Source: Lingula anatina
Lineage: Eukaryota; Animalia; Brachiopoda
Assembly (NCBI GenBank): GCA_051362555.1
Contig: CM120648.1
Coordinates: 15,620,587 to 15,684,586, forward strand
Reading direction: 5' to 3'
DNA: 64,000 bases
The stretch's first letter is position 1. Each line of letters opens with the position of its first letter. Position numbers and translations under genes: made by a program. Under the pieces are notes generated by a model. That model had not been told where the DNA came from and made no database searches. It saw nothing but the letters and a program-made list of their open reading frames with translations. Shown here in pieces: positions 1-64,000 of this stretch.

Positions 1-139
1 ACTCACTCCATTGCACTCCATTGCGTGACAGCTGTGACATCTAGGATCTGGTATGCATTGTTTGTCCGATATAAAAATCCTAAAGATATCTTATGATTTC
101 ATATGATGTAACGTGTTGTGGTCCAAAAATTCCCGAGTA

Positions 140-2742
140 TACTGTAAAAACGGTGTTTAGCTCCTAAACACATTTCTAAGCGCCTGTTTTGTCTAATTTT
201 TTGGGCGCGTTTAGCTTCTTAATGTATTTTGGCAATTCTCTTAACTCTATTGTTTGAAACTACATGCTGGTGCTTGGTTGGTTTTTGTTGCAAAAATGAT
301 TCTGTATACATCTTTATCAGGCCTATTTTAAATAAGGCTGGGCACGAAGCATTCGCGCAGGCTCCTCCACGCTTTCAACAGCTCCACATGTTTACAGGGG
401 GAAGTGTTTAGTCAAACTGTTGAGCTTTGTAATAAACTTGTTATGGGACTTATTATGAAACTGATCACATAGCTTAACCCTCAATCACCTTTCAGGGGCC
501 TCGCAGGCCCGGACCCTTGTATCTTTTGCTCTCTCTTCATTCGCATGAGGTTTTGAGCCTGTTCCTTTCATGTAATCCTCAAGCAACTTATACCACATCA
601 ATGGATAAATAATTAGTTTTGAAATAATTTACAACATATGTAGAAATTAACTTTTCCAAAAGTTAGTCCCATTTCCTGGAAACCGGGCCTCTGAGGCCCG
701 GTCGCTTGATAACTTTACTTCCACATGGGATAAATAAGTCCATGTTACCTCAAATAGCTTTGCTATAAAATGTTTTACACAAGCAATATCATGTGTGCTA
801 TGACTATCAGTATGGTCAATGAAATCTGCCTGTGAAAGATTCAAGACCTGGAGAAATTATTATTTATGAGTAATCGGTCACCTTGGTCACCTGATATGCA
901 GATATCAGTTTAAATCTATCATTATTACATACCTGATAGACTGCTCTACCTTTGCGAAACTTTCCATTTTGAGAAAAAAAAAAACGTTTTTCATACACAG
1001 TGTATACTCATGCACCCAGGTGGAGGTAAAGCGAGCAAGGGACTGGTGTAACATGAAAATCTGACTCCCCCAGTCAGATTTTCATAATGAAAATCTGACT
1101 CCCCATGAAAATTTGACTCCCCCTCCACAAATGTTCATAAATCTTATTTTATTTGAGTATATGACTGTGATATTATAGTATGTAAAATGGAGGATACTTT
1201 GGCACTTTTTTTTAAGTTTGCAGGTGAATATTTTCATGAAAAAAATATGAAAATTAAAAATGTGCACTTAACCGCCCATTGTCTCCCCTTTGAAAAAGCT
1301 ATTTATTTGATATTGGATGATCATTTCTACATGTTTCCTTTAAATTTACTTTATGAAGATTATATTGGAAATATTTGAAAGTTTGATGGTAAACTATTGG
1401 GTGAAAAAACTAAATAAAAAAAACATGAAAAATAGAAAATTAAAAATGTGCATTTTATCACCCAATAACTCCCCTATGAAAAAGCTATTTATTTGATATT
1501 TGATGATCATTCTGACATTTTTTTTAGGATACTTTATGAAAAATATATTGGAAATATTTAAAAGTTTGATGATAAAATAGTGAGTGAAAGAATGAAAAAT
1601 AAATCATGAAAATCTTCATTTTTATGCCCATGAGATTTGGATTCCCATAAAGAAAAGGACCTATTTTATATTCAGTCACCATACCATAGTCTACATAGTT
1701 TGCACAGAGATGTACATTTTGTTATTATTTGAAAGTTTGGTGGTGAAAATTTTGGTGAATATTTTTAAAACAAGTATTCATCTTACTACCTGTAGGTTTT
1801 GCACTTCCATGTCAAAATGCTACATTTTTAACTCAAGAAATTGGCCCCATCGCCTTTTTACTTAATTCTTCTTATATAGCATACCCAGTATTTTACCATT
1901 CAAACTTTCAAATATTTCCAATATATTCTTCATTAGGTATCCTTAAAGAAAAGATGTCAGAATGATCATCAAATATCAAATAGATAGCCTTTTCATAGGG
2001 GAGTCATTGGGTGTTAGAATACATATCTTTAATTTTTCTTATTTTTCATGTGTTTTTTTATTATTTTTTTCACCCAATTTTTTAACCATCAAACTTTCAA
2101 GTACTTTCAATATATTCCTCATAAAGTATCCTCTGAGAAAAGATGTCAGAATGATCACCAAATATGAAATAAATAGCTTTTTCATAGGGGGGTCATCGGG
2201 TGTTAGAATATAAATCTTTCATTTTTTCTTATTTTTTAATGTGTTTTTTTTTTAATTATCATTTTTTTCACCCAATTTTTTAACCATTAAACTTTCAAGT
2301 ACTTTCAATATATTCCTCATAAAGTATCCTCAAAGAAAAGATGTTGAAATGGTCATCAAATGTCAAATAAATAGCTTTTTCATAGGGGAGTCCTTGGGTG
2401 GTAAAATAAAAATCTTTAATTTTTTTTAAATTTTTCATGAAAATTTTCACCTGCACACTAACAAAAAGTGCCAATGTGTCCTCCATTATGCATACTACAA
2501 GATCATAGTCATTTACTCAAATTAAATTAGATTTTTTTATGTTTTTTGGGGGGAGTCAGATTTTCATGGTACACCGGGCCTCTGAGGCCCGGTTTCAGGG
2601 TTTACGTAGGGTTCCATTTCCTTGTGGATGAGGGTTAAAGTGCCACACTTCTAAGCATGTTAAACATTTTCGTCTGTTCGTGTTTAGCTTTAACACAGAT
2701 TTCTTTTAAGCGTTTAAAATGTTAAACACTGTTTTTACAGTG
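140..2742. mobile_element. Non-autonomous TIR element, EnSpm/CMC-like (CACTG termini, TA flanks)
   Basis: Left TA|TACTGTAAAAACGGTGTTTA at 138-159 and right TAAACACTGTTTTTACAGTG|TA at 2723-2744 form an inverted pair with 2 mismatches. No transposase ORF. Hosts the nested element at 1043-2577. Confidence 0.6.
1043..2577. mobile_element. Foldback-type MITE with long internal inverted repeats (copy 1)
   Basis: Ends C(T/C)GGTGTAACATGAAAATCTGACTCCCC ... GGGGAGTCAGATTTTCATGGTACACCGG. About 1140-1560 is the reverse complement of about 1880-2520. A second copy is at 34606-36061. Confidence 0.8.
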
Positions 2743-4143
2743 TAATATGGCGGCCTCCATATTACACTGTAATGTTGGGTCACGCATTATAGGTACATAG
2801 AAGGTTTAAACGGTTACCACGCTAAAAAAGTACAAGAGATTGTAAGTGCACGGAAAACGTATTTGTCGGCAAGATGGAAAAATGGTAGTGAGGCCAGATG
2901 TTTTATCATTTATTTAAGGTAGATCGGTCGTTACATGTTCCAACGTTCGAATTTTTTTAAAGTTTTTTTGTTTGAAGAGACACCCAAGTACATTAAAAAT
3001 TTGCAAAAAAAATTGGGGGTCACCGACCAAATAAGAGAACTATGCCCAAGTATGTTACACCCTGCATATCGCACTAGTCCCCATTCAAATCAATGGGAAA
3101 ATGGGTGTTTTTTCACTAAAGCATTATTTTTTTATGATTTCCTAACGTTCGAATTTTTTTTAATTTTTTTTATGTAAAGAGGCATCCAAGTACATTTAAA
3201 TTTTGCCAAAAAAATTGGGGGTCACCGACCAAATAAGAGAACTACGCCAAGTTGAAGTGCATTACACCCTGCGTGACGCACTAGTCGCCATTCAAATGAA
3301 TGGGAAAATGGGCGTTTTTTTTCACTAAAAAGTTATTTTTTTTAATGATTTTCTAACGTTTGAATTTTTATGTTTGGTTTGTGTGGAGAGACATCCAAGT
3401 ACATTTAAAACTTTCATTATGTTTAACAGATGAAGTGAGTATACTAAGTACATGTATTTCCAGATTTGTCATACTGATGCGAAGGTGTAAGCCATTAACT
3501 TTACAACAGATTTATTGAAGAGGGAAATATGTCATGCATGTGAAAATAGTTTATTGCCGTTGTTATCTATTTATGTAATGAATATAATATAAATGTAATT
3601 TTTGGCTCCCCCCCCCCCCCCCTTAAAAATGGAAATCAGCACACAGAAAAATCTCATTAATATTGTATGTACCAGCACCACTCAAAAAGTCAAAAATCCA
3701 CCAATAGCTTGAAAATTTTCAACAACACTGCCCTTCAAGAAATCGACGGTAAGACGTTTTTTTTCGCGGTTTTGCCCGTCATGCCCATCGTAAACACTGT
3801 GTTGTCAAGTAAAATGAAGCGTCTGATACAAAGTATCAAACGCGGCATTCACATGCTTGCTTGTGATGCTTTCAGTACACTTTGTTTACACTGACAAGTC
3901 GAGGTCAGAATTTTTTTCTGTATAATGTTACGCAGTTTAAAATTTGATTAGTGCATTTTCTTCAAGCTGTATGGCCATTTTCTGAACATTTGTATAAGCT
4001 ACGAAATATTTCTCATCGGAAAATCACCCAACAGCTTTCCAAGTACAAGTGAGTAATGTACAGTTTTCGTCTAGCGTTCTACCTCAAAATATACGCAACC
4101 GCTTTGGTTGAAATTTACAAGACTTATTCTTTACATGATATAG

Positions 4144-6268
4144 TGCGGTGGCCCACAAGTGCACTCCAAATTCCAAACGACACTCCCAATTCTAAACCTC
4201 ACACCGAATACTTAAACTTCACTCTCAATTCTTAAACCTCACTCCGAATTCGTAAACCTCACTCCGAATTCGTAAACCCCATTCCGAATTCGCAAACCTC
4301 ACTCCGAATTCGTAAACCTCACTCCAAATTGAAAAAGCTCACTCCGAATTCGCAAACCTCATTCCGAATTCGTAAACCTCACTCCGAATTGAAAAAGCTC
4401 ACTCCGAATTCGCAAACCTCACTCCGAATTCGTAAACCTCACTCCGAATTCAAAAAGCTCACTCCCAATTCCACTATGCCAATTCTCATCAAAGTTCTCT
4501 TCGTAAAGCTCACTCCTAATTCCACTATGCCCATTCTCATCAAAGTTCTCTTCGAGAAATCTTATGAAACAGTAATTCGTCTGGGGCAAATAATTTTTTT
4601 TTTTAGCTGGGCGCTTCCAGTGAAAGGTTCGAGAGAGTTTTAGCAAACAGTGCGAATTGTGTTACATTTTGGTTTGCGTGATACATACCTTACGAAAATA
4701 AACCAACAGTTTACGTCACAAGGTCAATTGACTTCTCCAGCTATTTTCAGTATTTTTCACAATTACACACACACACATACACACACTCTCTCTCGCCAGG
4801 GACACAAATTGGGGGCAAGAAGCAATTTACAGGTTTACCATTATAAATAAAAGGACAAATTAAGTGACACTGCTCCCAATTTTCTCAACATAGGATTGAT
4901 ACTACTAATAATCCATACATGTCAGGGGTGGATCCAGGATTATTTGAAGGGGGATCTTTTTTTTTATTTTTTTTTTTTTTTTGGAATGACAGGCTGCACA
5001 TGCAGAGCTGCCCCCCCCCCCCCCCCTTATAGGGCGAACAGTGCTATTTGGTACGTTTTAGAACTATTATTCAAAATTCTAATTTTAACATTGGTGTGAT
5101 TTTTTTTTACAGAATTCAAAAGGGGGGTCAAGACCCCCCTCACACGCCTCCCCCCCCCCCATCCACCACTGCATGTTATTCATTCGAAATCGATTAAAAA
5201 AGTGTAATTAATCTGATTAATTTCAATTATTAGATTATCTATGATCTTAGATGAATATTTCAGCTGCAAAAGAGTGAGGGGCTACTAATTACTATTATCA
5301 AGTATACTCGGTTATATAACAGGTACATGTGTAGCCCTACAGTATATGATAATACGGATTGTTTTGCCCATTTATAAATAATATAAGCCAATGTCGACAC
5401 CCTGAAACATGTTATCTGTATTAAACATTCATTTCAAAATAATCATGTGAAAATGCTTGAAGTTGTAAATAATAAATAACGCACGTTTATTTACATACAT
5501 GTAGTGCATAAATCTGTTCCTTCCAACGCTGTTTCAACTCGTAATTCTGTTCTCATATTCATAATACATGTATAATTCCTTAAAACGACACACACAAGAA
5601 AACACGTAAACATAATATATTTTAATTGTGACTTGCTGTTAAGTACATGTATGTTTATCCCTATTTTCTTCATTTCTTCTATTTCCTTGAGCTTAAAAGG
5701 GTCATACGTCTACGTCATCATTTTGTGAATGGGAATACAGCGCACCAAGTAGTATGAAAAATAACTAGTTTTCACACAAAGCCCTCTATTGGCAAAATCC
5801 CCTAGCCCATCTTAGAATATTACTTCCGACTTTATACGGCAGTGAACGGGGTTAAAATATGAATTCGGAGTGAGGTTTACGAATTCGGAGTGAGCTTTTT
5901 CAATTCGGAGTGAGGTTTACGAATTCGGAGTGAGCTTTTTCAATTCGGAGTGGGGTTTACGAATTCGGAGTGGGGTTTACGAATTCGGAGTGAGGTTTGC
6001 GAATTCGGAGTGAGCTTTTTCAATTCGGAGTGAGGTTTACGAATTCGGAGTGGGGTTTACGAATTCGGAGTGAGGTTTGCGAATTTGGAGTGAGCTTTTT
6101 CAATTTGGAGTGAGGTTTACGAATTCGGAGTGAGGTTTGCGAATTCGGAGTGGGGTTTACGAATTCGGAGTGGGGTTTTAGAATTGAGAGTGAAGTTTAA
6201 GTATTCGGTGTGAGGTTTAGAATTGGGAGTGTCGTTTGGAATTTGGAGTGCACTTGTGGGCCACCGCA
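4144..6268. mobile_element. Non-autonomous IS3EU-like element with about 20-bp minisatellite arms
   Basis: TIR TGCGGTGGCCCACAAGTGCACTCCAAATTCC... at both ends with 6-bp TSD ATATAG (4138-4143, 6269-6274). Arrays of ACTCCGAATTCGTAAACCTC at 4200-4470 and inverted at 5860-6220. Confidence 0.8.
4923..5171. mobile_element. Short MITE with CAG termini
   Basis: CAGGGGTGGATCC ... ATCCACCACTG imperfect TIR, CATGT on both flanks, G/C homopolymer interior. Confidence 0.55.
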
Positions 6269-7569
6269 ATATAGAACCTACGTGCATAATTTGTGAGCGT
6301 TAGCTGTCATTCTTTTTCTACAGTGCCCATTCAAATTTGAAAAAGCTATTTCCGTCGATTTCTTGAAGGGCAAGTCTATGAACGTTCTACAGTTGTCGTA
6401 TGGAATCATAGTCGACTCATAGTCGGGGAATGTTGTCGAAAACCTATATCGATCATACCGAGTTAAAGACAAGTTGATAATGTTTGTTTATCTTATAGAT
6501 AATTGTTTTATTTCCTTAAACTGATAAAACAGACTGAAATGTCGTTAGAGACGATTGACGATGCGCTGAAATTGCGCAAATCGTCAAATTACGTAACGAC
6601 CGATCTACCTTACAATGACATTTTGCTCCTGGTTTAAAGTGAATGGAAGGTCTTATAGTTTCGAGCCGCAGCCAGAGCTGTTGTTATTAATTTAGATCCA
6701 CAGATGGCAAATGGAATAAGCTCCCCGAAGCTTTCTCTATTAGGCTGCAGTGGAGTCACAAGCCTCTAGGGGCATACTAAACGCTCTATATAGCGCTGCG
6801 GGAGAGGACTGAAGGCCCACTGTTCCAGGTTAATTGATTGGTATGGAGACGACAGTCCTTACCTAACCAGACGATGTTGATGCAGTTCGGAAAGGTATGG
6901 TGAAAACGGTCAAGGTTCCGATAACCCATGGCAGTGGGAACAGTGTGACAGGAATAAGAGTCTGGTGTGACTGAAAGTCCGGGACCCTCAGTTTCACAAA
7001 CCAAGGATCCTCCTCTCTGAAACTGAGGGCCCACATTGAAAAACGGGGTCTTTGCGATAGATTGTGGAACGAAGAGTCCCCCGGACTTTATATCATATCC
7101 GGTCTCTACGTTTCGTTACAGTTAGGACACTCCTAAATAACTCCTAAATGACTCTACCGATATTTTAAAGTATTTACCTATTTTTTTCACAAAAACCTTT
7201 TATCTGGAAATGTCTATTGCAGCAAAGATGAGGTGCTTTAAACATCAGTTTAAATGTATAACGTAAAACAGCTCCCAGAAAATACCCATCACAAAATGAA
7301 ATGACCCTTTGATGAACATATGTCTGGAACTAACGTTTTTATAATGCATCATGTAACGTTGAGTTGCACATTTTCACCGTGGATCCATCTTGCATTCGGA
7401 GGTACTTGAACGATGGCACGTATGCAGCCGGTACAGCAATTAATAAAAAACGTTGCATACGCAGAAGTGAGTCAAAACACAATCAGGTAGGTGGCTGTGT
7501 GGTAATATTTTAACATTTGTGCATTGACCCTTCATTTATTATTAAAGTGTCATTGAAAATATACTTATT

Positions 7570-8330
7570 TTATGACACGTTTTGAAGAGTTTGGATGGTG
7601 ATATCATTCCACGCAGTGATATTTGCCTGGCGTAGTTCATCACGCTTTACCATCCGATGGCTATAACTATTAATTATGTGACTAATTTCCGCCCACAGAT
7701 TTTTAATTGGGTTCATATCCAGGTCAAGGCAGTAGCTGAACCCATTGATTTTGAAGAAAAACACTGATTCTGCGAGCTCGATGTGGGGGTGCGTAGTGGT
7801 CCTGGTACACAAAGTTGTTCCTGAAGATGACTCTTACAAAGGGAAGCATTGTTTGCTGTAGAATGTCTCTGTAGGAAGCCTGATTGAGGTTGCATGCCCT
7901 CTAGAAAAACCAACTGGTTCTGGGTACAAACCAACTGGTTAATGAACTGCTCCCCAAACACAGACGTTACCACCCCCTGCTTGCATCCTAGGTAGTGCAC
8001 AACCATCGTTTTATGCCTTTCGTACACGTCGGCGGACACGGATTCGACCGAAAGCCCTAAAAATTCAAAATTTGGCCTCATCACTTAAAACGACGTGATG
8101 TCAGTGGTTTCGCTGCAAAAGCATGGGACACCCAGCCAATGCAGACGACGCTGTATATGACTGCTGTTAACAGTGGTTTCCCTACTGGTATTCATGCAAA
8201 ATAACCGGCTTACAGCTATCTTATGTTCGCGGGGGATCTTGAAACGGGCGTTTGAATGACACACTGTCACTCTTTTCTGAGGACACTGGTTGTGTTTGTA
8301 CGACCAGAACGGTACATTTGTATTTCAAGT
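7570..8330 (-). pseudogene. Degenerate Tc1/mariner transposase fragment
   Basis: Minus-strand pieces RSGRT (HTH-side RSGRP motif) and DLDMNPIKNLWAEI...AWNDI (SPDLNPIENLW motif). Many stops and frameshifts. Confidence 0.75.
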
Positions 8331-8913
8331 GTAGGACAACATACATCCAACTTTTTATAAACAGGGTCATCCCATGGGGTTAGGAAATATGACCTAGGGG
8401 CAGCTTACAATAGCAAGAACACTCCTAAAAATTAGACCCAGTGGGTATTTATGTAAAAAAGCAGCTTACAAAAAGCATCTTGTCCCTTATTTTCGCACCA
8501 TTTACTCACTATAGAATTACATTGAAAGTATAATTGTTTCTCAGGGAAAAGCAGTTTCAAAACAATTAACTGTAACCCTTTATTTACTACCTGCATTTTA
8601 CTTAGATTTCCACTGTGGCAATAATCAACTTTACTTTTTTATACTATAATAAAAGTTTTGGAATACAGTGTAATCACACATCTGACACCGATATTTTACA
8701 ATCTGCTTTTAATGACATGAGGTAATTGACTGGTGTTGCGTTACAAACACAGTGGTCATATTCACTATGAGCTAGGTATAGTGTGGATGTTTATCTGCAT
8801 CATGTGTTGTTCAAATTAAAAAAAAAAGTTCATGGAGGATATAAAAAAGTATAATGCATATTGTTCGTAAATAAGGCCACGCAACATTCATCATACTGAC
8901 ACACCGCCATTAC

Positions 8914-9353
8914 CTTTTCCGTGTTTATTTCCCTGATAATTTGTCCTTCTCCAGTACACGCTCCAAGACTTCGCAAGTAGGGCTCTAAAATGGGATACAT
9001 TTATTCTGCAAACATGTTTTGTTTTGATTTCTGATAAGTAAAATGCGGCATTCGCTACATATTGCAACTTTTCGCTTATTATAATTATTCATATTGATAG
9101 AGTGAGAGAAAGTTTCATCCACAATTAAAACCTATTTGTGCAAAATATATAAAAATTATAACATGTCGATTTCCATATTTAAACCCTTATTTTAAACGAG
9201 ATTGGTCATAATTATTTGCTGTTATCAACTGAAAAGCTGGTTATATACAGGGTATATACCAACAAGGATTGGAAACGGTTTACCTGCCCCTAAAGCGTAA
9301 TTGCTGTCACTCTTCTCCTGCGACATAACTTTAGTAACGTCAGTGGCGATCAC
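8914..9353 (-). CDS. Two exons of a Cys-rich TNFR-like ectodomain paralog (partial gene)
   Basis: Exons 9353-9284 (70 nt, VIATDVTKVMSQEKSDSNYALGA) and 8984-8914 (71 nt, EPYLRSLGACTGEGQIIREINTEK) have AG/GT sites and matching phases. They are homologous, including intron flanks, to exons 34515-34584 and 36311-36363. Confidence 0.65.
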
Positions 9354-11622
9354 CTGTGCATAAGAATTACAATACTTATAAAGATGATAGAGAAGCTTGC
9401 GTGCTAATAATGACAACCGGCACATGTGAATAATTACACAAGTTATTGAATAAAAAGCACATTGTTCATTTAATAAAATGGTATTTGCGGAAACACAGCC
9501 CATAGGTGTCTGACATACAAATTGTTAGTGTTAAATAAACAGCATATGCTAGGGATGTCATTTATATATACCTGTATGAACAGTAATTTTCGTATTATCC
9601 CAAAATCCAGATACTGGTTTCGATACTAAAACCGGCATTAATTAATTCCCATAGTGAATTTTAGTAAAGTAATAATTTGTCACTATTGTCCGAGTGTGTA
9701 CTAGCTTTATGTCATAAAACAGAGGAAGGGGAGAGAAAATATTAACTTTATAAATATGGTAGCACATATTTTAATGAATAATATATTTTATGAAGGCAAG
9801 AGAGATGCCAATTAGTTTCATAAGTCATTTACGCATTTTATATCCCATTATTTGTGTGAAGTTGGTAAAGAATTCAGCAGATTCGAACATAATTGAATAA
9901 AAGTTATCTTTAAAATAATCCAATCACACCAGTTAGCCAATTCTTTATTTCACCCTGAAAATTTAACAACCATTCCCCTTAATATTTATTGGCTATCATT
10001 CATATTTTCTTTCTAACACATTCATCTTATTAACATTCACTATCAGATTTAACATTAGATCTATCATATAAAAGTTAACTATAATCAAAAGGTATTCTAT
10101 CTCAATATGATATCATTTTAAGCTAACTAGAAGGTTTTCAAAGTTGTTATATAATAAAACTTACAAGTCACTAAGAAAGAAATGTTTAGTTCATGGTGTG
10201 AGAATTGAGAACATTGAGAAATGGATAACAGAGAGCTATCAACCTCGCCAAAATGATACTCTCTACAACTGATATCCTCCCGTATTTTCTCCCACCTTTT
10301 ATTGATTCATTTAGATAAAAAGTTTTACCATAAAAATAATTTTGTTGAAAATCATTTTTATCATTAACAAATGTCACAGATGACATAATCCAATGGAATG
10401 ATTACATTGTATTTTTTGTTACTGTTGTTGATTTATTCAAATAAAATGCAGTGTGATCATATGCAGTATTTAAGTGGGACCATGACATTAGAGGGTAGGC
10501 ATAGTTGTGCATTGACAAAATCGCACCTTATGCATCATACTGCCTCTGACACACAAGTCACTATCCCGCTAGTCAAGAGCTACTTGACACAGTGATTGTC
10601 GACAGCCAAGAGCAAGATCGATGCATTAGGATAAAACCTTAAACAATCACCATTTGTTCACTTGCAAAATTAAATGGGTTCTGTGGTTTTAGTAGGTACG
10701 ATTTCATATCCTTTATTAACTCTGACATATTTAAAGGACTTTGTCCCGACATATTTTTAGGAAAATGACACCTGGGGTACCTGTCATCATATGAGATTCA
10801 GACTCCTGTTCCTGCTTTGCATGTATGTATTTTGTTTAAAATAAATATTTAAATGTTCTCAATTGAGATTGTATAAGATGATGCACAGTGCAAGGTGTAA
10901 ATTTTGTTTAGATGTATCATCAGAATTACGGCTGGAAACAAAGAAAAATATTGTATGTGCTACTCTCTTCAGCTTCCAAAATGCCTCGAATAGAACAGAG
11001 TAGTAGTGTTATCCTCTAGCATTGTGTATTATAAAGATTTTCGCTTTACAAAAAAAGCCTCTGTTGTGAAAATACGAAACATACCGATATTTATCAATAA
11101 GGCCAAGAGGGAGCATACGAGCCACTCGACAGGAATATACTCAAGATGCACAACGATATTCTTCTGGCTCTTATCAATTGATAAGAAACAAGTGATACAT
11201 AAGTAGTAGATATCTAAGTACTAGATTTGTCTTCGGTCTTTGGAACAATTGATCAGATATTTTGTTCAACAGACTGAAAAATTGTTTCAGTAATGTATAG
11301 ATGGCATTGTATTGGCATGGTTTAAATCATACCTGACCGTTTTTACCTTCAATACTTCTATATCTAGCAGAACGTCTTTATCAGAGATTGACGTTATCCA
11401 TCCATTTTTACTTGTCCAGTGACGACGAGAATAAATTTATTATAATGGACGCGGGATGAAACATTGCTTGGTTTGGACGTCTTTCACTCAATACACCTGT
11501 TTATTGAAGTGTTAAGATAGTATCGCATCAATGGTCCCCTCTTGAAATTACATTGTAAAAATTTGAAATTGTAAAATTACAATGTAGACTTTTGACTAGT
11601 TGAAACATAGTTCAAACAAGTT

Positions 11623-11882
11623 TATGGAGCGCCATTCACGCAAAAAATGCAGACGTCAATTCAACAATCTATCGGCACTATTTAACAGCCAAAACCTACT
11701 TTAACTATCTAAACTTAATTCTACTAAATTAGTTGTGGTCATTTTAATCATTCATCAAAATCTAACAATCAATAATAACGATTCAAAAGTCAGTTACTGC
11801 AACTCAACAATCAGTCACCGCAACTCAACAATCAGTCACCACAACTCAACAATGTATCAATGTATTTTTGCGTGAATGGCGT
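11623..11882 (+). mobile_element. Short internally deleted copy of the IS3EU-like (TATGG) element
   Basis: TATGGAGCGCCATTCACGCAAAAAATGC... is nearly identical to 24387-24640. A partial inverted end TTTTTGCGTGAATGGCG is at 11865-11881. Confidence 0.7.
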
Positions 11883-12201
11883 GAAAGCATGGTGGTTAGT
11901 TTAAGAATAATGGTGTGTTTCTCCAAGACATTGTCACACAGCATGTGGGGAATAATATTTATTAGGCAAATAGTACTAAAGAACCTCGGGGCACGAATAG
12001 TAGTAAAGGGTCTATAAATGGCCGGTGGTGAATTAGGCTGTTCGGACTTCCTATATCGTAATATCGGCGGATAAGAACAGGCTTGTTTTGTTGTATCAAA
12101 GTCGTCAGTAGATGGCGTGTAAAATAATATCGTTTCTGATCAGAATTATAAACCCGTACATGGTGATTGGGGTTCACGTCTTAGATTTTTTTAAGCACGA
12201 T

Positions 12202-12264
12202 AAAATTTCCCAGCCTTGGTGACCTTGTGAAAATAATAATAAGAAAAGTGCCCTGGGAAATTCC
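12202..12264 (+). promoter_or_regulatory. Putative NF-kB (kappaB) sites upstream of the TNF start codon
   Basis: GGGAAATTCC at 12255-12264 matches GGGRNWYYCC. A kB-like GGGAAATTTT lies on the minus strand at 12202-12211. Both are about 75-140 bp before the ATG. Confidence 0.5.
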
Positions 12265-12339
12265 AAACAGATTTGTACTAGTTACTCTCCAAAAACAAAC
12301 TGCAACTAGGTTGATCAAAATTAGGCTGATCCATTCCTA

Positions 12340-12705
12340 ATGATGATGAATTTCCATGGTCGTCACTTCCAGCATCGCCCTGTACATGAATATGACGAGC
12401 CACCAATGATACCAATACCTTCTTCACTGTACTCGGACCAGTCCTCGACCACTGACGGTCTGTACGCCTCCATCAGACCTTCTAACATCACCACCGTAGG
12501 TCCGGCCTCCTTCGACGACTTCAGTGAGGATGATAATAGTCACCAAGAGCAACATACAACTCGTTTTTACGGGAAACTAAAGCGGCTGCGTTTTTACCTC
12601 ATGGCTATCTTCATTATGTGGTGTTTACAGATGATAGCCATAGTGGTGGTGGGGGCTGTGATTCACCTTCATCGACATGACGGCGACAAAGCGTCTACCG
12701 GGGAA
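12340..12705 (+). CDS. TNF ligand exon 1 (cytoplasmic tail + transmembrane helix)
   Basis: ORF 12340 ends at donor GAA|GTAAGT (12706). Contains the hydrophobic TM stretch. Confidence 0.88.
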
Positions 12706-15618
12706 GTAAGTGTTATATTAATAAAGGCGCTTGTACTTGAACAGGTTTACTAATATTGTTGTGTTCGTAAAATAATCATGTAGCACTTGTGTGTAATTGG
12801 CTGTTTACCTCAGAGCCACTTTAACGTAGAAGGTCAGGAACTGCGCAGCTGGAGATGATCAGCTGGATGTCACATAGTACAAGGCTAGAAATGGCCAGTT
12901 ACAGGTGGCTGGAAATGACCACCTTCAGGTGGCTGGAAATGACCGCTGGGGGGTGGGGCGCTCAAACAGTGCATGGCTGAAAATAGCCAACTGGAGACGT
13001 ACAGAGAGTGACCGCAGAGGAGTATAAATTTATAGGGGCGCACTCTCAGACTATGGGGAGAGTAGCAGTCTGTTAGTATAAGACCAGTGTTAGATCACTA
13101 TTAGCAGAGCACTGACATCCTCAGACTTAGATTTAGAGCACCTACTTACTAGTCATTGACTGTAACTTAGTTTCAATAAACAGGAAGTTAATTTGCGAGA
13201 AAAGGGAACGACATCTGCCTTGGTTTCTTCGAGTGAAAAACGTAAATATAGTATAAATACCCATGGCTAAATTCACGCTGGGTAATGCATAGCACTCATT
13301 CAGGGTTATTTGTGACCCGATTTAACAGACCCCTTACTTCCCCAGGCTATTTCTGTTAAGAAGAAAGAGGAAGTAATGCATTGCATACATTGATGACGCA
13401 TGTTTTCACATTCAAACACATTAAGTTCAGTTGTAATGTATTGCATTTAACTTTTGATTCAATGAATTTTAATTAATTTTTTTACAGCTTTTGGGGAATG
13501 TCGAGAAGCAAGATCTCACAGGTGGGAAAGAATTAAGCAAAATCATAATTTTCCATTGATCTTTATCATTGGAATTGGAAGTGAAAGGCCTTACACAAGT
13601 CGTGTCACAGGATTTGGGCTGAAGCGACAAAATTTGCTTTTGTTAAATCCACGAGTCAACACTTTTCTTGTGTAGACTTACTTAGCCTTTTCAATGTCAT
13701 TTCCATTGATTTATTTTTATTGGCTAGTTCCATAGTATGTAATGTTAGTCATTAATAGTCAGGAGGTGAGAAAATAAAGTCGTTGTTCTGTTCTTGTCAT
13801 GTGTGGTGTATATACAGCGGCATGTAACGTAAACGGAGCTAAGATCAATAGACACTGAAAGAGGTAGAGGCATAAATAGAGAGGAGGTGGGGCGGGAACT
13901 GAACAGGAGAGTAATGGATATGTGATATAAAATAACATGCTGGTCAGATTTGGAATTATTATAGATTTTGAAAGGAGTTCATGATATAAAATATCATTCA
14001 CAACATGGCTAAATCGCGGAAAGTATTTTGTTTCTAGTAAGTTAACCTTAAATTAAAATGAACCTGCGAAACTCATCTCCTGAATTATGGCAAAATAACG
14101 CATAAAACATTACACCTGTTTTATCTTTATTTGATTAAAAAAAAATGATTGTATGACACATAAAAGGAAACATTGTTAATACTCGTCTTATTAGATGTAA
14201 TGAGAAATATGTCGAGGTTGGCTACCAGCAGTCCCCTGCAAAAGAGAGGGATCAACAACATCACGCAGAAACTGGATTCCTTGGAAAGTATGTTTTATGG
14301 TAAATATGTTTTGTTAATCCAAGCAAACATTTTTCGTTATGGGAACAGGTAGGGTGTTATTTTCGTTTTAATGGGGGTTAAAGTCGGGGGTTTAACCTAA
14401 TAGTTAATCTTTTAAAGTAATGGATAGTTTTTCCAGTTGTGAACAAATAAATTATTTCTGTTTTACTAAACATGGTATTCGTGGAAAGCATGAGCAGACC
14501 CGAATTCCCGTGTCTGGGATCAACTTTATTCATTTATTTATTATTCATCATTTATATATTTAAGTTTCTGAATATATCTCTTATTCCAGGTCTCCAAGCT
14601 AATGTCACTGACTTGCTCCAATCATCCAGGAAAGGCTCCGTCCGGTTGACACTTGCCCATCTGATAGGCTGGAAAACCAATTACACTGCTCGTGAGTTCT
14701 CTAAACAGTTGTTTTTAATACGTTTAACAAGGCGGTGACTTTGTTTGTAAAATAATTACATATGCCTAATATTTAAATATTGTGAGTGTCCTTATGTTTT
14801 AATATTACAAATGATACACGGTCATTGACTTTGGTTGAATCACCTCTTGGAAACTATTAACCGGAAGCTTGGATAAGTGTCCGACGCCAAAACTGGCCTG
14901 TTGAACATTATTCTTCTTTCGAAGATCTACAATTATTTCTCTCAAACATTTTGATACACTGAGTGTTATCAAGTATAGATAATTATATAAGCTTATTGTG
15001 TATATTTCCAAATATTTTCTACTTGTATCTCTAAAATGTGTATATGCGGAATGTTTCACTGAAAATGTTCCATGTTGTATTAATAATCGTATAAAACAAT
15101 GTTTCGTCTATGTATCACTTTTCTCCTCTTTGCGCAAGTATGTTATAAAAATAAGTAAATTATTAACCATTTCCCACTGCATGTATGAAAAAACCGACAG
15201 CCATTGACATAATGTGAAACATTACTTACTTCTGTTTTATATTTTAGATTTTACTTGGCGAACCGGTCCCCACACAAATAGTTTTCTCACTGGAGACGTC
15301 CGATATGACGTCACCAAAGGGTGCTTAACTGTGGGGCGAGAGGGATACTTTCTCGTGTATAGTCAACTGTGTTTGAGAGGTCCAAAAAATGGAACGTTTG
15401 ACCATCAGATCCAGAGGTACAGTGGAGATGGTTGGAAAAGGGGGCTTTATAAGGCAAGGTATTATACCGGGTCAAGTCGGGTTGATTGCGACACTTTAAC
15501 AGGAATAATGCATCTTAGAGAAAATGACAGTATCAGAGTTGATCTTTCAAAAGACAATTATATCACTGGGAATAGTGCGTTCAATTCATTTGGTATGTAC
15601 ATGCTGTCATCACTGTAA
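12340..15618 (+). CDS. TNF superfamily ligand (type II membrane protein, 321 aa), 5 exons: 12340-12705, 13488-13521, 14195-14287, 14590-14691, 15248-15618
   Basis: All introns are GT-AG with consistent phases (0,1,1,1) and give a 966-nt open frame. TM segment FYLMAIFIMWCLQMIAIVVVGAVI follows basic KLKRLR. TNF homology domain hallmarks: LAHLIG, FTW, GCLTVGREGYFLVYSQL, TGIMHLRENDSIRV, NSFGMYML. Confidence 0.92.
12757..13245 (+). mobile_element. Probable solo LTR in TNF intron 1
   Basis: Starts TGTTGTGTTC. Short internal tandem repeats (GGTGGCTGGAAATGACC), TATA-like TATAAATTTA at about 13023 and AATAAA at about 13175. The 3' end is uncertain. Confidence 0.4.
15248..15618 (+). CDS. TNF ligand last exon (most of the TNF homology domain)
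   Basis: Acceptor TTTTAG at 15247. Encodes FTW...GYFLVYSQ...FGMYMLSSL-stop. Confidence 0.92.
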
Positions 15619-15840
15619 GTTTAACTATAGACACTAAAGTGACGATATATGACATTTCATACGACGTCATTCTTCCAAACAAATTTGTGATTACTGAGAG
15701 CAAAATAATTTTTTTTAAAGCATTAATATAATATACATCGGCCAAAGGAATAATAATAATAATATTTTATTAAATATTTTTTACTGTGCCACAACAGGCA
15801 TCATACATAGAATTGACTCTTATAGCTGTACACAATATCG

Positions 15841-15845
<5 letters not shown>

Positions 15846-15898
<53 letters not shown>
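15846..15898. repeat. (TA)n microsatellite downstream of the TNF stop codon
   Basis: Direct reading. Confidence 0.95.
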
Positions 15899-15902
<4 letters not shown>

Positions 15903-16644
15903 GCAACCTATCAAAAGCATATGTATATAATGCACTTCGTCTAAAGAAAGAAAACATATAACCATGTTTTTTTTTTTTTTGAAAATATGTTATTTTTGCT
16001 GATCCATGTATAGTAAATATACAGCAGACATGATACATATAGTTGAGTCTTACAGATGTACATTTTACCGTTTTGAAATTGTTTAACTTGAAGAACTATT
16101 TCGTTTATGTGTTCGTCGTTTTCTTTCTTCTGAATCTTAAAAGATTGTATAATAAACACCTTAAGTCATTTATTGATGAAAACTTAAAATATTAAGTAAA
16201 GAATATACAATTTTATTATTGAGAAGGGCAAATGAGTAGATTAAATGAAGAAGGTTAATGCAATGTAGTTAGTGCATTGTTCCAAAAAGCATATGTGCTT
16301 TTTACCGTGAGAAAATCATTTTGGCATGAAAACCAAAGCTGTAATGTATATTGAACGTGTAGGAGCTGCTGTATTTAATACTTATTTTTCTTCCAAAATG
16401 GGCGTTTCAGCACAGCAGCTTTTTTAGTGTTAAAATACCAAAAAAAAAGGAAAATAAAGCACCGTTATTGAACAATTTGTTTGATAACCATGTTTTTTTA
16501 AGACTCATATACATGTCTTGTTTACTTTTATGCTCTCACAATTGTGATATCATTGAATTTTTGTCACCCCTCTTGTTTCTTATAATCTACACTAAAGAAA
16601 AGCAGGTGACCTAACTTTTCAGTTTAAACAAGAAAAAAAATCAA

Positions 16645-17320
16645 CTTAAAGGAATGCGCAGCCCAGCTTTCAGATGTGTTCGCGGAAATATTCAACTGGT
16701 CAATTGAAATTTGCAGAGTGCCTGAAATATGGAAGACAGCAACCATCATACCTGTGCCAAAAAGTAAAACTGTAGAGAATTTAAATGATCTCCGTCCTGT
16801 TGCTTTGACACCGTTGCCTATGAAGATATTCCAAAAAAAAATTATTTTGTCTTTTATTAAAACTTTAGTGCCAAATAGCTTTGATCCACTCCAATTTGCC
16901 TACCGCAGTAACAGAAGTGTAGATGATGCTCTTTCTATGTGTTTACACAAAGTTTTGGAACATCTCGATTGTAAAAATGTCTATGTTAGAATTTGTTGAC
17001 TATAGCTCAGCATTTAATACTATTGTACCAAGCAAATTGCATTTCAAACTTTTGGATGATCTTAATTTTCCACCAGCACTCTGCGATTGGATTTTAGATT
17101 TTCTTTCAAACAGAAAACAGTCAGTAAAAGTCGGTAGTAAGCGATTTTTAAATAGCTTTTATCCTTCGGCAGAAACTGTTTTTAACTCTAACATGTAATT
17201 TTTATTTTCATTCTTTATATTTCAATGGCTCTACCACAGGGCAAAAGATTCCCGATTTTATACATTTGTATTTTATTGGCTTAATAAATTATTATTATTA
17301 TTGTTATTATTATTATTATT
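16645..17320 (+). mobile_element. 5'-truncated, internally deleted Rex1/Babar-type LINE (RT fragment)
   Basis: LRPVALTPLPMK, DPLQFAYRSNRSVDDA, (F)VDYSSAFNTI and WILDFLSNRKQSV jump directly to the C-terminal RFLNSFYPSA. Followed by AATAAA and an (ATT)n tail at 17290-17320. One frameshift. Confidence 0.85.
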
Positions 17321-17509
17321 ACGACCGCAGCCATATGGTTTAATGTGCCATCTCTTTATTTTTTATTCGAATTTTCTACCTTGCATGAGTTTGTCAGTCT
17401 ACTAATCCGGAATTCGGAATTCAATTGTGACTTGGGGTGTGGTCGACCCTGGGGGTGGTCTATTCTAATTTTTACATCGTGTTTTATGCTAGGCGCATGA
17501 AACGTGGCT

Positions 17510-18371
17510 GATTCTAGGACAATTCCCCCCCGGACAATCCCCCCCCGGACTATTCCCCCCGGACAATTCCCCCCGGACAATTCCCCCCCAGGACAATTCC
17601 CCCCCCCCCCTGACGATTCCCCCCCCCAAGAAATATGTATTTATATACAAATATAAAGTAGAAAGTGTAAAGTTTAAAACATTTCATCTATTTTATTAAC
17701 ATTTTTAGTGTGATAATATAACTTCATCATGAAACAAATTATTTTATAACAAATTCCCTTTTCATTGAGAACAAGTACAGGAAGATTTATTAAGTATCTA
17801 ATCGAAGTATAACCACCTATCCTTCAGGTAAAAGTGGGGTAAACAGATGAACAGGTAAACAGATATTTTATAAATATTTTAGTGTGGTGGGTGGTGGTCA
17901 AGCAATTAAAAGTGACAAATAGTCACAGGGATACCTGGATAAGCGAGAAAATCTGTTTACCCCACCCCTCCCTAGAGATGAGCCTTGATTCAAGACTTAC
18001 TGAATCAAGGGGGGGGGAGAAATAAAGCAATTAAAAGTAACAGTTAATTCATCAAAGGGCTACCTGGATGAGTGAGATCATCTGTTTACCCCTCCTTTAC
18101 CTAGAGATATATATTCTTTGATCAGATTTTTAATAAAATGTTCTGTACTTCTATCTCGAAAATTTCATGTACTTATACTCCATGAAAATAAATTGTTTAA
18201 TAAAATTAATATTATCTATCCTTGATTTGCATCATCACACTAAGAAATATTCAGAAAAAGGATGAAAAGAACTTTGAACTTTGTATTCTTTATATTTGTA
18301 TATAAATATATATATTCTTCGGGGGGGAATAGTCCGGGGGGAATTGTCCGGGGGGGAATTGTCCTGATACC
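17510..18371. mobile_element. MULE-like MITE with GGACAATTCCCCCCC arrays (copy 1)
   Basis: 9-bp TSD AACGTGGCT (17501-17509, 18372-18380). Inverted 15-bp repeat arrays at both ends. Confidence 0.85.
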
Positions 18372-18411
18372 AACGTGGCTACATACTATTTTAAATGTGG
18401 AAGGGCACTTC

Positions 18412-18467
<56 letters not shown>

Positions 18468-18904
18468 CCTGGGGGCGGTTGAGTCTAATTGACATTGTTA
18501 TTCCTGCTATATCTATCCTGAGACCAATAAAGCTGGGAACGTAAGGCTATGGGGATTGAAAAATCTGTCTTTGGGGATGTGTATGGGTCCTTCTGGGTTT
18601 TTGTGACATTGGGTGTGGCCGTCCCTGGGGAGGTTGATTTTAAATTTTACATCGTTATTCGTGCTTCTACCCCTACGCCATTACAGTTGGGAACATGAAA
18701 CCTTCCGGGCTGATAAGCTTACCATTGAGGATATGCATAGGTTTCCGGGAATGTTAGTATGATATTTCAGGTGTGGCTATCCCGGGGGGTGGTTGATTCT
18801 GTTTTTCACAACTTTATTTCTGCCATCTATACCCTTAAATTTTAAGGAACATGGAACGGAGATTGATGAACCTGTCATTTTAATGAATGTGCATGGGTCC
18901 TTGA

Positions 18905-19248
18905 GAAATGTAGAGAACAGCAGAAGCACATACAGAACTAAATGGACTTCCAGCCATATGCATAAATATAGGTCAGGGAATCCAATTAAAAACTAATTCA
19001 AGGCCCCACACACTCGATCAGGAATCCTAGCGTTTAACTGCTGATGTGTCTTAACACAAAACAAAAATGTTTATTTCCCAAGAGCAGTAATTAACATGTG
19101 TGTTTTATGTTAAAGAACAATGGGACTTGGACCCTAGGATTCCTGAGAGTATGGGGTCTTGAATGGGTTTTAATTAACTTGACCTATATTCAAGAATACG
19201 ACTGAAGGTCTGTTATTTAGTACTGTCTGCTGCTTTCTGTACATTTCC
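18905..19248. repeat. Degenerate palindromic (foldback) element
   Basis: Arms pair: GAAATGTAGAGAA/TTCTGTACATTTC, AATATAGGTCA/TGACCTATATT, TCAGGAATCCTAG/CTAGGATTCCTGA. Confidence 0.55.
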
Positions 19249-22139
19249 CCTTCCTTCCTAACTCGAAGACCGCCACCAGATTCACACATACAGGGTAGGA
19301 TGTAGTACTAGCTGGGTCGGTCCAACTCTGCAAGGAATCTTAATTGCAATCTATGGAATCAGCTTCATTGCCTGACAAACCACTAATCACTCCACCCCCT
19401 AGGGACGGCCACTCCCCAAGTCACACTAATGTAGCCCACCCATGCACCAAAGACTCATGTTCCTAATTCGAATGGTCTAGGGGGAGATGAAATAAATTAC
19501 GGTAATATATATGTGTACCATCCCCAGGGACAGCCACACCCCAGGTCACAAAAAATAAATAAATAAATAAATAAATAAAATAAAATAAATAAAAAAAACC
19601 TGCCTATGCACACCCTGACATTTTAGTTTCCTCAACCTAAAGACCTATGGGTATATAGCAGAAAATACAATTTAAAGATAATAATCAACCACCCCTAGGT
19701 CACCAAAGTCACCAAAAATCCAAAGGACACGTGCACATCCCTAATGGCAAGTTTAAATATCCCCAACGTCTCATGTTCCTCACTTTAATGGATAGAGGAT
19801 ACCAGTAACAACGATATAAAAAATATAAATATACCCCCCCCCCAAAGGACTGCAAAGTCCCACTACTAAAGGTCTACAGGTAGATAGCAGAAATTACGAT
19901 GTAAAAATTACAATCAACCACAATTACAATCAATCACAATTCTGAATAAATATCAATCTACAAGCCTGTTGATGTCGCAGATCAGCTACGTTAATTAGGC
20001 TGCTAAACAACAAGTAGGCCTACCCCCCCCCCCCCCCCCCCTCCGAACGCCTTATTAACAGGTTTCCAAATGCAGACTGTGCCGCAGATAATACTTTCGG
20101 GTCAAATGAGAGCCAGCCAAGGGCACATTTCGGGGACACCATTGATTACACCATGATGGACATTCACAGGTGTAGGACCAGAACAGAGCATCTCGGAAAC
20201 CAAGGGACAGACGTAAATCATTACACTTGCGCGTCTTACCTCATGGAAAAATTAGTCTTTTCAGAGTGGGATGCGACTTGATCAAGATAATTGTAGAGCA
20301 CAATTATATACACGACCTTCTCTGCTTCTTTTTATTATCTATTTATTTATCTTTAATAATTGATTATTATTTGTTTATTTATCCATCTTATAATCCAGTA
20401 ACCTACGCGTAAATTATGTTTTCATAGCCTGGTTTACCTGATCCAGTAGTTTTATGTATCAAGCGTATCTGGGAGGGGAGGACCCAGGGGGTCTGGACCC
20501 CCTATTTCTTCCACGCTGATCATAATCTCCCATAATGTACTGATTTTTAGAAATACTGGATCCTCACCTACATACGCCTGTGTATTTTAAAATTACTCAA
20601 AACATGCATCCAATACCACTAAAGAAACCCTATTCAGTCATACAAGTGAATTAAAACGTACAGTTTACCTATTTTGGATAATATTTACAGTACAAAAACA
20701 TTATATTTCAAAAACGTTCTCTCTCATAACGTTGGGCCAACAACAGGTACTTTTTCACCATTATCCCATGAAGTCGCAGGCAATATCTTATGTGGAGATG
20801 AAGTCGCAATTTATCCTATGAAGTCGATTTGACAGTAAAATCAGAGCATTTATCCCATGAAGTGGTAATATACCATGAAGTATCTTAACATACGTCTAAG
20901 AATAAGTTTTCCATAACAAACAATTTAATCTCTGACACCACGCTACAAAAAGAACACAATATTTTGTCGGTACACGTGTACAGAAAATATGAATCTGTGT
21001 GCCTGACCCGAAGGTTGTTTCTGTGGGAACGGGGTCTGTTGTGGCAGTGTAGGTGACCTGTATTATTCTCCCTCCACGCCTTTGTGCTTTCTTTATGCGC
21101 ACAAAAGAGACCGTAAGGAGGAAGGAAAATCAATATGTTTGTTTGCTCTGGCTTTATTCATATGAAGAATATAAACTGAGGCATACTCAGACAGCGTCTG
21201 CAGTCGACCTCAGCCAAACACAAAACTAGGACGACCGATTTTTTTAATATAGCTCAAATGCAACTCTTCAAAATGAAATTATGGGAAGAGCTCATCTCAA
21301 AATTATTTTCTTCAGATTACACCTTAACAGACTGTTTCATTATGTTTTTCGAGCATATGGAACTGACGGAAAAAATACAGCTAATCAACAAGTACACAAG
21401 TTACATTTATCATTCATCATCATCTCTTGCAGACAACTGTTTGTAGAGAGCCTCGACATATTTCCTATCACACCTGGGAGAAAAGTATAAATAATAATGA
21501 GATATTTAGTTTGGATCGAGCCTGTATATAACATATTTAAATAGTCGAAGCCGTCATGCTTTAAAAAAGAGTAAATATTATATAAGATAAACACCAATGG
21601 ATCTTTACCGTATAGATTATACTGCCCGTCTGTCAAGTCAATCAGTGAACGATGCGATTGAAAAAAAAGTAAATTCGTTTCTCTGTAGAAGAATCAACTA
21701 TGGAAAAGGACCTGTTGCATTTTTCCCGCTGAATGTAATTTATTAGGATTCTTTATTTCTACATAGATGCACGGATCAATGTTACTTACTTATCAAGTCA
21801 AACACACAAACAAAATAACAGGTGCAAACCACCTGCAAGTAGATATGAAAAATTACGCAACCTTTAGACGCACCGTTCAACACATTTTTACTGGTTTTAT
21901 CCATCTCTTTCCCCACTGATCTCTTCTTGTGCAAAGAATAATAACAAGAACCGTTTCCATTAGCCAACGAGCTGTGCCTTTAACGTCGCTTTTCAGAGCG
22001 CTTTATTGTTCACTTCCCAAAGCCCGAAGAAAGCACACCGCTAAGAAAAACGCCCTAGGTCAATAAAAGAATAACATTTCCTCGGTTAAAACACAAAGCA
22101 AAGCTCTTGCTGCATTATTTTCTTAATGAATAAGTTAAT

Positions 22140-22643
22140 TTGCCGGTCACAATGTCTTTTTAGACATGCAAAGCAGACTGGGTTGTGGGATTGTAGGGCC
22201 CATTTCCGGATTCTCGAACACTCGACTGTACCAGTTAGTTTAAAAGAACGTCACCGGTTAGACAGTAAGTACAGTTATGATAACCGTAAAATTCATGGGT
22301 GTATATTAATTGTCTAAAAGCAGATTTCACGCATCGCAACGGTTGTTCAGGGTATACCTTTACTTAATTGAGGCCTCTTTCTTCGGTAAAATAAGATGCA
22401 TTTTGGGTTAAATATAAATGTACTTCCGTGTACTTTGCAGAGATTAATGGCTTGTTGAAGTCCATTTTGAATAAGTTAAATGTGTGATGATTGTGACATG
22501 GTCATTATGTATACGTGTTTTTCTCTCCAATGTGTTTCAGATCTGTTTAACGTCCCTGAACTATTAAAGTTGGAATCGGAAGGACTCGTAACTTTTACAT
22601 TTCTACAATGTTCGGTGCTTTGATCTTTTTAGCAGCGCTAAGT
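22140..22643 (+). pseudogene. Dead 5' duplicate (promoter, non-coding exon, intron, signal-peptide exon) of the Cys-rich TNFR-like gene
   Basis: Collinear similarity to 29425-29469 plus 33067-33516. Exon 22541-22637 encodes MFGALIFLAA but the donor is CTAAGT instead of GTAAGT. No downstream exons found. Confidence 0.65.
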
Positions 22644-23039
22644 TTTATATATGTATTTGTATGACGGTATTGGAATTAGAATTTTGATTAGCTGATCTAT
22701 ATTTCTTGACCCTTCCAAATGGCACAGTTTGTCCACCAAAACGCCAAAATATGTTGGGCATATCAGTGGGCTCGAACCCCACCACAAGGGGGCAGGGTCG
22801 GCTTCGAATCTGAGCTCTCCGGGCTCTTGTAGCTCCGGAAAAAAATACTTTTTGCATAAAGATCCGGTATAGTTTAGAATAGTGATCGAATTGACAACAA
22901 CTTATTGCCAGTCATCATCATTAAGTCTGCGTCGTCAAGTAAATTTGCTTTCTCTCCACTTCTTAAGTCCTTTAAATGATGCTTAGGCGGGGATGGTCAT
23001 AGTTCTCTATCATTTACCAGCTTCACCACAGATAAACTT

Positions 23040-23682
23040 GGTATCAGGTCAATCCCCTCCCCGGACAATCCCCCCCGGACTATTCCCCTTCGGACAATTA
23101 CCCCCAGGACAACCCCCCCGGACGATTCCCCCCTAATGATATATATTTATATACAAATATAAAGTAATGAGTACAAAGTTCAAATCTTTTTATCCATTTT
23201 CTGAATATATCTTAGTGTGATGATGCAACTGGAGGATAAATAAAATTAATTTCATTAAACAAATTACTTTAAAGGAGTACAAGTACATAAAATTTTCAAG
23301 ATAGAAGTACAGAACATTTGATTAAAAATCTGATCAAAGTATATCTCCAGGTAAAGGAGGGGTAAACAGATGTTCTCACTCATCCAGGTAACCCTTTGAT
23401 GAATTAACTGTTATTTTTAATTGCTTTATTACTCCCCCCCCCCCTTGATTGAGTAAGTCTTGAATCAAGGTGCACCTCTAGATAGAGGTGGGGTAAACAA
23501 TTTTCTCGCTTACCCAGGTATCCCTTTGACTATTTGTCACTTTTAATTGCTTGACCTTTACCCACCACCCACCACACTAAAATATTCATAAACTATCTGT
23601 TTACCTGTTCATCTGTTTACCCCACCTTTACCTGAAGTATAGGTGGTTATACTTTGATTAGATGTTTAGTAAATCTTTCTGA
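23040..23682 (-). mobile_element. Truncated copy of the GGACAATTCCCC MITE family
   Basis: Begins with the GGTATCAGG end and is the reverse complement of about 17780-18371. The other end is missing. Confidence 0.8.
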
Positions 23683-24386
23683 TTGTCTACACCGCAAACA
23701 TGAGTCTCTCAGCACGGAATTCTTCAGTCTTTATTATTGTGAAATGTTTAATACGTATAGTATTAAATCAGTAAAAAAAGAAAAGAAAAGAAAAATAGAA
23801 AGAAAAAACTAAGAAGAGGAAATGAAACATACAGTACGAATGAATAAAAAAATAGAAGTAAACGTTAAATAAAAATTAGATAACCCACGCTGTAAAGGCA
23901 TTAACCTACTTGTATGAGACCGCCGCATTTATAATCAAATAGGGGAGACCGGGGCTAGTTGACCCATGGCCAGTTAGACACTTTTGGCCTTGTTGAGCTA
24001 ACTAGGAATGATTTTGAGTTACAAAACCGGCTTAAAAGTAAGCCCCATGAACTAAGCTACATATGCAACGTCATTATTTTTGCCATATGGTTCACAAATT
24101 AACAAAAAACGCAACTGGGGGGGGGGGGGGGGGGGGGACTTGCCCCGCCACGGGAAATGATACGGCATTAGGCCTTTTTATAGGCGTTCCCTTTGTCAAT
24201 AAATACATTTACATGTTTTTGTGTTTACTTTGTTGTAAACATACTAGTTTTGTTAATTTCTACGTTTCACCTTCTTTGGTTCCCATCTCTTTATTTGATA
24301 CTACTGCTTATTGGTCCTAAATTATAGAACAAACTGTCTTTTTAACTGCACGTAGAAGCTGAAAGGTATTTTTGAGGGCGAACTTG

Positions 24387-27300
24387 TATGGAACGCCATT
24401 CACGCAAAAAATGCAGACGTCAATTCAACAATCTATCGGCACTATTTAACAACCAAAACCTACTTTAACTATCTAAACTTAATTCTACTAAATTAGTTTT
24501 GGTCATTTTAATCATTCGTCAAAATCTAACAATCAATAAACGATTCAAAAGTCAATTACCGCAACTCAACAATCAGTCACCGCAACTCAACAATCAGTTA
24601 TCGCAACTCAACAATCAGTTACAGCAACTCAACAATCAGTTACTGCAAACGGTCATTCGCGGACTTAACACCAGATGGCGCGCGCGAACCGTCAGCGATC
24701 TGAAACGTCCTTGACCTTTTCCATCGTTTTAACAGTATTAAAATACGTGGAGCCTCGATTTGAAACCATTCAGCTTAAATTGTTTTTAATCTCCAAATAC
24801 TTAAAAAAATCAATAAAGCTATTCGACAAGAACCTATTATATCGTATCTTTTATATTAATTATTATTACATATCACAATAATAAACGAGTCGCCTTTTGA
24901 TGTACGCCCGGCTATAACCTCTATTAAAAAATATCAATTTTTATGAGATTCGTATTGTTTGGTTCCATTGCCTCGCTTTCAAAAATTAAAACAGGCGCTC
25001 CAAAATCGTAAGTCGAAGAAAATTTTTATATTGGCCGAGTTCGCCCCCGATTAGAATGCCTATACGTCCCCGCATCCGATACTCCCGCGCTTCTTTACAT
25101 CACCGCACCAATACTCCCCCGCACCGATACTCCCCCGCTTCTTTACATCCCCGCATCGATACCCCCCCCCCCCCCACACACACACACACTGATACTCCCG
25201 CGTACCAATACTCCGGAAAAACACTACTCCCCAAAGCAAAGATTCCCTGGGCTTTGTAGACACAATTCGTGATTCAAAACCCTTTCTATTATCCTATTTT
25301 TTTTCAAAGTTGCACAACCCTCTTGGGACACATAATTGACACATTTTATTCGAAATATATTGGGGAAAATAAAGGGCGTTACTCGAAGTCGATCTCAGAC
25401 TTTGCGTGCAGCTTAACAGTCCGTAGGCCTACAGCTATGCCTTGTAAATTTGAGAAATGTTTGTGCAAAATTAATATTGTTCTCCTACTGTAGTTACCGT
25501 ATTTATATTATACGCCCTTTTATTTATTAACTAAAGGCAAAGTTAGTTTTAATCTAAGATGACGCAGCTATGTCTTTTCCTCAGGCAACGATGATTTTGT
25601 TTAATTTTTAAATAATAAAAAAGCAGTGCTGAAGCGCTTCGTTTTCTGTTATCTTCCTCCAACCTTCTTTTCTGCTCTTAAACTTCTTTCCCTTAATTGT
25701 CTTTTGGAGGCATATTAGAATCTGAATTGAGCAAAATTCAAAATTTTTGAAAATTGTTGGACAACGAAATTGTAGAGACACGAGCATGCGTCGTGAGCAC
25801 ACCTTTTATTCTTGCAGTAACGCCGTGTTTTCGACTTACTTCGTCATAGATGTGAGGGCGTGCGCCGTACTCAACACATTGCTTGCGACGTGCATCTTGG
25901 ACCACGCAAGTCTCACTTTCAAACTCCTCGCAAACTCCTTGCGAAGGGAGCAAATTACGCTTGCGGCCTCGCTGTTTAAAGATTATTTAAACAGCGAGGC
26001 CGCAAGCGTAACTTGAGATTATTTGTAGAATAAAGCGTAACAAAGATTATTTGTAGAATCTATTGGAAATGTTTAGTATCCTACGTACGTGCTTACATAC
26101 GTGCGAACTCGAAATTTCGCATAAAGGACTTGCGTGGCACGTGAGATTCTCCGCAAAATTTGGACTCAAACGGGTCTTAAGAGCCCGTGCGGCCGGTTGT
26201 GACCGAGACTAATGTGTTGTCACCCAAGATTTTTTAGGAACTTTGCGGCTTCTTTTGTACAATACCGATGCTCAATTGTAAGCAATTAAGATTTGTATGC
26301 ACTGCGCAATAGCATAAAAACAACATCACCAAGGTTCTCCCTGTGGCCATTTTTTTTCACTTATCTCACCAATATCCAAAGCGTTTTTCCATTTGAAAAA
26401 AGTATTTCTTATACAATGTAGGCCGTGCTTCCGAGTCGTTGACCAATTTTTCAAATCTATATGTGAAAAAAATCGATGCAAGGTGACAGACTCTCCCATG
26501 ATAGACAGTCCGGTTCCCATCAATTTGCATAGGTAATTCAGCCCCGCCCTAGATTTTGACCCACTTACGTCGATTGACCCTAACCTGTATAATTAAATGG
26601 AGGGATGACTCTCCGTTACCCAGACCCTCAGTTTCGTGGAAATTGCATAGGGGGAGTAATAATGCGGGGAGTATCGTTGCGGGGGAGTAACGGTGCGCGT
26701 ATAACGGCAATTCTAGAGGGGATTTATCGATGCGGGGATCTATCGGTGTGAGGTCGTATCGACGTGCATAATGCAAAAATTTACTAAGGGGAAGTATCGG
26801 TGCGGGGGAGTATTAGTACGGGGGAGTTACGGTGCGGAGGAGTATCGGCATGACCCCCTAGAATATCCTCACAGCATTATCTGCAATTTTTAATGTATTT
26901 TGCAATATAATTTTCATTCCTCCCGATGGATAATTTTATTAATCAAGAGTGGGGGAGGGGTGGGAAATCCCCTTGGTGCCACATATAACACTATAAATGC
27001 GAAAGGAATTACCCTATTTGTGAAGAGAAAATAAATGTATTTGTTTATTTCAAACAGCGTACTTTTCGCGCATGCGCAGTAGTTTGAGACCTGTGCTATT
27101 CCGCATATTATTCGAGTAGGAACTACATGTGGTTCATTGCCATATCTAATTTCAGTATGATGTGATTGAACGCAATCCTACTATTATATACTTAACTATA
27201 TCATGACAATACGAACACGATGAACCACATGTACTCCCATAATATGCGGAATTGAAAACATGGAAAAGGTCAAGGACGTTTCAGATCGCTGACGGTGCGC

Positions 27301-27414
27301 GCGCGCCATCTGGTGTTAAGTCCGCGAATGACCGTTTGCGACAACTGATTGTTGAGTTACGGCAACTGATTGTTGAGTTGACGTCTGCATTTTTTGCGTG
27401 AATGGCGCACCATG
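24387..27414. mobile_element. Non-autonomous IS3EU-like element (TAYGG termini) carrying nested insertions
   Basis: TATGGAACGCCATTCACGCAAAAAATGCAGACGTCAA ... TTGACGTCTGCATTTTTTGCGTGAATGGCGCACCATG. About 20-bp CAACTCAACAATCAGT repeats and long subterminal IRs (24650-24720 / 27265-27340). No matching TSD. Confidence 0.75.
25056..26858. mobile_element. Nested TIR element with CCGATACTCCCCCGCA subterminal repeats
   Basis: Repeats at 25060-25230 are inverted at 26650-26850. Right end GGAGTATCGGCATGACCCCC; left end degraded. Confidence 0.55.
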
Positions 27415-27418
27415 CTAT

Positions 27419-28111
27419 GTAAAAACGCAGCCGCTTTAGTTTCCCGTAAAAACGAGTTGTATGTTGCTCTTGGTGACTATTATCATCCTCACTGAAGTCG
27501 TCGAAGGAGGCCGGACCTACGGTGGTGATGTTAGAAGGTCTGATGGAGGCGTACAGACCGTCAGTGGTCGAGGACTGGTCCGAGTACAGTGAAGAAGGTA
27601 TTGGTATCATTGGTGGCTCGTCATATTCATGTACAGGGCGATGCTGGAAGTGAAGACCATGGAAATTCATCATCATTAGGAATGGATCAGCCTAATTTTG
27701 ATCAACCTAGTTGCAGTTTGTTTTTGGAGAGTAACTAGTACAAATCTGTTTGGAATTTCCCAGGGCACTTTTCTTATTATTATTTTCACAAGGTCACCAA
27801 GGCTGGGAAATTTTATCGTGCTTAAAAAAAATCTAAGACGTGAACCCCAATCACCATGTACGGGTTTATAATTCTGATCAGAAACGATATTATTTTACAC
27901 GCCATCTACTGACGACTTTGATACAACAAAACAAGCCTGTTCTTATCCGCCGATATTACGATATAGGAAGTCCGAACAGCCTAATTCACCACCGGCCATT
28001 TATAGACCCTTTACTATTCGTGCCCCGAGGTTCTTTAGTACTATTTGCCTAATAAATATTATTCCCCACATGCTGTGTGACAATGTCTTGGAGAAACACA
28101 CCATTATTCTT
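27419..28111 (-). pseudogene. Near-identical inverted duplicate of the TNF promoter and 5' part of exon 1
   Basis: Reverse complement of 11903-12597. Differences seen are one substitution (R8L), a 3-bp deletion and a +1 homopolymer change. ORF 27676-27281 runs into the flanking TE just as the TM helix begins. Confidence 0.92.
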
Positions 28112-28496
28112 CATAAGGCTTTATTAATCTGCTTCGCCATAATATACCTAGCTTATAAACTGTGTTGCCTTTTGACCACAATGATCAGTGAATGGTGAGC
28201 TTATACTCATTCTATACCCGATTTAAAATAAACCAAAGTAATAAAAATATAGCTTTGTCTTTCGTGGGTATTTTCTAATATAGGTGATTACAATTATGAA
28301 AAGTTATAACTAGAAATTGAATTGATACGTCTCGCTGTAAAATGGCTGTTTGCAGTTGCTGTTTGCAGAGCTACACATAATAGCAGACGATACACTATCC
28401 GCCCTATTACATGTGTCAAATGAGAGAGGTGTGTCCGCACTTGTAAAGTTTATAAACAGTGCTATAAGAAAACGGAAGCTATCCAAATTGAGATAA

Positions 28497-29042
28497 GAGC
28501 GCATTCTCAACGAATTAAGTCAGGCTTTACAAAGCCGGTGACCTAAAAATGGCGGACGTACATGAAAGAAAAACCGCCTAATCTTTTAATAGTCTCTCCG
28601 CCTTCCCACACGTCGTCCCTGCGGGGTACAGTAATTAAATCGCGTCTCCGTTCGCCATGCGGAAGCTACCTGAGAAATATTAAGTGTGCATGCTCATCAG
28701 TTAAACTCGTGGTGAAGAAAGCATGGCGGCTGAAGGCGATCGAAGGAAAAAAGCTCTTCTGTTCTATTATCTTTGAAAGCAGAGACGAAAAAGGAATAAT
28801 TTGGCCCGTAGAGCAGCAATGAATCGACTATCTACGGAGATAATATCACCAGAGATATTCACGGAAATATTAATGTTCGGAGCCAAGATTTAATTACTGT
28901 ACCCCGCAGGGACGACGTGTGGGGAGGCGTGTGAGAGGCGGAGAGACTATTAAAAGATTAGGCGGTTTTTCTTTCATGTACGTCCGCCATTTTTAGGTCA
29001 CCGGCTTTGTAAAGCCTGGCTTAATTCGTTGAGAATGAGCTC
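28497..29042. mobile_element. Sola2-like MITE with about 145-bp TIRs
   Basis: ATAA|GAGCGCATTCTCAACG ... CGTTGAGAATGAGCTC|ATAA: 4-bp AT-rich TSD, GAG termini, near-perfect arms. Confidence 0.8.
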
Positions 29043-29544
29043 ATAACGCCTGGTATTATACTTTAACTTTATTATTACTATGTACATGTATTTAAACTTA
29101 AGTATATTATAATTAGTAGTGTAGAGAGCCTATAAATGTACACTCATTTCATGTGCTCAATAAATCATTATTATTATTATTATTATTATCAATTTTTTTT
29201 TTACTTTACAAACAAAGTCATCAATACCTGGAAAAATCTCACCGCTTAGATTAACTCTCTGGGGCGTGACCTCTTGCTGTCAGCTATTGTGTATACTACC
29301 TCGGTATTACAACAAAGCAAATCCAATACCCTGCATGCGATTCTTTTCGAGTGCATGGGGTCGTAGTGGTATTTTATCACAGTTTTGTTTACTCACTCAA
29401 TACTGTCTTTATGATGAAGTTCAGTTGCCGGTAACAAGGTCTCTAAAGGCATACAAAGTTGACTCCCGTCCCAGCAGGCACACAACGTTGATTCAACGTT
29501 GAATCAACGTTGAATTTATGTTGAGACGTTGATAAACGTTGAAT

Positions 29545-30010
29545 CAACGTTGATTCAACGACCATAATTCAACGTTGGCATTTCAACGTTGATTCAACGT
29601 TGATTCAACGACAACAAATTCAACGTTGGCATTTCAACGTTGATTCAACGTTGATTCAACGTCAACAAATTCAACGTTGGCATTTCAACGTTGATTCAAC
29701 GTTGATTCAACGACAACAAATTCAACGTTGGCATTTCAACGTTGATTCAACTTTGATTCAACGACAACAAATTCAACGTTGGCATTTCAACGTTGATTCA
29801 ACTTTGATTCAACGACAACAAATTCAACGTTGGCATTTCAACGTTGATTCAACTTTGATTCAACGACAACAAATTCAACGTTGACATTTCAACATTGATT
29901 CAACGTTGATTCAACGACTACAAATTCAACGTTGGCATATCAACATTGATTCAACTTTGATTCAACGACAACAAATTCAACGTTGGCATTTCAACATTGA
30001 TTCAACTTTG
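29545..30010. repeat. 42-bp tandem minisatellite (about 11 units)
   Basis: Unit TTGATTCAACGACAACAAATTCAACGTTGGCATTTCAACG(TT). It produces the spurious repeat ORF 29600-29884. Confidence 0.9.
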
Positions 30011-30319
30011 AAGTAAGATTGAGTTGATAAACCTACATTATTTCAACCTTATTCAACTTGCATTTTTGAATGTTGATGTTTGAGTAAATTTTAAACATTG
30101 ATTCAACTTTGGCATTTCAAGTTAACATAATGACTATTCAGGAGGTAACTTATAATTAGTTAAAGATGTTAATTCAACATGGATTCAGTTTTTGCATTTC
30201 AACTTGAGACAGTATGCACGCCGACCGCGACGACAGACCGCAGGTGACAGTTATTTGAAGCCTATACAGACAAATCTGTGTCTGTAAAAAAAAAAAATAA
30301 AAAAAATAAAATAAAAAAA

Positions 30320-30324
<5 letters not shown>

Positions 30325-30394
<70 letters not shown>
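30325..30394. repeat. (TA)n microsatellite
   Basis: Direct reading. Confidence 0.95.
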
Positions 30395-30397
<3 letters not shown>

Positions 30398-30589
30398 CCA
30401 TCAAGCCAATATTTGGTGATGTCATTTATGTTATTTTTTATTTATTTTATTATTTTAATTATTTAATTTTTGTCTATTTTTTTTTTATTGACAAGTGAGT
30501 TGAATGCATTGAACTAACGTCATTTGATCAATTTTGATTTATCTGTCTCTTTCTCTCTTTTCTTCAAAGTCCCCTCATCATATTTGCAC

Positions 30590-32260
30590 TATTTTATATA
30601 AATTGGACTTGACATTTGAATGAACTGTTAACTTTTTAGAGCTAAGTACTCGTTCCGTTATTCTTAAATTCCGCTTTTTATGACAAGCCGGTCAAGTACC
30701 CGGATGTAGCGTTTTTAGAGTTGTGGATACGAAGAAGCACAGGCGTATGAAACTGATACAATTCGTTGATTGATTCGATTCGTGATGCGATATAATTCGA
30801 AGGTATCAACACTGAAGACGAGGATTAACTTTAGTGCAAAACTACGAGCCAACTTTCTTTGAGAAAATGGAGGAAAAACGTGAAATTACGAAATTCGAAG
30901 CGTACAGAAGTCCGGAGAAATACGGGCCACGCTGGCTAGACAGTTTGCAGGATGAGAAAGAGAGAGATAAATCATTTGCTGACGGAAAAGGTTTGATCGT
31001 TTCAGAACCAACGGACGAAAAGAAATAATGAACAAAGACAGAAAATTAAAAAATACATGTCAGAAGAGACGCGCGCTGATGTAGCATTCAGGGGGACGTG
31101 AACAAGATATTTTCATGACTCTCCCAAACATATTGCAGGTGTGAAACATGGATACACATAGACTGTTAACGCTTTAAATGAAAGTGCAACTCCAGAAACT
31201 GTGAGTATGTTAAAAACCGAAGTCATTTGACAAACCAACTCAGTCTAAACACCACGAGTTCAGACATGAAAAAACGAAGTAGAAACCACCCCGACTGAGA
31301 AAACATGGAACGTGCAACAAGTCTGCAAAACTGAAACTAATATTCATGTATATGACAGTTATGAACATGATAATCCAGGAGTGCATATACATTTGGTGTG
31401 GGGTAACCAATGCAATATACACAGAGACTTGGTGGAAATAGAGATAGGCGGCATTAATCTCAGTGTACTAGCTGTATTACCAGATTCAGGCGCATATTGT
31501 AATATCATTGATGAAAATACATGGGGAATGCTGCAATCCAAGAAAAAAAAATGCGTCTCAGGCTCTTGTGGAGGACCACAAAACAAACAGTATTATTCAG
31601 ACACGTCTGAGAAACCTTTAAAGTGAAGGGAGCATTTGAATGTGACTTAAAGGCAGACAAAGAAAGAGACCATGTGGAATTTGTAGTATTGTAGTGAAAG
31701 GGACATGGGGTTTGATTACCCTCTACCAGGGCGACTGATAGATTTTTACGGATATTCACAGATATGTCTCTAGCTAGATAGATTGTCATTTTAAGCTCCA
31801 AGTGACTAATCTAGCTAGAGACATATCTGTGAATATCCGTAAAAATCTATCAGTCGCCCTGGTAGAGGGTAGGGTTTGATATGAGTTGATTAGATTTGAG
31901 AATTTTCAATGTGGTTAGAATAATTATAGTTGGAGTTCATATGTTATTCTGCAAATGTTTGAAAAGACAATTTAAAGACTGAACTGTCAATTAGCATATA
32001 TTTGAAAGGACAGTTTAATTCTCTTTAACAAAGGAAGGGATATTGTGTTTTTACCTGACATTTAAATGAGCTGTTGTTAATTTGGTAGATGTACTTGTTA
32101 CATTGTTAATTCCTTTAATTATTATTAGCTTGTCAAGGAGTCTGATGTATCATTTCTTAGTGATATGGATATGACAAAAGCACAAGTGTTCCAAACTGGT
32201 TCAACTCATTGAGTGATTTTATTCATGATGTAATTTCATTCAAAAGCATCAACAATATAC
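30590..32260 (+). mobile_element. Degenerate Gypsy-type LTR retrotransposon remnant (aspartic protease fragment)
   Basis: VEIEIGG...LPDSGAYCNIIDENTW...PLKVKGAFECDL (retropepsin DSGA motif) at about 31430-31700. PPT-like AAAGGAAGGGA at about 32030. Similar LTR-like starts at about 30608 and about 32055. Confidence 0.65.
31719..31869. mobile_element. Palindromic mini-MITE (CCC termini, TA TSD)
   Basis: TA|CCCTCTACCAGGGCGACTGATAGA ... TCTATCAGTCGCCCTGGTAGAGGG|TA with about 60-bp perfect arms. A half copy is at about 34213-34305. Confidence 0.85.
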
Positions 32261-33480
32261 TGGGGTTTGTGTTTGTGCTCATGTAATTGTCTTTTTATTG
32301 TACATCTATATCTATGGGGTATACATAATTCTTTTTTCAGAGTTTGCATGTATGTAGACAGCATGCAAGTTTAATTGAAACAGTTACTGCATGGTTATTT
32401 ATAACTTTGTTATAATGAACTCTCTGTCATCTAAAAAACAATGTTTTTTCATTCATTATTCAAGATTTATTTATTACAGAATTAGTGATTATGATTATTA
32501 ATGATATGTTTGAATTATAATTTACTTTAAAAATCACAATGTATAGTATAATTTAGGTTAAGGTGTGCAAAAATCCCCCCCCCCACTATGTACATGCATA
32601 ATTAATTACAATTTTTGTGTTAGTTCAGATTCGATGTGCAGCTTTGTTTTGTAAAAAAAAAAGTGTTGTTCTTAGTTTTTATTTATTATTGCTATGTTGT
32701 AAACTATGTATATTTTAACTACTTAAATTAGCAGCATTTTTCCTTTTATGCAGTGACAAAATAAAGACATTGAAAATGCTATTTGTCTCAACTTTTATTT
32801 AATGTTAAATCAAGATATAATCAATGCTAAATCAACATATAATCAACGTTAATTGAGATTTCTAATGTTGAAACAACGTTGAATTGCCAACGTTGATTCA
32901 ACGTTGAATTGCCAACGTTGATTCAACGTTGACTTTTCAACGTTGATTCAACGTTGACTTTTCAACGTTGACACAAACTTCCGTTTTCAAACATAAATTC
33001 AACGTTGATTCAACGTTGAGAATCAACGTTGATTCAACGTTGAATCAACGTTGTGTGCCTGCTGGGGTGGGATTGTGGGAAGGTCTTTTTCCGGTATAAT
33101 GGATTCTCGATTATTCATCTGTACCAGCTAGCTTAAAAGTTATCGGTAAGTTTGTAAATACAAGTATGATAAACGTCAAAATCATGGCTATTTCGATCTT
33201 GTCTAAAAGCGAACGCCACATATCGCGAAGGATGCTCGGGGTATACCTTTATTTGAGGCCACTTTCTTCTGTAAATTAAGATGCATGTGCGGTTATGCAT
33301 GTTCTTCCGTGTACTTGACCGAAATTGATGGCTTTGCTGAAGTCAAATGAGTTAAATGTGTGATGATTGTTACATTTCCATTATCGGTGTATATACACGT
33401 ACCATCCTCTCCTATTTGTTTCAGATCTGTTCAACGTCCCTGAACAAATGTGGAATCTGACAGCACAGCACGTTTCTACA

Positions 33481-36400
33481 ATGGTCGGTCATTTGATCTA
33501 TTTTGCAGTGGTAAGTTCTTTTTCAATGTATATTTGTAGCAATAATATATTAATGATAATATTTAGTTACAATCTTTATAATCTTTCTCGTTCTCCTCTA
33601 GTTTTAAATACTATCTTTTTCTCTTCTGTTCTTCTGTGAAAAAAGGCTTCCTCGTGCAGCATTCATTCTTTGAACTGCCTTTTTTTAACCGGCATGCTCT
33701 GCAATATTTTCCTATATGATGGGGTCGTTTGCGAGTCCTTGGTATTTTTGATCAATTACCGGTTTGTTTGGTATTTACACAACTGAATGCTCCAGTAAAA
33801 GGACGAAATTTCCCCACTGAAGTTGGAAAAAAGTTAACAAAGGTTTCTCAACTGTTTTGGGCCAATATAACCCAGATAATTCCCCACCGGAATCCACCCA
33901 TGGAAGTGTGCCAAAAATCCAAATGGCTGACAATGCATAAGGGGGTGTTTAAGTTGGCATGACATGGAAACTGGGTGACTTAGAAACTCTAGAGAGGTAT
34001 CATTTCTATTGTTAAAATGCATGGACATTCATTTTTTAAAAAGTTTGGAAGTCATCAGAGACCAAAGTCATGGCTAAATGTCAAGGTCAATCTCGAATAA
34101 GGACCAAAATAGCTTAAAACACAACATGTTCTTTCTTTATTCCTACTAAAATTAACTTTCTTATGATTTTTTTGCTCTTATTGAGAACTACACACAAGAG
34201 GCCACCTTTGGGTACCCTCTACCAGGGCGAGTGATATATATTTTTACAGATATTCTCAGATATGTATCTAGCTAGATAGATAGATGGTCATTTAAAGCTC
34301 AACTTGGGGAATTTGGATAACTGTTACACCGGTCAAATCCGTCTCCTCCGGTACCCTTGATTCAAGGCGCCTAGCAGTTTGTGCAAATATCATTTTATTA
34401 CATAAACAATGTTTTTTAATCATCAACTTATGTAACTATTCCCATGTGTCAGTTATTATCATTAGCACTCAACGTTGTATAATATATGTATAATTGTTAT
34501 AATTTTATACACAGGTAATCTCCACTGCCGTTACTGAAGCTACGTCACAGGCAAAATGTGAAAACGCCTTTTCTTGTTGGAAAGGTAAACCGTTTTCATT
34601 CCTTACCGGTGTAACATGAAAATTTGACTCAAATTTTCATGGGGGGGGGGGGGGGGGGGGGTCAGATTTTCATTATGAAAAGTCAGGTTTTCATTATGAA
34701 AATCTGACTGGGGGAGTCAGATTTTCATAATGAAAATCTGACTTTTTATAATGAAAATGTCACTCCCCCTCCTATGAAAATTTGACTCCCCCTCCACAAA
34801 ACTATATTTTTCTTAATTCATTTGAGTATATGACCGTGTTCTTGTAGTATGTAAAATGGAGGATACATTGGCCCTTTTTTTAGTTTGCAGGTGAACATTT
34901 TCATGAAAAAATAAGAAAATTAAAAATGTGCACTTAACCGCCCATTGCCTCCCTTATGAAAAAGCTATCTATTTGATATTGGTTGATCATTTCTTCATCT
35001 TTCCTTTTAATTTACTTTATGAAATATTTGAAATATTTGAAAGTTTGATGGTAAACTATTGGATGGAAAAACTAAAAAAAAAAAAAAAAAAAAAAAAACA
35101 CATGAAAAGTAAGAAAATTAAAGATGTGCATTTTATCACCCAGTGACCCCCCTGTGAAAAAGCTATCTATTTAATATTTGGTGATCATTTCAAAAGTTTT
35201 CCTTTACTTTTACTTTATGAAGGTTATATTGGAAATATTTGAATGTTTGATGGTAAAATATTGGCTGAAAATTCTTTTTTTGGAAAAATTTATATTGGAA
35301 ATATTTGAAAGACTAGGGGAGTCTAAATCCTACAGGTACAAGAATGCAAATTTATTATCCATTTAAAATCATCAATCCCTATTTTCCATTCAGCTTTTGG
35401 GAAAATGGGAAAAACAACAGCAAATATAAAATTGGGCCTTTCACTAATGGGAGTCCATAGGAGTCCAAATCCCATGCATATGAAAATGAAGATTTTCATA
35501 TTTTTTTTTCATTTATTTTCACCCAGTATTTTACCATTCAAACTTTCAAATATTTCCGATATATTCTTCATAAAGTATCCTAAAAGAAAAGATGTCAGAA
35601 TGATCATCAAATATCAAATAAATAGCTTTTTCATAGGGGAGTCATTGGGTGTTAGAAAATAAATCTTTTTTCTCATTTTTCATGTTTTTTTTCATCCAAT
35701 TTTTTACCATCAAACATTCAAGTATTTCCAATTTAAACTTCATAAAGTATCCTAAAAAGAAAGATGTTCAAATGGTCATTTAATGTCAAATAAATAGCTT
35801 TTTCATAGGGAAGTCCCTGGGTGGTAAAATACAAATATTTTATTTTTTCATTTTTTCGTGAAAAGTTTCACCTGCAAACTAACAAAATGTGTCCTCCATT
35901 ATGCATACTACAAGTTCATAGTCATTTACTCAAATTAAATGAGATTTATGAATGTTTTTGTCGGGGGGAGTCAACATTTCATAGGGGGAGTCAGATTTTC
36001 ATCATGGAAATCTGATTGGGGAGTCACATTCTAGGGGAGTCAGATTTTCATGGTACACCGGCATATATCACTGATAAGAAACTGATAAATAATTATGAAC
36101 ATATTCTTTTATTATAAGGGTTTAATTATCGGTATCGACATTATATATTTTGTTACATTTTGCGGAAATAGATTTTTATCAGGGATGATATGTGAAATCT
36201 CTACCTCAGTATAAAATAACACTTCTAAGCGTCAAACCGTAGTGTGCTGCAAACGTCGCATATATCAGAAATAAAAGCCAAATATATCTATGAATATGTC
36301 TCTTTTTCAGGGGAAAAACGTGGGGTGTGTACTGGTATAGGACAAACTATAAATGCGACAAAGGTAATGGCGGTGTGTCAATATGATGAATGTTGTGTGG

Positions 36401-37213
36401 CTTTACGAACAAGGCGCGTTATACGTGTTTTTATATCCGCCATGCACTTTTCAATTTGAAAACATGACGTAGATAAACATCCACACTACACTTGAGTATG
36501 TGAATTCAGTGAATATGAAGATTGAATTTTTTAACTCGACACCGGTCAAATGCTTAGTGTCATTAAGAGCAGCGTGTGTAATATTGGTGTAAGACGCAAA
36601 CGTTTCAGAAATGTGTTAACACTATATTCCATTTTTTATTATAGTATTAAACGTTTAGTTGATTACTGGTACATTGGAAATCTGAATAAATTAGTAAATA
36701 CTCACAACTTGAACTAGAACCACTCACAACTTAACCTATTTTGCTCATCTTGGAACGTGATCTCAAACATAACCCTACTGATTAAGGTTAGTCTACAAAT
36801 AGAACGAATAAACCATTTGATATCACACTGTCCTTTAATCTGAATATCAGTGCAACCCTCTGTAAACGACCTTATTGTGTCAAACATAACCAATTTAATA
36901 GAAAATCTTAAATGTATATAGAAAACGCAGCAATTGGATAAGGATAACAAAGAAAACGAACCATGCCACGTGTTTTAAAACTACAATTATACATCATTTC
37001 ATGACGTGACAAGCGTATATCCTATGATAGCAAACAAAAGTGAATTTAGGTTGTTCAAATTGGTTTCTTTCTCAGGATAATGAAACGACATGCTGGTGCG
37101 AAGAATACAATGGTTACTCCCCTGACAGACCTAAGGAATGTTGGGAACAAGGCACACCCTCAGCATGCGTTTGCACACAATGTCCGAACGGGTCAAGGCC
37201 AATCATAAGAAAA

Positions 37214-37250
<37 letters not shown>

Positions 37251-40200
37251 AGCAGGGCCCGGTTTCATCAAGGCTGGATATATTATCCTATGGATGACAC
37301 TATCCATGGTATAAATCTTTTAATCTCTGGACAGTAATCCCCTGTATAAATGTGTGTTTCAAAGGCTGGATAAACAGCATGATAAACAGTAATCCAGTAG
37401 TTAAAAAAATATATCCAATACCATATTTGGAAAAAATACATTATCTGGGTTATATTGGCCATAATGCAGTTGGTTGTTAAAAACATTATAAAAGCCATGA
37501 TAGTTGCGAACAAAAAAGTGGCGTATACCATATTTGGGAAATAAATTACCCATAATAAACAATATTCTAGGTATATTCCAAGATGGTACATTCATTAAAA
37601 TAATGAAAAAAAATTCCTACACGATATTTTAGTCTCAGTGTAAAAAACACCTCACATTGTATTAGTTGTGCCTTATGCAATGTTTACACAGATTTGTAGT
37701 TGAAGGACAAGGTCGTGACATACTTAATTTCTAACAAAATGGTTGACTCGGCACGTTTGGTAGATATGTCAATAGCATTGTAGATTTTTTTTCGTCTATT
37801 TAACAGGTATGCTTTAGTAAAATAAAAGATAATTGGCCTGTCACGGAGATGGCATGGGTTCTGTTCGTAGCAGGTGCGATTTCAACTTTGATAAAGTATG
37901 TTATGTGATATATTGATTCAGTATCACATAACGCATCAAAAGCATACAGACACCATCTAAAATTCTCTTTCTGATCATTCTACGCCTGTGAAATCTGATA
38001 GGATTTACTCCCAAAGCAAGCAGGTTCTCCATTTTTGATAGTTTAATAACATGATAGCAAATTTGCCCCACCTATTTCGAGCGGGCAACTCTATCCTCTG
38101 GATAAGCTGATTTATCCCCTGTATAACGCTATCCACTGTTGATGAAACGCACTATCCTCTGAATAGTTCTACGGAGAGGACAGCAGCCAATTTTATCCAT
38201 GGGATAACGCTATCCAGCCTTGATGAAACCGGATCCAGATTTGCAGGACTTACAATAAAACGATATAAGGTAAAATTATGGCAAAATTAGATGTTTACAC
38301 ACACGTTAGTCTAATGCAAACAAAGATTCATTGTTTAACATTCAAAATGAACCAAGCCAATTGATATTCTTAAAATAACTCATTCCAAAATATGTGGGCC
38401 TGCTTATGTCTTTATCAGAGTGTTTCTGTTTACAATTAGGTTGATCCGTTGTCAAGTCAACATAAACAGTCATATGGCAACTGGCTGCGCGTAGGAGAAT
38501 ATTCAGAACGGAGCGCGTGCGCTGAGATGACGTCGCGGTCCAAATTTTGTAAAATGTGTAACCATCGCAGAAATTCATGAATTGCCCTTAATTTCCCTCA
38601 TACGTGCTTGTGAAAAATTAGGAAGTGGTTGCAGTTTCCTACGCGTCTTTGCGTGTGCGATTTACTTGCAAGGAAGCAGAAATGAATGAGTTAGAACTCG
38701 ATGAAGTCGGCCAACGGGTCAATTTTGGGCCGTAGCAACACTGTAACAATGTGATATATCTCCTTTATTAGAAATAACGCATCTTAGTAAAGTCCGCAAA
38801 ATGTGGCTTTTTTAATAAGAAATATTATTGTCAAGTTTCGTCGAAGTTTATTGTAGCAACTTTTTATGAGAGTCGTTGAAGTGCATTTTTTTTACTCTAT
38901 TCCGCTAAATGTCAGCCATATTCTGACGTCATATTATCCAAAACAGAAGCAAGTGAAAGTCTGAAGATTCCATTAAATTTCGAGAAGTAAAATACTTTTC
39001 ACTTATTTGCACAATAAAATAGCCTTTTTAGTACAATAAATAATATCTGAGGTGTTTAACTCATTTTACCATTCTAAATCTCTTATTTCAAAAGACGGAT
39101 GTTTATGATCGGTTTCGCACCTGCACAAACCAAGCCGAGTGATATGCGAATCCTCCTCGAAATTTGCTGCCAGAAGTTTAATCTGCACAATCCTGAGTTA
39201 CGAGTAGACTGAACACAACATATTCAGGCCTACCCAACTACCAGACTCGGCACCGAGTGATCCTGAATTCACCGGCAAATCGGACCACAGTACCCGTTTT
39301 CTAGGTGTGTATCAGTGCGCATTTCACAGTATTAGACGCGACACCGCTCTTGCCTAGTACGCGATGTGATAGTGACGATTCTCAGCGGGGTTGAAAAGCA
39401 TTGCATCACCACTCAAAATTTGTTCAGGGTATGATACTGTGTACTGGGTACTGACTCACACCTTGAAAACGGGTAGTGTGGTCTGATCTACCGGTGAATT
39501 CAGGATCATTCGGTGCCGAGTCTGGTAGTTGGGTATGTTAATTATTCATAGTAAAAATAATGAAAATTAATTAACCGATTTCTTATAATGAGAACGGCTC
39601 CGATTGTTTTTTCCGCGGTGTGGAGGAGTTCTATAATCCTCGTCACACTAGAGGCGGAATGAGCAAGAATGCCGTTGGAAAGAGAATTCTTTGTACGTTC
39701 CTGGGTATTCCAAGAGCATTCTAAAAATTCCGAGTGCATTCTAAATATATTTACCCATTCTTGTGGCATCCCGAATGTTTTTTGCATGTCAAAAACTTTC
39801 AAAGTGCATTCCAAGTGGAAATATATCGAATGGCATTTGAACAGTACTCTAACTACACTATGACTGCATTCTAAATATTCTCACGGCATTCCGACAGCAT
39901 TCGAAACATTCTGATCACATAAGAGGAATATTCTGACAAGTGACTTAAAGTCCCCGTCAAACTTATTCGATATCAGTAGGGAATCAAGCCGAAATTACTA
40001 AATTAAAAAAATCATACCATATTCGGGAGGGAAATTCAAATTATCATAAAATATTACGGCTTTGTAAGAATGCCTCTGGAATACTAAGAATGCACATCGA
40101 ACCCGCCTGAAATGATTCTTGCACATTCCAGGTATATTACATCTCAAATGCAGCTCGAATGTAGTTGGAATATTGTAGGGATATTGCGATAAATTTCCCC

Positions 40201-43200
40201 TTGGAATACACTTCGACAGTTTTTGACATGACAAAAACATTCGAGCCGGCCACAAGAATGGGTAAAAATATTTGGAATGCACTCAGAATTTTAGAATGTT
40301 TTTAGAATGCTCTTCGAATATCCTGGAATGCACAAAGAATTGTATTTCAGACGCCATTCTTAATCATTCCGCCTCTAGTGTGACGGGGATTTTATATCCC
40401 GCCAGAATGTTTCGAATGTGCCTCGTATAAGCAGAAATATTAATGTTGCCAGCAATCGAACTACACTAGTGATCCGTTCAAAGCATATTCTACATATTCT
40501 TACTGCCTTCTTAGAGCATTATAAATATTCCTAGTTTTCCAACTACATTCGAACTGCTTTTGACAGATAATACAGTCGAAAGTGCACTCATCATTCAAGC
40601 GCATTCTGAGTATTCCAGCGGTACTCTTACAATAATTAAGGTCAATTTGAAATTTTTCCCCGAATGTGGAACGAATTTTAAAAATTCTTCGTTCAGGCTC
40701 ATTCTTCTTTATTCCTGCTGATTCCGAATAAGTGTGACGGGGGTATTAGTAGGATACAAGAACAAGAAAAAAATTGGCTTTTAAGGAAAAGAAGCACTAT
40801 ATTTGTAATGGAATTCCTAAATTTTCCAGCTTAAGATATTCTTCAAAAACTCATAATATGTCAAGTCAAATTTTAAATAATTTATCCTAAAATCTTGGTT
40901 CTTCTATTATTCTCGCACTTCCTTTATTTTGCATAATGGACTAAGCTACCGAGCTATCTGAGATGCGGCATTTGAATCTTTTATACTTTTTGGGTACATT
41001 CTTTCACTTGTCAAAATTGTTTACGATTTTTAAATAAAAAGGTCAACATATAACCTCCTGCATAAATGATATCATGATACATAAACCCAGATCCCTGTCT
41101 TAGGATCAATTTTTGTATAAATGATAAAATCCCATTGATAAAATCTTACAGAATAGGAGCAATTTTCAAAATGCACATACAAAGGCACAGGGATGCCTTT
41201 CGCATGCCACGCATCAAGGATAGGTGAAGGTCGTTCAGAAAAATACTCACTGGCACTAGTTTAAATCGGTCAGACTCAGCATTGTTCTCAGGTTAGTTTT
41301 CATTACATTTGAATAAAATTTTCAACTTTCAGCAGTATCAAGGTCGAGAAATTTCACTGTTTGACAGAGGTATCGAGAAACGTCATTTTTTTCGTTTTTT
41401 TTTTTCGTTGACTGTTGAATTCGTGAGTAGTGTGACTATTCTAGAGATAACACATTCTTGAAACTTTGAAATTTTAAACCTAAGATGATATTTTAACTCA
41501 TATCTGAAAATGATAAAAATTTAGGCTGGCAACTTTTTTCCTCGCAGTATAGTCCCACCCCCTACAAGATGCATTTTTTGGTTCATTTTTTTCCCGAAGT
41601 CCAAAAATAGTGTCCGTATTTCATTAATAATAAATGGCCATTTGGGTAATCCTTTGAAACCACTGGTAAGAGCGCATGCTTATCTACGTGGTTTTAAAAA
41701 ATGGCTGCACATTGAGACCGTTTTTGATTTTAATAGAGCTTTATTTGTAAGGTATGTTTTTCAGGTCGGCCATCGCAAATGCTGCGAAACGGCGCTACTT
41801 CGTGACGCGGACTCACTGAAAAGTTTCAGATAACCGCCATGACATAACGTTTTTCAGCCAGTTGCCATCTGACTGAAAAAGGGGCTATGGTTATCTCTTT
41901 CATATTTCTCCCTCCATCATTATCCATAATTTTCCATATTACCGACCGGATGGCTTTGTGGTTAGAGTGTACGCCTCCGGAGCGGGAGGACGTGAGTTCA
42001 GACCCGTCCGGGGACCTACCAGTTCTTTGTAAACGGTACCTGCTGTCTCCCCGCTTGGCACTCACCACTGAGGAGTTGAAGCAGGGGCCTAGTCTGGCAG
42101 AGGAGAAATGTTATGTTTGCTAGCTTTGAGCGCCTAATGCGGCCGGGCTGTATCCTCAGCAGGGAGGCGATTACTTAAAACAGATTTTGATTCAAATGAT
42201 AATAATAAAAAAAACAAATGAATACATAAAGTTTATTTATATGTATAACGTCAACCTTGGGGTTGCAGTATTTCAATGAAGATTATTATACAGATTAATT
42301 TTGACAAACTTCTACATCAGTTGTGTCAAACAAAGTAAATTCTTCAGAATACACTAGGATGTTTTCATGTTTTTTATTACAGAGAATTGCGAGTTTATTG
42401 CTGAGTTCAATAAAGAAGAACATTGGTAGGTACTTATGTATGTTAAGTGAGTTAAGTAAATGGTAATTTGTAGAGCTTTATAGAAAATAAAAGATAGAGA
42501 TACACTGTTTTCAATATCGTGCAGTTTTCTGAGACAATGTGGTAAAATGAAATATTAATTGGCGATTTGCTAACTGCTTCAAATTGCGATTTGTATTTAA
42601 AACTCTTGTCCACTGTTGGTCTAAAAATGATGCATTGAAACAAGTGTATTTTTAATATATATGCTCCTTAAATTGCTCTCTTTTTCAATGCCCCTGCTTA
42701 ACTATATTTGAACACCACAATTAGTTTTCGTGAGTGAAATGTAATTTTCCAAATTCTTTTTAATTGAAGTCAGTCTGGATCCAAAAAAGATAAAAATAAG
42801 ATAGAATCACGACCCATGAATGTGTCTTAACCAAATATATTACATACCGGTACACAAGTTCATTTCACTACTTACTTTAGTCAAAACTCAACACTGCCCG
42901 CTCGACCATGATGAAGTATCCTTCTGTACTAATGCTGGATGTCTCTTGACGGCACAACACAATGTCTCCCATTTTAGAAGAGAAAATAATGACAAAATAT
43001 TATAGGCCTACATCGTAAAATATTGTCATAGTTAAGACTGCATTTAGGTGTTGCGTTGTTCTGATATTACTGAAACGATTCACTACTTCCATTTATGTTA
43101 TTAGTCTTAGCTGTGGTATGGCATATGTAAAGCTTGAAGAGGATGAACACTTTTGTCATGTCAGTCTTAGGGCTAGGATTTCTATCGACCGTTACGGGTC

Positions 43201-46200
43201 GAAAATAACAAAGTTTGTTGTATATGTATGCTATGGAAACCAGGTTACTAAAGTTTTCAAAAAAAAAAAAGGAAGATTATTTTAAGTGTTTAAAAATAGA
43301 ACGGATAAGAGCTGCGTTTGATAGCTGGCAGGTATAGCAAGGGGTATAGTTTTAGCATCAATCAGTACATGATCCCATCCCTGTGAATCCGGCAAAATGG
43401 GACGTTTTTACAAGCTTAACTAAAACCAGCTCCATTCATGCTTGGAAAAAGGAAAAAAAAAGATGTCTAAGATTTATGTATTTGAAAGATGTGTGAGAGG
43501 TCTTGTCCATGGATTGGTTAATTATAATTATTGTTTAGATAGACACGTTCATTTGGCACCCACGCCCGTTTATCCCTTCAATTTTCTCCCAAACTACAAA
43601 TATTTTTTGACAACTGACATGCCTTAGCAATACCTTAGTGCAGTGGGATAGTGGCAGTAGTTTGATTTTGGCTATTACTGTTAAAATTATATTTTGAAGT
43701 TATTTTCTAGCCTTCGGCAATTTTCGTAAAACTTGAGCATATAAGAAAAGTATTGTTATTAACAGTACGTAAGGTAGCAGGATTTGGTGGCCCAGTGGTC
43801 CAGTTATTTATGTAATGAGTGTCAGCAAATGTGTTTGTAATTTAACAGAAATATGTTTATGTTTCTGTGCAACACCAGGAAGCACCATAACAACAAGGTG
43901 AATATATATTCAAAGTAGTTGCATTTATTGATTTCATTTGAAATGTTGGACGTTCTTCCCAAACAGGTTGTGCAAATTTAACTTAAAAGTGTTTAGTAAG
44001 CCAGATATACATATTCATTCACTTACATATCTTGTTTTTAAATCTTGAAATTATACAACTATTTATTTTTATTTCAGCATACCTATATCGGACAATGCCC
44101 AAGGATCATGGTAAATAAAACTTTTATTAATATACTAACCCTTCTTTTTAGGAGTTTGTTGATATCAGTGGTAGTTACATTGAGCACGCGATAATAAGGC
44201 AAAATAGAGTGCCTAAATAGTTCACCAAATGTAATGGAAGATTTTAAGGCTTAAGGCGTGTCATCATTAGTGAACATAAATATGCAGAATCAATTTAACA
44301 TTATGTCATGAATCATTCTGTGAAGAACAACTCAGTTAGCTGGTGCACTTGGGCAGGATGCTACTGCATCTACAATTTCTTCCTTTTTGAAATTTATAAA
44401 ACATGTGTTTATATTCCAGTGCTCCACCTGCAAAATGCACCATAACAACAAGGTAAATATGTATTCATAGTAGTTGCATGTATTGATTTCATTTGAAAGG
44501 TTAGGCGTCCTTAAGGGTAGTTTTTGCATATATAAGTATGTGAGCCCAACTCTGTGGAAATCTGTGAAAAGGGAATCGTTTTACAATCCTTATTTAAAAC
44601 GCGTTTATGTAAGCTTAATACTTTCTTCCTATATGGAAAATGAAAAAACGATCTATGTATTTAAAAGGGGTAAAACAGGTCTTGTCCATGGGTTGGTTAA
44701 GTGTCTCTCGTGTTTTTATTATATATAGATGTGTTCACTTGGCACCCACGCCTGTTTATTCTTAAACTTTCTTCCTTTTTGTAATTTATAAAACCTGTAT
44801 TTATATTCCAGTGCTCCACCTGCAAAAAGCAACATAACAACAAGGTAAATATATATTCATATTAGTTTATTGATTTCATTTGAAAGGTAAGGCGTCCTTC
44901 CCATAAAAGTTTTAAAATTAAGTGTTTAGCCAGATGTACGTATTCATTCACAAACATATTTTTAAGAATTTATGCAAAAAGTGTTTTTATTTCAGCAAGC
45001 ATGTATCAGACAACACCCCAGGAGTATTGTAAATAAAACTTTTATTAATATACTCCCCTTTTTTAAGTTTGTTGATATAGATGGTAGTTACATTAAACAT
45101 GCGATAATAAGGCAAAATAGACTGCATATAAATAGTTCCCCAAATGTTATGCATCGTTTGGAAAAAATAAGGCTTAGCATGCCATCATCTGTGAACATAA
45201 ATATGCAGAATCTAACTGAAATTTTATCTTGGGTCATACAGCGAAGAACATATTACATATTCAGTTAATTGGTACACTTGAGCAGGATACTATTTTAGCT
45301 TCCGCACTTATCAAGCACTGTTTGGTCACAGCCATACGTAAGTTCTGTCAGGGAGGATCGGCACTTTTTCTGATTATATCTGAGGGCAAGATGAAATCGC
45401 AGTTGCCTCAAATGATGTTTATTGTATAAAAACTGAGCCACATTCGTTCACTTATTTTGTAACCTTCTTTCAGTGATTTCCATGTTTCGAACGCTGTGTG
45501 GGGTAAGTTCACCATCAAGACAAAATATTTGAAGCTCTTTAATGAAAACGTGTACGTAATGATAAATAAATTAGAACAGAATGCAATTGAAACTTCCATC
45601 TGTTATTTCAAACCTGAACTACATTCATAATATCGAAATGAATAAAGTAAAACAGTGCAATTCCTAAATAGTTTGTGCAATTGTTGCTTTTTTTCTTTTT
45701 ACCAGCTATCCTTGTGTTAGAAATTATTATTTGTATTGGTGTGGGGGTGATTATATACAAATGTAAGTAGACATTATTATCCTAACCAACGTTAATACAA
45801 CACTGTTTGATCCAACATATCTTAATTAATTTAATATTCCTTTGTGACTAAACTATGATTCACCACTGAAGATTTATAATCCGTTTTAAAACACTTAACT
45901 GCTGTTACTTTTTCTTATAAGTTCAAAGTGTAAGTTCATATTTTATTCATTGTAAAATATGCATCCACTTTTAGTGAGTATGCTTAACCTTATATGCCAT
46001 CATCACCACAATTGATATTATTGCTGTTTATATTTCTATTACAATGTAGACCCAAAAAAGATATTATTTTTCATCGCCGCGCGCTTCCCTTGGACCTTGC
46101 GCACCACACTCTTTTCTTTTACAATCTTTTTGTCGGAGATGGTGGGTGGGTCCCAAAGCAGTGTCAGTGCAGTGCGGCACTGGCGGTATGAACCGATGGA

Positions 46201-49200
46201 AAATAACCTGTTTGTCATCGGGAAACATTTCTGAACTCATATAGTAAATGAAATTTAAATTTAAATTTAAATTTCATATTGACATCCGCACTATCCTGCT
46301 ATGGTACATATACGTCACCAGCATGTAGTTGACAAACTTGCCCGAGGCCAGGTTTTATGACACGATTATATAAATACATGCACAGCTTTCAAAATTGATA
46401 TACATTACATGTACATATTTAGAGTATACACAGCTGCACGGATTGCTTTATTTAGTTATCAGTACAGGTTTAGCATCCTCTACACCTTGCCGGCGTAGTA
46501 AAAACGGGGTAAATCATTCAAAACATTAGTATTGCCAGGTTAGGAGTGTAGATAAGGCATTTGTATCTGAAATTCACTGTATTCAGCTATTTGAAATTTA
46601 TCTGTCCTTCGGGGAGACCCGGCAGCTTTGAGGCGTCACTTTTGCTGAAAGGATGAGTGCGAATAACCATTGGCAAAGTGCCCATCGTCAAAATTTAAAG
46701 ATAATTTGCTATTATAAAGTTTATGCATATATTTGTTGCATGGGAAAAATATTATTTGGTTTGAGGTATCTTAACTTAGTTTTTTTAATAAGTTATATGT
46801 GGGGGGAGGGGGGGTAGCCGGATTTACCTGTTGTATGCAGTCAGAGCAACTTGTTTCAGCATTTATATTACATAAACGATTTTTTTCTAATGAAACTTGT
46901 TTTGTGGTGTAAAAAAGAGTTATATGTTAAATAATTGTGGTGTGGCACAAGTAAATGGGAAAGTAATTATTGTTTCTTTAATCCTAGAGAAGAGAGGGAG
47001 GGGTGGTATATTACGGTATTTTCTCACAGAAGCCATCACTGATTTCACTTAACTGTATAAAAGTCTAGTTACTAGAAAAACTTGTTTCAGCGTATTTATT
47101 AATTTAATATAACTTTTCTCACAGACCAGCATTTGTTGGTTTAAATAATTGTATTTGATTCTAGGACAATTCCCCCCGGACAATTCCCCCCGGACTATTC
47201 TCCCCGGACAACTCCCCCCCGGACAATTCCCCCCCAGGACAATTCCCCCCGGACGATTCCCCCCCAAGAAATATCTATTTATACACAAATATACTGTAAA
47301 AAGTGTAAAGTTTAAAACATTTCATCCATTTTATTAATATTTTTAGTGTGATAATACAACTTTATCATAAAACAAATTATTTTATAGCAAATTCCTTTTT
47401 CATTTCGTACTAGTACAGAAAGTTTTATTACACATCTAATCTAAGTATAACCACCTATCCTTCAGGTAAAGGTTGGGTAAAAAGATAAACAGGTAAACAG
47501 ATATTTTTATGAATATTTTATTGTGGTGGGTAGTGAGTAGGTGGGTAGTGGTCAAGCAATTAAAAGTGACAAATAATCAAAGGGATATCTGGATAAGTGA
47601 GAAAATCTGTTTAACCCACCTCTACCTAGAGATGCACCTTGATTCAAGACTTAATCAAGGGGTGGGGGGAGAGTAATTAAGCAATTTTAATTTAACTTTT
47701 AAAAAAGTAACAGTTAATTTATAAAAGGGTTACCTGGATGAGTGAGATCATCTGTTTACCCCACTTTAACTAGAGATGTACTTTGATCAGATTTTTGATA
47801 AAATTTTCTGTACTTGTACTACATGAAAATAACTTGTTTAATTTAATGAATATTATCTACCCTCGAGCTGCATTATCAAACTGAGAAATATTCATGAAAT
47901 GGATGAAAAGATTTGAACTTTGTACTCTTTACTTTATATTTTGTATATAAATATATATACTTTCGGGGAGAATCGTCCGGGGGGGAATTGTCCTGGGGGG
48001 GAATTGTCCGGGGGGGAATTGTCCGGGGGGAATAGTCCGGGGGGGGATTGTCCGGGGGGAATTGTCCTGATACCTTGTATTTTAACCAATACACATTTTG
48101 TACAAGGCTCTAAGGAATAGTAAAACATGCTGAAAGCAAAAGGCTGTTACAGTACGTAACAACAACAAAATAAATCATGTGTAAAAGCACTCTAAACAGA
48201 TATTTGGAATGTTTCCATAAACCATAAAATAAACAAGGAATAAATTGTATCAAAATAATGATAAGGTATAACTAAAAACTAAATAAAAATATAGTACACA
48301 CCAGTACACATAATTACAGTTATGGCCAATAATCTGTATGACAATGAAATTAAGTCACATAAAAAGTACTTCATATTTGATTATGTATGTGATAAAGACC
48401 TTGTATAGAATGCAATGCAAGAGTTATTTTATACAAAATACAGTATATAAATATGAGTATAAAAATGTATAATGAAACAATGGATATTTAATCAGATGTG
48501 CTGTCCGAAACACTTTTTGTCTCGCTTATACTGTCACCACTTGATTTTGGTAAATGTGAGGTATCCAAACAGCCTTCTCCACAACATAATTTTCGATTGT
48601 ATCCCTGCCTCACACATCTAGCCACCAGTACACATTATGGATTCAGACCTCCCATAGAAAAACTAGACCCATCAGTGGCTGGTACTGGCAGTGTAAAGCT
48701 CGTTCCAAGACAGTTGGAAGTTGTGCACATATCACTTCAGTCCTGTGGTATATGGGGTTTGCCATGAGGCAGGGATACAATCGAAAATTATGTTGTGGAG
48801 AAGGCTGTTTGGATACCTCACATTTACCACTGATTTCAAACTGGCCATCTAGCAGATGCTCATCAGTATATTGGCTAGCTTGCTTTATCTGGTAAACTTC
48901 TGGTATTGATTATAGGCTGGTGGTCTCTTGTATGGACTGTTTACCAAGTCAATAGGGTTTCACTGATTTCCTTGACAAATAAAGTCATTCATAGCATTTT
49001 GGTGAAAAAAAAGAAGAAAAAAACTCTGCAAAGCTACTATGAATAGTGCTGGTGTGGAAGATTAGGTAATAAGTAACAAAACTAGGGTGTGTGTGATGGA
49101 GCCTATTATTTTACTTTTTATGCAAAATAGACATAAAAGGGGACATTTACACAACAATTTTGGTTGTACAAAATGTACTTTTATGCCCATTAGAGGGGGT

Positions 49201-52200
49201 TGGGTCAAGCCACCCTTGTGTGTAGAGATCTATTACAGCATATGGGTCTCTATGTAAAGTAGGAGCCACCATAATGTACACACACTGGACAAAAGAAGTG
49301 TCACCCCCTAACTCAGAGTAACAAAAGTAGGCAGATCTTGGGTACTTATAATGCCTGGTCTACTTTTAATGTGACTAATGAGTATAAAACCGCTGTACCA
49401 TGGGATTGTATTGTTGGTCTTGTACATGTACAGCAAATGTTATTCCTGTCTTCCTCCAATATGGCAAGATACAGGCAATTATCTAACGGTTATAGGTGCA
49501 AGTTATTAACCTGAAGAGGCGGAATATAAGCAATGTCAGTATATCGATACAATTGAAATGTTTAGTCAGAAGCGTGCAGAGGGTCTGGTCTCGGTATAGA
49601 AACACTGGATCAAGAGACAAATTGCCTCTGATGGGTCGTCCAAGAAAAACTACTGGCCGTGAAGACCGACGACTGATTTTGATGTCCAAGTTGTCAAAGT
49701 TCGACACTGCTTGTCAGTTGACAACACAGTGGAAAAAATTTCACACATAAGAATCTGTCTGTGAAAATTGCTAGGCGTCGGTTACATGCTCATAGAGTGT
49801 ACAGCAGGGTAGCAAGACTGAAACCTCTTATATCGTTACAAAACAGGCAACGTAGAGTGAACTAGGGTCAATAGAATCTAGAACTGGACAGTCTATGACA
49901 ATTGGTCCTATATATTTTTTTTCTGATGAGTGTCGCTTTGGTCTGACCTCTGATGACAGACGGGTACGATGCTGGCGAACTGCTGGTAAAGCATTTGAAC
50001 CACATGTACTTAATTTTCGAGCCCGGAGCAGCATATTCATCATGGTGTGGGACTGCATCAGCATCCATGGCGTGGGCGAATTGATAGTGGTTGATGAAAC
50101 ATAAATCACTAGAAACATATCGATGTTTTGGAGTCAGGCTTGCTACCATCTATTACTAACATTTTGGACAAATGCCCGTCTAACCAGCAGAGAAACTCTG
50201 TTATATTCAGTGTTTCATGCTTGGGCCAGCATAAGCCCTGAATGCATCAGACAATTATATGAATCCTTGCTTCGTATACTGGCACCTATTATTAGGTCAC
50301 GTGGCAATGCCACTAAGTACTAATTTTGGACATGAAACTGCATATTTTGGTAGAATGTATATTTTGTTCTGATTTTGTTATTTTTTTGGAAATTAGATGT
50401 TCATAAAATGATACCAGGAGCATATTATTCGACAGTCATTTATCTCCCCCATAGTATTGGCTCAGTAGGGGTGACACTTCTTTTGTCCAGTGTGTGTACA
50501 TCTGCTATTATGATAATTAATATAACTTCGAATACCTAAAGCACATTTTACATTTAATCTTTCTTAATCCTAAGAAATAAGAATGAAAGTAAGATGTACT
50601 TTCTGTATTTGGACTCTATTTCCTATCCATATTTCCCCTTTTATTTATTTATTTATTTATTTATTTTATTATTATTATTATTTTTTTTTTTTGATAGCAT
50701 GCATTACATGATAACTACTTTTCTTTTTTTGGTTGTAATTGAAAAAAAATATTGACTCTAACCCCTATTTTCCATTCAAAGACCTACATTTTATTTTGAG
50801 TTGTTCTTTTTGTACATAAGTTTCATTGTATCTGCCTAGCCATCCTATGTAAGCATGTAGCAGCTACCTCACATGGCCGCCTGCTAGCATATGGACTGAA
50901 AATGACCCTATTTAGTTTGAGCCCAACCCTCAGACGAGCTGATTTTCACGTATATCTCTCCTCATATTCATGTCTTTTCAACCGTGAATAATTAGCTTTT
51001 CTGAAGTCATTAGCTTGTCTTGTCTCAAGTCATTGTAAGATTCTTCTTTCAATCAGCACTACATGTACAAATAAAGCAATCAAAATATTGATCGCAAACA
51101 ATGATTGGCCACATATTGCCTTACCTTTTTACATGGGCACCTTCTGTACCCAATTACAAAATTTCACAGTTGTCACACTACTATAACTAAAGATATGTAG
51201 CATTGCAACTCAGACCCCCCCTAAAACACACATTTTCATGAATTTTTGACAAGGTCATTTTGACATTATTTTTTTATATTTCAAATTCAATAAAAATATT
51301 TTTTTAAGTGGATCATAAAAGTGTAAGACCCCAACTTTAATTTGGCAACAATTTTTTTCCATTCATTCACAATTTATTTTTTATGTACAAAAGTGGGCAC
51401 TTTTACCCCCTTATTCGCACTCATCCTTTGCAGCACTAAATCTGGGACTCTCTTTTAGGCACGCACTGCCGTATTTATTCAGTAAACACTGGTACTCGGC
51501 CTCACTTTGCTTAAGTTCTTTGCGGAAAGCATAGCATTCAAGATCGATTATACAAGTTGCGCCTCGCTGGAAATGTTTTTCGTTCCCGCCACCTTCCCTG
51601 TCTCCTCCTTCATGCAGTTATTCACAAATGATAATTATGGATTTAGCACATGTCTGCCGTTATTTCTTTTGTATTTTTCAGTGTCCCTCAAACGCCCAAG
51701 CCCAGCACCTTCACCACCACCACCAGCTTCGGTGACTCTTTCTTCGGCGGATATTCAGCAGGTCCTTCACGCGGTCACTAGTTTAAACAATAGGATGGAT
51801 GGAATGGAGGCTTCTCTGACTTGGCTACGCACTACTTTTTCGGCATTCCGGCCATCTTCTTCTGCGGACTCAGGTAGGGTGTCCCCACTTCCCTCAACTT
51901 CTAGACACCAGACTAAATCTATCCCTTTGCACGCCCAGGTAGACACTAAACTTAAAGATAAGATTTGGGGGAATCAGTTTATTGAGTTGGCGCTTGTTTT
52001 ACAAAACCAATCGACTTTGTTGCCCCAACCCGGTGATCCCCTCTCCTTAGCCATGGAGACACATAATGGCCTGTTAACCCTGGTAGTTTCTCAGGGTAGA
52101 AAACCTCAGATCTCTTACCTGAGTCAGTTTACTACGGTTTTTTATTCTTTTACGTCTGTATACACATTGAAGTAGTCTCATGAGTTTAACTTGTTAAAAT

Positions 52201-52966
52201 ATGTGCAGAGGACATTAACATTTTGGCAGGTCTTAGGGGGAACTGGCTTGCGTACGGCTGCACCTTTAGGGGTAACAAGGAGAGGTCAGATGACCCCTGG
52301 CAAGATATTAATTGGGACTTGTGAAATAGGACACTTCTGAACTCTTGCCTTCATTTTAGCCCTCAGTACCACCCCAGAGCTTTGCCTAGAAACACGAAGC
52401 ACAGGCAGCCCTTTCGTCAGTACTTCCCAGCAAGAGTCAGCTTCTTAGTTTCATTCAGGGGGGGGGGGGGGGGGGGCTTACTCACTGACTACTTGACAGT
52501 TTAGCAACCAGGAACCTCTTATGATTGGCATATTACCCAAGAAAACCAAATACTGTAGTTCCCCATAGCATAACTATGAGAAATAACAAAGGACGCCGTT
52601 TTATTTACCCAGAAAATGATATTTTTATGGACATTTTAAATATTCGATTTGCTGCAGCTCAAGCTTTTGCCTCACAAAAAGACGGGTACGGGTCCATATT
52701 CTTTTAATGTTTCGATTCACATATTGTTTTGAAAAGTGCATTATGTTATTTTAAATGGTATTGTATTTTGATATACATTTTCTTTTCATGTCTTTAAATA
52801 GACTGCCACTTGAAATGTCTGGCATCAGTGCGCTGTGTGAGTACCATTCACATTTCCCTGATACATTGTGTATAAAGTAATTATAATAACTTTTTCAGAT
52901 CGGGAAGTAGATTTACACCCAACACTCAGGGACACCCAAGTATGAAGATACAGACACACGGCACTG
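33481..52966 (+). CDS. Putative secreted/membrane Cys-rich TNFR-like protein (partial, possibly disrupted). Exons 33481-33510, 34515-34584, 36311-36363, 37076-(37255 / 38239-38270), micro-exons 43868-45028, 52899-52966
   Basis: Phase-consistent GT-AG chain gives MVGHLIYFAVVISTAVTEA (signal peptide) TSQAKCENAFSCWKGEKRGVCTGIGQTINATKDNETTCWCEEYNGYSPDRPKECWEQGTPSACVCTQCPNGSRP..., then S/T/P-rich stalk exons. No TM exon was found in the window. Confidence 0.55.
34606..36061. mobile_element. Foldback-type MITE (copy 2 of the 1043-2577 family), intronic
   Basis: CCGGTGTAACATGAAAAT ... ATTTTCATGGTACACCGG, with long similarity to 1043-2577. Confidence 0.85.
37076..37255 (+). CDS. Cys-rich exon of the TNFR-like gene (interrupted by a MITE)
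   Basis: Acceptor TTTCTCAG at 37075. Encodes DNETTCWCEEYNGY...CVCTQCPNG. Confidence 0.6.
37256..38235. mobile_element. PIF/Harbinger-like MITE
   Basis: CAG|GGCCCGGTTTCATCAAGGCTGGATA ... TATCCAGCCTTGATGAAACCGGATC|CAG, with a 3-bp TSD. Confidence 0.8.
39233..39533. mobile_element. MITE with CCC termini and TA TSD
   Basis: TA|CCCAACTACCAGACTCGGCACCGA ... TCGGTGCCGAGTCTGGTAGTTGGG|TA, about 65-bp TIR. Confidence 0.85.
39637..40745. mobile_element. Harbinger-like MITE (39637-40389) plus an adjacent related right-end fragment
   Basis: TCCTCGTCACACTAGAGGCGGAATG ... CATTCCGCCTCTAGTGTGACGGGGA with about 200-bp arms. A second end GTGTGACGGGGGT is at about 40732-40744. GCATTC/GAATGC-rich. Confidence 0.7.
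41944..42180 (+). mobile_element. tRNA-derived SINE
   Basis: A box TGGCTTTGTGG and B-box-like GAGTTCAGACCC at tRNA spacing, followed by a GC-rich body and an A-rich tail. Confidence 0.65.
43390..45300 (+). repeat. Tandemly duplicated intron/micro-exon modules
   Basis: 43400-43580 resembles 44565-44770, and 43860-44370 resembles 44790-45300. A third partial unit is at 44380-44510. Confidence 0.8.
47157..48074. mobile_element. MULE-like MITE with GGACAATTCCCC arrays (copy 3)
   Basis: Same ends as 17510-18371. TSD TTGTATTT (47149-47156, 48075-48082). Confidence 0.85.
48548..48829. mobile_element. MITE with perfect about 65-bp TIRs
   Basis: TGGTAAATGTGAGGTATCC...CCCTGCCTCA and its exact reverse complement. 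Flanks TTGATTT / CTGATTT. Confidence 0.8.
49279..50496 (+). mobile_element. Tc1/mariner element with degenerate, internally deleted transposase
   Basis: TA|CACACACTGGACAAAAGAAGTGTCACCCC ... GGGGTGACACTTCTTTTGTCCAGTGTGTG|TA. Motifs GRPRKTTGREDRRL, FSDECRF, MVWDCIS and IIRSRGNATKY across broken frames. Confidence 0.92.
51680..52440 (+). pseudogene. DIRS/Ngaro-type retrotransposon ORF1 (gag-like) fragment
   Basis: PLHAQVDTKLKDKIWGNQFIELALVL, FTTVFYSFTSVY, then broken-frame LLKY...GNWLAY..TFR...PWQDINWDL. This pattern is recalled from invertebrate DIRS/Ngaro ORF1. Confidence 0.65.
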
Positions 52967-53789
52967 GTAAAAATGAGACATTCTCAGCAAAATAAATCAA
53001 GTTTAAAAGACAAAATGTCCAATAAACATTAAGGTAGCTTATGGCATGAGAAAAAGTGTCTGGTACAAATACATTGTTGCTAAAAACGCTAAAAGCAGCA
53101 TTTTTAAAAACTGAGATAGGTCTTTATTTCTCTTTTGATAATTTCTGCCGGGTATGAGACAACCTGCAACCGGTGAATATGTAACCCAATATAGTTATTT
53201 AAGAGCATATCCAAATAGTTAATTATATTATAGTTTTAACATGGAACTTTAATAATGTTTTCCCATGCATATACTGCTATCAAAATACATACCTAGGGAT
53301 GTTATATGACCATGGCGATATGATGATCACTGAAGCCTGTCCATTTAGCCAAGCTTCAGTGAAGATCGAGGGTAACCTCGAGCCGCTACCCAAAAATGTC
53401 TCGCTTCACTCGACATTTCTGCGTAGCGTCTCTCGGAGAACTCGGATTTAACCTCGATGTAGTCTAGAATTTCACGACTACATCTTGGTTAAATCAGTCG
53501 CGGTCTCTTAAATGCTGAAAGCCAAAGACAGTGATTATGTGACCTTCTTGGCATCAAGAGAATAGTGACGTTGCTTACGTTATATACCTACCAGTAGACA
53601 AATTTAAAATCTCTCACACTCTTAAAAAATTAGCATAAACTTTTCACGTTTAACAATTATTATTTATCATTTTATTACACTAAGTCATGTCACATGGGTA
53701 TGGTTTGAAAACGGGAATTAGTTTACATTTAAGCCACACGTGTATACAAATTATCTGTAAATCCATAACTTTTTAACGAGGGTTGTATT

Positions 53790-54245
53790 ATTATTTACCT
53801 TTTGTTTTTACGCTGTTCATTCTTCCTCTTTATCAGATATATCAGTAAAAATCAAATGTATTCCCCCTTTGAATTTGTAATTACATACAGCACATGAATG
53901 CTCTGAATACCAGCACATGTATATTCCGAAACTGCCTCGTAGTAAAAAATGTCACCAAAACGTAGAATTATTACACCTGTGGACTTGAAATAAACATCCG
54001 TTTGATTTTGACTATATTCCGTAACCGCCTCGTCGTCAGAAATAATAATTAAAAAATAGAATTTATACTCCCCTGAACTTATAATAAACATCCGTCGCTT
54101 TTGACTATATTCCAAAATTGCCTCGTTGTCAGAAATATCACCAACAAGTACATTTCTTTCTCCTTTGCACTTGTGAAAAATAAGTTTGACTATATTCCGG
54201 TCCGACGCTCCTTTTTTATCAGAAATGTCACTAAAAAGTAGAGGT
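53790..54245. repeat. Degenerate about 110-bp tandem repeat
   Basis: Recurrent TTTGACTATATTCC...GCCTCGTCGTCAGAAAT units at about 53920, 54007, 54100 and 54185. Confidence 0.6.
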
Positions 54246-54758
54246 TTTGCCTTGGGACCTTTTTTCCGCAGCAGTCCCAGCTAGGTGTGGCTCAGCTGAG
54301 ACGCGCATGGTCAGTGTCAACGGTTGATTAAATACTTTTCAAGTAAATGAACGTCCACGACAAGTATTTAACCAAAATTGACCAAATTGGTCAGACATTA
54401 CGTAAGAATTTGGCGGGAGGTGACCAGCGCACGTGGACGAGTTTATTTCATATAACATCTCTAGAGCATGATATAGGGTCACTTTATTCGGTTTTAGGGG
54501 TGTTTTAGGATGAAATGATTGTATTTTTTCTCGGTATGTATGTCAAATAATACACTGTCACCCTCTCGCGATATATGCCATGAACACCTCTCGCTGACGC
54601 TCGAGGTGTTATGGCATATATCGCTCGGGTGACAGTGTATTATCTCACACATAATATCTTTTCAAATTCTGAATTGTCACAAATTATCTCAAATGTACTT
54701 CAAACAAAAAAAAAATGAGAAAGAATCACACAGAGGTATATATTCTACTTGCCTTTAA

Positions 54759-55170
54759 GCCGGGGTCACACTGCGCTTGCAACCTTTTGGCAACCTCTTT
54801 GCAACCTCAGTCGCAAGGAGGTTGCCCTAGGTTTTAAAGTGGTCGCATAAGGTTGCTAACAGGTCGCCTGCGATCGTTGATACATGAAGGCCATATTTTG
54901 TGAACCGACAACCAGTGCGACTAAAGATGAAAAATATCGGTATCCTACAGGTTACCTGTCGGTCTCCACTTGGTTGCCTTACTATTTGTAACTGCACGGT
55001 CGATTGACAGTATTTAGTCGACTGGTCGTTTACAAGTTTTTTACCAGTCGCAAGTAGTCTGAAGCAGGTCGCTAGAAAGTTGCAGTTGTAACTACGCGGT
55101 CGATTGACAGTCTTTAGTCTCTTGGTCGCTAACAGGTATTCTACCGATTGCAGGCATTCGGTGGTGGTCT
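54759..55170 (+). mobile_element. Harbinger-like left end (GGTCACACTG family)
   Basis: TAA|GCCGGGGTCACACTGCGCTTGCAACC. Strongly similar to 62365-62780. Confidence 0.7.
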
Positions 55171-56065
55171 ATTTGGACAAAGACGTTTTTCATAATTTGT
55201 CATGTATGCCTCCTAAATATCAACATCATAAATTATAATATTTTAGAAAAAGAAAAGATAAATTGCATTTGTTGGCAAATATTTATTCTAATTGCCAGGG
55301 CTTTCATATACCACGTATTTCAAACTTAGGCCACACTTTTTTATTTTTATGGATGACATCCTCTGGGTACCCCAAAATCGGTGCGCGAGGGCGAAAAATA
55401 AAACCGTCCAAAAAAAAAAAATACTGCTTAAGTAAAGGAATGCTGTCAGTACACAGCTGGAAACACAAATTTTACCACAGTAACACGTATCAAACGAACA
55501 ATATGTCTTTATCCATGCTCTAAAAATATTAAAGCATTGTGAATACTTCGTAGAAATGTAAAAAAGTCATGAATAGATATACTTCATATTACCAAATCTA
55601 TTTAAGGTTATTTCATGAATTCAGTTGGTATAGCAATCAATAAAACAAATATGATGGCTGACGGGGAGGAGTACGTGGTTTGCTGAGCTGCGGGAATTTG
55701 CCATCGGATCAAGGGATGCACGAACCAGAAAAAAGTACGGGGTGAGTGACAGTATCGTGAAGACACCGTGCATCGATGGAAATATTTGATTCAAACTATA
55801 CTTTGTGAAAAGACCGTTTTTTCGGGCTTTTTAGAATTGATGATATTCGATGACCTTAGTTGCATACGCTGAGAACTGCTTACAAACTCATGCGAACACT
55901 TCGCAATACCGAGATATTTGATGACCTTAGTTGCATACGCTGAGAACTGCTTACAAACTCATGCGAACACTTCGCAATACCGAGAAAGCCCAATAGCCCT
56001 GTTAACCACAATTACAATAGCCATCTTACAAGTAGTCATTACGATCGTGATCCAACTATTCAAAT

Positions 56066-56921
56066 ATGAGTGTAACCAGCAAGGCGAAAGGCCGTGACGC
56101 GACGCACTCGGAATCAAGAACAAAACGCCTCTTTTCTGAACTTTCCAACTCTAGTGGGGAAGAGTCGCCTCTCATCATGAAAGAATTAACGGACATCAGA
56201 ACTGAATTAAAGAAAACAATAAAAAGTGAAGTGGGAGAAGTAAAATGTATGGTAGAAGAATTGATGAAAAATATGACGGAAATGATAGAGTCGAGGCTAC
56301 TAGAGTTGGAGAAGAAATTTGATGAAAAGTATGGGATTTTGAAAGATGGATATGACCATTTAACCGTTGAAAATGAACTACTGAAAAAAAAAATACACGA
56401 AAATAAAAAGGAAATTGCAAAGTTAACAAAAATGGCGGAAGAGGCGTGCCAAATGTCGAAAGCAGCACAAATCAAAGCGAACTATAATGAACAGTACTCG
56501 CGTAAAAACAATATTAAAATTTATGGAGTTAAGAGATGAAAACACGACCAATACAGTGGCAAAACTACTCCAACAAGAAGTGGATGTCAAGGTGAACATG
56601 GATGAGCTTTTAGCAGTCCACAGAATACCAGGCAAACAGGGCCAAGAGAGACCGATTCTAGTGAAGGTGAAAAATAACGACGTGAAGGCGCGTATTATGA
56701 AAAAACGATCAGCTGTGAAGAAGTCCGGAAAAGGAATCAAATTTGCAGACGATGTGACGAAATTAAATATCGAACTTCTACACAGGCTGAATGAAAATGA
56801 GTCAATTGAACAAGCCTGGTTTTTCAACGGGAACGTTTATGGAAAAGCAAAGAATAGCGAGACCAAGATTAAATTTGATATATTTGACATAATAGACGAA
56901 AAGATAAAGAAAAGAAAATAA
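56066..56921 (+). CDS. LINE ORF1 (coiled coil + RRM-like), one frameshift near 56535
   Basis: Coiled-coil region, then EQYSRKNNIKIYG. Continues in another frame as AVHRIPG...RPILVK...FADDVT...AWFFNG. Confidence 0.85.
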
Positions 56922-57230
56922 ACAAGATGTCATTTATTCGGTGTATTGAACTTACTATAAATATATGCTAATGCATCGTATTGACCGATGGACACTGGTT
57001 TTTCTAGCTGGTAATTGAGTCAGTCATGAAGAATATTGTGTGTAAGTGTAACCTCTATGTGGCGTGTAATGTTGTATGTATGTTTAAGTGTATGGATGTG
57101 GGAGCATACTGGACTCGAATACAAGAGACGATAATTTATTGCAGTAAAACTTGTTTCATAAGAAATCACTATTTACACCAGATAAGGTACTACCAGTATA
57201 ATAACCATTACCTATTGCTAATTATTGAAC

Positions 57231-60200
57231 ATGGCGAGTATTAAAATAGGGTGCATGAACTGCAGGGGGTTGAGCTCAGATCAAGTAAAAAGGAGAGACT
57301 TTTTTGACAAGTGTAGGAAAAAATATGACGTAGCCCTGCTAATAGATACACACAGTGAGAAAAATGCCGAAGATATGTGGAGAAATGAATGGGGTGGAAA
57401 TGTAATTTTTAGTTCATTCTCTTCAAAAAGCAGGGGAGTAATGGTGCTTCTCCGAAATTTGTTTCAATATAAAATACACAGTAAGATATTAGACCCTGAG
57501 GGGAACTTTGTCATCATGGACATAACTGTACAAGAAACGCGCCTTTCGCTCGCGGCAATTTATGGACCTAACAGTGATTCACCGGAATTTTTCAAAAACA
57601 TCGAACGGAAACTAAGCACACTTGGAAATACTACGATTATTATCGCCGGTGACTGGAATGTTCCGCTTGATTACGTAAGGGACACGCGAAATTACATGAA
57701 TAAAAATAATGAAAAGTCTAATAAAACTGTCCAATCACTAATGAATACTTTTGATTTGATTGATGCATGGAGAGAGCAACACCCTTACGAAAACAAATAT
57801 ACGTGGCATGGCCCTCATCACAAACAAAGTCGCCTAGACTATTTTCTTATCTTGGCCGACTTACAGCAATACTTAGTTGATTCTGACATTGATTTAGCAT
57901 ACCGCTCTGACCATTCACCAATATCAATAGAATTTAGATTTATTAATCAGAAAAGAGGCAAAGGGACGTGGAAATTAAATAATAGTCTATTGGGAGACCC
58001 AAACTACATCTTGCTAGTAAAAGAAACGATTACACAAGTCTTAAATGACTATAGAACAGAAAACACTGCTGAATATCCAGAAACTTTGTATAGTATAAAT
58101 GATCACTTGCTTTGGGAGATGTTGAAACTCAAAATAAGAGGCAACTCGATTCGATATTCCACACAGAAAAAGAAAGAGAGAGAAAAAGCTGAAAAAGACC
58201 TAGAAGAAAGACTAAAAATCTTATATGCTACAACTGGAACAAATTTGGATAAGGGTGAAATATTTAAGGTGGAATCAGAACTTAAAGAGTTAAGAGAATA
58301 CAGAATAAAGGGTATAATAATGAGAACAAAAGCGAAGTGGAAAGTAGAGGGTGAAAAAAGTACGAAGTATTTCTGTAATTTGGAAAAACGAAACTATGTT
58401 GATAAAAGCATTCCTAAACTAATACTTAAAAATGGAACCGAAATTAAAGCAATTGAGGATATTGTCAATGAACAGAAAAGATACTATGCAGATTTATACT
58501 CCTCAAAAGGTACTAAAATCATTAAAAAACATTCTGACTTTAACGATAAAAATCCCTATATCACTAAACTCCCGCGAGAAAATGAAAATATAGACGCGAA
58601 CATTACAGAACAAGAATGCCTAGCCGCTTTGAAACAAATGCCAAACGGTAAATCTCCAGGAATTGACGGTTTCACCGCTGAATTTTATAAGATGTTTTGG
58701 CCTGACATAAAACACTATTTATTACGATCGTTTCGATACTCATACGAAATACAAAGCATGTCCATATCTCAAAGACAAGGTCTGATAACATGTCTACCGA
58801 AGGGGGAGAAAAAGAAAGAATATTTAAATAATTGGAGACCTATAAGTTTATTAAACGTCGACTATAAAATTGCGTCCGCGTGTATCGCAAACAAAATAAA
58901 ACCTTTTCTCAGTCGAATTATAAGTGAAACGCAGTTGGGATTTCTAAAAGGCTGATATATTGGGGAGTGCACTCGGTTAGTGAACGATTTGATAGAAAAA
59001 ACTGAAAAAGAAAACATATCCGGAGTTTTACTACTACTTGACATGGAAAAAGCTTTCGATTCTTTGGAATGGGTTTTCATTGAAAAAACGCTTCACTTTT
59101 ATAATTTTGGGGAAAAAATAGTTAGATGGTTTAGAACACTATATAAGGATATTTCAAGTTCAATACAAAATAACGGACATTTGTCCAATTTCTTTGATAT
59201 CAAAAGAGGAGTAAGACAAGGTGACCCTCTGTCCCCATATCTATTTATCTTATCATTGGAATTACTCAGTTCGGCACTAAAGCATGAGCAAGAAATAAAA
59301 GGAATTACTATCGAGGGAAATGAATATCTACTAAGTCAGTACGCAGACGACACTACGGTTATATTAAGTGATGACAGAGTTTCGCTGGAAAAAACTATGG
59401 AGATCATAACCTTATTTGCAGAATGTTCTGGACTACGCACCAATTTTAATAAAACTGAGGCAGTTTGGATTGGATCAAAAAGGGGGGAAAGGGAAACAAT
59501 AAAAACCAAACTAGAACTAAAATGGAATCTTGAAGGAAAATTCAAGCTCCTAGGTATAAAATACGACTTGTCCAAAGAAGATATATACCATGAAAACTTC
59601 TCTGAAAAACTTCATAAATACAAAAAAGTACTCGATGATTGGTCCTTTAGAACTTTATCCTTGATAGGTAAAATAGTAGTAGTACGAACGATTGCTATGG
59701 CACTGCTAATACAAATGCTCACAGTGTTACCAACTCCCGAGGAAATCTTCTTCAAGGAATTAGAAAAAATAACTTTTGCTTTTATTTGGGGAAGCGCAAT
59801 TGATAAAGTAAAAAGATCAACCATGAAAAGAAATTACGAAGAGGGAGGACTGCGCGCTCCTGACTTTAGGCTTTTAGCAAAATCCCTAAAAATTACGTGG
59901 GTAAAAAAGTATCTAAATGATAATCATAGCAGCGCATGGAAAGTACTTTTGAAGAAAAACCTAGAAAAAATTGGGGGACGTAATTTTTGGTATCTCACGA
60001 AAAATGGCCTTTCACAAACAAAATTTATTTTCAATCCATTTTGGAAAAACGTTATTTCTGCATGGGCAGAATTACAAGATAGCCCCGCAGAGTCGACAAG
60101 CGACATTTTATCACAACCTATTTGGTATAACGAAAACGTGAGAATTAATGATGTCCCCTGTTATTGGAAAAGGTGGTGTGATAAAGGTGTCTTTTTTATA

Positions 60201-61010
60201 TGCGATTTGATTAATGTCTCAGGCGAGTTTTACACTATAGATGAGATCAATGCAAAATATCAATCTAACTTTAACTTTCTCGAACACTTAAGTATAAGAA
60301 ACTCCGTACCACAAAATTGGAGAAAACTAATTAAGGCATATGGTCATAACATAACAGAAGCTAGAAACGAAAACATTTCACTGATTCAGATGAATGAAAA
60401 AGTATCACAGGTATTTTATAAATTGTTCCTTAAAAGGACGTGCCCCAGATATCAGAATCGCTGGGAGTACACTCTGCATTACCATAGCGACGATGATATA
60501 TGGGGGGCGATTTTTGGGGCACCGTTTGAACAAACCGACGATACTCGACTACAAGCCCTCCAGTTTAAAATTAACCACAAGATTTTTTGTACAAATTCTT
60601 TTCTATACAAAAGCAAACGAAGGGAGTCAGCAGAATGTACCTTTTGTCATTTGTTAAAAGAAACACTGAAACACTTATTTTGGGACTGTGTCCATGTGCA
60701 AAATATTTGGACATGTTTGATCAGAAGTTTGAAAAAACATTGCGGACTCACGATAGAAAGAAAACTAGAATATTTTGTACTGGGTACTCTGAATAAGCAA
60801 TTGCCCGGTATATATCTTGTCATCCTTCTAATCAAAAAATATATTACTCTCTGTAGGACAAAATTGGAAATCCCAAACTGGAAAAGCACAAAAACATTTA
60901 TAAAATCATATAGAGATATAGACACGTATTCCAATTATTTACGGACTGAGAAAAAAAGATTAGAAATCACACAGAAATGGGAGAACGTGAAGCTAATTTT
61001 CGAAAATTAA
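57231..61010 (+). CDS. LINE ORF2 (APE endonuclease + reverse transcriptase + CCHC), one in-frame TGA at 58953-58955
   Basis: APE motifs NCRGL, YGPN, GDWN, SRLDY, SDH. RT motifs WRPISLLN, DMEKAFD, GVRQGDPLSP, YADD. C-terminal CTFC...ETLKHLFWDC. The two ORF-track pieces are in the same frame. Confidence 0.95.
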
Positions 61011-62364
61011 AACATGTGGGGTTTCCCATTCTGTCCATTAAAAATGTAATTTATATTAAGTCTACACTTTGTTTCTTTTTTCTTCGCACTAGTATTTTTA
61101 TATATCCATATATTTATTTTATTACGGCTAAAAAGAAAAAAAAAAAAAAAGCCTTGTATCTTAGACTTATTAGCCTATTGTCTACCTTTCTGTAAATAGT
61201 AGTTGTAAAAAGTGATAGTATACTACATTTTTATTTTTTTATACCTTGATAGAAATGGCAAAGTCACAATGATAATACTATGTAGTTGCTCCAAATGTGA
61301 GAGGCATGTGTGCGTGTATGGGAGTGAGAGGTTTAGTTAATTATCCTAGTTATTATTTAGTGTATTTTTGGTATATTCTGGAAAAAAAAAAAAAAAAAAA
61401 AAAAAACAAATATCAATCAAACAGTGTGTCTTTATTTGTATTCTCAGAATATTACAGCATTTTGAACACTTCACAGAAATGTTTAAAAATGATGCAAAGA
61501 TATGCTTAATACTGCCAAATCTATTAAAGGTCAATTCGGACGATGCCATTTTGTCTACTTCAACTCACACGAAGCAGCCAAACTGTCAGGTGGCCTGTCC
61601 GACCTTCAGCCCACCAAATACCTCGACGCCCTTGTCGTCCCTTTTTTCGCTACAGAAAACCTGGTATTAATGTGCTGCTTTGTACAGAATGTCACAGAAA
61701 TTTTTCGGCCGCCGCCAGCCTTTCGCACAATTGTAAAAAGGTGATATCTCCATGCCAAATATCAATGGCATACCAATCCAAAACGATGGCGCCCGTTCTC
61801 TTTATGACTTTTATTGTTGTGTTATTTGAAAGTAATCCTAGAGATGAATTTGACGGCAAAGTGGATGCATTTCCATGTAGCGAAAATACGCATGCGCAGA
61901 AAGCTCATTTCCTGGCAAATTCAATAACGACATTTGCCACAACCGACTTTGTTGGGGGCTGGAGGGGGGGGCTTTTTTTTTTTTTTTTTTTTTTGGAGAA
62001 CGGGCAAAAATCGGTGCGTGCGCAGGATGTCATCCATAAAATAAAAAAAGTGTGGCCTTACGAAATCAAAAAAATAATGTGAAGCTAAAAGCAATGTACG
62101 ATTTTTGACACTACGTTTATTTATTTAATCATTTTGAGAGAATCATAGGTAAAATGCCGAAAACCTTATTTATATATTGCTGTATGGCATTTAAAATTTG
62201 CAAAACCACATTAACAGAGTAAACAATGAAACAAATACACAAATGCAGAGGAAACGGAAAATAAAAAACAATTTAATCAGCACTGTATAATTGATATTAG
62301 ATATCAACATTTCAACCATCAACATTATCCACATATAAATCAACAGATCGTTAAATTATCTTAA

Positions 62365-64000
62365 GGCTGGGTCACACTGCGCTTGCAACCTTTTGGCAAC
62401 CTCTTTGCAACCTCAGGAGGTTGCCATAGGTTTTAAAGTGGTCGCATTAGGTTGCAAACAGGTCGCCTGCGATCGTTGACACACGAAGGCCATTTTTTTG
62501 CACCGACAACCAGTGCGACTGATAATGAAAACGATTGGTAACTGAGAGGTTGCCTATAGGTCTCCTCTTGGTTGCCAGTAGGTCGCTGTAACCAGACTAA
62601 AACCAGTCGCATACCACCTGTAACTGCACGGTCGATTGACGGTCTTTAGTCGCTTAGTTGCAAACAGGTTACTAACCGGTTGCAAGCGGTGGGCAGCAGG
62701 TCGCAAGGAGGTTGCAGTTGAAACTTCATGGTCGATTAACGGTCTTTAGTCGCTTGGTCTCTAACAGGTTTCTTACAGCTCGCATGCACTCGAAAACATG
62801 TCGCGAGAAGGTCGCAAGCAACCGTGATAAAATAAGCGTAGGATGGTGGCCACTAAATATATGAATATATTTTTCATTTATATCATGCCATTAAGGCTTT
62901 CTAAATACCTTGACAAAAATCGTTATTTCTCAATTAAAACGTAGATTGTATTTGTTGTCATCCTTTTAAATTTATTTACAAGGTTTTCATAAGTATTTTT
63001 TTTTTCAATAAAATAAATAAATGTATGAGTCCCTATCAGCCACCATACTTGACTAAAAGTGTTATGAATAGAAGCCGCTGAGCCCGTGTCTTCAGTCCCC
63101 AGTATGTCATCCAACAGCGTGGGAAGGGTGGCCAGAATGTATTTTGAGAAAGCAAATGCCCGTGAAGAAAGTTCTTCACAAAGTTCCAACACAGACTCTG
63201 CTTCCCACGAAGAGGATCAACCGAAAGATGATGAACGCGGAGGAGACAGGGAGGCTAAATTTACTATTAAAGAGGAAGAAGAATTAGTTGAGTTTTTTTA
63301 AGGAAAACGAGTTTTTCTATAACCAACAATTGAAAGACTTTAAAAACAAATCAAAGAAAGTGCCAAAACAATCAATAATGATTATCACAATGTAAACGAT
63401 AAACTGTTATCTTTTTATCCATTCCTATATCATGGCTAATTTTTGACAACTATTGTTGTCAAATTTACTGGAAACATTTTTAATGACTAAAGCAGTCGGA
63501 AATATCTTACTTTTTAATTTGCCAAGTCATAATTTGCCAAGTCACAATGGAAGAAAAATTAAGCAAATAGGCGGGCGCAGAGAAAAAAGTAATTAGCAAA
63601 GTTTGATTCATACTTTTTACAATAAATTTAATTGTCAGGCATTTTAATAACAGTAAAACAGTGTCACCAATATAAAGAAGGTCAAATAAATACAAATTAA
63701 CTTCCTACCAGTACTTAGAATTCGTACCACAAGGACGGAAACAAATTGATGACGCGCAGGATCCTTCACTATTTAATGATGTTGTATTGTAAGTGTAACG
63801 CTTGGAGCTACAAAGACAAAGGGAAAACCACACAATCGGTCGCAAATCAGTTGCTAAGCAGTCGGCGACCTTTTAGCAACCGGTTGGATACCACAAATAG
63901 GCTTTTCGGTCGCCATGAGGTTTTCGGTGCTGCACCGAAAACCGGCGCGACCGGATAGTAACCCAGCGTTCATTTGGAGACCACTTTGCGAGTTGTTGCA
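62365..64000 (+). mobile_element. Harbinger-like element with Myb/MADF-like remnant (runs off the window)
   Basis: TAA|GGCTGGGTCACACTGCGC end. KFTIKEEEELVEFF / GNEFFYNQQLKDFKNK at 63255-63360 resembles the Harbinger Myb/MADF protein. Inverted subterminal repeats from about 63830. Confidence 0.65.

What the first reader, a model, noticed from the sequence alone, without database searches (positions are those of the whole stretch)
8914..52966. TNF ligand embedded head-to-head in a cluster of Cys-rich TNFR-like ectodomain genes
Seen: the intact TNF gene (+, 12340) points away from a minus-strand paralog (exons 9353-9284, 8984-8914) of a signal-peptide/Cys-rich gene whose other copies start at about 22540 and about 33425. 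The same divergent geometry recurs: inverted TNF exon-1 copy (-, 27676) against the Cys-rich gene (+, 33481). The Cys pattern C-x5-C...CTGxGQ...TCxCxxxxGY...C...CxCxxCPxG resembles TNFR cysteine-rich repeats (recalled, not searched). Inference: a physically linked, possibly co-regulated ligand and receptor/decoy module that has been duplicated as a unit. Vertebrate TNF ligands and receptors generally sit in separate clusters.
Basis: partly seen in the sequence, partly recalled or inferred. Interest (0 to 1): 0.8.

Follow-up and report, generated by a model that had tools for sequence, protein, structure and literature searches.

The report
Brachiopod TNF–receptor pair, duplicated then inverted
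In a lamp shell (brachiopod), an intact TNF immune-signal gene lies among one predicted-intact and one broken copy of a membrane-protein gene that likely belongs to the TNF-receptor family; signal and receptor genes were likely copied together long ago and likely scrambled by a recent inversion, and whether the two proteins bind is untested.

Summary
The coordinates are right; the pairing is not. The window is Lingula-like (TNF 89% identical to L. anatina XP_013395686.1). It holds one intact TNF gene and one predicted-intact signal peptide/Cys-rich/stalk/TM gene (C, from 33481) on the same strand, 21 kb apart. The '8914-9353' and '22540' copies are complementary halves of one second paralog: exons 2-3 on minus, exon 1 on plus. 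The inverted TNF 'copy' is a 696-bp stub, 99.3% identical, cut at codon 86. Flipping 12598-27418 rejoins the halves and puts TNF head-to-head with C, so the stub is best read as a staggered-break inversion scar. This supports an older (about 72% identity) duplication of a divergent TNF/receptor-like pair. Gene C has two uncharacterised Lingula relatives. TNFR kinship rests on sub-threshold leads (Atlas TNFR_c6 clusters; OPG at E 0.14), with no Pfam hit. Splicing of C was not shown. The two relatives lie on other scaffolds than the two TNFs found. Probably a real linked module; cognate binding about 30%.

The parts
12340..15618 (+). Intact TNF-superfamily ligand gene, 325 aa type II membrane protein; coding exons 12340-12705, 13488-13521, 14195-14299, 14590-14691, 15248-15618
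   Evidence: Pfam TNF E 1.3e-9; 89% identical over full length to L. anatina XP_013395686.1
12255..12264 (+). NF-kB-like site GGGAAATTCC 76 nt before the TNF ATG (also in the stub at 27752-27761); consensus recalled, function untested
   Evidence: 4 such sites in the window, this duplicated pair among them
11903..12597 (+). Left copy of the 696-bp inverted duplication (TNF upstream region plus first 86 codons)
27419..28111 (-). Right copy: TNF promoter/exon-1 stub (ATG 27676), cut before the TM helix; 1 substitution and 2 indels against the left copy
12598..27418 (.). Inferred inverted segment (recent); flipping it makes B exon 1 collinear with A exons 2-3 and puts TNF head-to-head with gene C
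   Evidence: coordinate check; inference
11886..11894 (+). 9-mer AGCATGGTG next to the left junction; its only other copy is at 27408-27416 (-), next to the right junction
   Evidence: partly overlaps a MITE terminus, so weak evidence
11624..11881 (+). MITE-like element abutting the left junction; relatives at 24388-24730 (+) and 27255-27413 (-, abutting the right junction)
   Evidence: reads from other loci pile up on it
8597..9494 (-). Paralog piece A: exons 2 (9353-9284) and 3 (8984-8914) with intron flanks; no exon 1 nearby, no exon 4 found in the window
22113..22661 (+). Paralog piece B: upstream block (22113-22179), promoter/5'UTR block and coding exon 1 (22608-22637) with a dead donor; no downstream exons on +
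21405..21495 (-). Decayed TNF paralog remnant (exon-3-like, acceptor at the homologous place), head-to-head with B; no TNF-domain exon found
   Evidence: score 61 against tile mean 21.7, sd 3.9, next locus 35; blastn E 1e-6; missed by the protein HMM
29398..29464 (+). Upstream block homologous to 22113-22179 (75%), left of the element inserted before gene C
   Evidence: E 4e-9; score 66 against shuffles 27.7, sd 4.0
29470..33069 (.). 3.6-kb DNA-transposon-like insertion (matching terminal inverted repeats, 2-bp GT flanking repeat) between the TNF stub and gene C
33481..45762 (+). Gene C, predicted type I membrane protein: coding exons 33481-33510, 34515-34584, 36311-36363, 37076-37214, 42383-42425 (signal peptide and Cys-rich ectodomain), 44078-44110, 44420-44452, 44812-44844, 44996-45028, 45474-45502 (Ser/Thr/Pro stalk), 45706-45762 (TM); open frame, all GT-AG
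   Evidence: 32% over 211 columns to XP_013396088.1, E 4e-31; 37% over 120 columns to XP_013413435.1
52802..52966 (+). Candidate cytoplasmic-tail exons of gene C (52802-52836, 52899 onward); the reading is uncertain, and the in-phase route I tried gives a tail of about 15 aa
   Evidence: not shown by RNA

Best explanation
An intact TNF ligand gene and a predicted type I membrane protein that is likely a divergent, death-domain-less TNF-receptor relative (gene C) were likely neighbours head-to-head, were likely duplicated together in inverted orientation, and were then likely separated by a recent 15-kb inversion. Inferred history: (1) a divergent TNF/receptor-like pair; (2) an old inverted duplication giving [A/B <- -> TNF2] [TNF <- -> C]; (3) decay of TNF2 and loss of the B donor; (4) transposon insertions; (5) a staggered-break inversion of 12598-27418 that split B from A, duplicated 696 bp of the TNF 5' end and left a stub facing C. 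Inferred function: the TNF is a trimeric type II ligand, likely NF-kB-inducible. Gene C would present about two CRD-like modules on a mucin-like stalk with a short tail, so it would act as a ligand-binding surface receptor or sink, not a death receptor. That C binds this particular TNF is inferred from linkage only (about 0.3).
For: TNF identity. Gene C: an open frame across 11 GT-AG exons, confirmed by two independent L. anatina proteins with the same signal peptide, Cys pattern, stalk and TM; 9 Cys columns are shared by C and both relatives. TNFR leads for the family: in the Atlas, the 10 best named feature hits share the TNFR_c6 family or clan (best 0.83), and 7 of 10 structure rows are clusters named or annotated as TNFR or RANK-CRD, TM 0.41-0.53, with unnamed mollusc clusters on top. 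TNFRSF11B is rank 1 (E 0.15) and rank 2 (E 0.14) in PDB sequence searches. Inversion: complementary halves on opposite strands; a 99.3% inverted duplicate exactly at both needed breakpoints; one flip restores both collinearities; size within the 46 bp-1.9 kb range of inversion-associated duplications in PMC1885836 (passages). Old co-duplication: a TNF exon-3 remnant 640 bp from the B upstream block on the opposite strand, with divergence (70-75%) like that of A/B against C (66-87%); the B upstream block is homologous to the block between the TNF stub and C.
Against: No Pfam TNFR_c6 match for exon 4 or either relative at E up to 10. The Atlas scores are under its 0.9 bar, and it notes that a third of shuffled proteins also get ten concordant family hits. 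The OPG match is not significant; a clip-domain protease ranked above it. Gene C itself lacks two or three of the N-terminal Cys of its relatives. RNA reads showed no exon joint of C among the 15 joints displayed (130 not shown) and depth of at most 0.16 over the stalk/TM bins in 4 of 4 runs. The relatives' contigs (202,469 and 736,928 bp) differ from those of the two TNFs found (453,976 and 112,472 bp), and no close orthologue of C was found. The TNF2 remnant is one exon, seen at nucleotide level but not by a protein HMM. The inversion was not checked with DNA reads. A segmental duplication carries neighbours along whether or not they work together.
Confidence: 0.55

Rival explanations
1. Same anatomy and history, but the linkage is incidental: gene C is a TNFR-like or other fast-evolving surface protein that happened to sit next to a TNF, was co-duplicated passively, and binds another ligand.
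For: The relatives of C are on scaffolds other than those of the two TNFs found. A 3.6-kb insertion and the inversion have separated the promoters without visible damage to either reading frame. TNF genes are often tandem-duplicated in lophotrochozoans (PMC8905726 passages), which raises the chance of adjacency.
Against: Without the two insertions the ATGs are about 1.65 kb apart and divergent. The non-coding block between ligand and receptor genes is conserved in both modules. Only 2 TNFs were retrieved, so other TNFs may lie beside the relatives.
Confidence: 0.3
2. The inverted 696-bp copy and the split of A from B are an assembly mis-join of two haplotypes; in the animal the TNF is still head-to-head with C and the A/B gene is collinear.
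For: 99.3% identity is compatible with two alleles. Both junctions lie beside a repeat family. No DNA run could be laid.
Against: The junctions are sharp, fall in unique TNF sequence, and carry short non-matching filler plus a shared 9-mer, which fits repair of staggered breaks better than a join inside a repeat.
Confidence: 0.08
3. No inversion: A, B and the TNF stub are three independent partial duplications or transposon captures, and gene C is a non-TNFR Cys-rich membrane protein.
For: The region is rich in transposons; the stub abuts an element end. No significant TNFR profile hit.
Against: It needs three events that by chance give exactly complementary halves on opposite strands around an inverted repeat. 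The Atlas and PDB sequence leads point to TNFR-type domains.
Confidence: 0.07

Closest known systems
TNF superfamily ligands (Pfam PF00229); closest records L. anatina XP_013395686.1 (LOC106162807) and XP_013417426.1 (LOC106178681), both named 'uncharacterized'
   Same: Type II TM helix, stalk, C-terminal TNF domain; 89% identical to the first over 325 aa and 47% to the second over 175 columns.
   Different: A different allele, species or close paralog; flanked by a 5' stub and a decayed paralog remnant.
TNF receptor superfamily without death domain (CRD alignment closest to TNFRSF11B/OPG, PDB 4e4d and 3urf)
   Same: Single-pass type I layout with a Cys-rich ectodomain; the family profile aligns Cys to Cys with OPG CRDs; Atlas neighbours are TNFR_c6 clusters.
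   Different: No significant PF00020 hit; extra Cys; Cys lost from the first module in C and A; micro-exon stalk; short tails with no death domain (P0003 95 aa, P0004 37 aa).
L. anatina uncharacterized proteins XP_013396088.1 (LOC106163126) and XP_013413435.1 (LOC106175827)
   Same: Same family as gene C.
   Different: Only 32-37% identical, so paralogs, not the orthologue; on other scaffolds than the two TNFs found.
Canonical lophotrochozoan TNFRs (PITA, p75NTR-like) and Drosophila Wengen/Grindelwald (bioRxiv 10.1101/2021.12.26.474206; part 1 of 4 and passages read)
   Same: Lingula has a described PITA; divergent short TNFRs exist in protostomes.
   Different: Gene C has no death domain. It was not compared with PITA or Grindelwald directly; none came up in my searches.
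Staggered-break inversions with inverted duplications (Ranz et al. 2007, PMC1885836; passages read)
   Same: Inverted duplicate of unique gene sequence at both breakpoints, within the reported size range.
   Different: Inferred here from one sequence without an outgroup; MITE ends abut both junctions, so a transposon role is possible.

Membership tests
TNF superfamily ligand | C-terminal TNF homology domain | tested here: met
   PF00229 at 38.5 bits against cut-off 23
TNF superfamily ligand | Type II membrane topology (internal TM, no signal peptide) | tested here: met
   Hydrophobic 19-mer at residue 90 of the 89%-identical P0001, hydrophilic N-terminus; same segment in window exon 1
TNF superfamily ligand | Homotrimer that binds a receptor | not testable with these tools
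   Needs biochemistry
TNF receptor superfamily (gene C family) | Signal peptide and single TM helix | tested here: met
   Hydropathy and exon model of C; same in both relatives. Hydropathy only; no signal-peptide predictor was run
TNF receptor superfamily (gene C family) | One or more CRDs detectable as TNFR_c6 (PF00020) | tested here: not met
   No hit at E up to 10 for exon 4, exon 2, P0003 or P0004; the spliced ectodomain of C itself was not scanned
TNF receptor superfamily (gene C family) | CRD fold and disulfide ladder | tested here: inconclusive
   Atlas model of P0003 (pLDDT 0.57) has TNFR-type neighbours at TM 0.41-0.53, under its bar; OPG at E 0.14-0.15 by sequence
TNF receptor superfamily (gene C family) | Binds a TNF-family ligand | not testable with these tools
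   Needs a binding assay
Death receptors | Cytoplasmic death domain (about 80 aa) | tested here: not met
   No Death hit in P0003 or P0004; tail of C uncertain but short in the model tried
TRAF-recruiting TNFRs | TRAF-binding motif in the tail | tested here: inconclusive
   Recalled consensus: one TRAF6-like match in P0003, none in P0004; no control; tail of C not tested
Bidirectional-promoter gene pair | Divergent start sites within about 1 kb and co-transcription | tested here: not met
   As assembled, intact TNF and C are co-directional and 21 kb apart; stub to C is 5.8 kb ATG to ATG (1.65 kb without two insertions); no start sites seen in RNA
Staggered-break inversion | Inverted duplication of unique sequence at both breakpoints | tested here: met
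Staggered-break inversion | Un-inverted order in an outgroup or second haplotype | not testable with these tools
   No genome held; no DNA run listed

The most novel reading that the evidence does not exclude
Lingulids carry a family of highly divergent TNF receptors, invisible to Pfam, each born in a tight head-to-head cassette with its own cognate TNF ligand under a shared NF-kB-responsive promoter. The cassette is the unit of birth-and-death evolution (one whole copy decayed here, ligand and receptor together), and a young, possibly polymorphic inversion uncouples ligand from receptor. Gene order would then predict ligand-receptor pairs in an invertebrate.
Probability: 0.2. Interest if true: 0.78.

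Novelty: new variant of a known kind. Interest (0 to 1): 0.47.

Why it matters
Invertebrate TNF ligands far outnumber recognisable receptors in annotation (77 TNF against 1 TNFR by domain annotation in a clam, PMC8905726 passage), and almost none are paired. A Pfam-invisible receptor-like family beside a TNF gives a concrete candidate pair to test and suggests that such receptors are under-counted. The inversion is a natural test of whether the head-to-head layout matters for co-expression. If binding fails, what remains is an uncharacterised Lingula membrane-protein family and an ordinary breakpoint scar.

Tried and rejected
Whole genome: none held. Sequencing runs: no RNA holder listed; 9 same-species raw-read runs were offered and no DNA run; 7 of the 9 were laid. 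(8500-15800; X1, X4, X7, X3; 6-25% of each run read): zero depth over 8500-10939 in 4 of 4 runs, so nothing on piece A. TNF had a few reads and no joint reached the listing threshold. The X7 depth in the exon-3 bin (0.43) equals one read over the 105-nt exon running into exon 4 (inference from one read). The X7 exon-5 reads with a loose end at 15320 resemble the P0002-type paralog and do not count for this gene. (33300-53100; X7, X8, X9, X5; likeness 85) was swamped by repeat and poly-G reads and is uninformative on splicing of C; B and the TNF2 remnant were never covered by a lay. Word-index search with exon 4 found no candidate; Atlas search with exon 4 alone gave no usable hit; PDB search with exon 4 gave only chance hits; P0001 had no PDB sequence hit at E 0.01. 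The third hit (P0005, HTH repeat protein) was dropped as unrelated. Complex prediction of P0001 TNF domain x3 with the P0003 ectodomain (a paralog stand-in): no answer, scores 0.29 and 0.03 against a mark of 0.34, controls not folded, alignments not used; neither support nor evidence against. pN/pS of B/A against C on 33 codons (0.31 and 0.28) is too small a sample to read. A possible TNF2 exon at 21926-21791 is not above shuffles (26 against 26.4) and also weakly resembles a P0002 stalk segment (E 0.18); not counted. An exon-4-like hexapeptide at 256-273 was treated as chance. Rejected: three Cys-rich genes; TNF facing a promoter of piece A; the 696-bp stub as part of the old duplication. Literature searches found no paper on these accessions or on head-to-head TNF/TNFR genes. 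The library lacks most subscription journals, and a 2018 survey of Lingula immune genes (recalled, not seen) and unseen bioRxiv supplements may list these genes. One search gave nothing that I used.
Full report
Organism and ligand. The gene at 12340-15618 (+) has five GT-AG coding exons and gives 325 aa without a stop. Its last exon matches Pfam TNF above the curated cut-off. The only two database relatives found are Lingula anatina proteins, one 89% identical over the full length, so the window is from a Lingula-like brachiopod. My first model ended exon 3 at 14287; the relative supports 14299. An NF-kB-like 10-mer lies at 12255 (consensus recalled, untested).

Gene C. Eleven exons from 33481 to 45762 join in frame with GT-AG borders into a signal peptide, a Cys-rich ectodomain, a Ser/Thr/Pro stalk made of 29-33-nt exons, and a TM helix. 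The exons were picked by eye, but two L. anatina proteins found with exon 4 alone (2 of 3 hits; named) align along the whole model (E 4e-31 and 2e-23). Nine Cys columns are shared by all three. An alignment search returned only these two among 1704 candidates. The cytoplasmic tail is uncertain. RNA did not settle splicing.

Is it a TNF receptor? Pfam does not recognise the family. Three weak leads agree. The ESM Atlas returns TNFR_c6 clusters as the best named neighbours of the P0003 ectodomain by features (0.83, under its 0.9 bar) and TNFR- or RANK-type clusters in 7 of 10 structure rows, below unnamed mollusc clusters (the two searches count as one source). Family profiles place osteoprotegerin first or second in the PDB at E 0.14-0.15, with Cys aligned to Cys. 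The layout fits the working definition of a TNFR (CRDs plus one TM) in bioRxiv 10.1101/2021.12.26.474206 (part 1 of 4 and passages read). I put CRD ancestry at about 0.7. Neither relative has a death domain.

What the other 'copies' are. Tile scans of both strands show one outlier copy of C exon 1 (22.4 kb, +), one each of exons 2 and 3 (8.6-9.6 kb, -), and none of exons 4, 5 or TM. Piece B has a CT donor; piece A has no exon 1 and keeps one Cys in two exons. A and B are complementary halves of one paralog, 66-87% identical to C by segment, now on opposite strands.

The TNF stub. 11903-12597 and 28111-27419 differ by one substitution and two small indels in 696 columns. The copy ends at codon 86, before the TM helix. 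Members of one MITE family abut both junctions, and a 9-mer found nowhere else in the window sits beside each (it overlaps a MITE end, so it is weak evidence). Flipping 12598-27418 on paper orders B exon 1, A exon 2 and A exon 3 on the minus strand and makes the TNF an intact minus-strand gene facing C. Inverted duplicates of unique sequence at both ends are the signature of staggered-break inversions; 17 of 29 Drosophila inversions show them, at 46 bp to 1.9 kb (PMC1885836, passages). Without DNA reads an assembly mis-join is not excluded. The stub is far younger than the A/B-C split, so it is not evidence for a duplicated module.

The evidence that is. A segment at 21495-21405 (-) matches TNF exon 3 with its acceptor (72% over 74 nt, E 1e-6; score 61 against a mean of 21.7, sd 3.9, over 633 tiles, next locus 35). 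It faces away from B, 640 bp from B's upstream block. That block (22113-22179) matches 29398-29464 (E 4e-9), which lies between the TNF stub and a 3.6-kb element inserted before C. So both receptor-like copies had a TNF on the opposite strand just upstream, with similar divergence in ligand and receptor parts. This pair lies inside the flipped segment, so its geometry does not depend on the inversion. Limits: it is one exon; no other TNF exon has a copy; a three-sequence protein HMM missed it.

How it likely works. Shown: the gene anatomy, the complementary halves, the stub, the remnant. Inferred: CRD fold (0.7), old co-duplication (0.75), recent biological inversion (0.7), C as receptor or sink for this TNF (0.3), shared promoter control (0.2). 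As assembled, the two intact genes are co-directional and 21 kb apart, and the stub is 5.8 kb from C (1.65 kb without two insertions), so any shared promoter would be ancestral, not current.

Results against. The two relatives of C are on contigs of 202,469 and 736,928 bp, the two TNFs on 453,976 and 112,472 bp; only TNFs sharing words with this one were retrieved, so other neighbours are possible. No orthologue of C was found. No read fell on piece A in 4 of 4 runs. Tandem TNF expansion is common in bivalves (PMC8905726, passages) and tunicates (PMC12843592, passages), so adjacency can arise by chance; an earlier AI note on a sea-squirt TNF/TNFR pair judged it accidental (unchecked).

Known or new. 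The ligand is an ordinary new TNFSF member and the scar is a known kind of rearrangement. The receptor-like family is uncharacterised in the records seen, and seven searches found no paper on these accessions or on head-to-head TNF/TNFR cassettes, within a library that lacks most subscription journals. PMC7674686 (passages) and PMC11463336 (passages) had nothing on ligand-receptor linkage in the passages shown. That vertebrate ligands and receptors sit in separate clusters is recalled, not tested. Verdict: new variant of a known kind, interest 0.47.

Noticed in passing
window 56051-61010 (+): Near-intact LINE-like retroelement: endonuclease and reverse transcriptase Pfam hits, ORF2 broken by one in-frame stop near 58953, coiled-coil ORF1-like frames upstream.
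   Followed up: partly
window 43834-45250 (+): The stalk of gene C grew by tandem duplication of 33-nt exons (44078/44996 and 44420/44812); a further copy near 43879 has lost its acceptor.
   Followed up: partly
window 9284-9353 and 34515-34584: Exon 2 of A and C (66% identical) is less alike than the flanking intron blocks (72-82%), a hint of diversifying selection on the ectodomain; 33 codons were too few to test.
   Followed up: partly
window 33101-33425 (+): The ATG exon of C and B starts after an acceptor-like site, with a donor-like site at 33146 in C, suggesting a non-coding first exon; the 3.6-kb element sits just upstream of it.
   Followed up: no
window 15320-15366: RNA reads of run X7 with a loose end that reads like the P0002-type TNF suggest a second expressed TNF paralog elsewhere in the genome.
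   Followed up: partly
window 45922-45929 (+): Candidate 8-nt micro-exon with a perfect donor after the TM exon; it would change the tail frame.
   Followed up: no
window 4139-6273: Two inverted arrays of a 20-bp unit (15-20 copies each), probably ends of one element.
   Followed up: no
window 16628-17100 (+), 7570-8100 (-), 49800-50320 (+): A reverse-transcriptase fragment and two stretches that look by eye like Tc1/mariner transposase remnants (no Pfam hit).
   Followed up: partly
ESM Atlas rows: Several unnamed mollusc clusters are the nearest neighbours of the P0003 ectodomain, so a wider Pfam-invisible lophotrochozoan family may exist.
   Followed up: no
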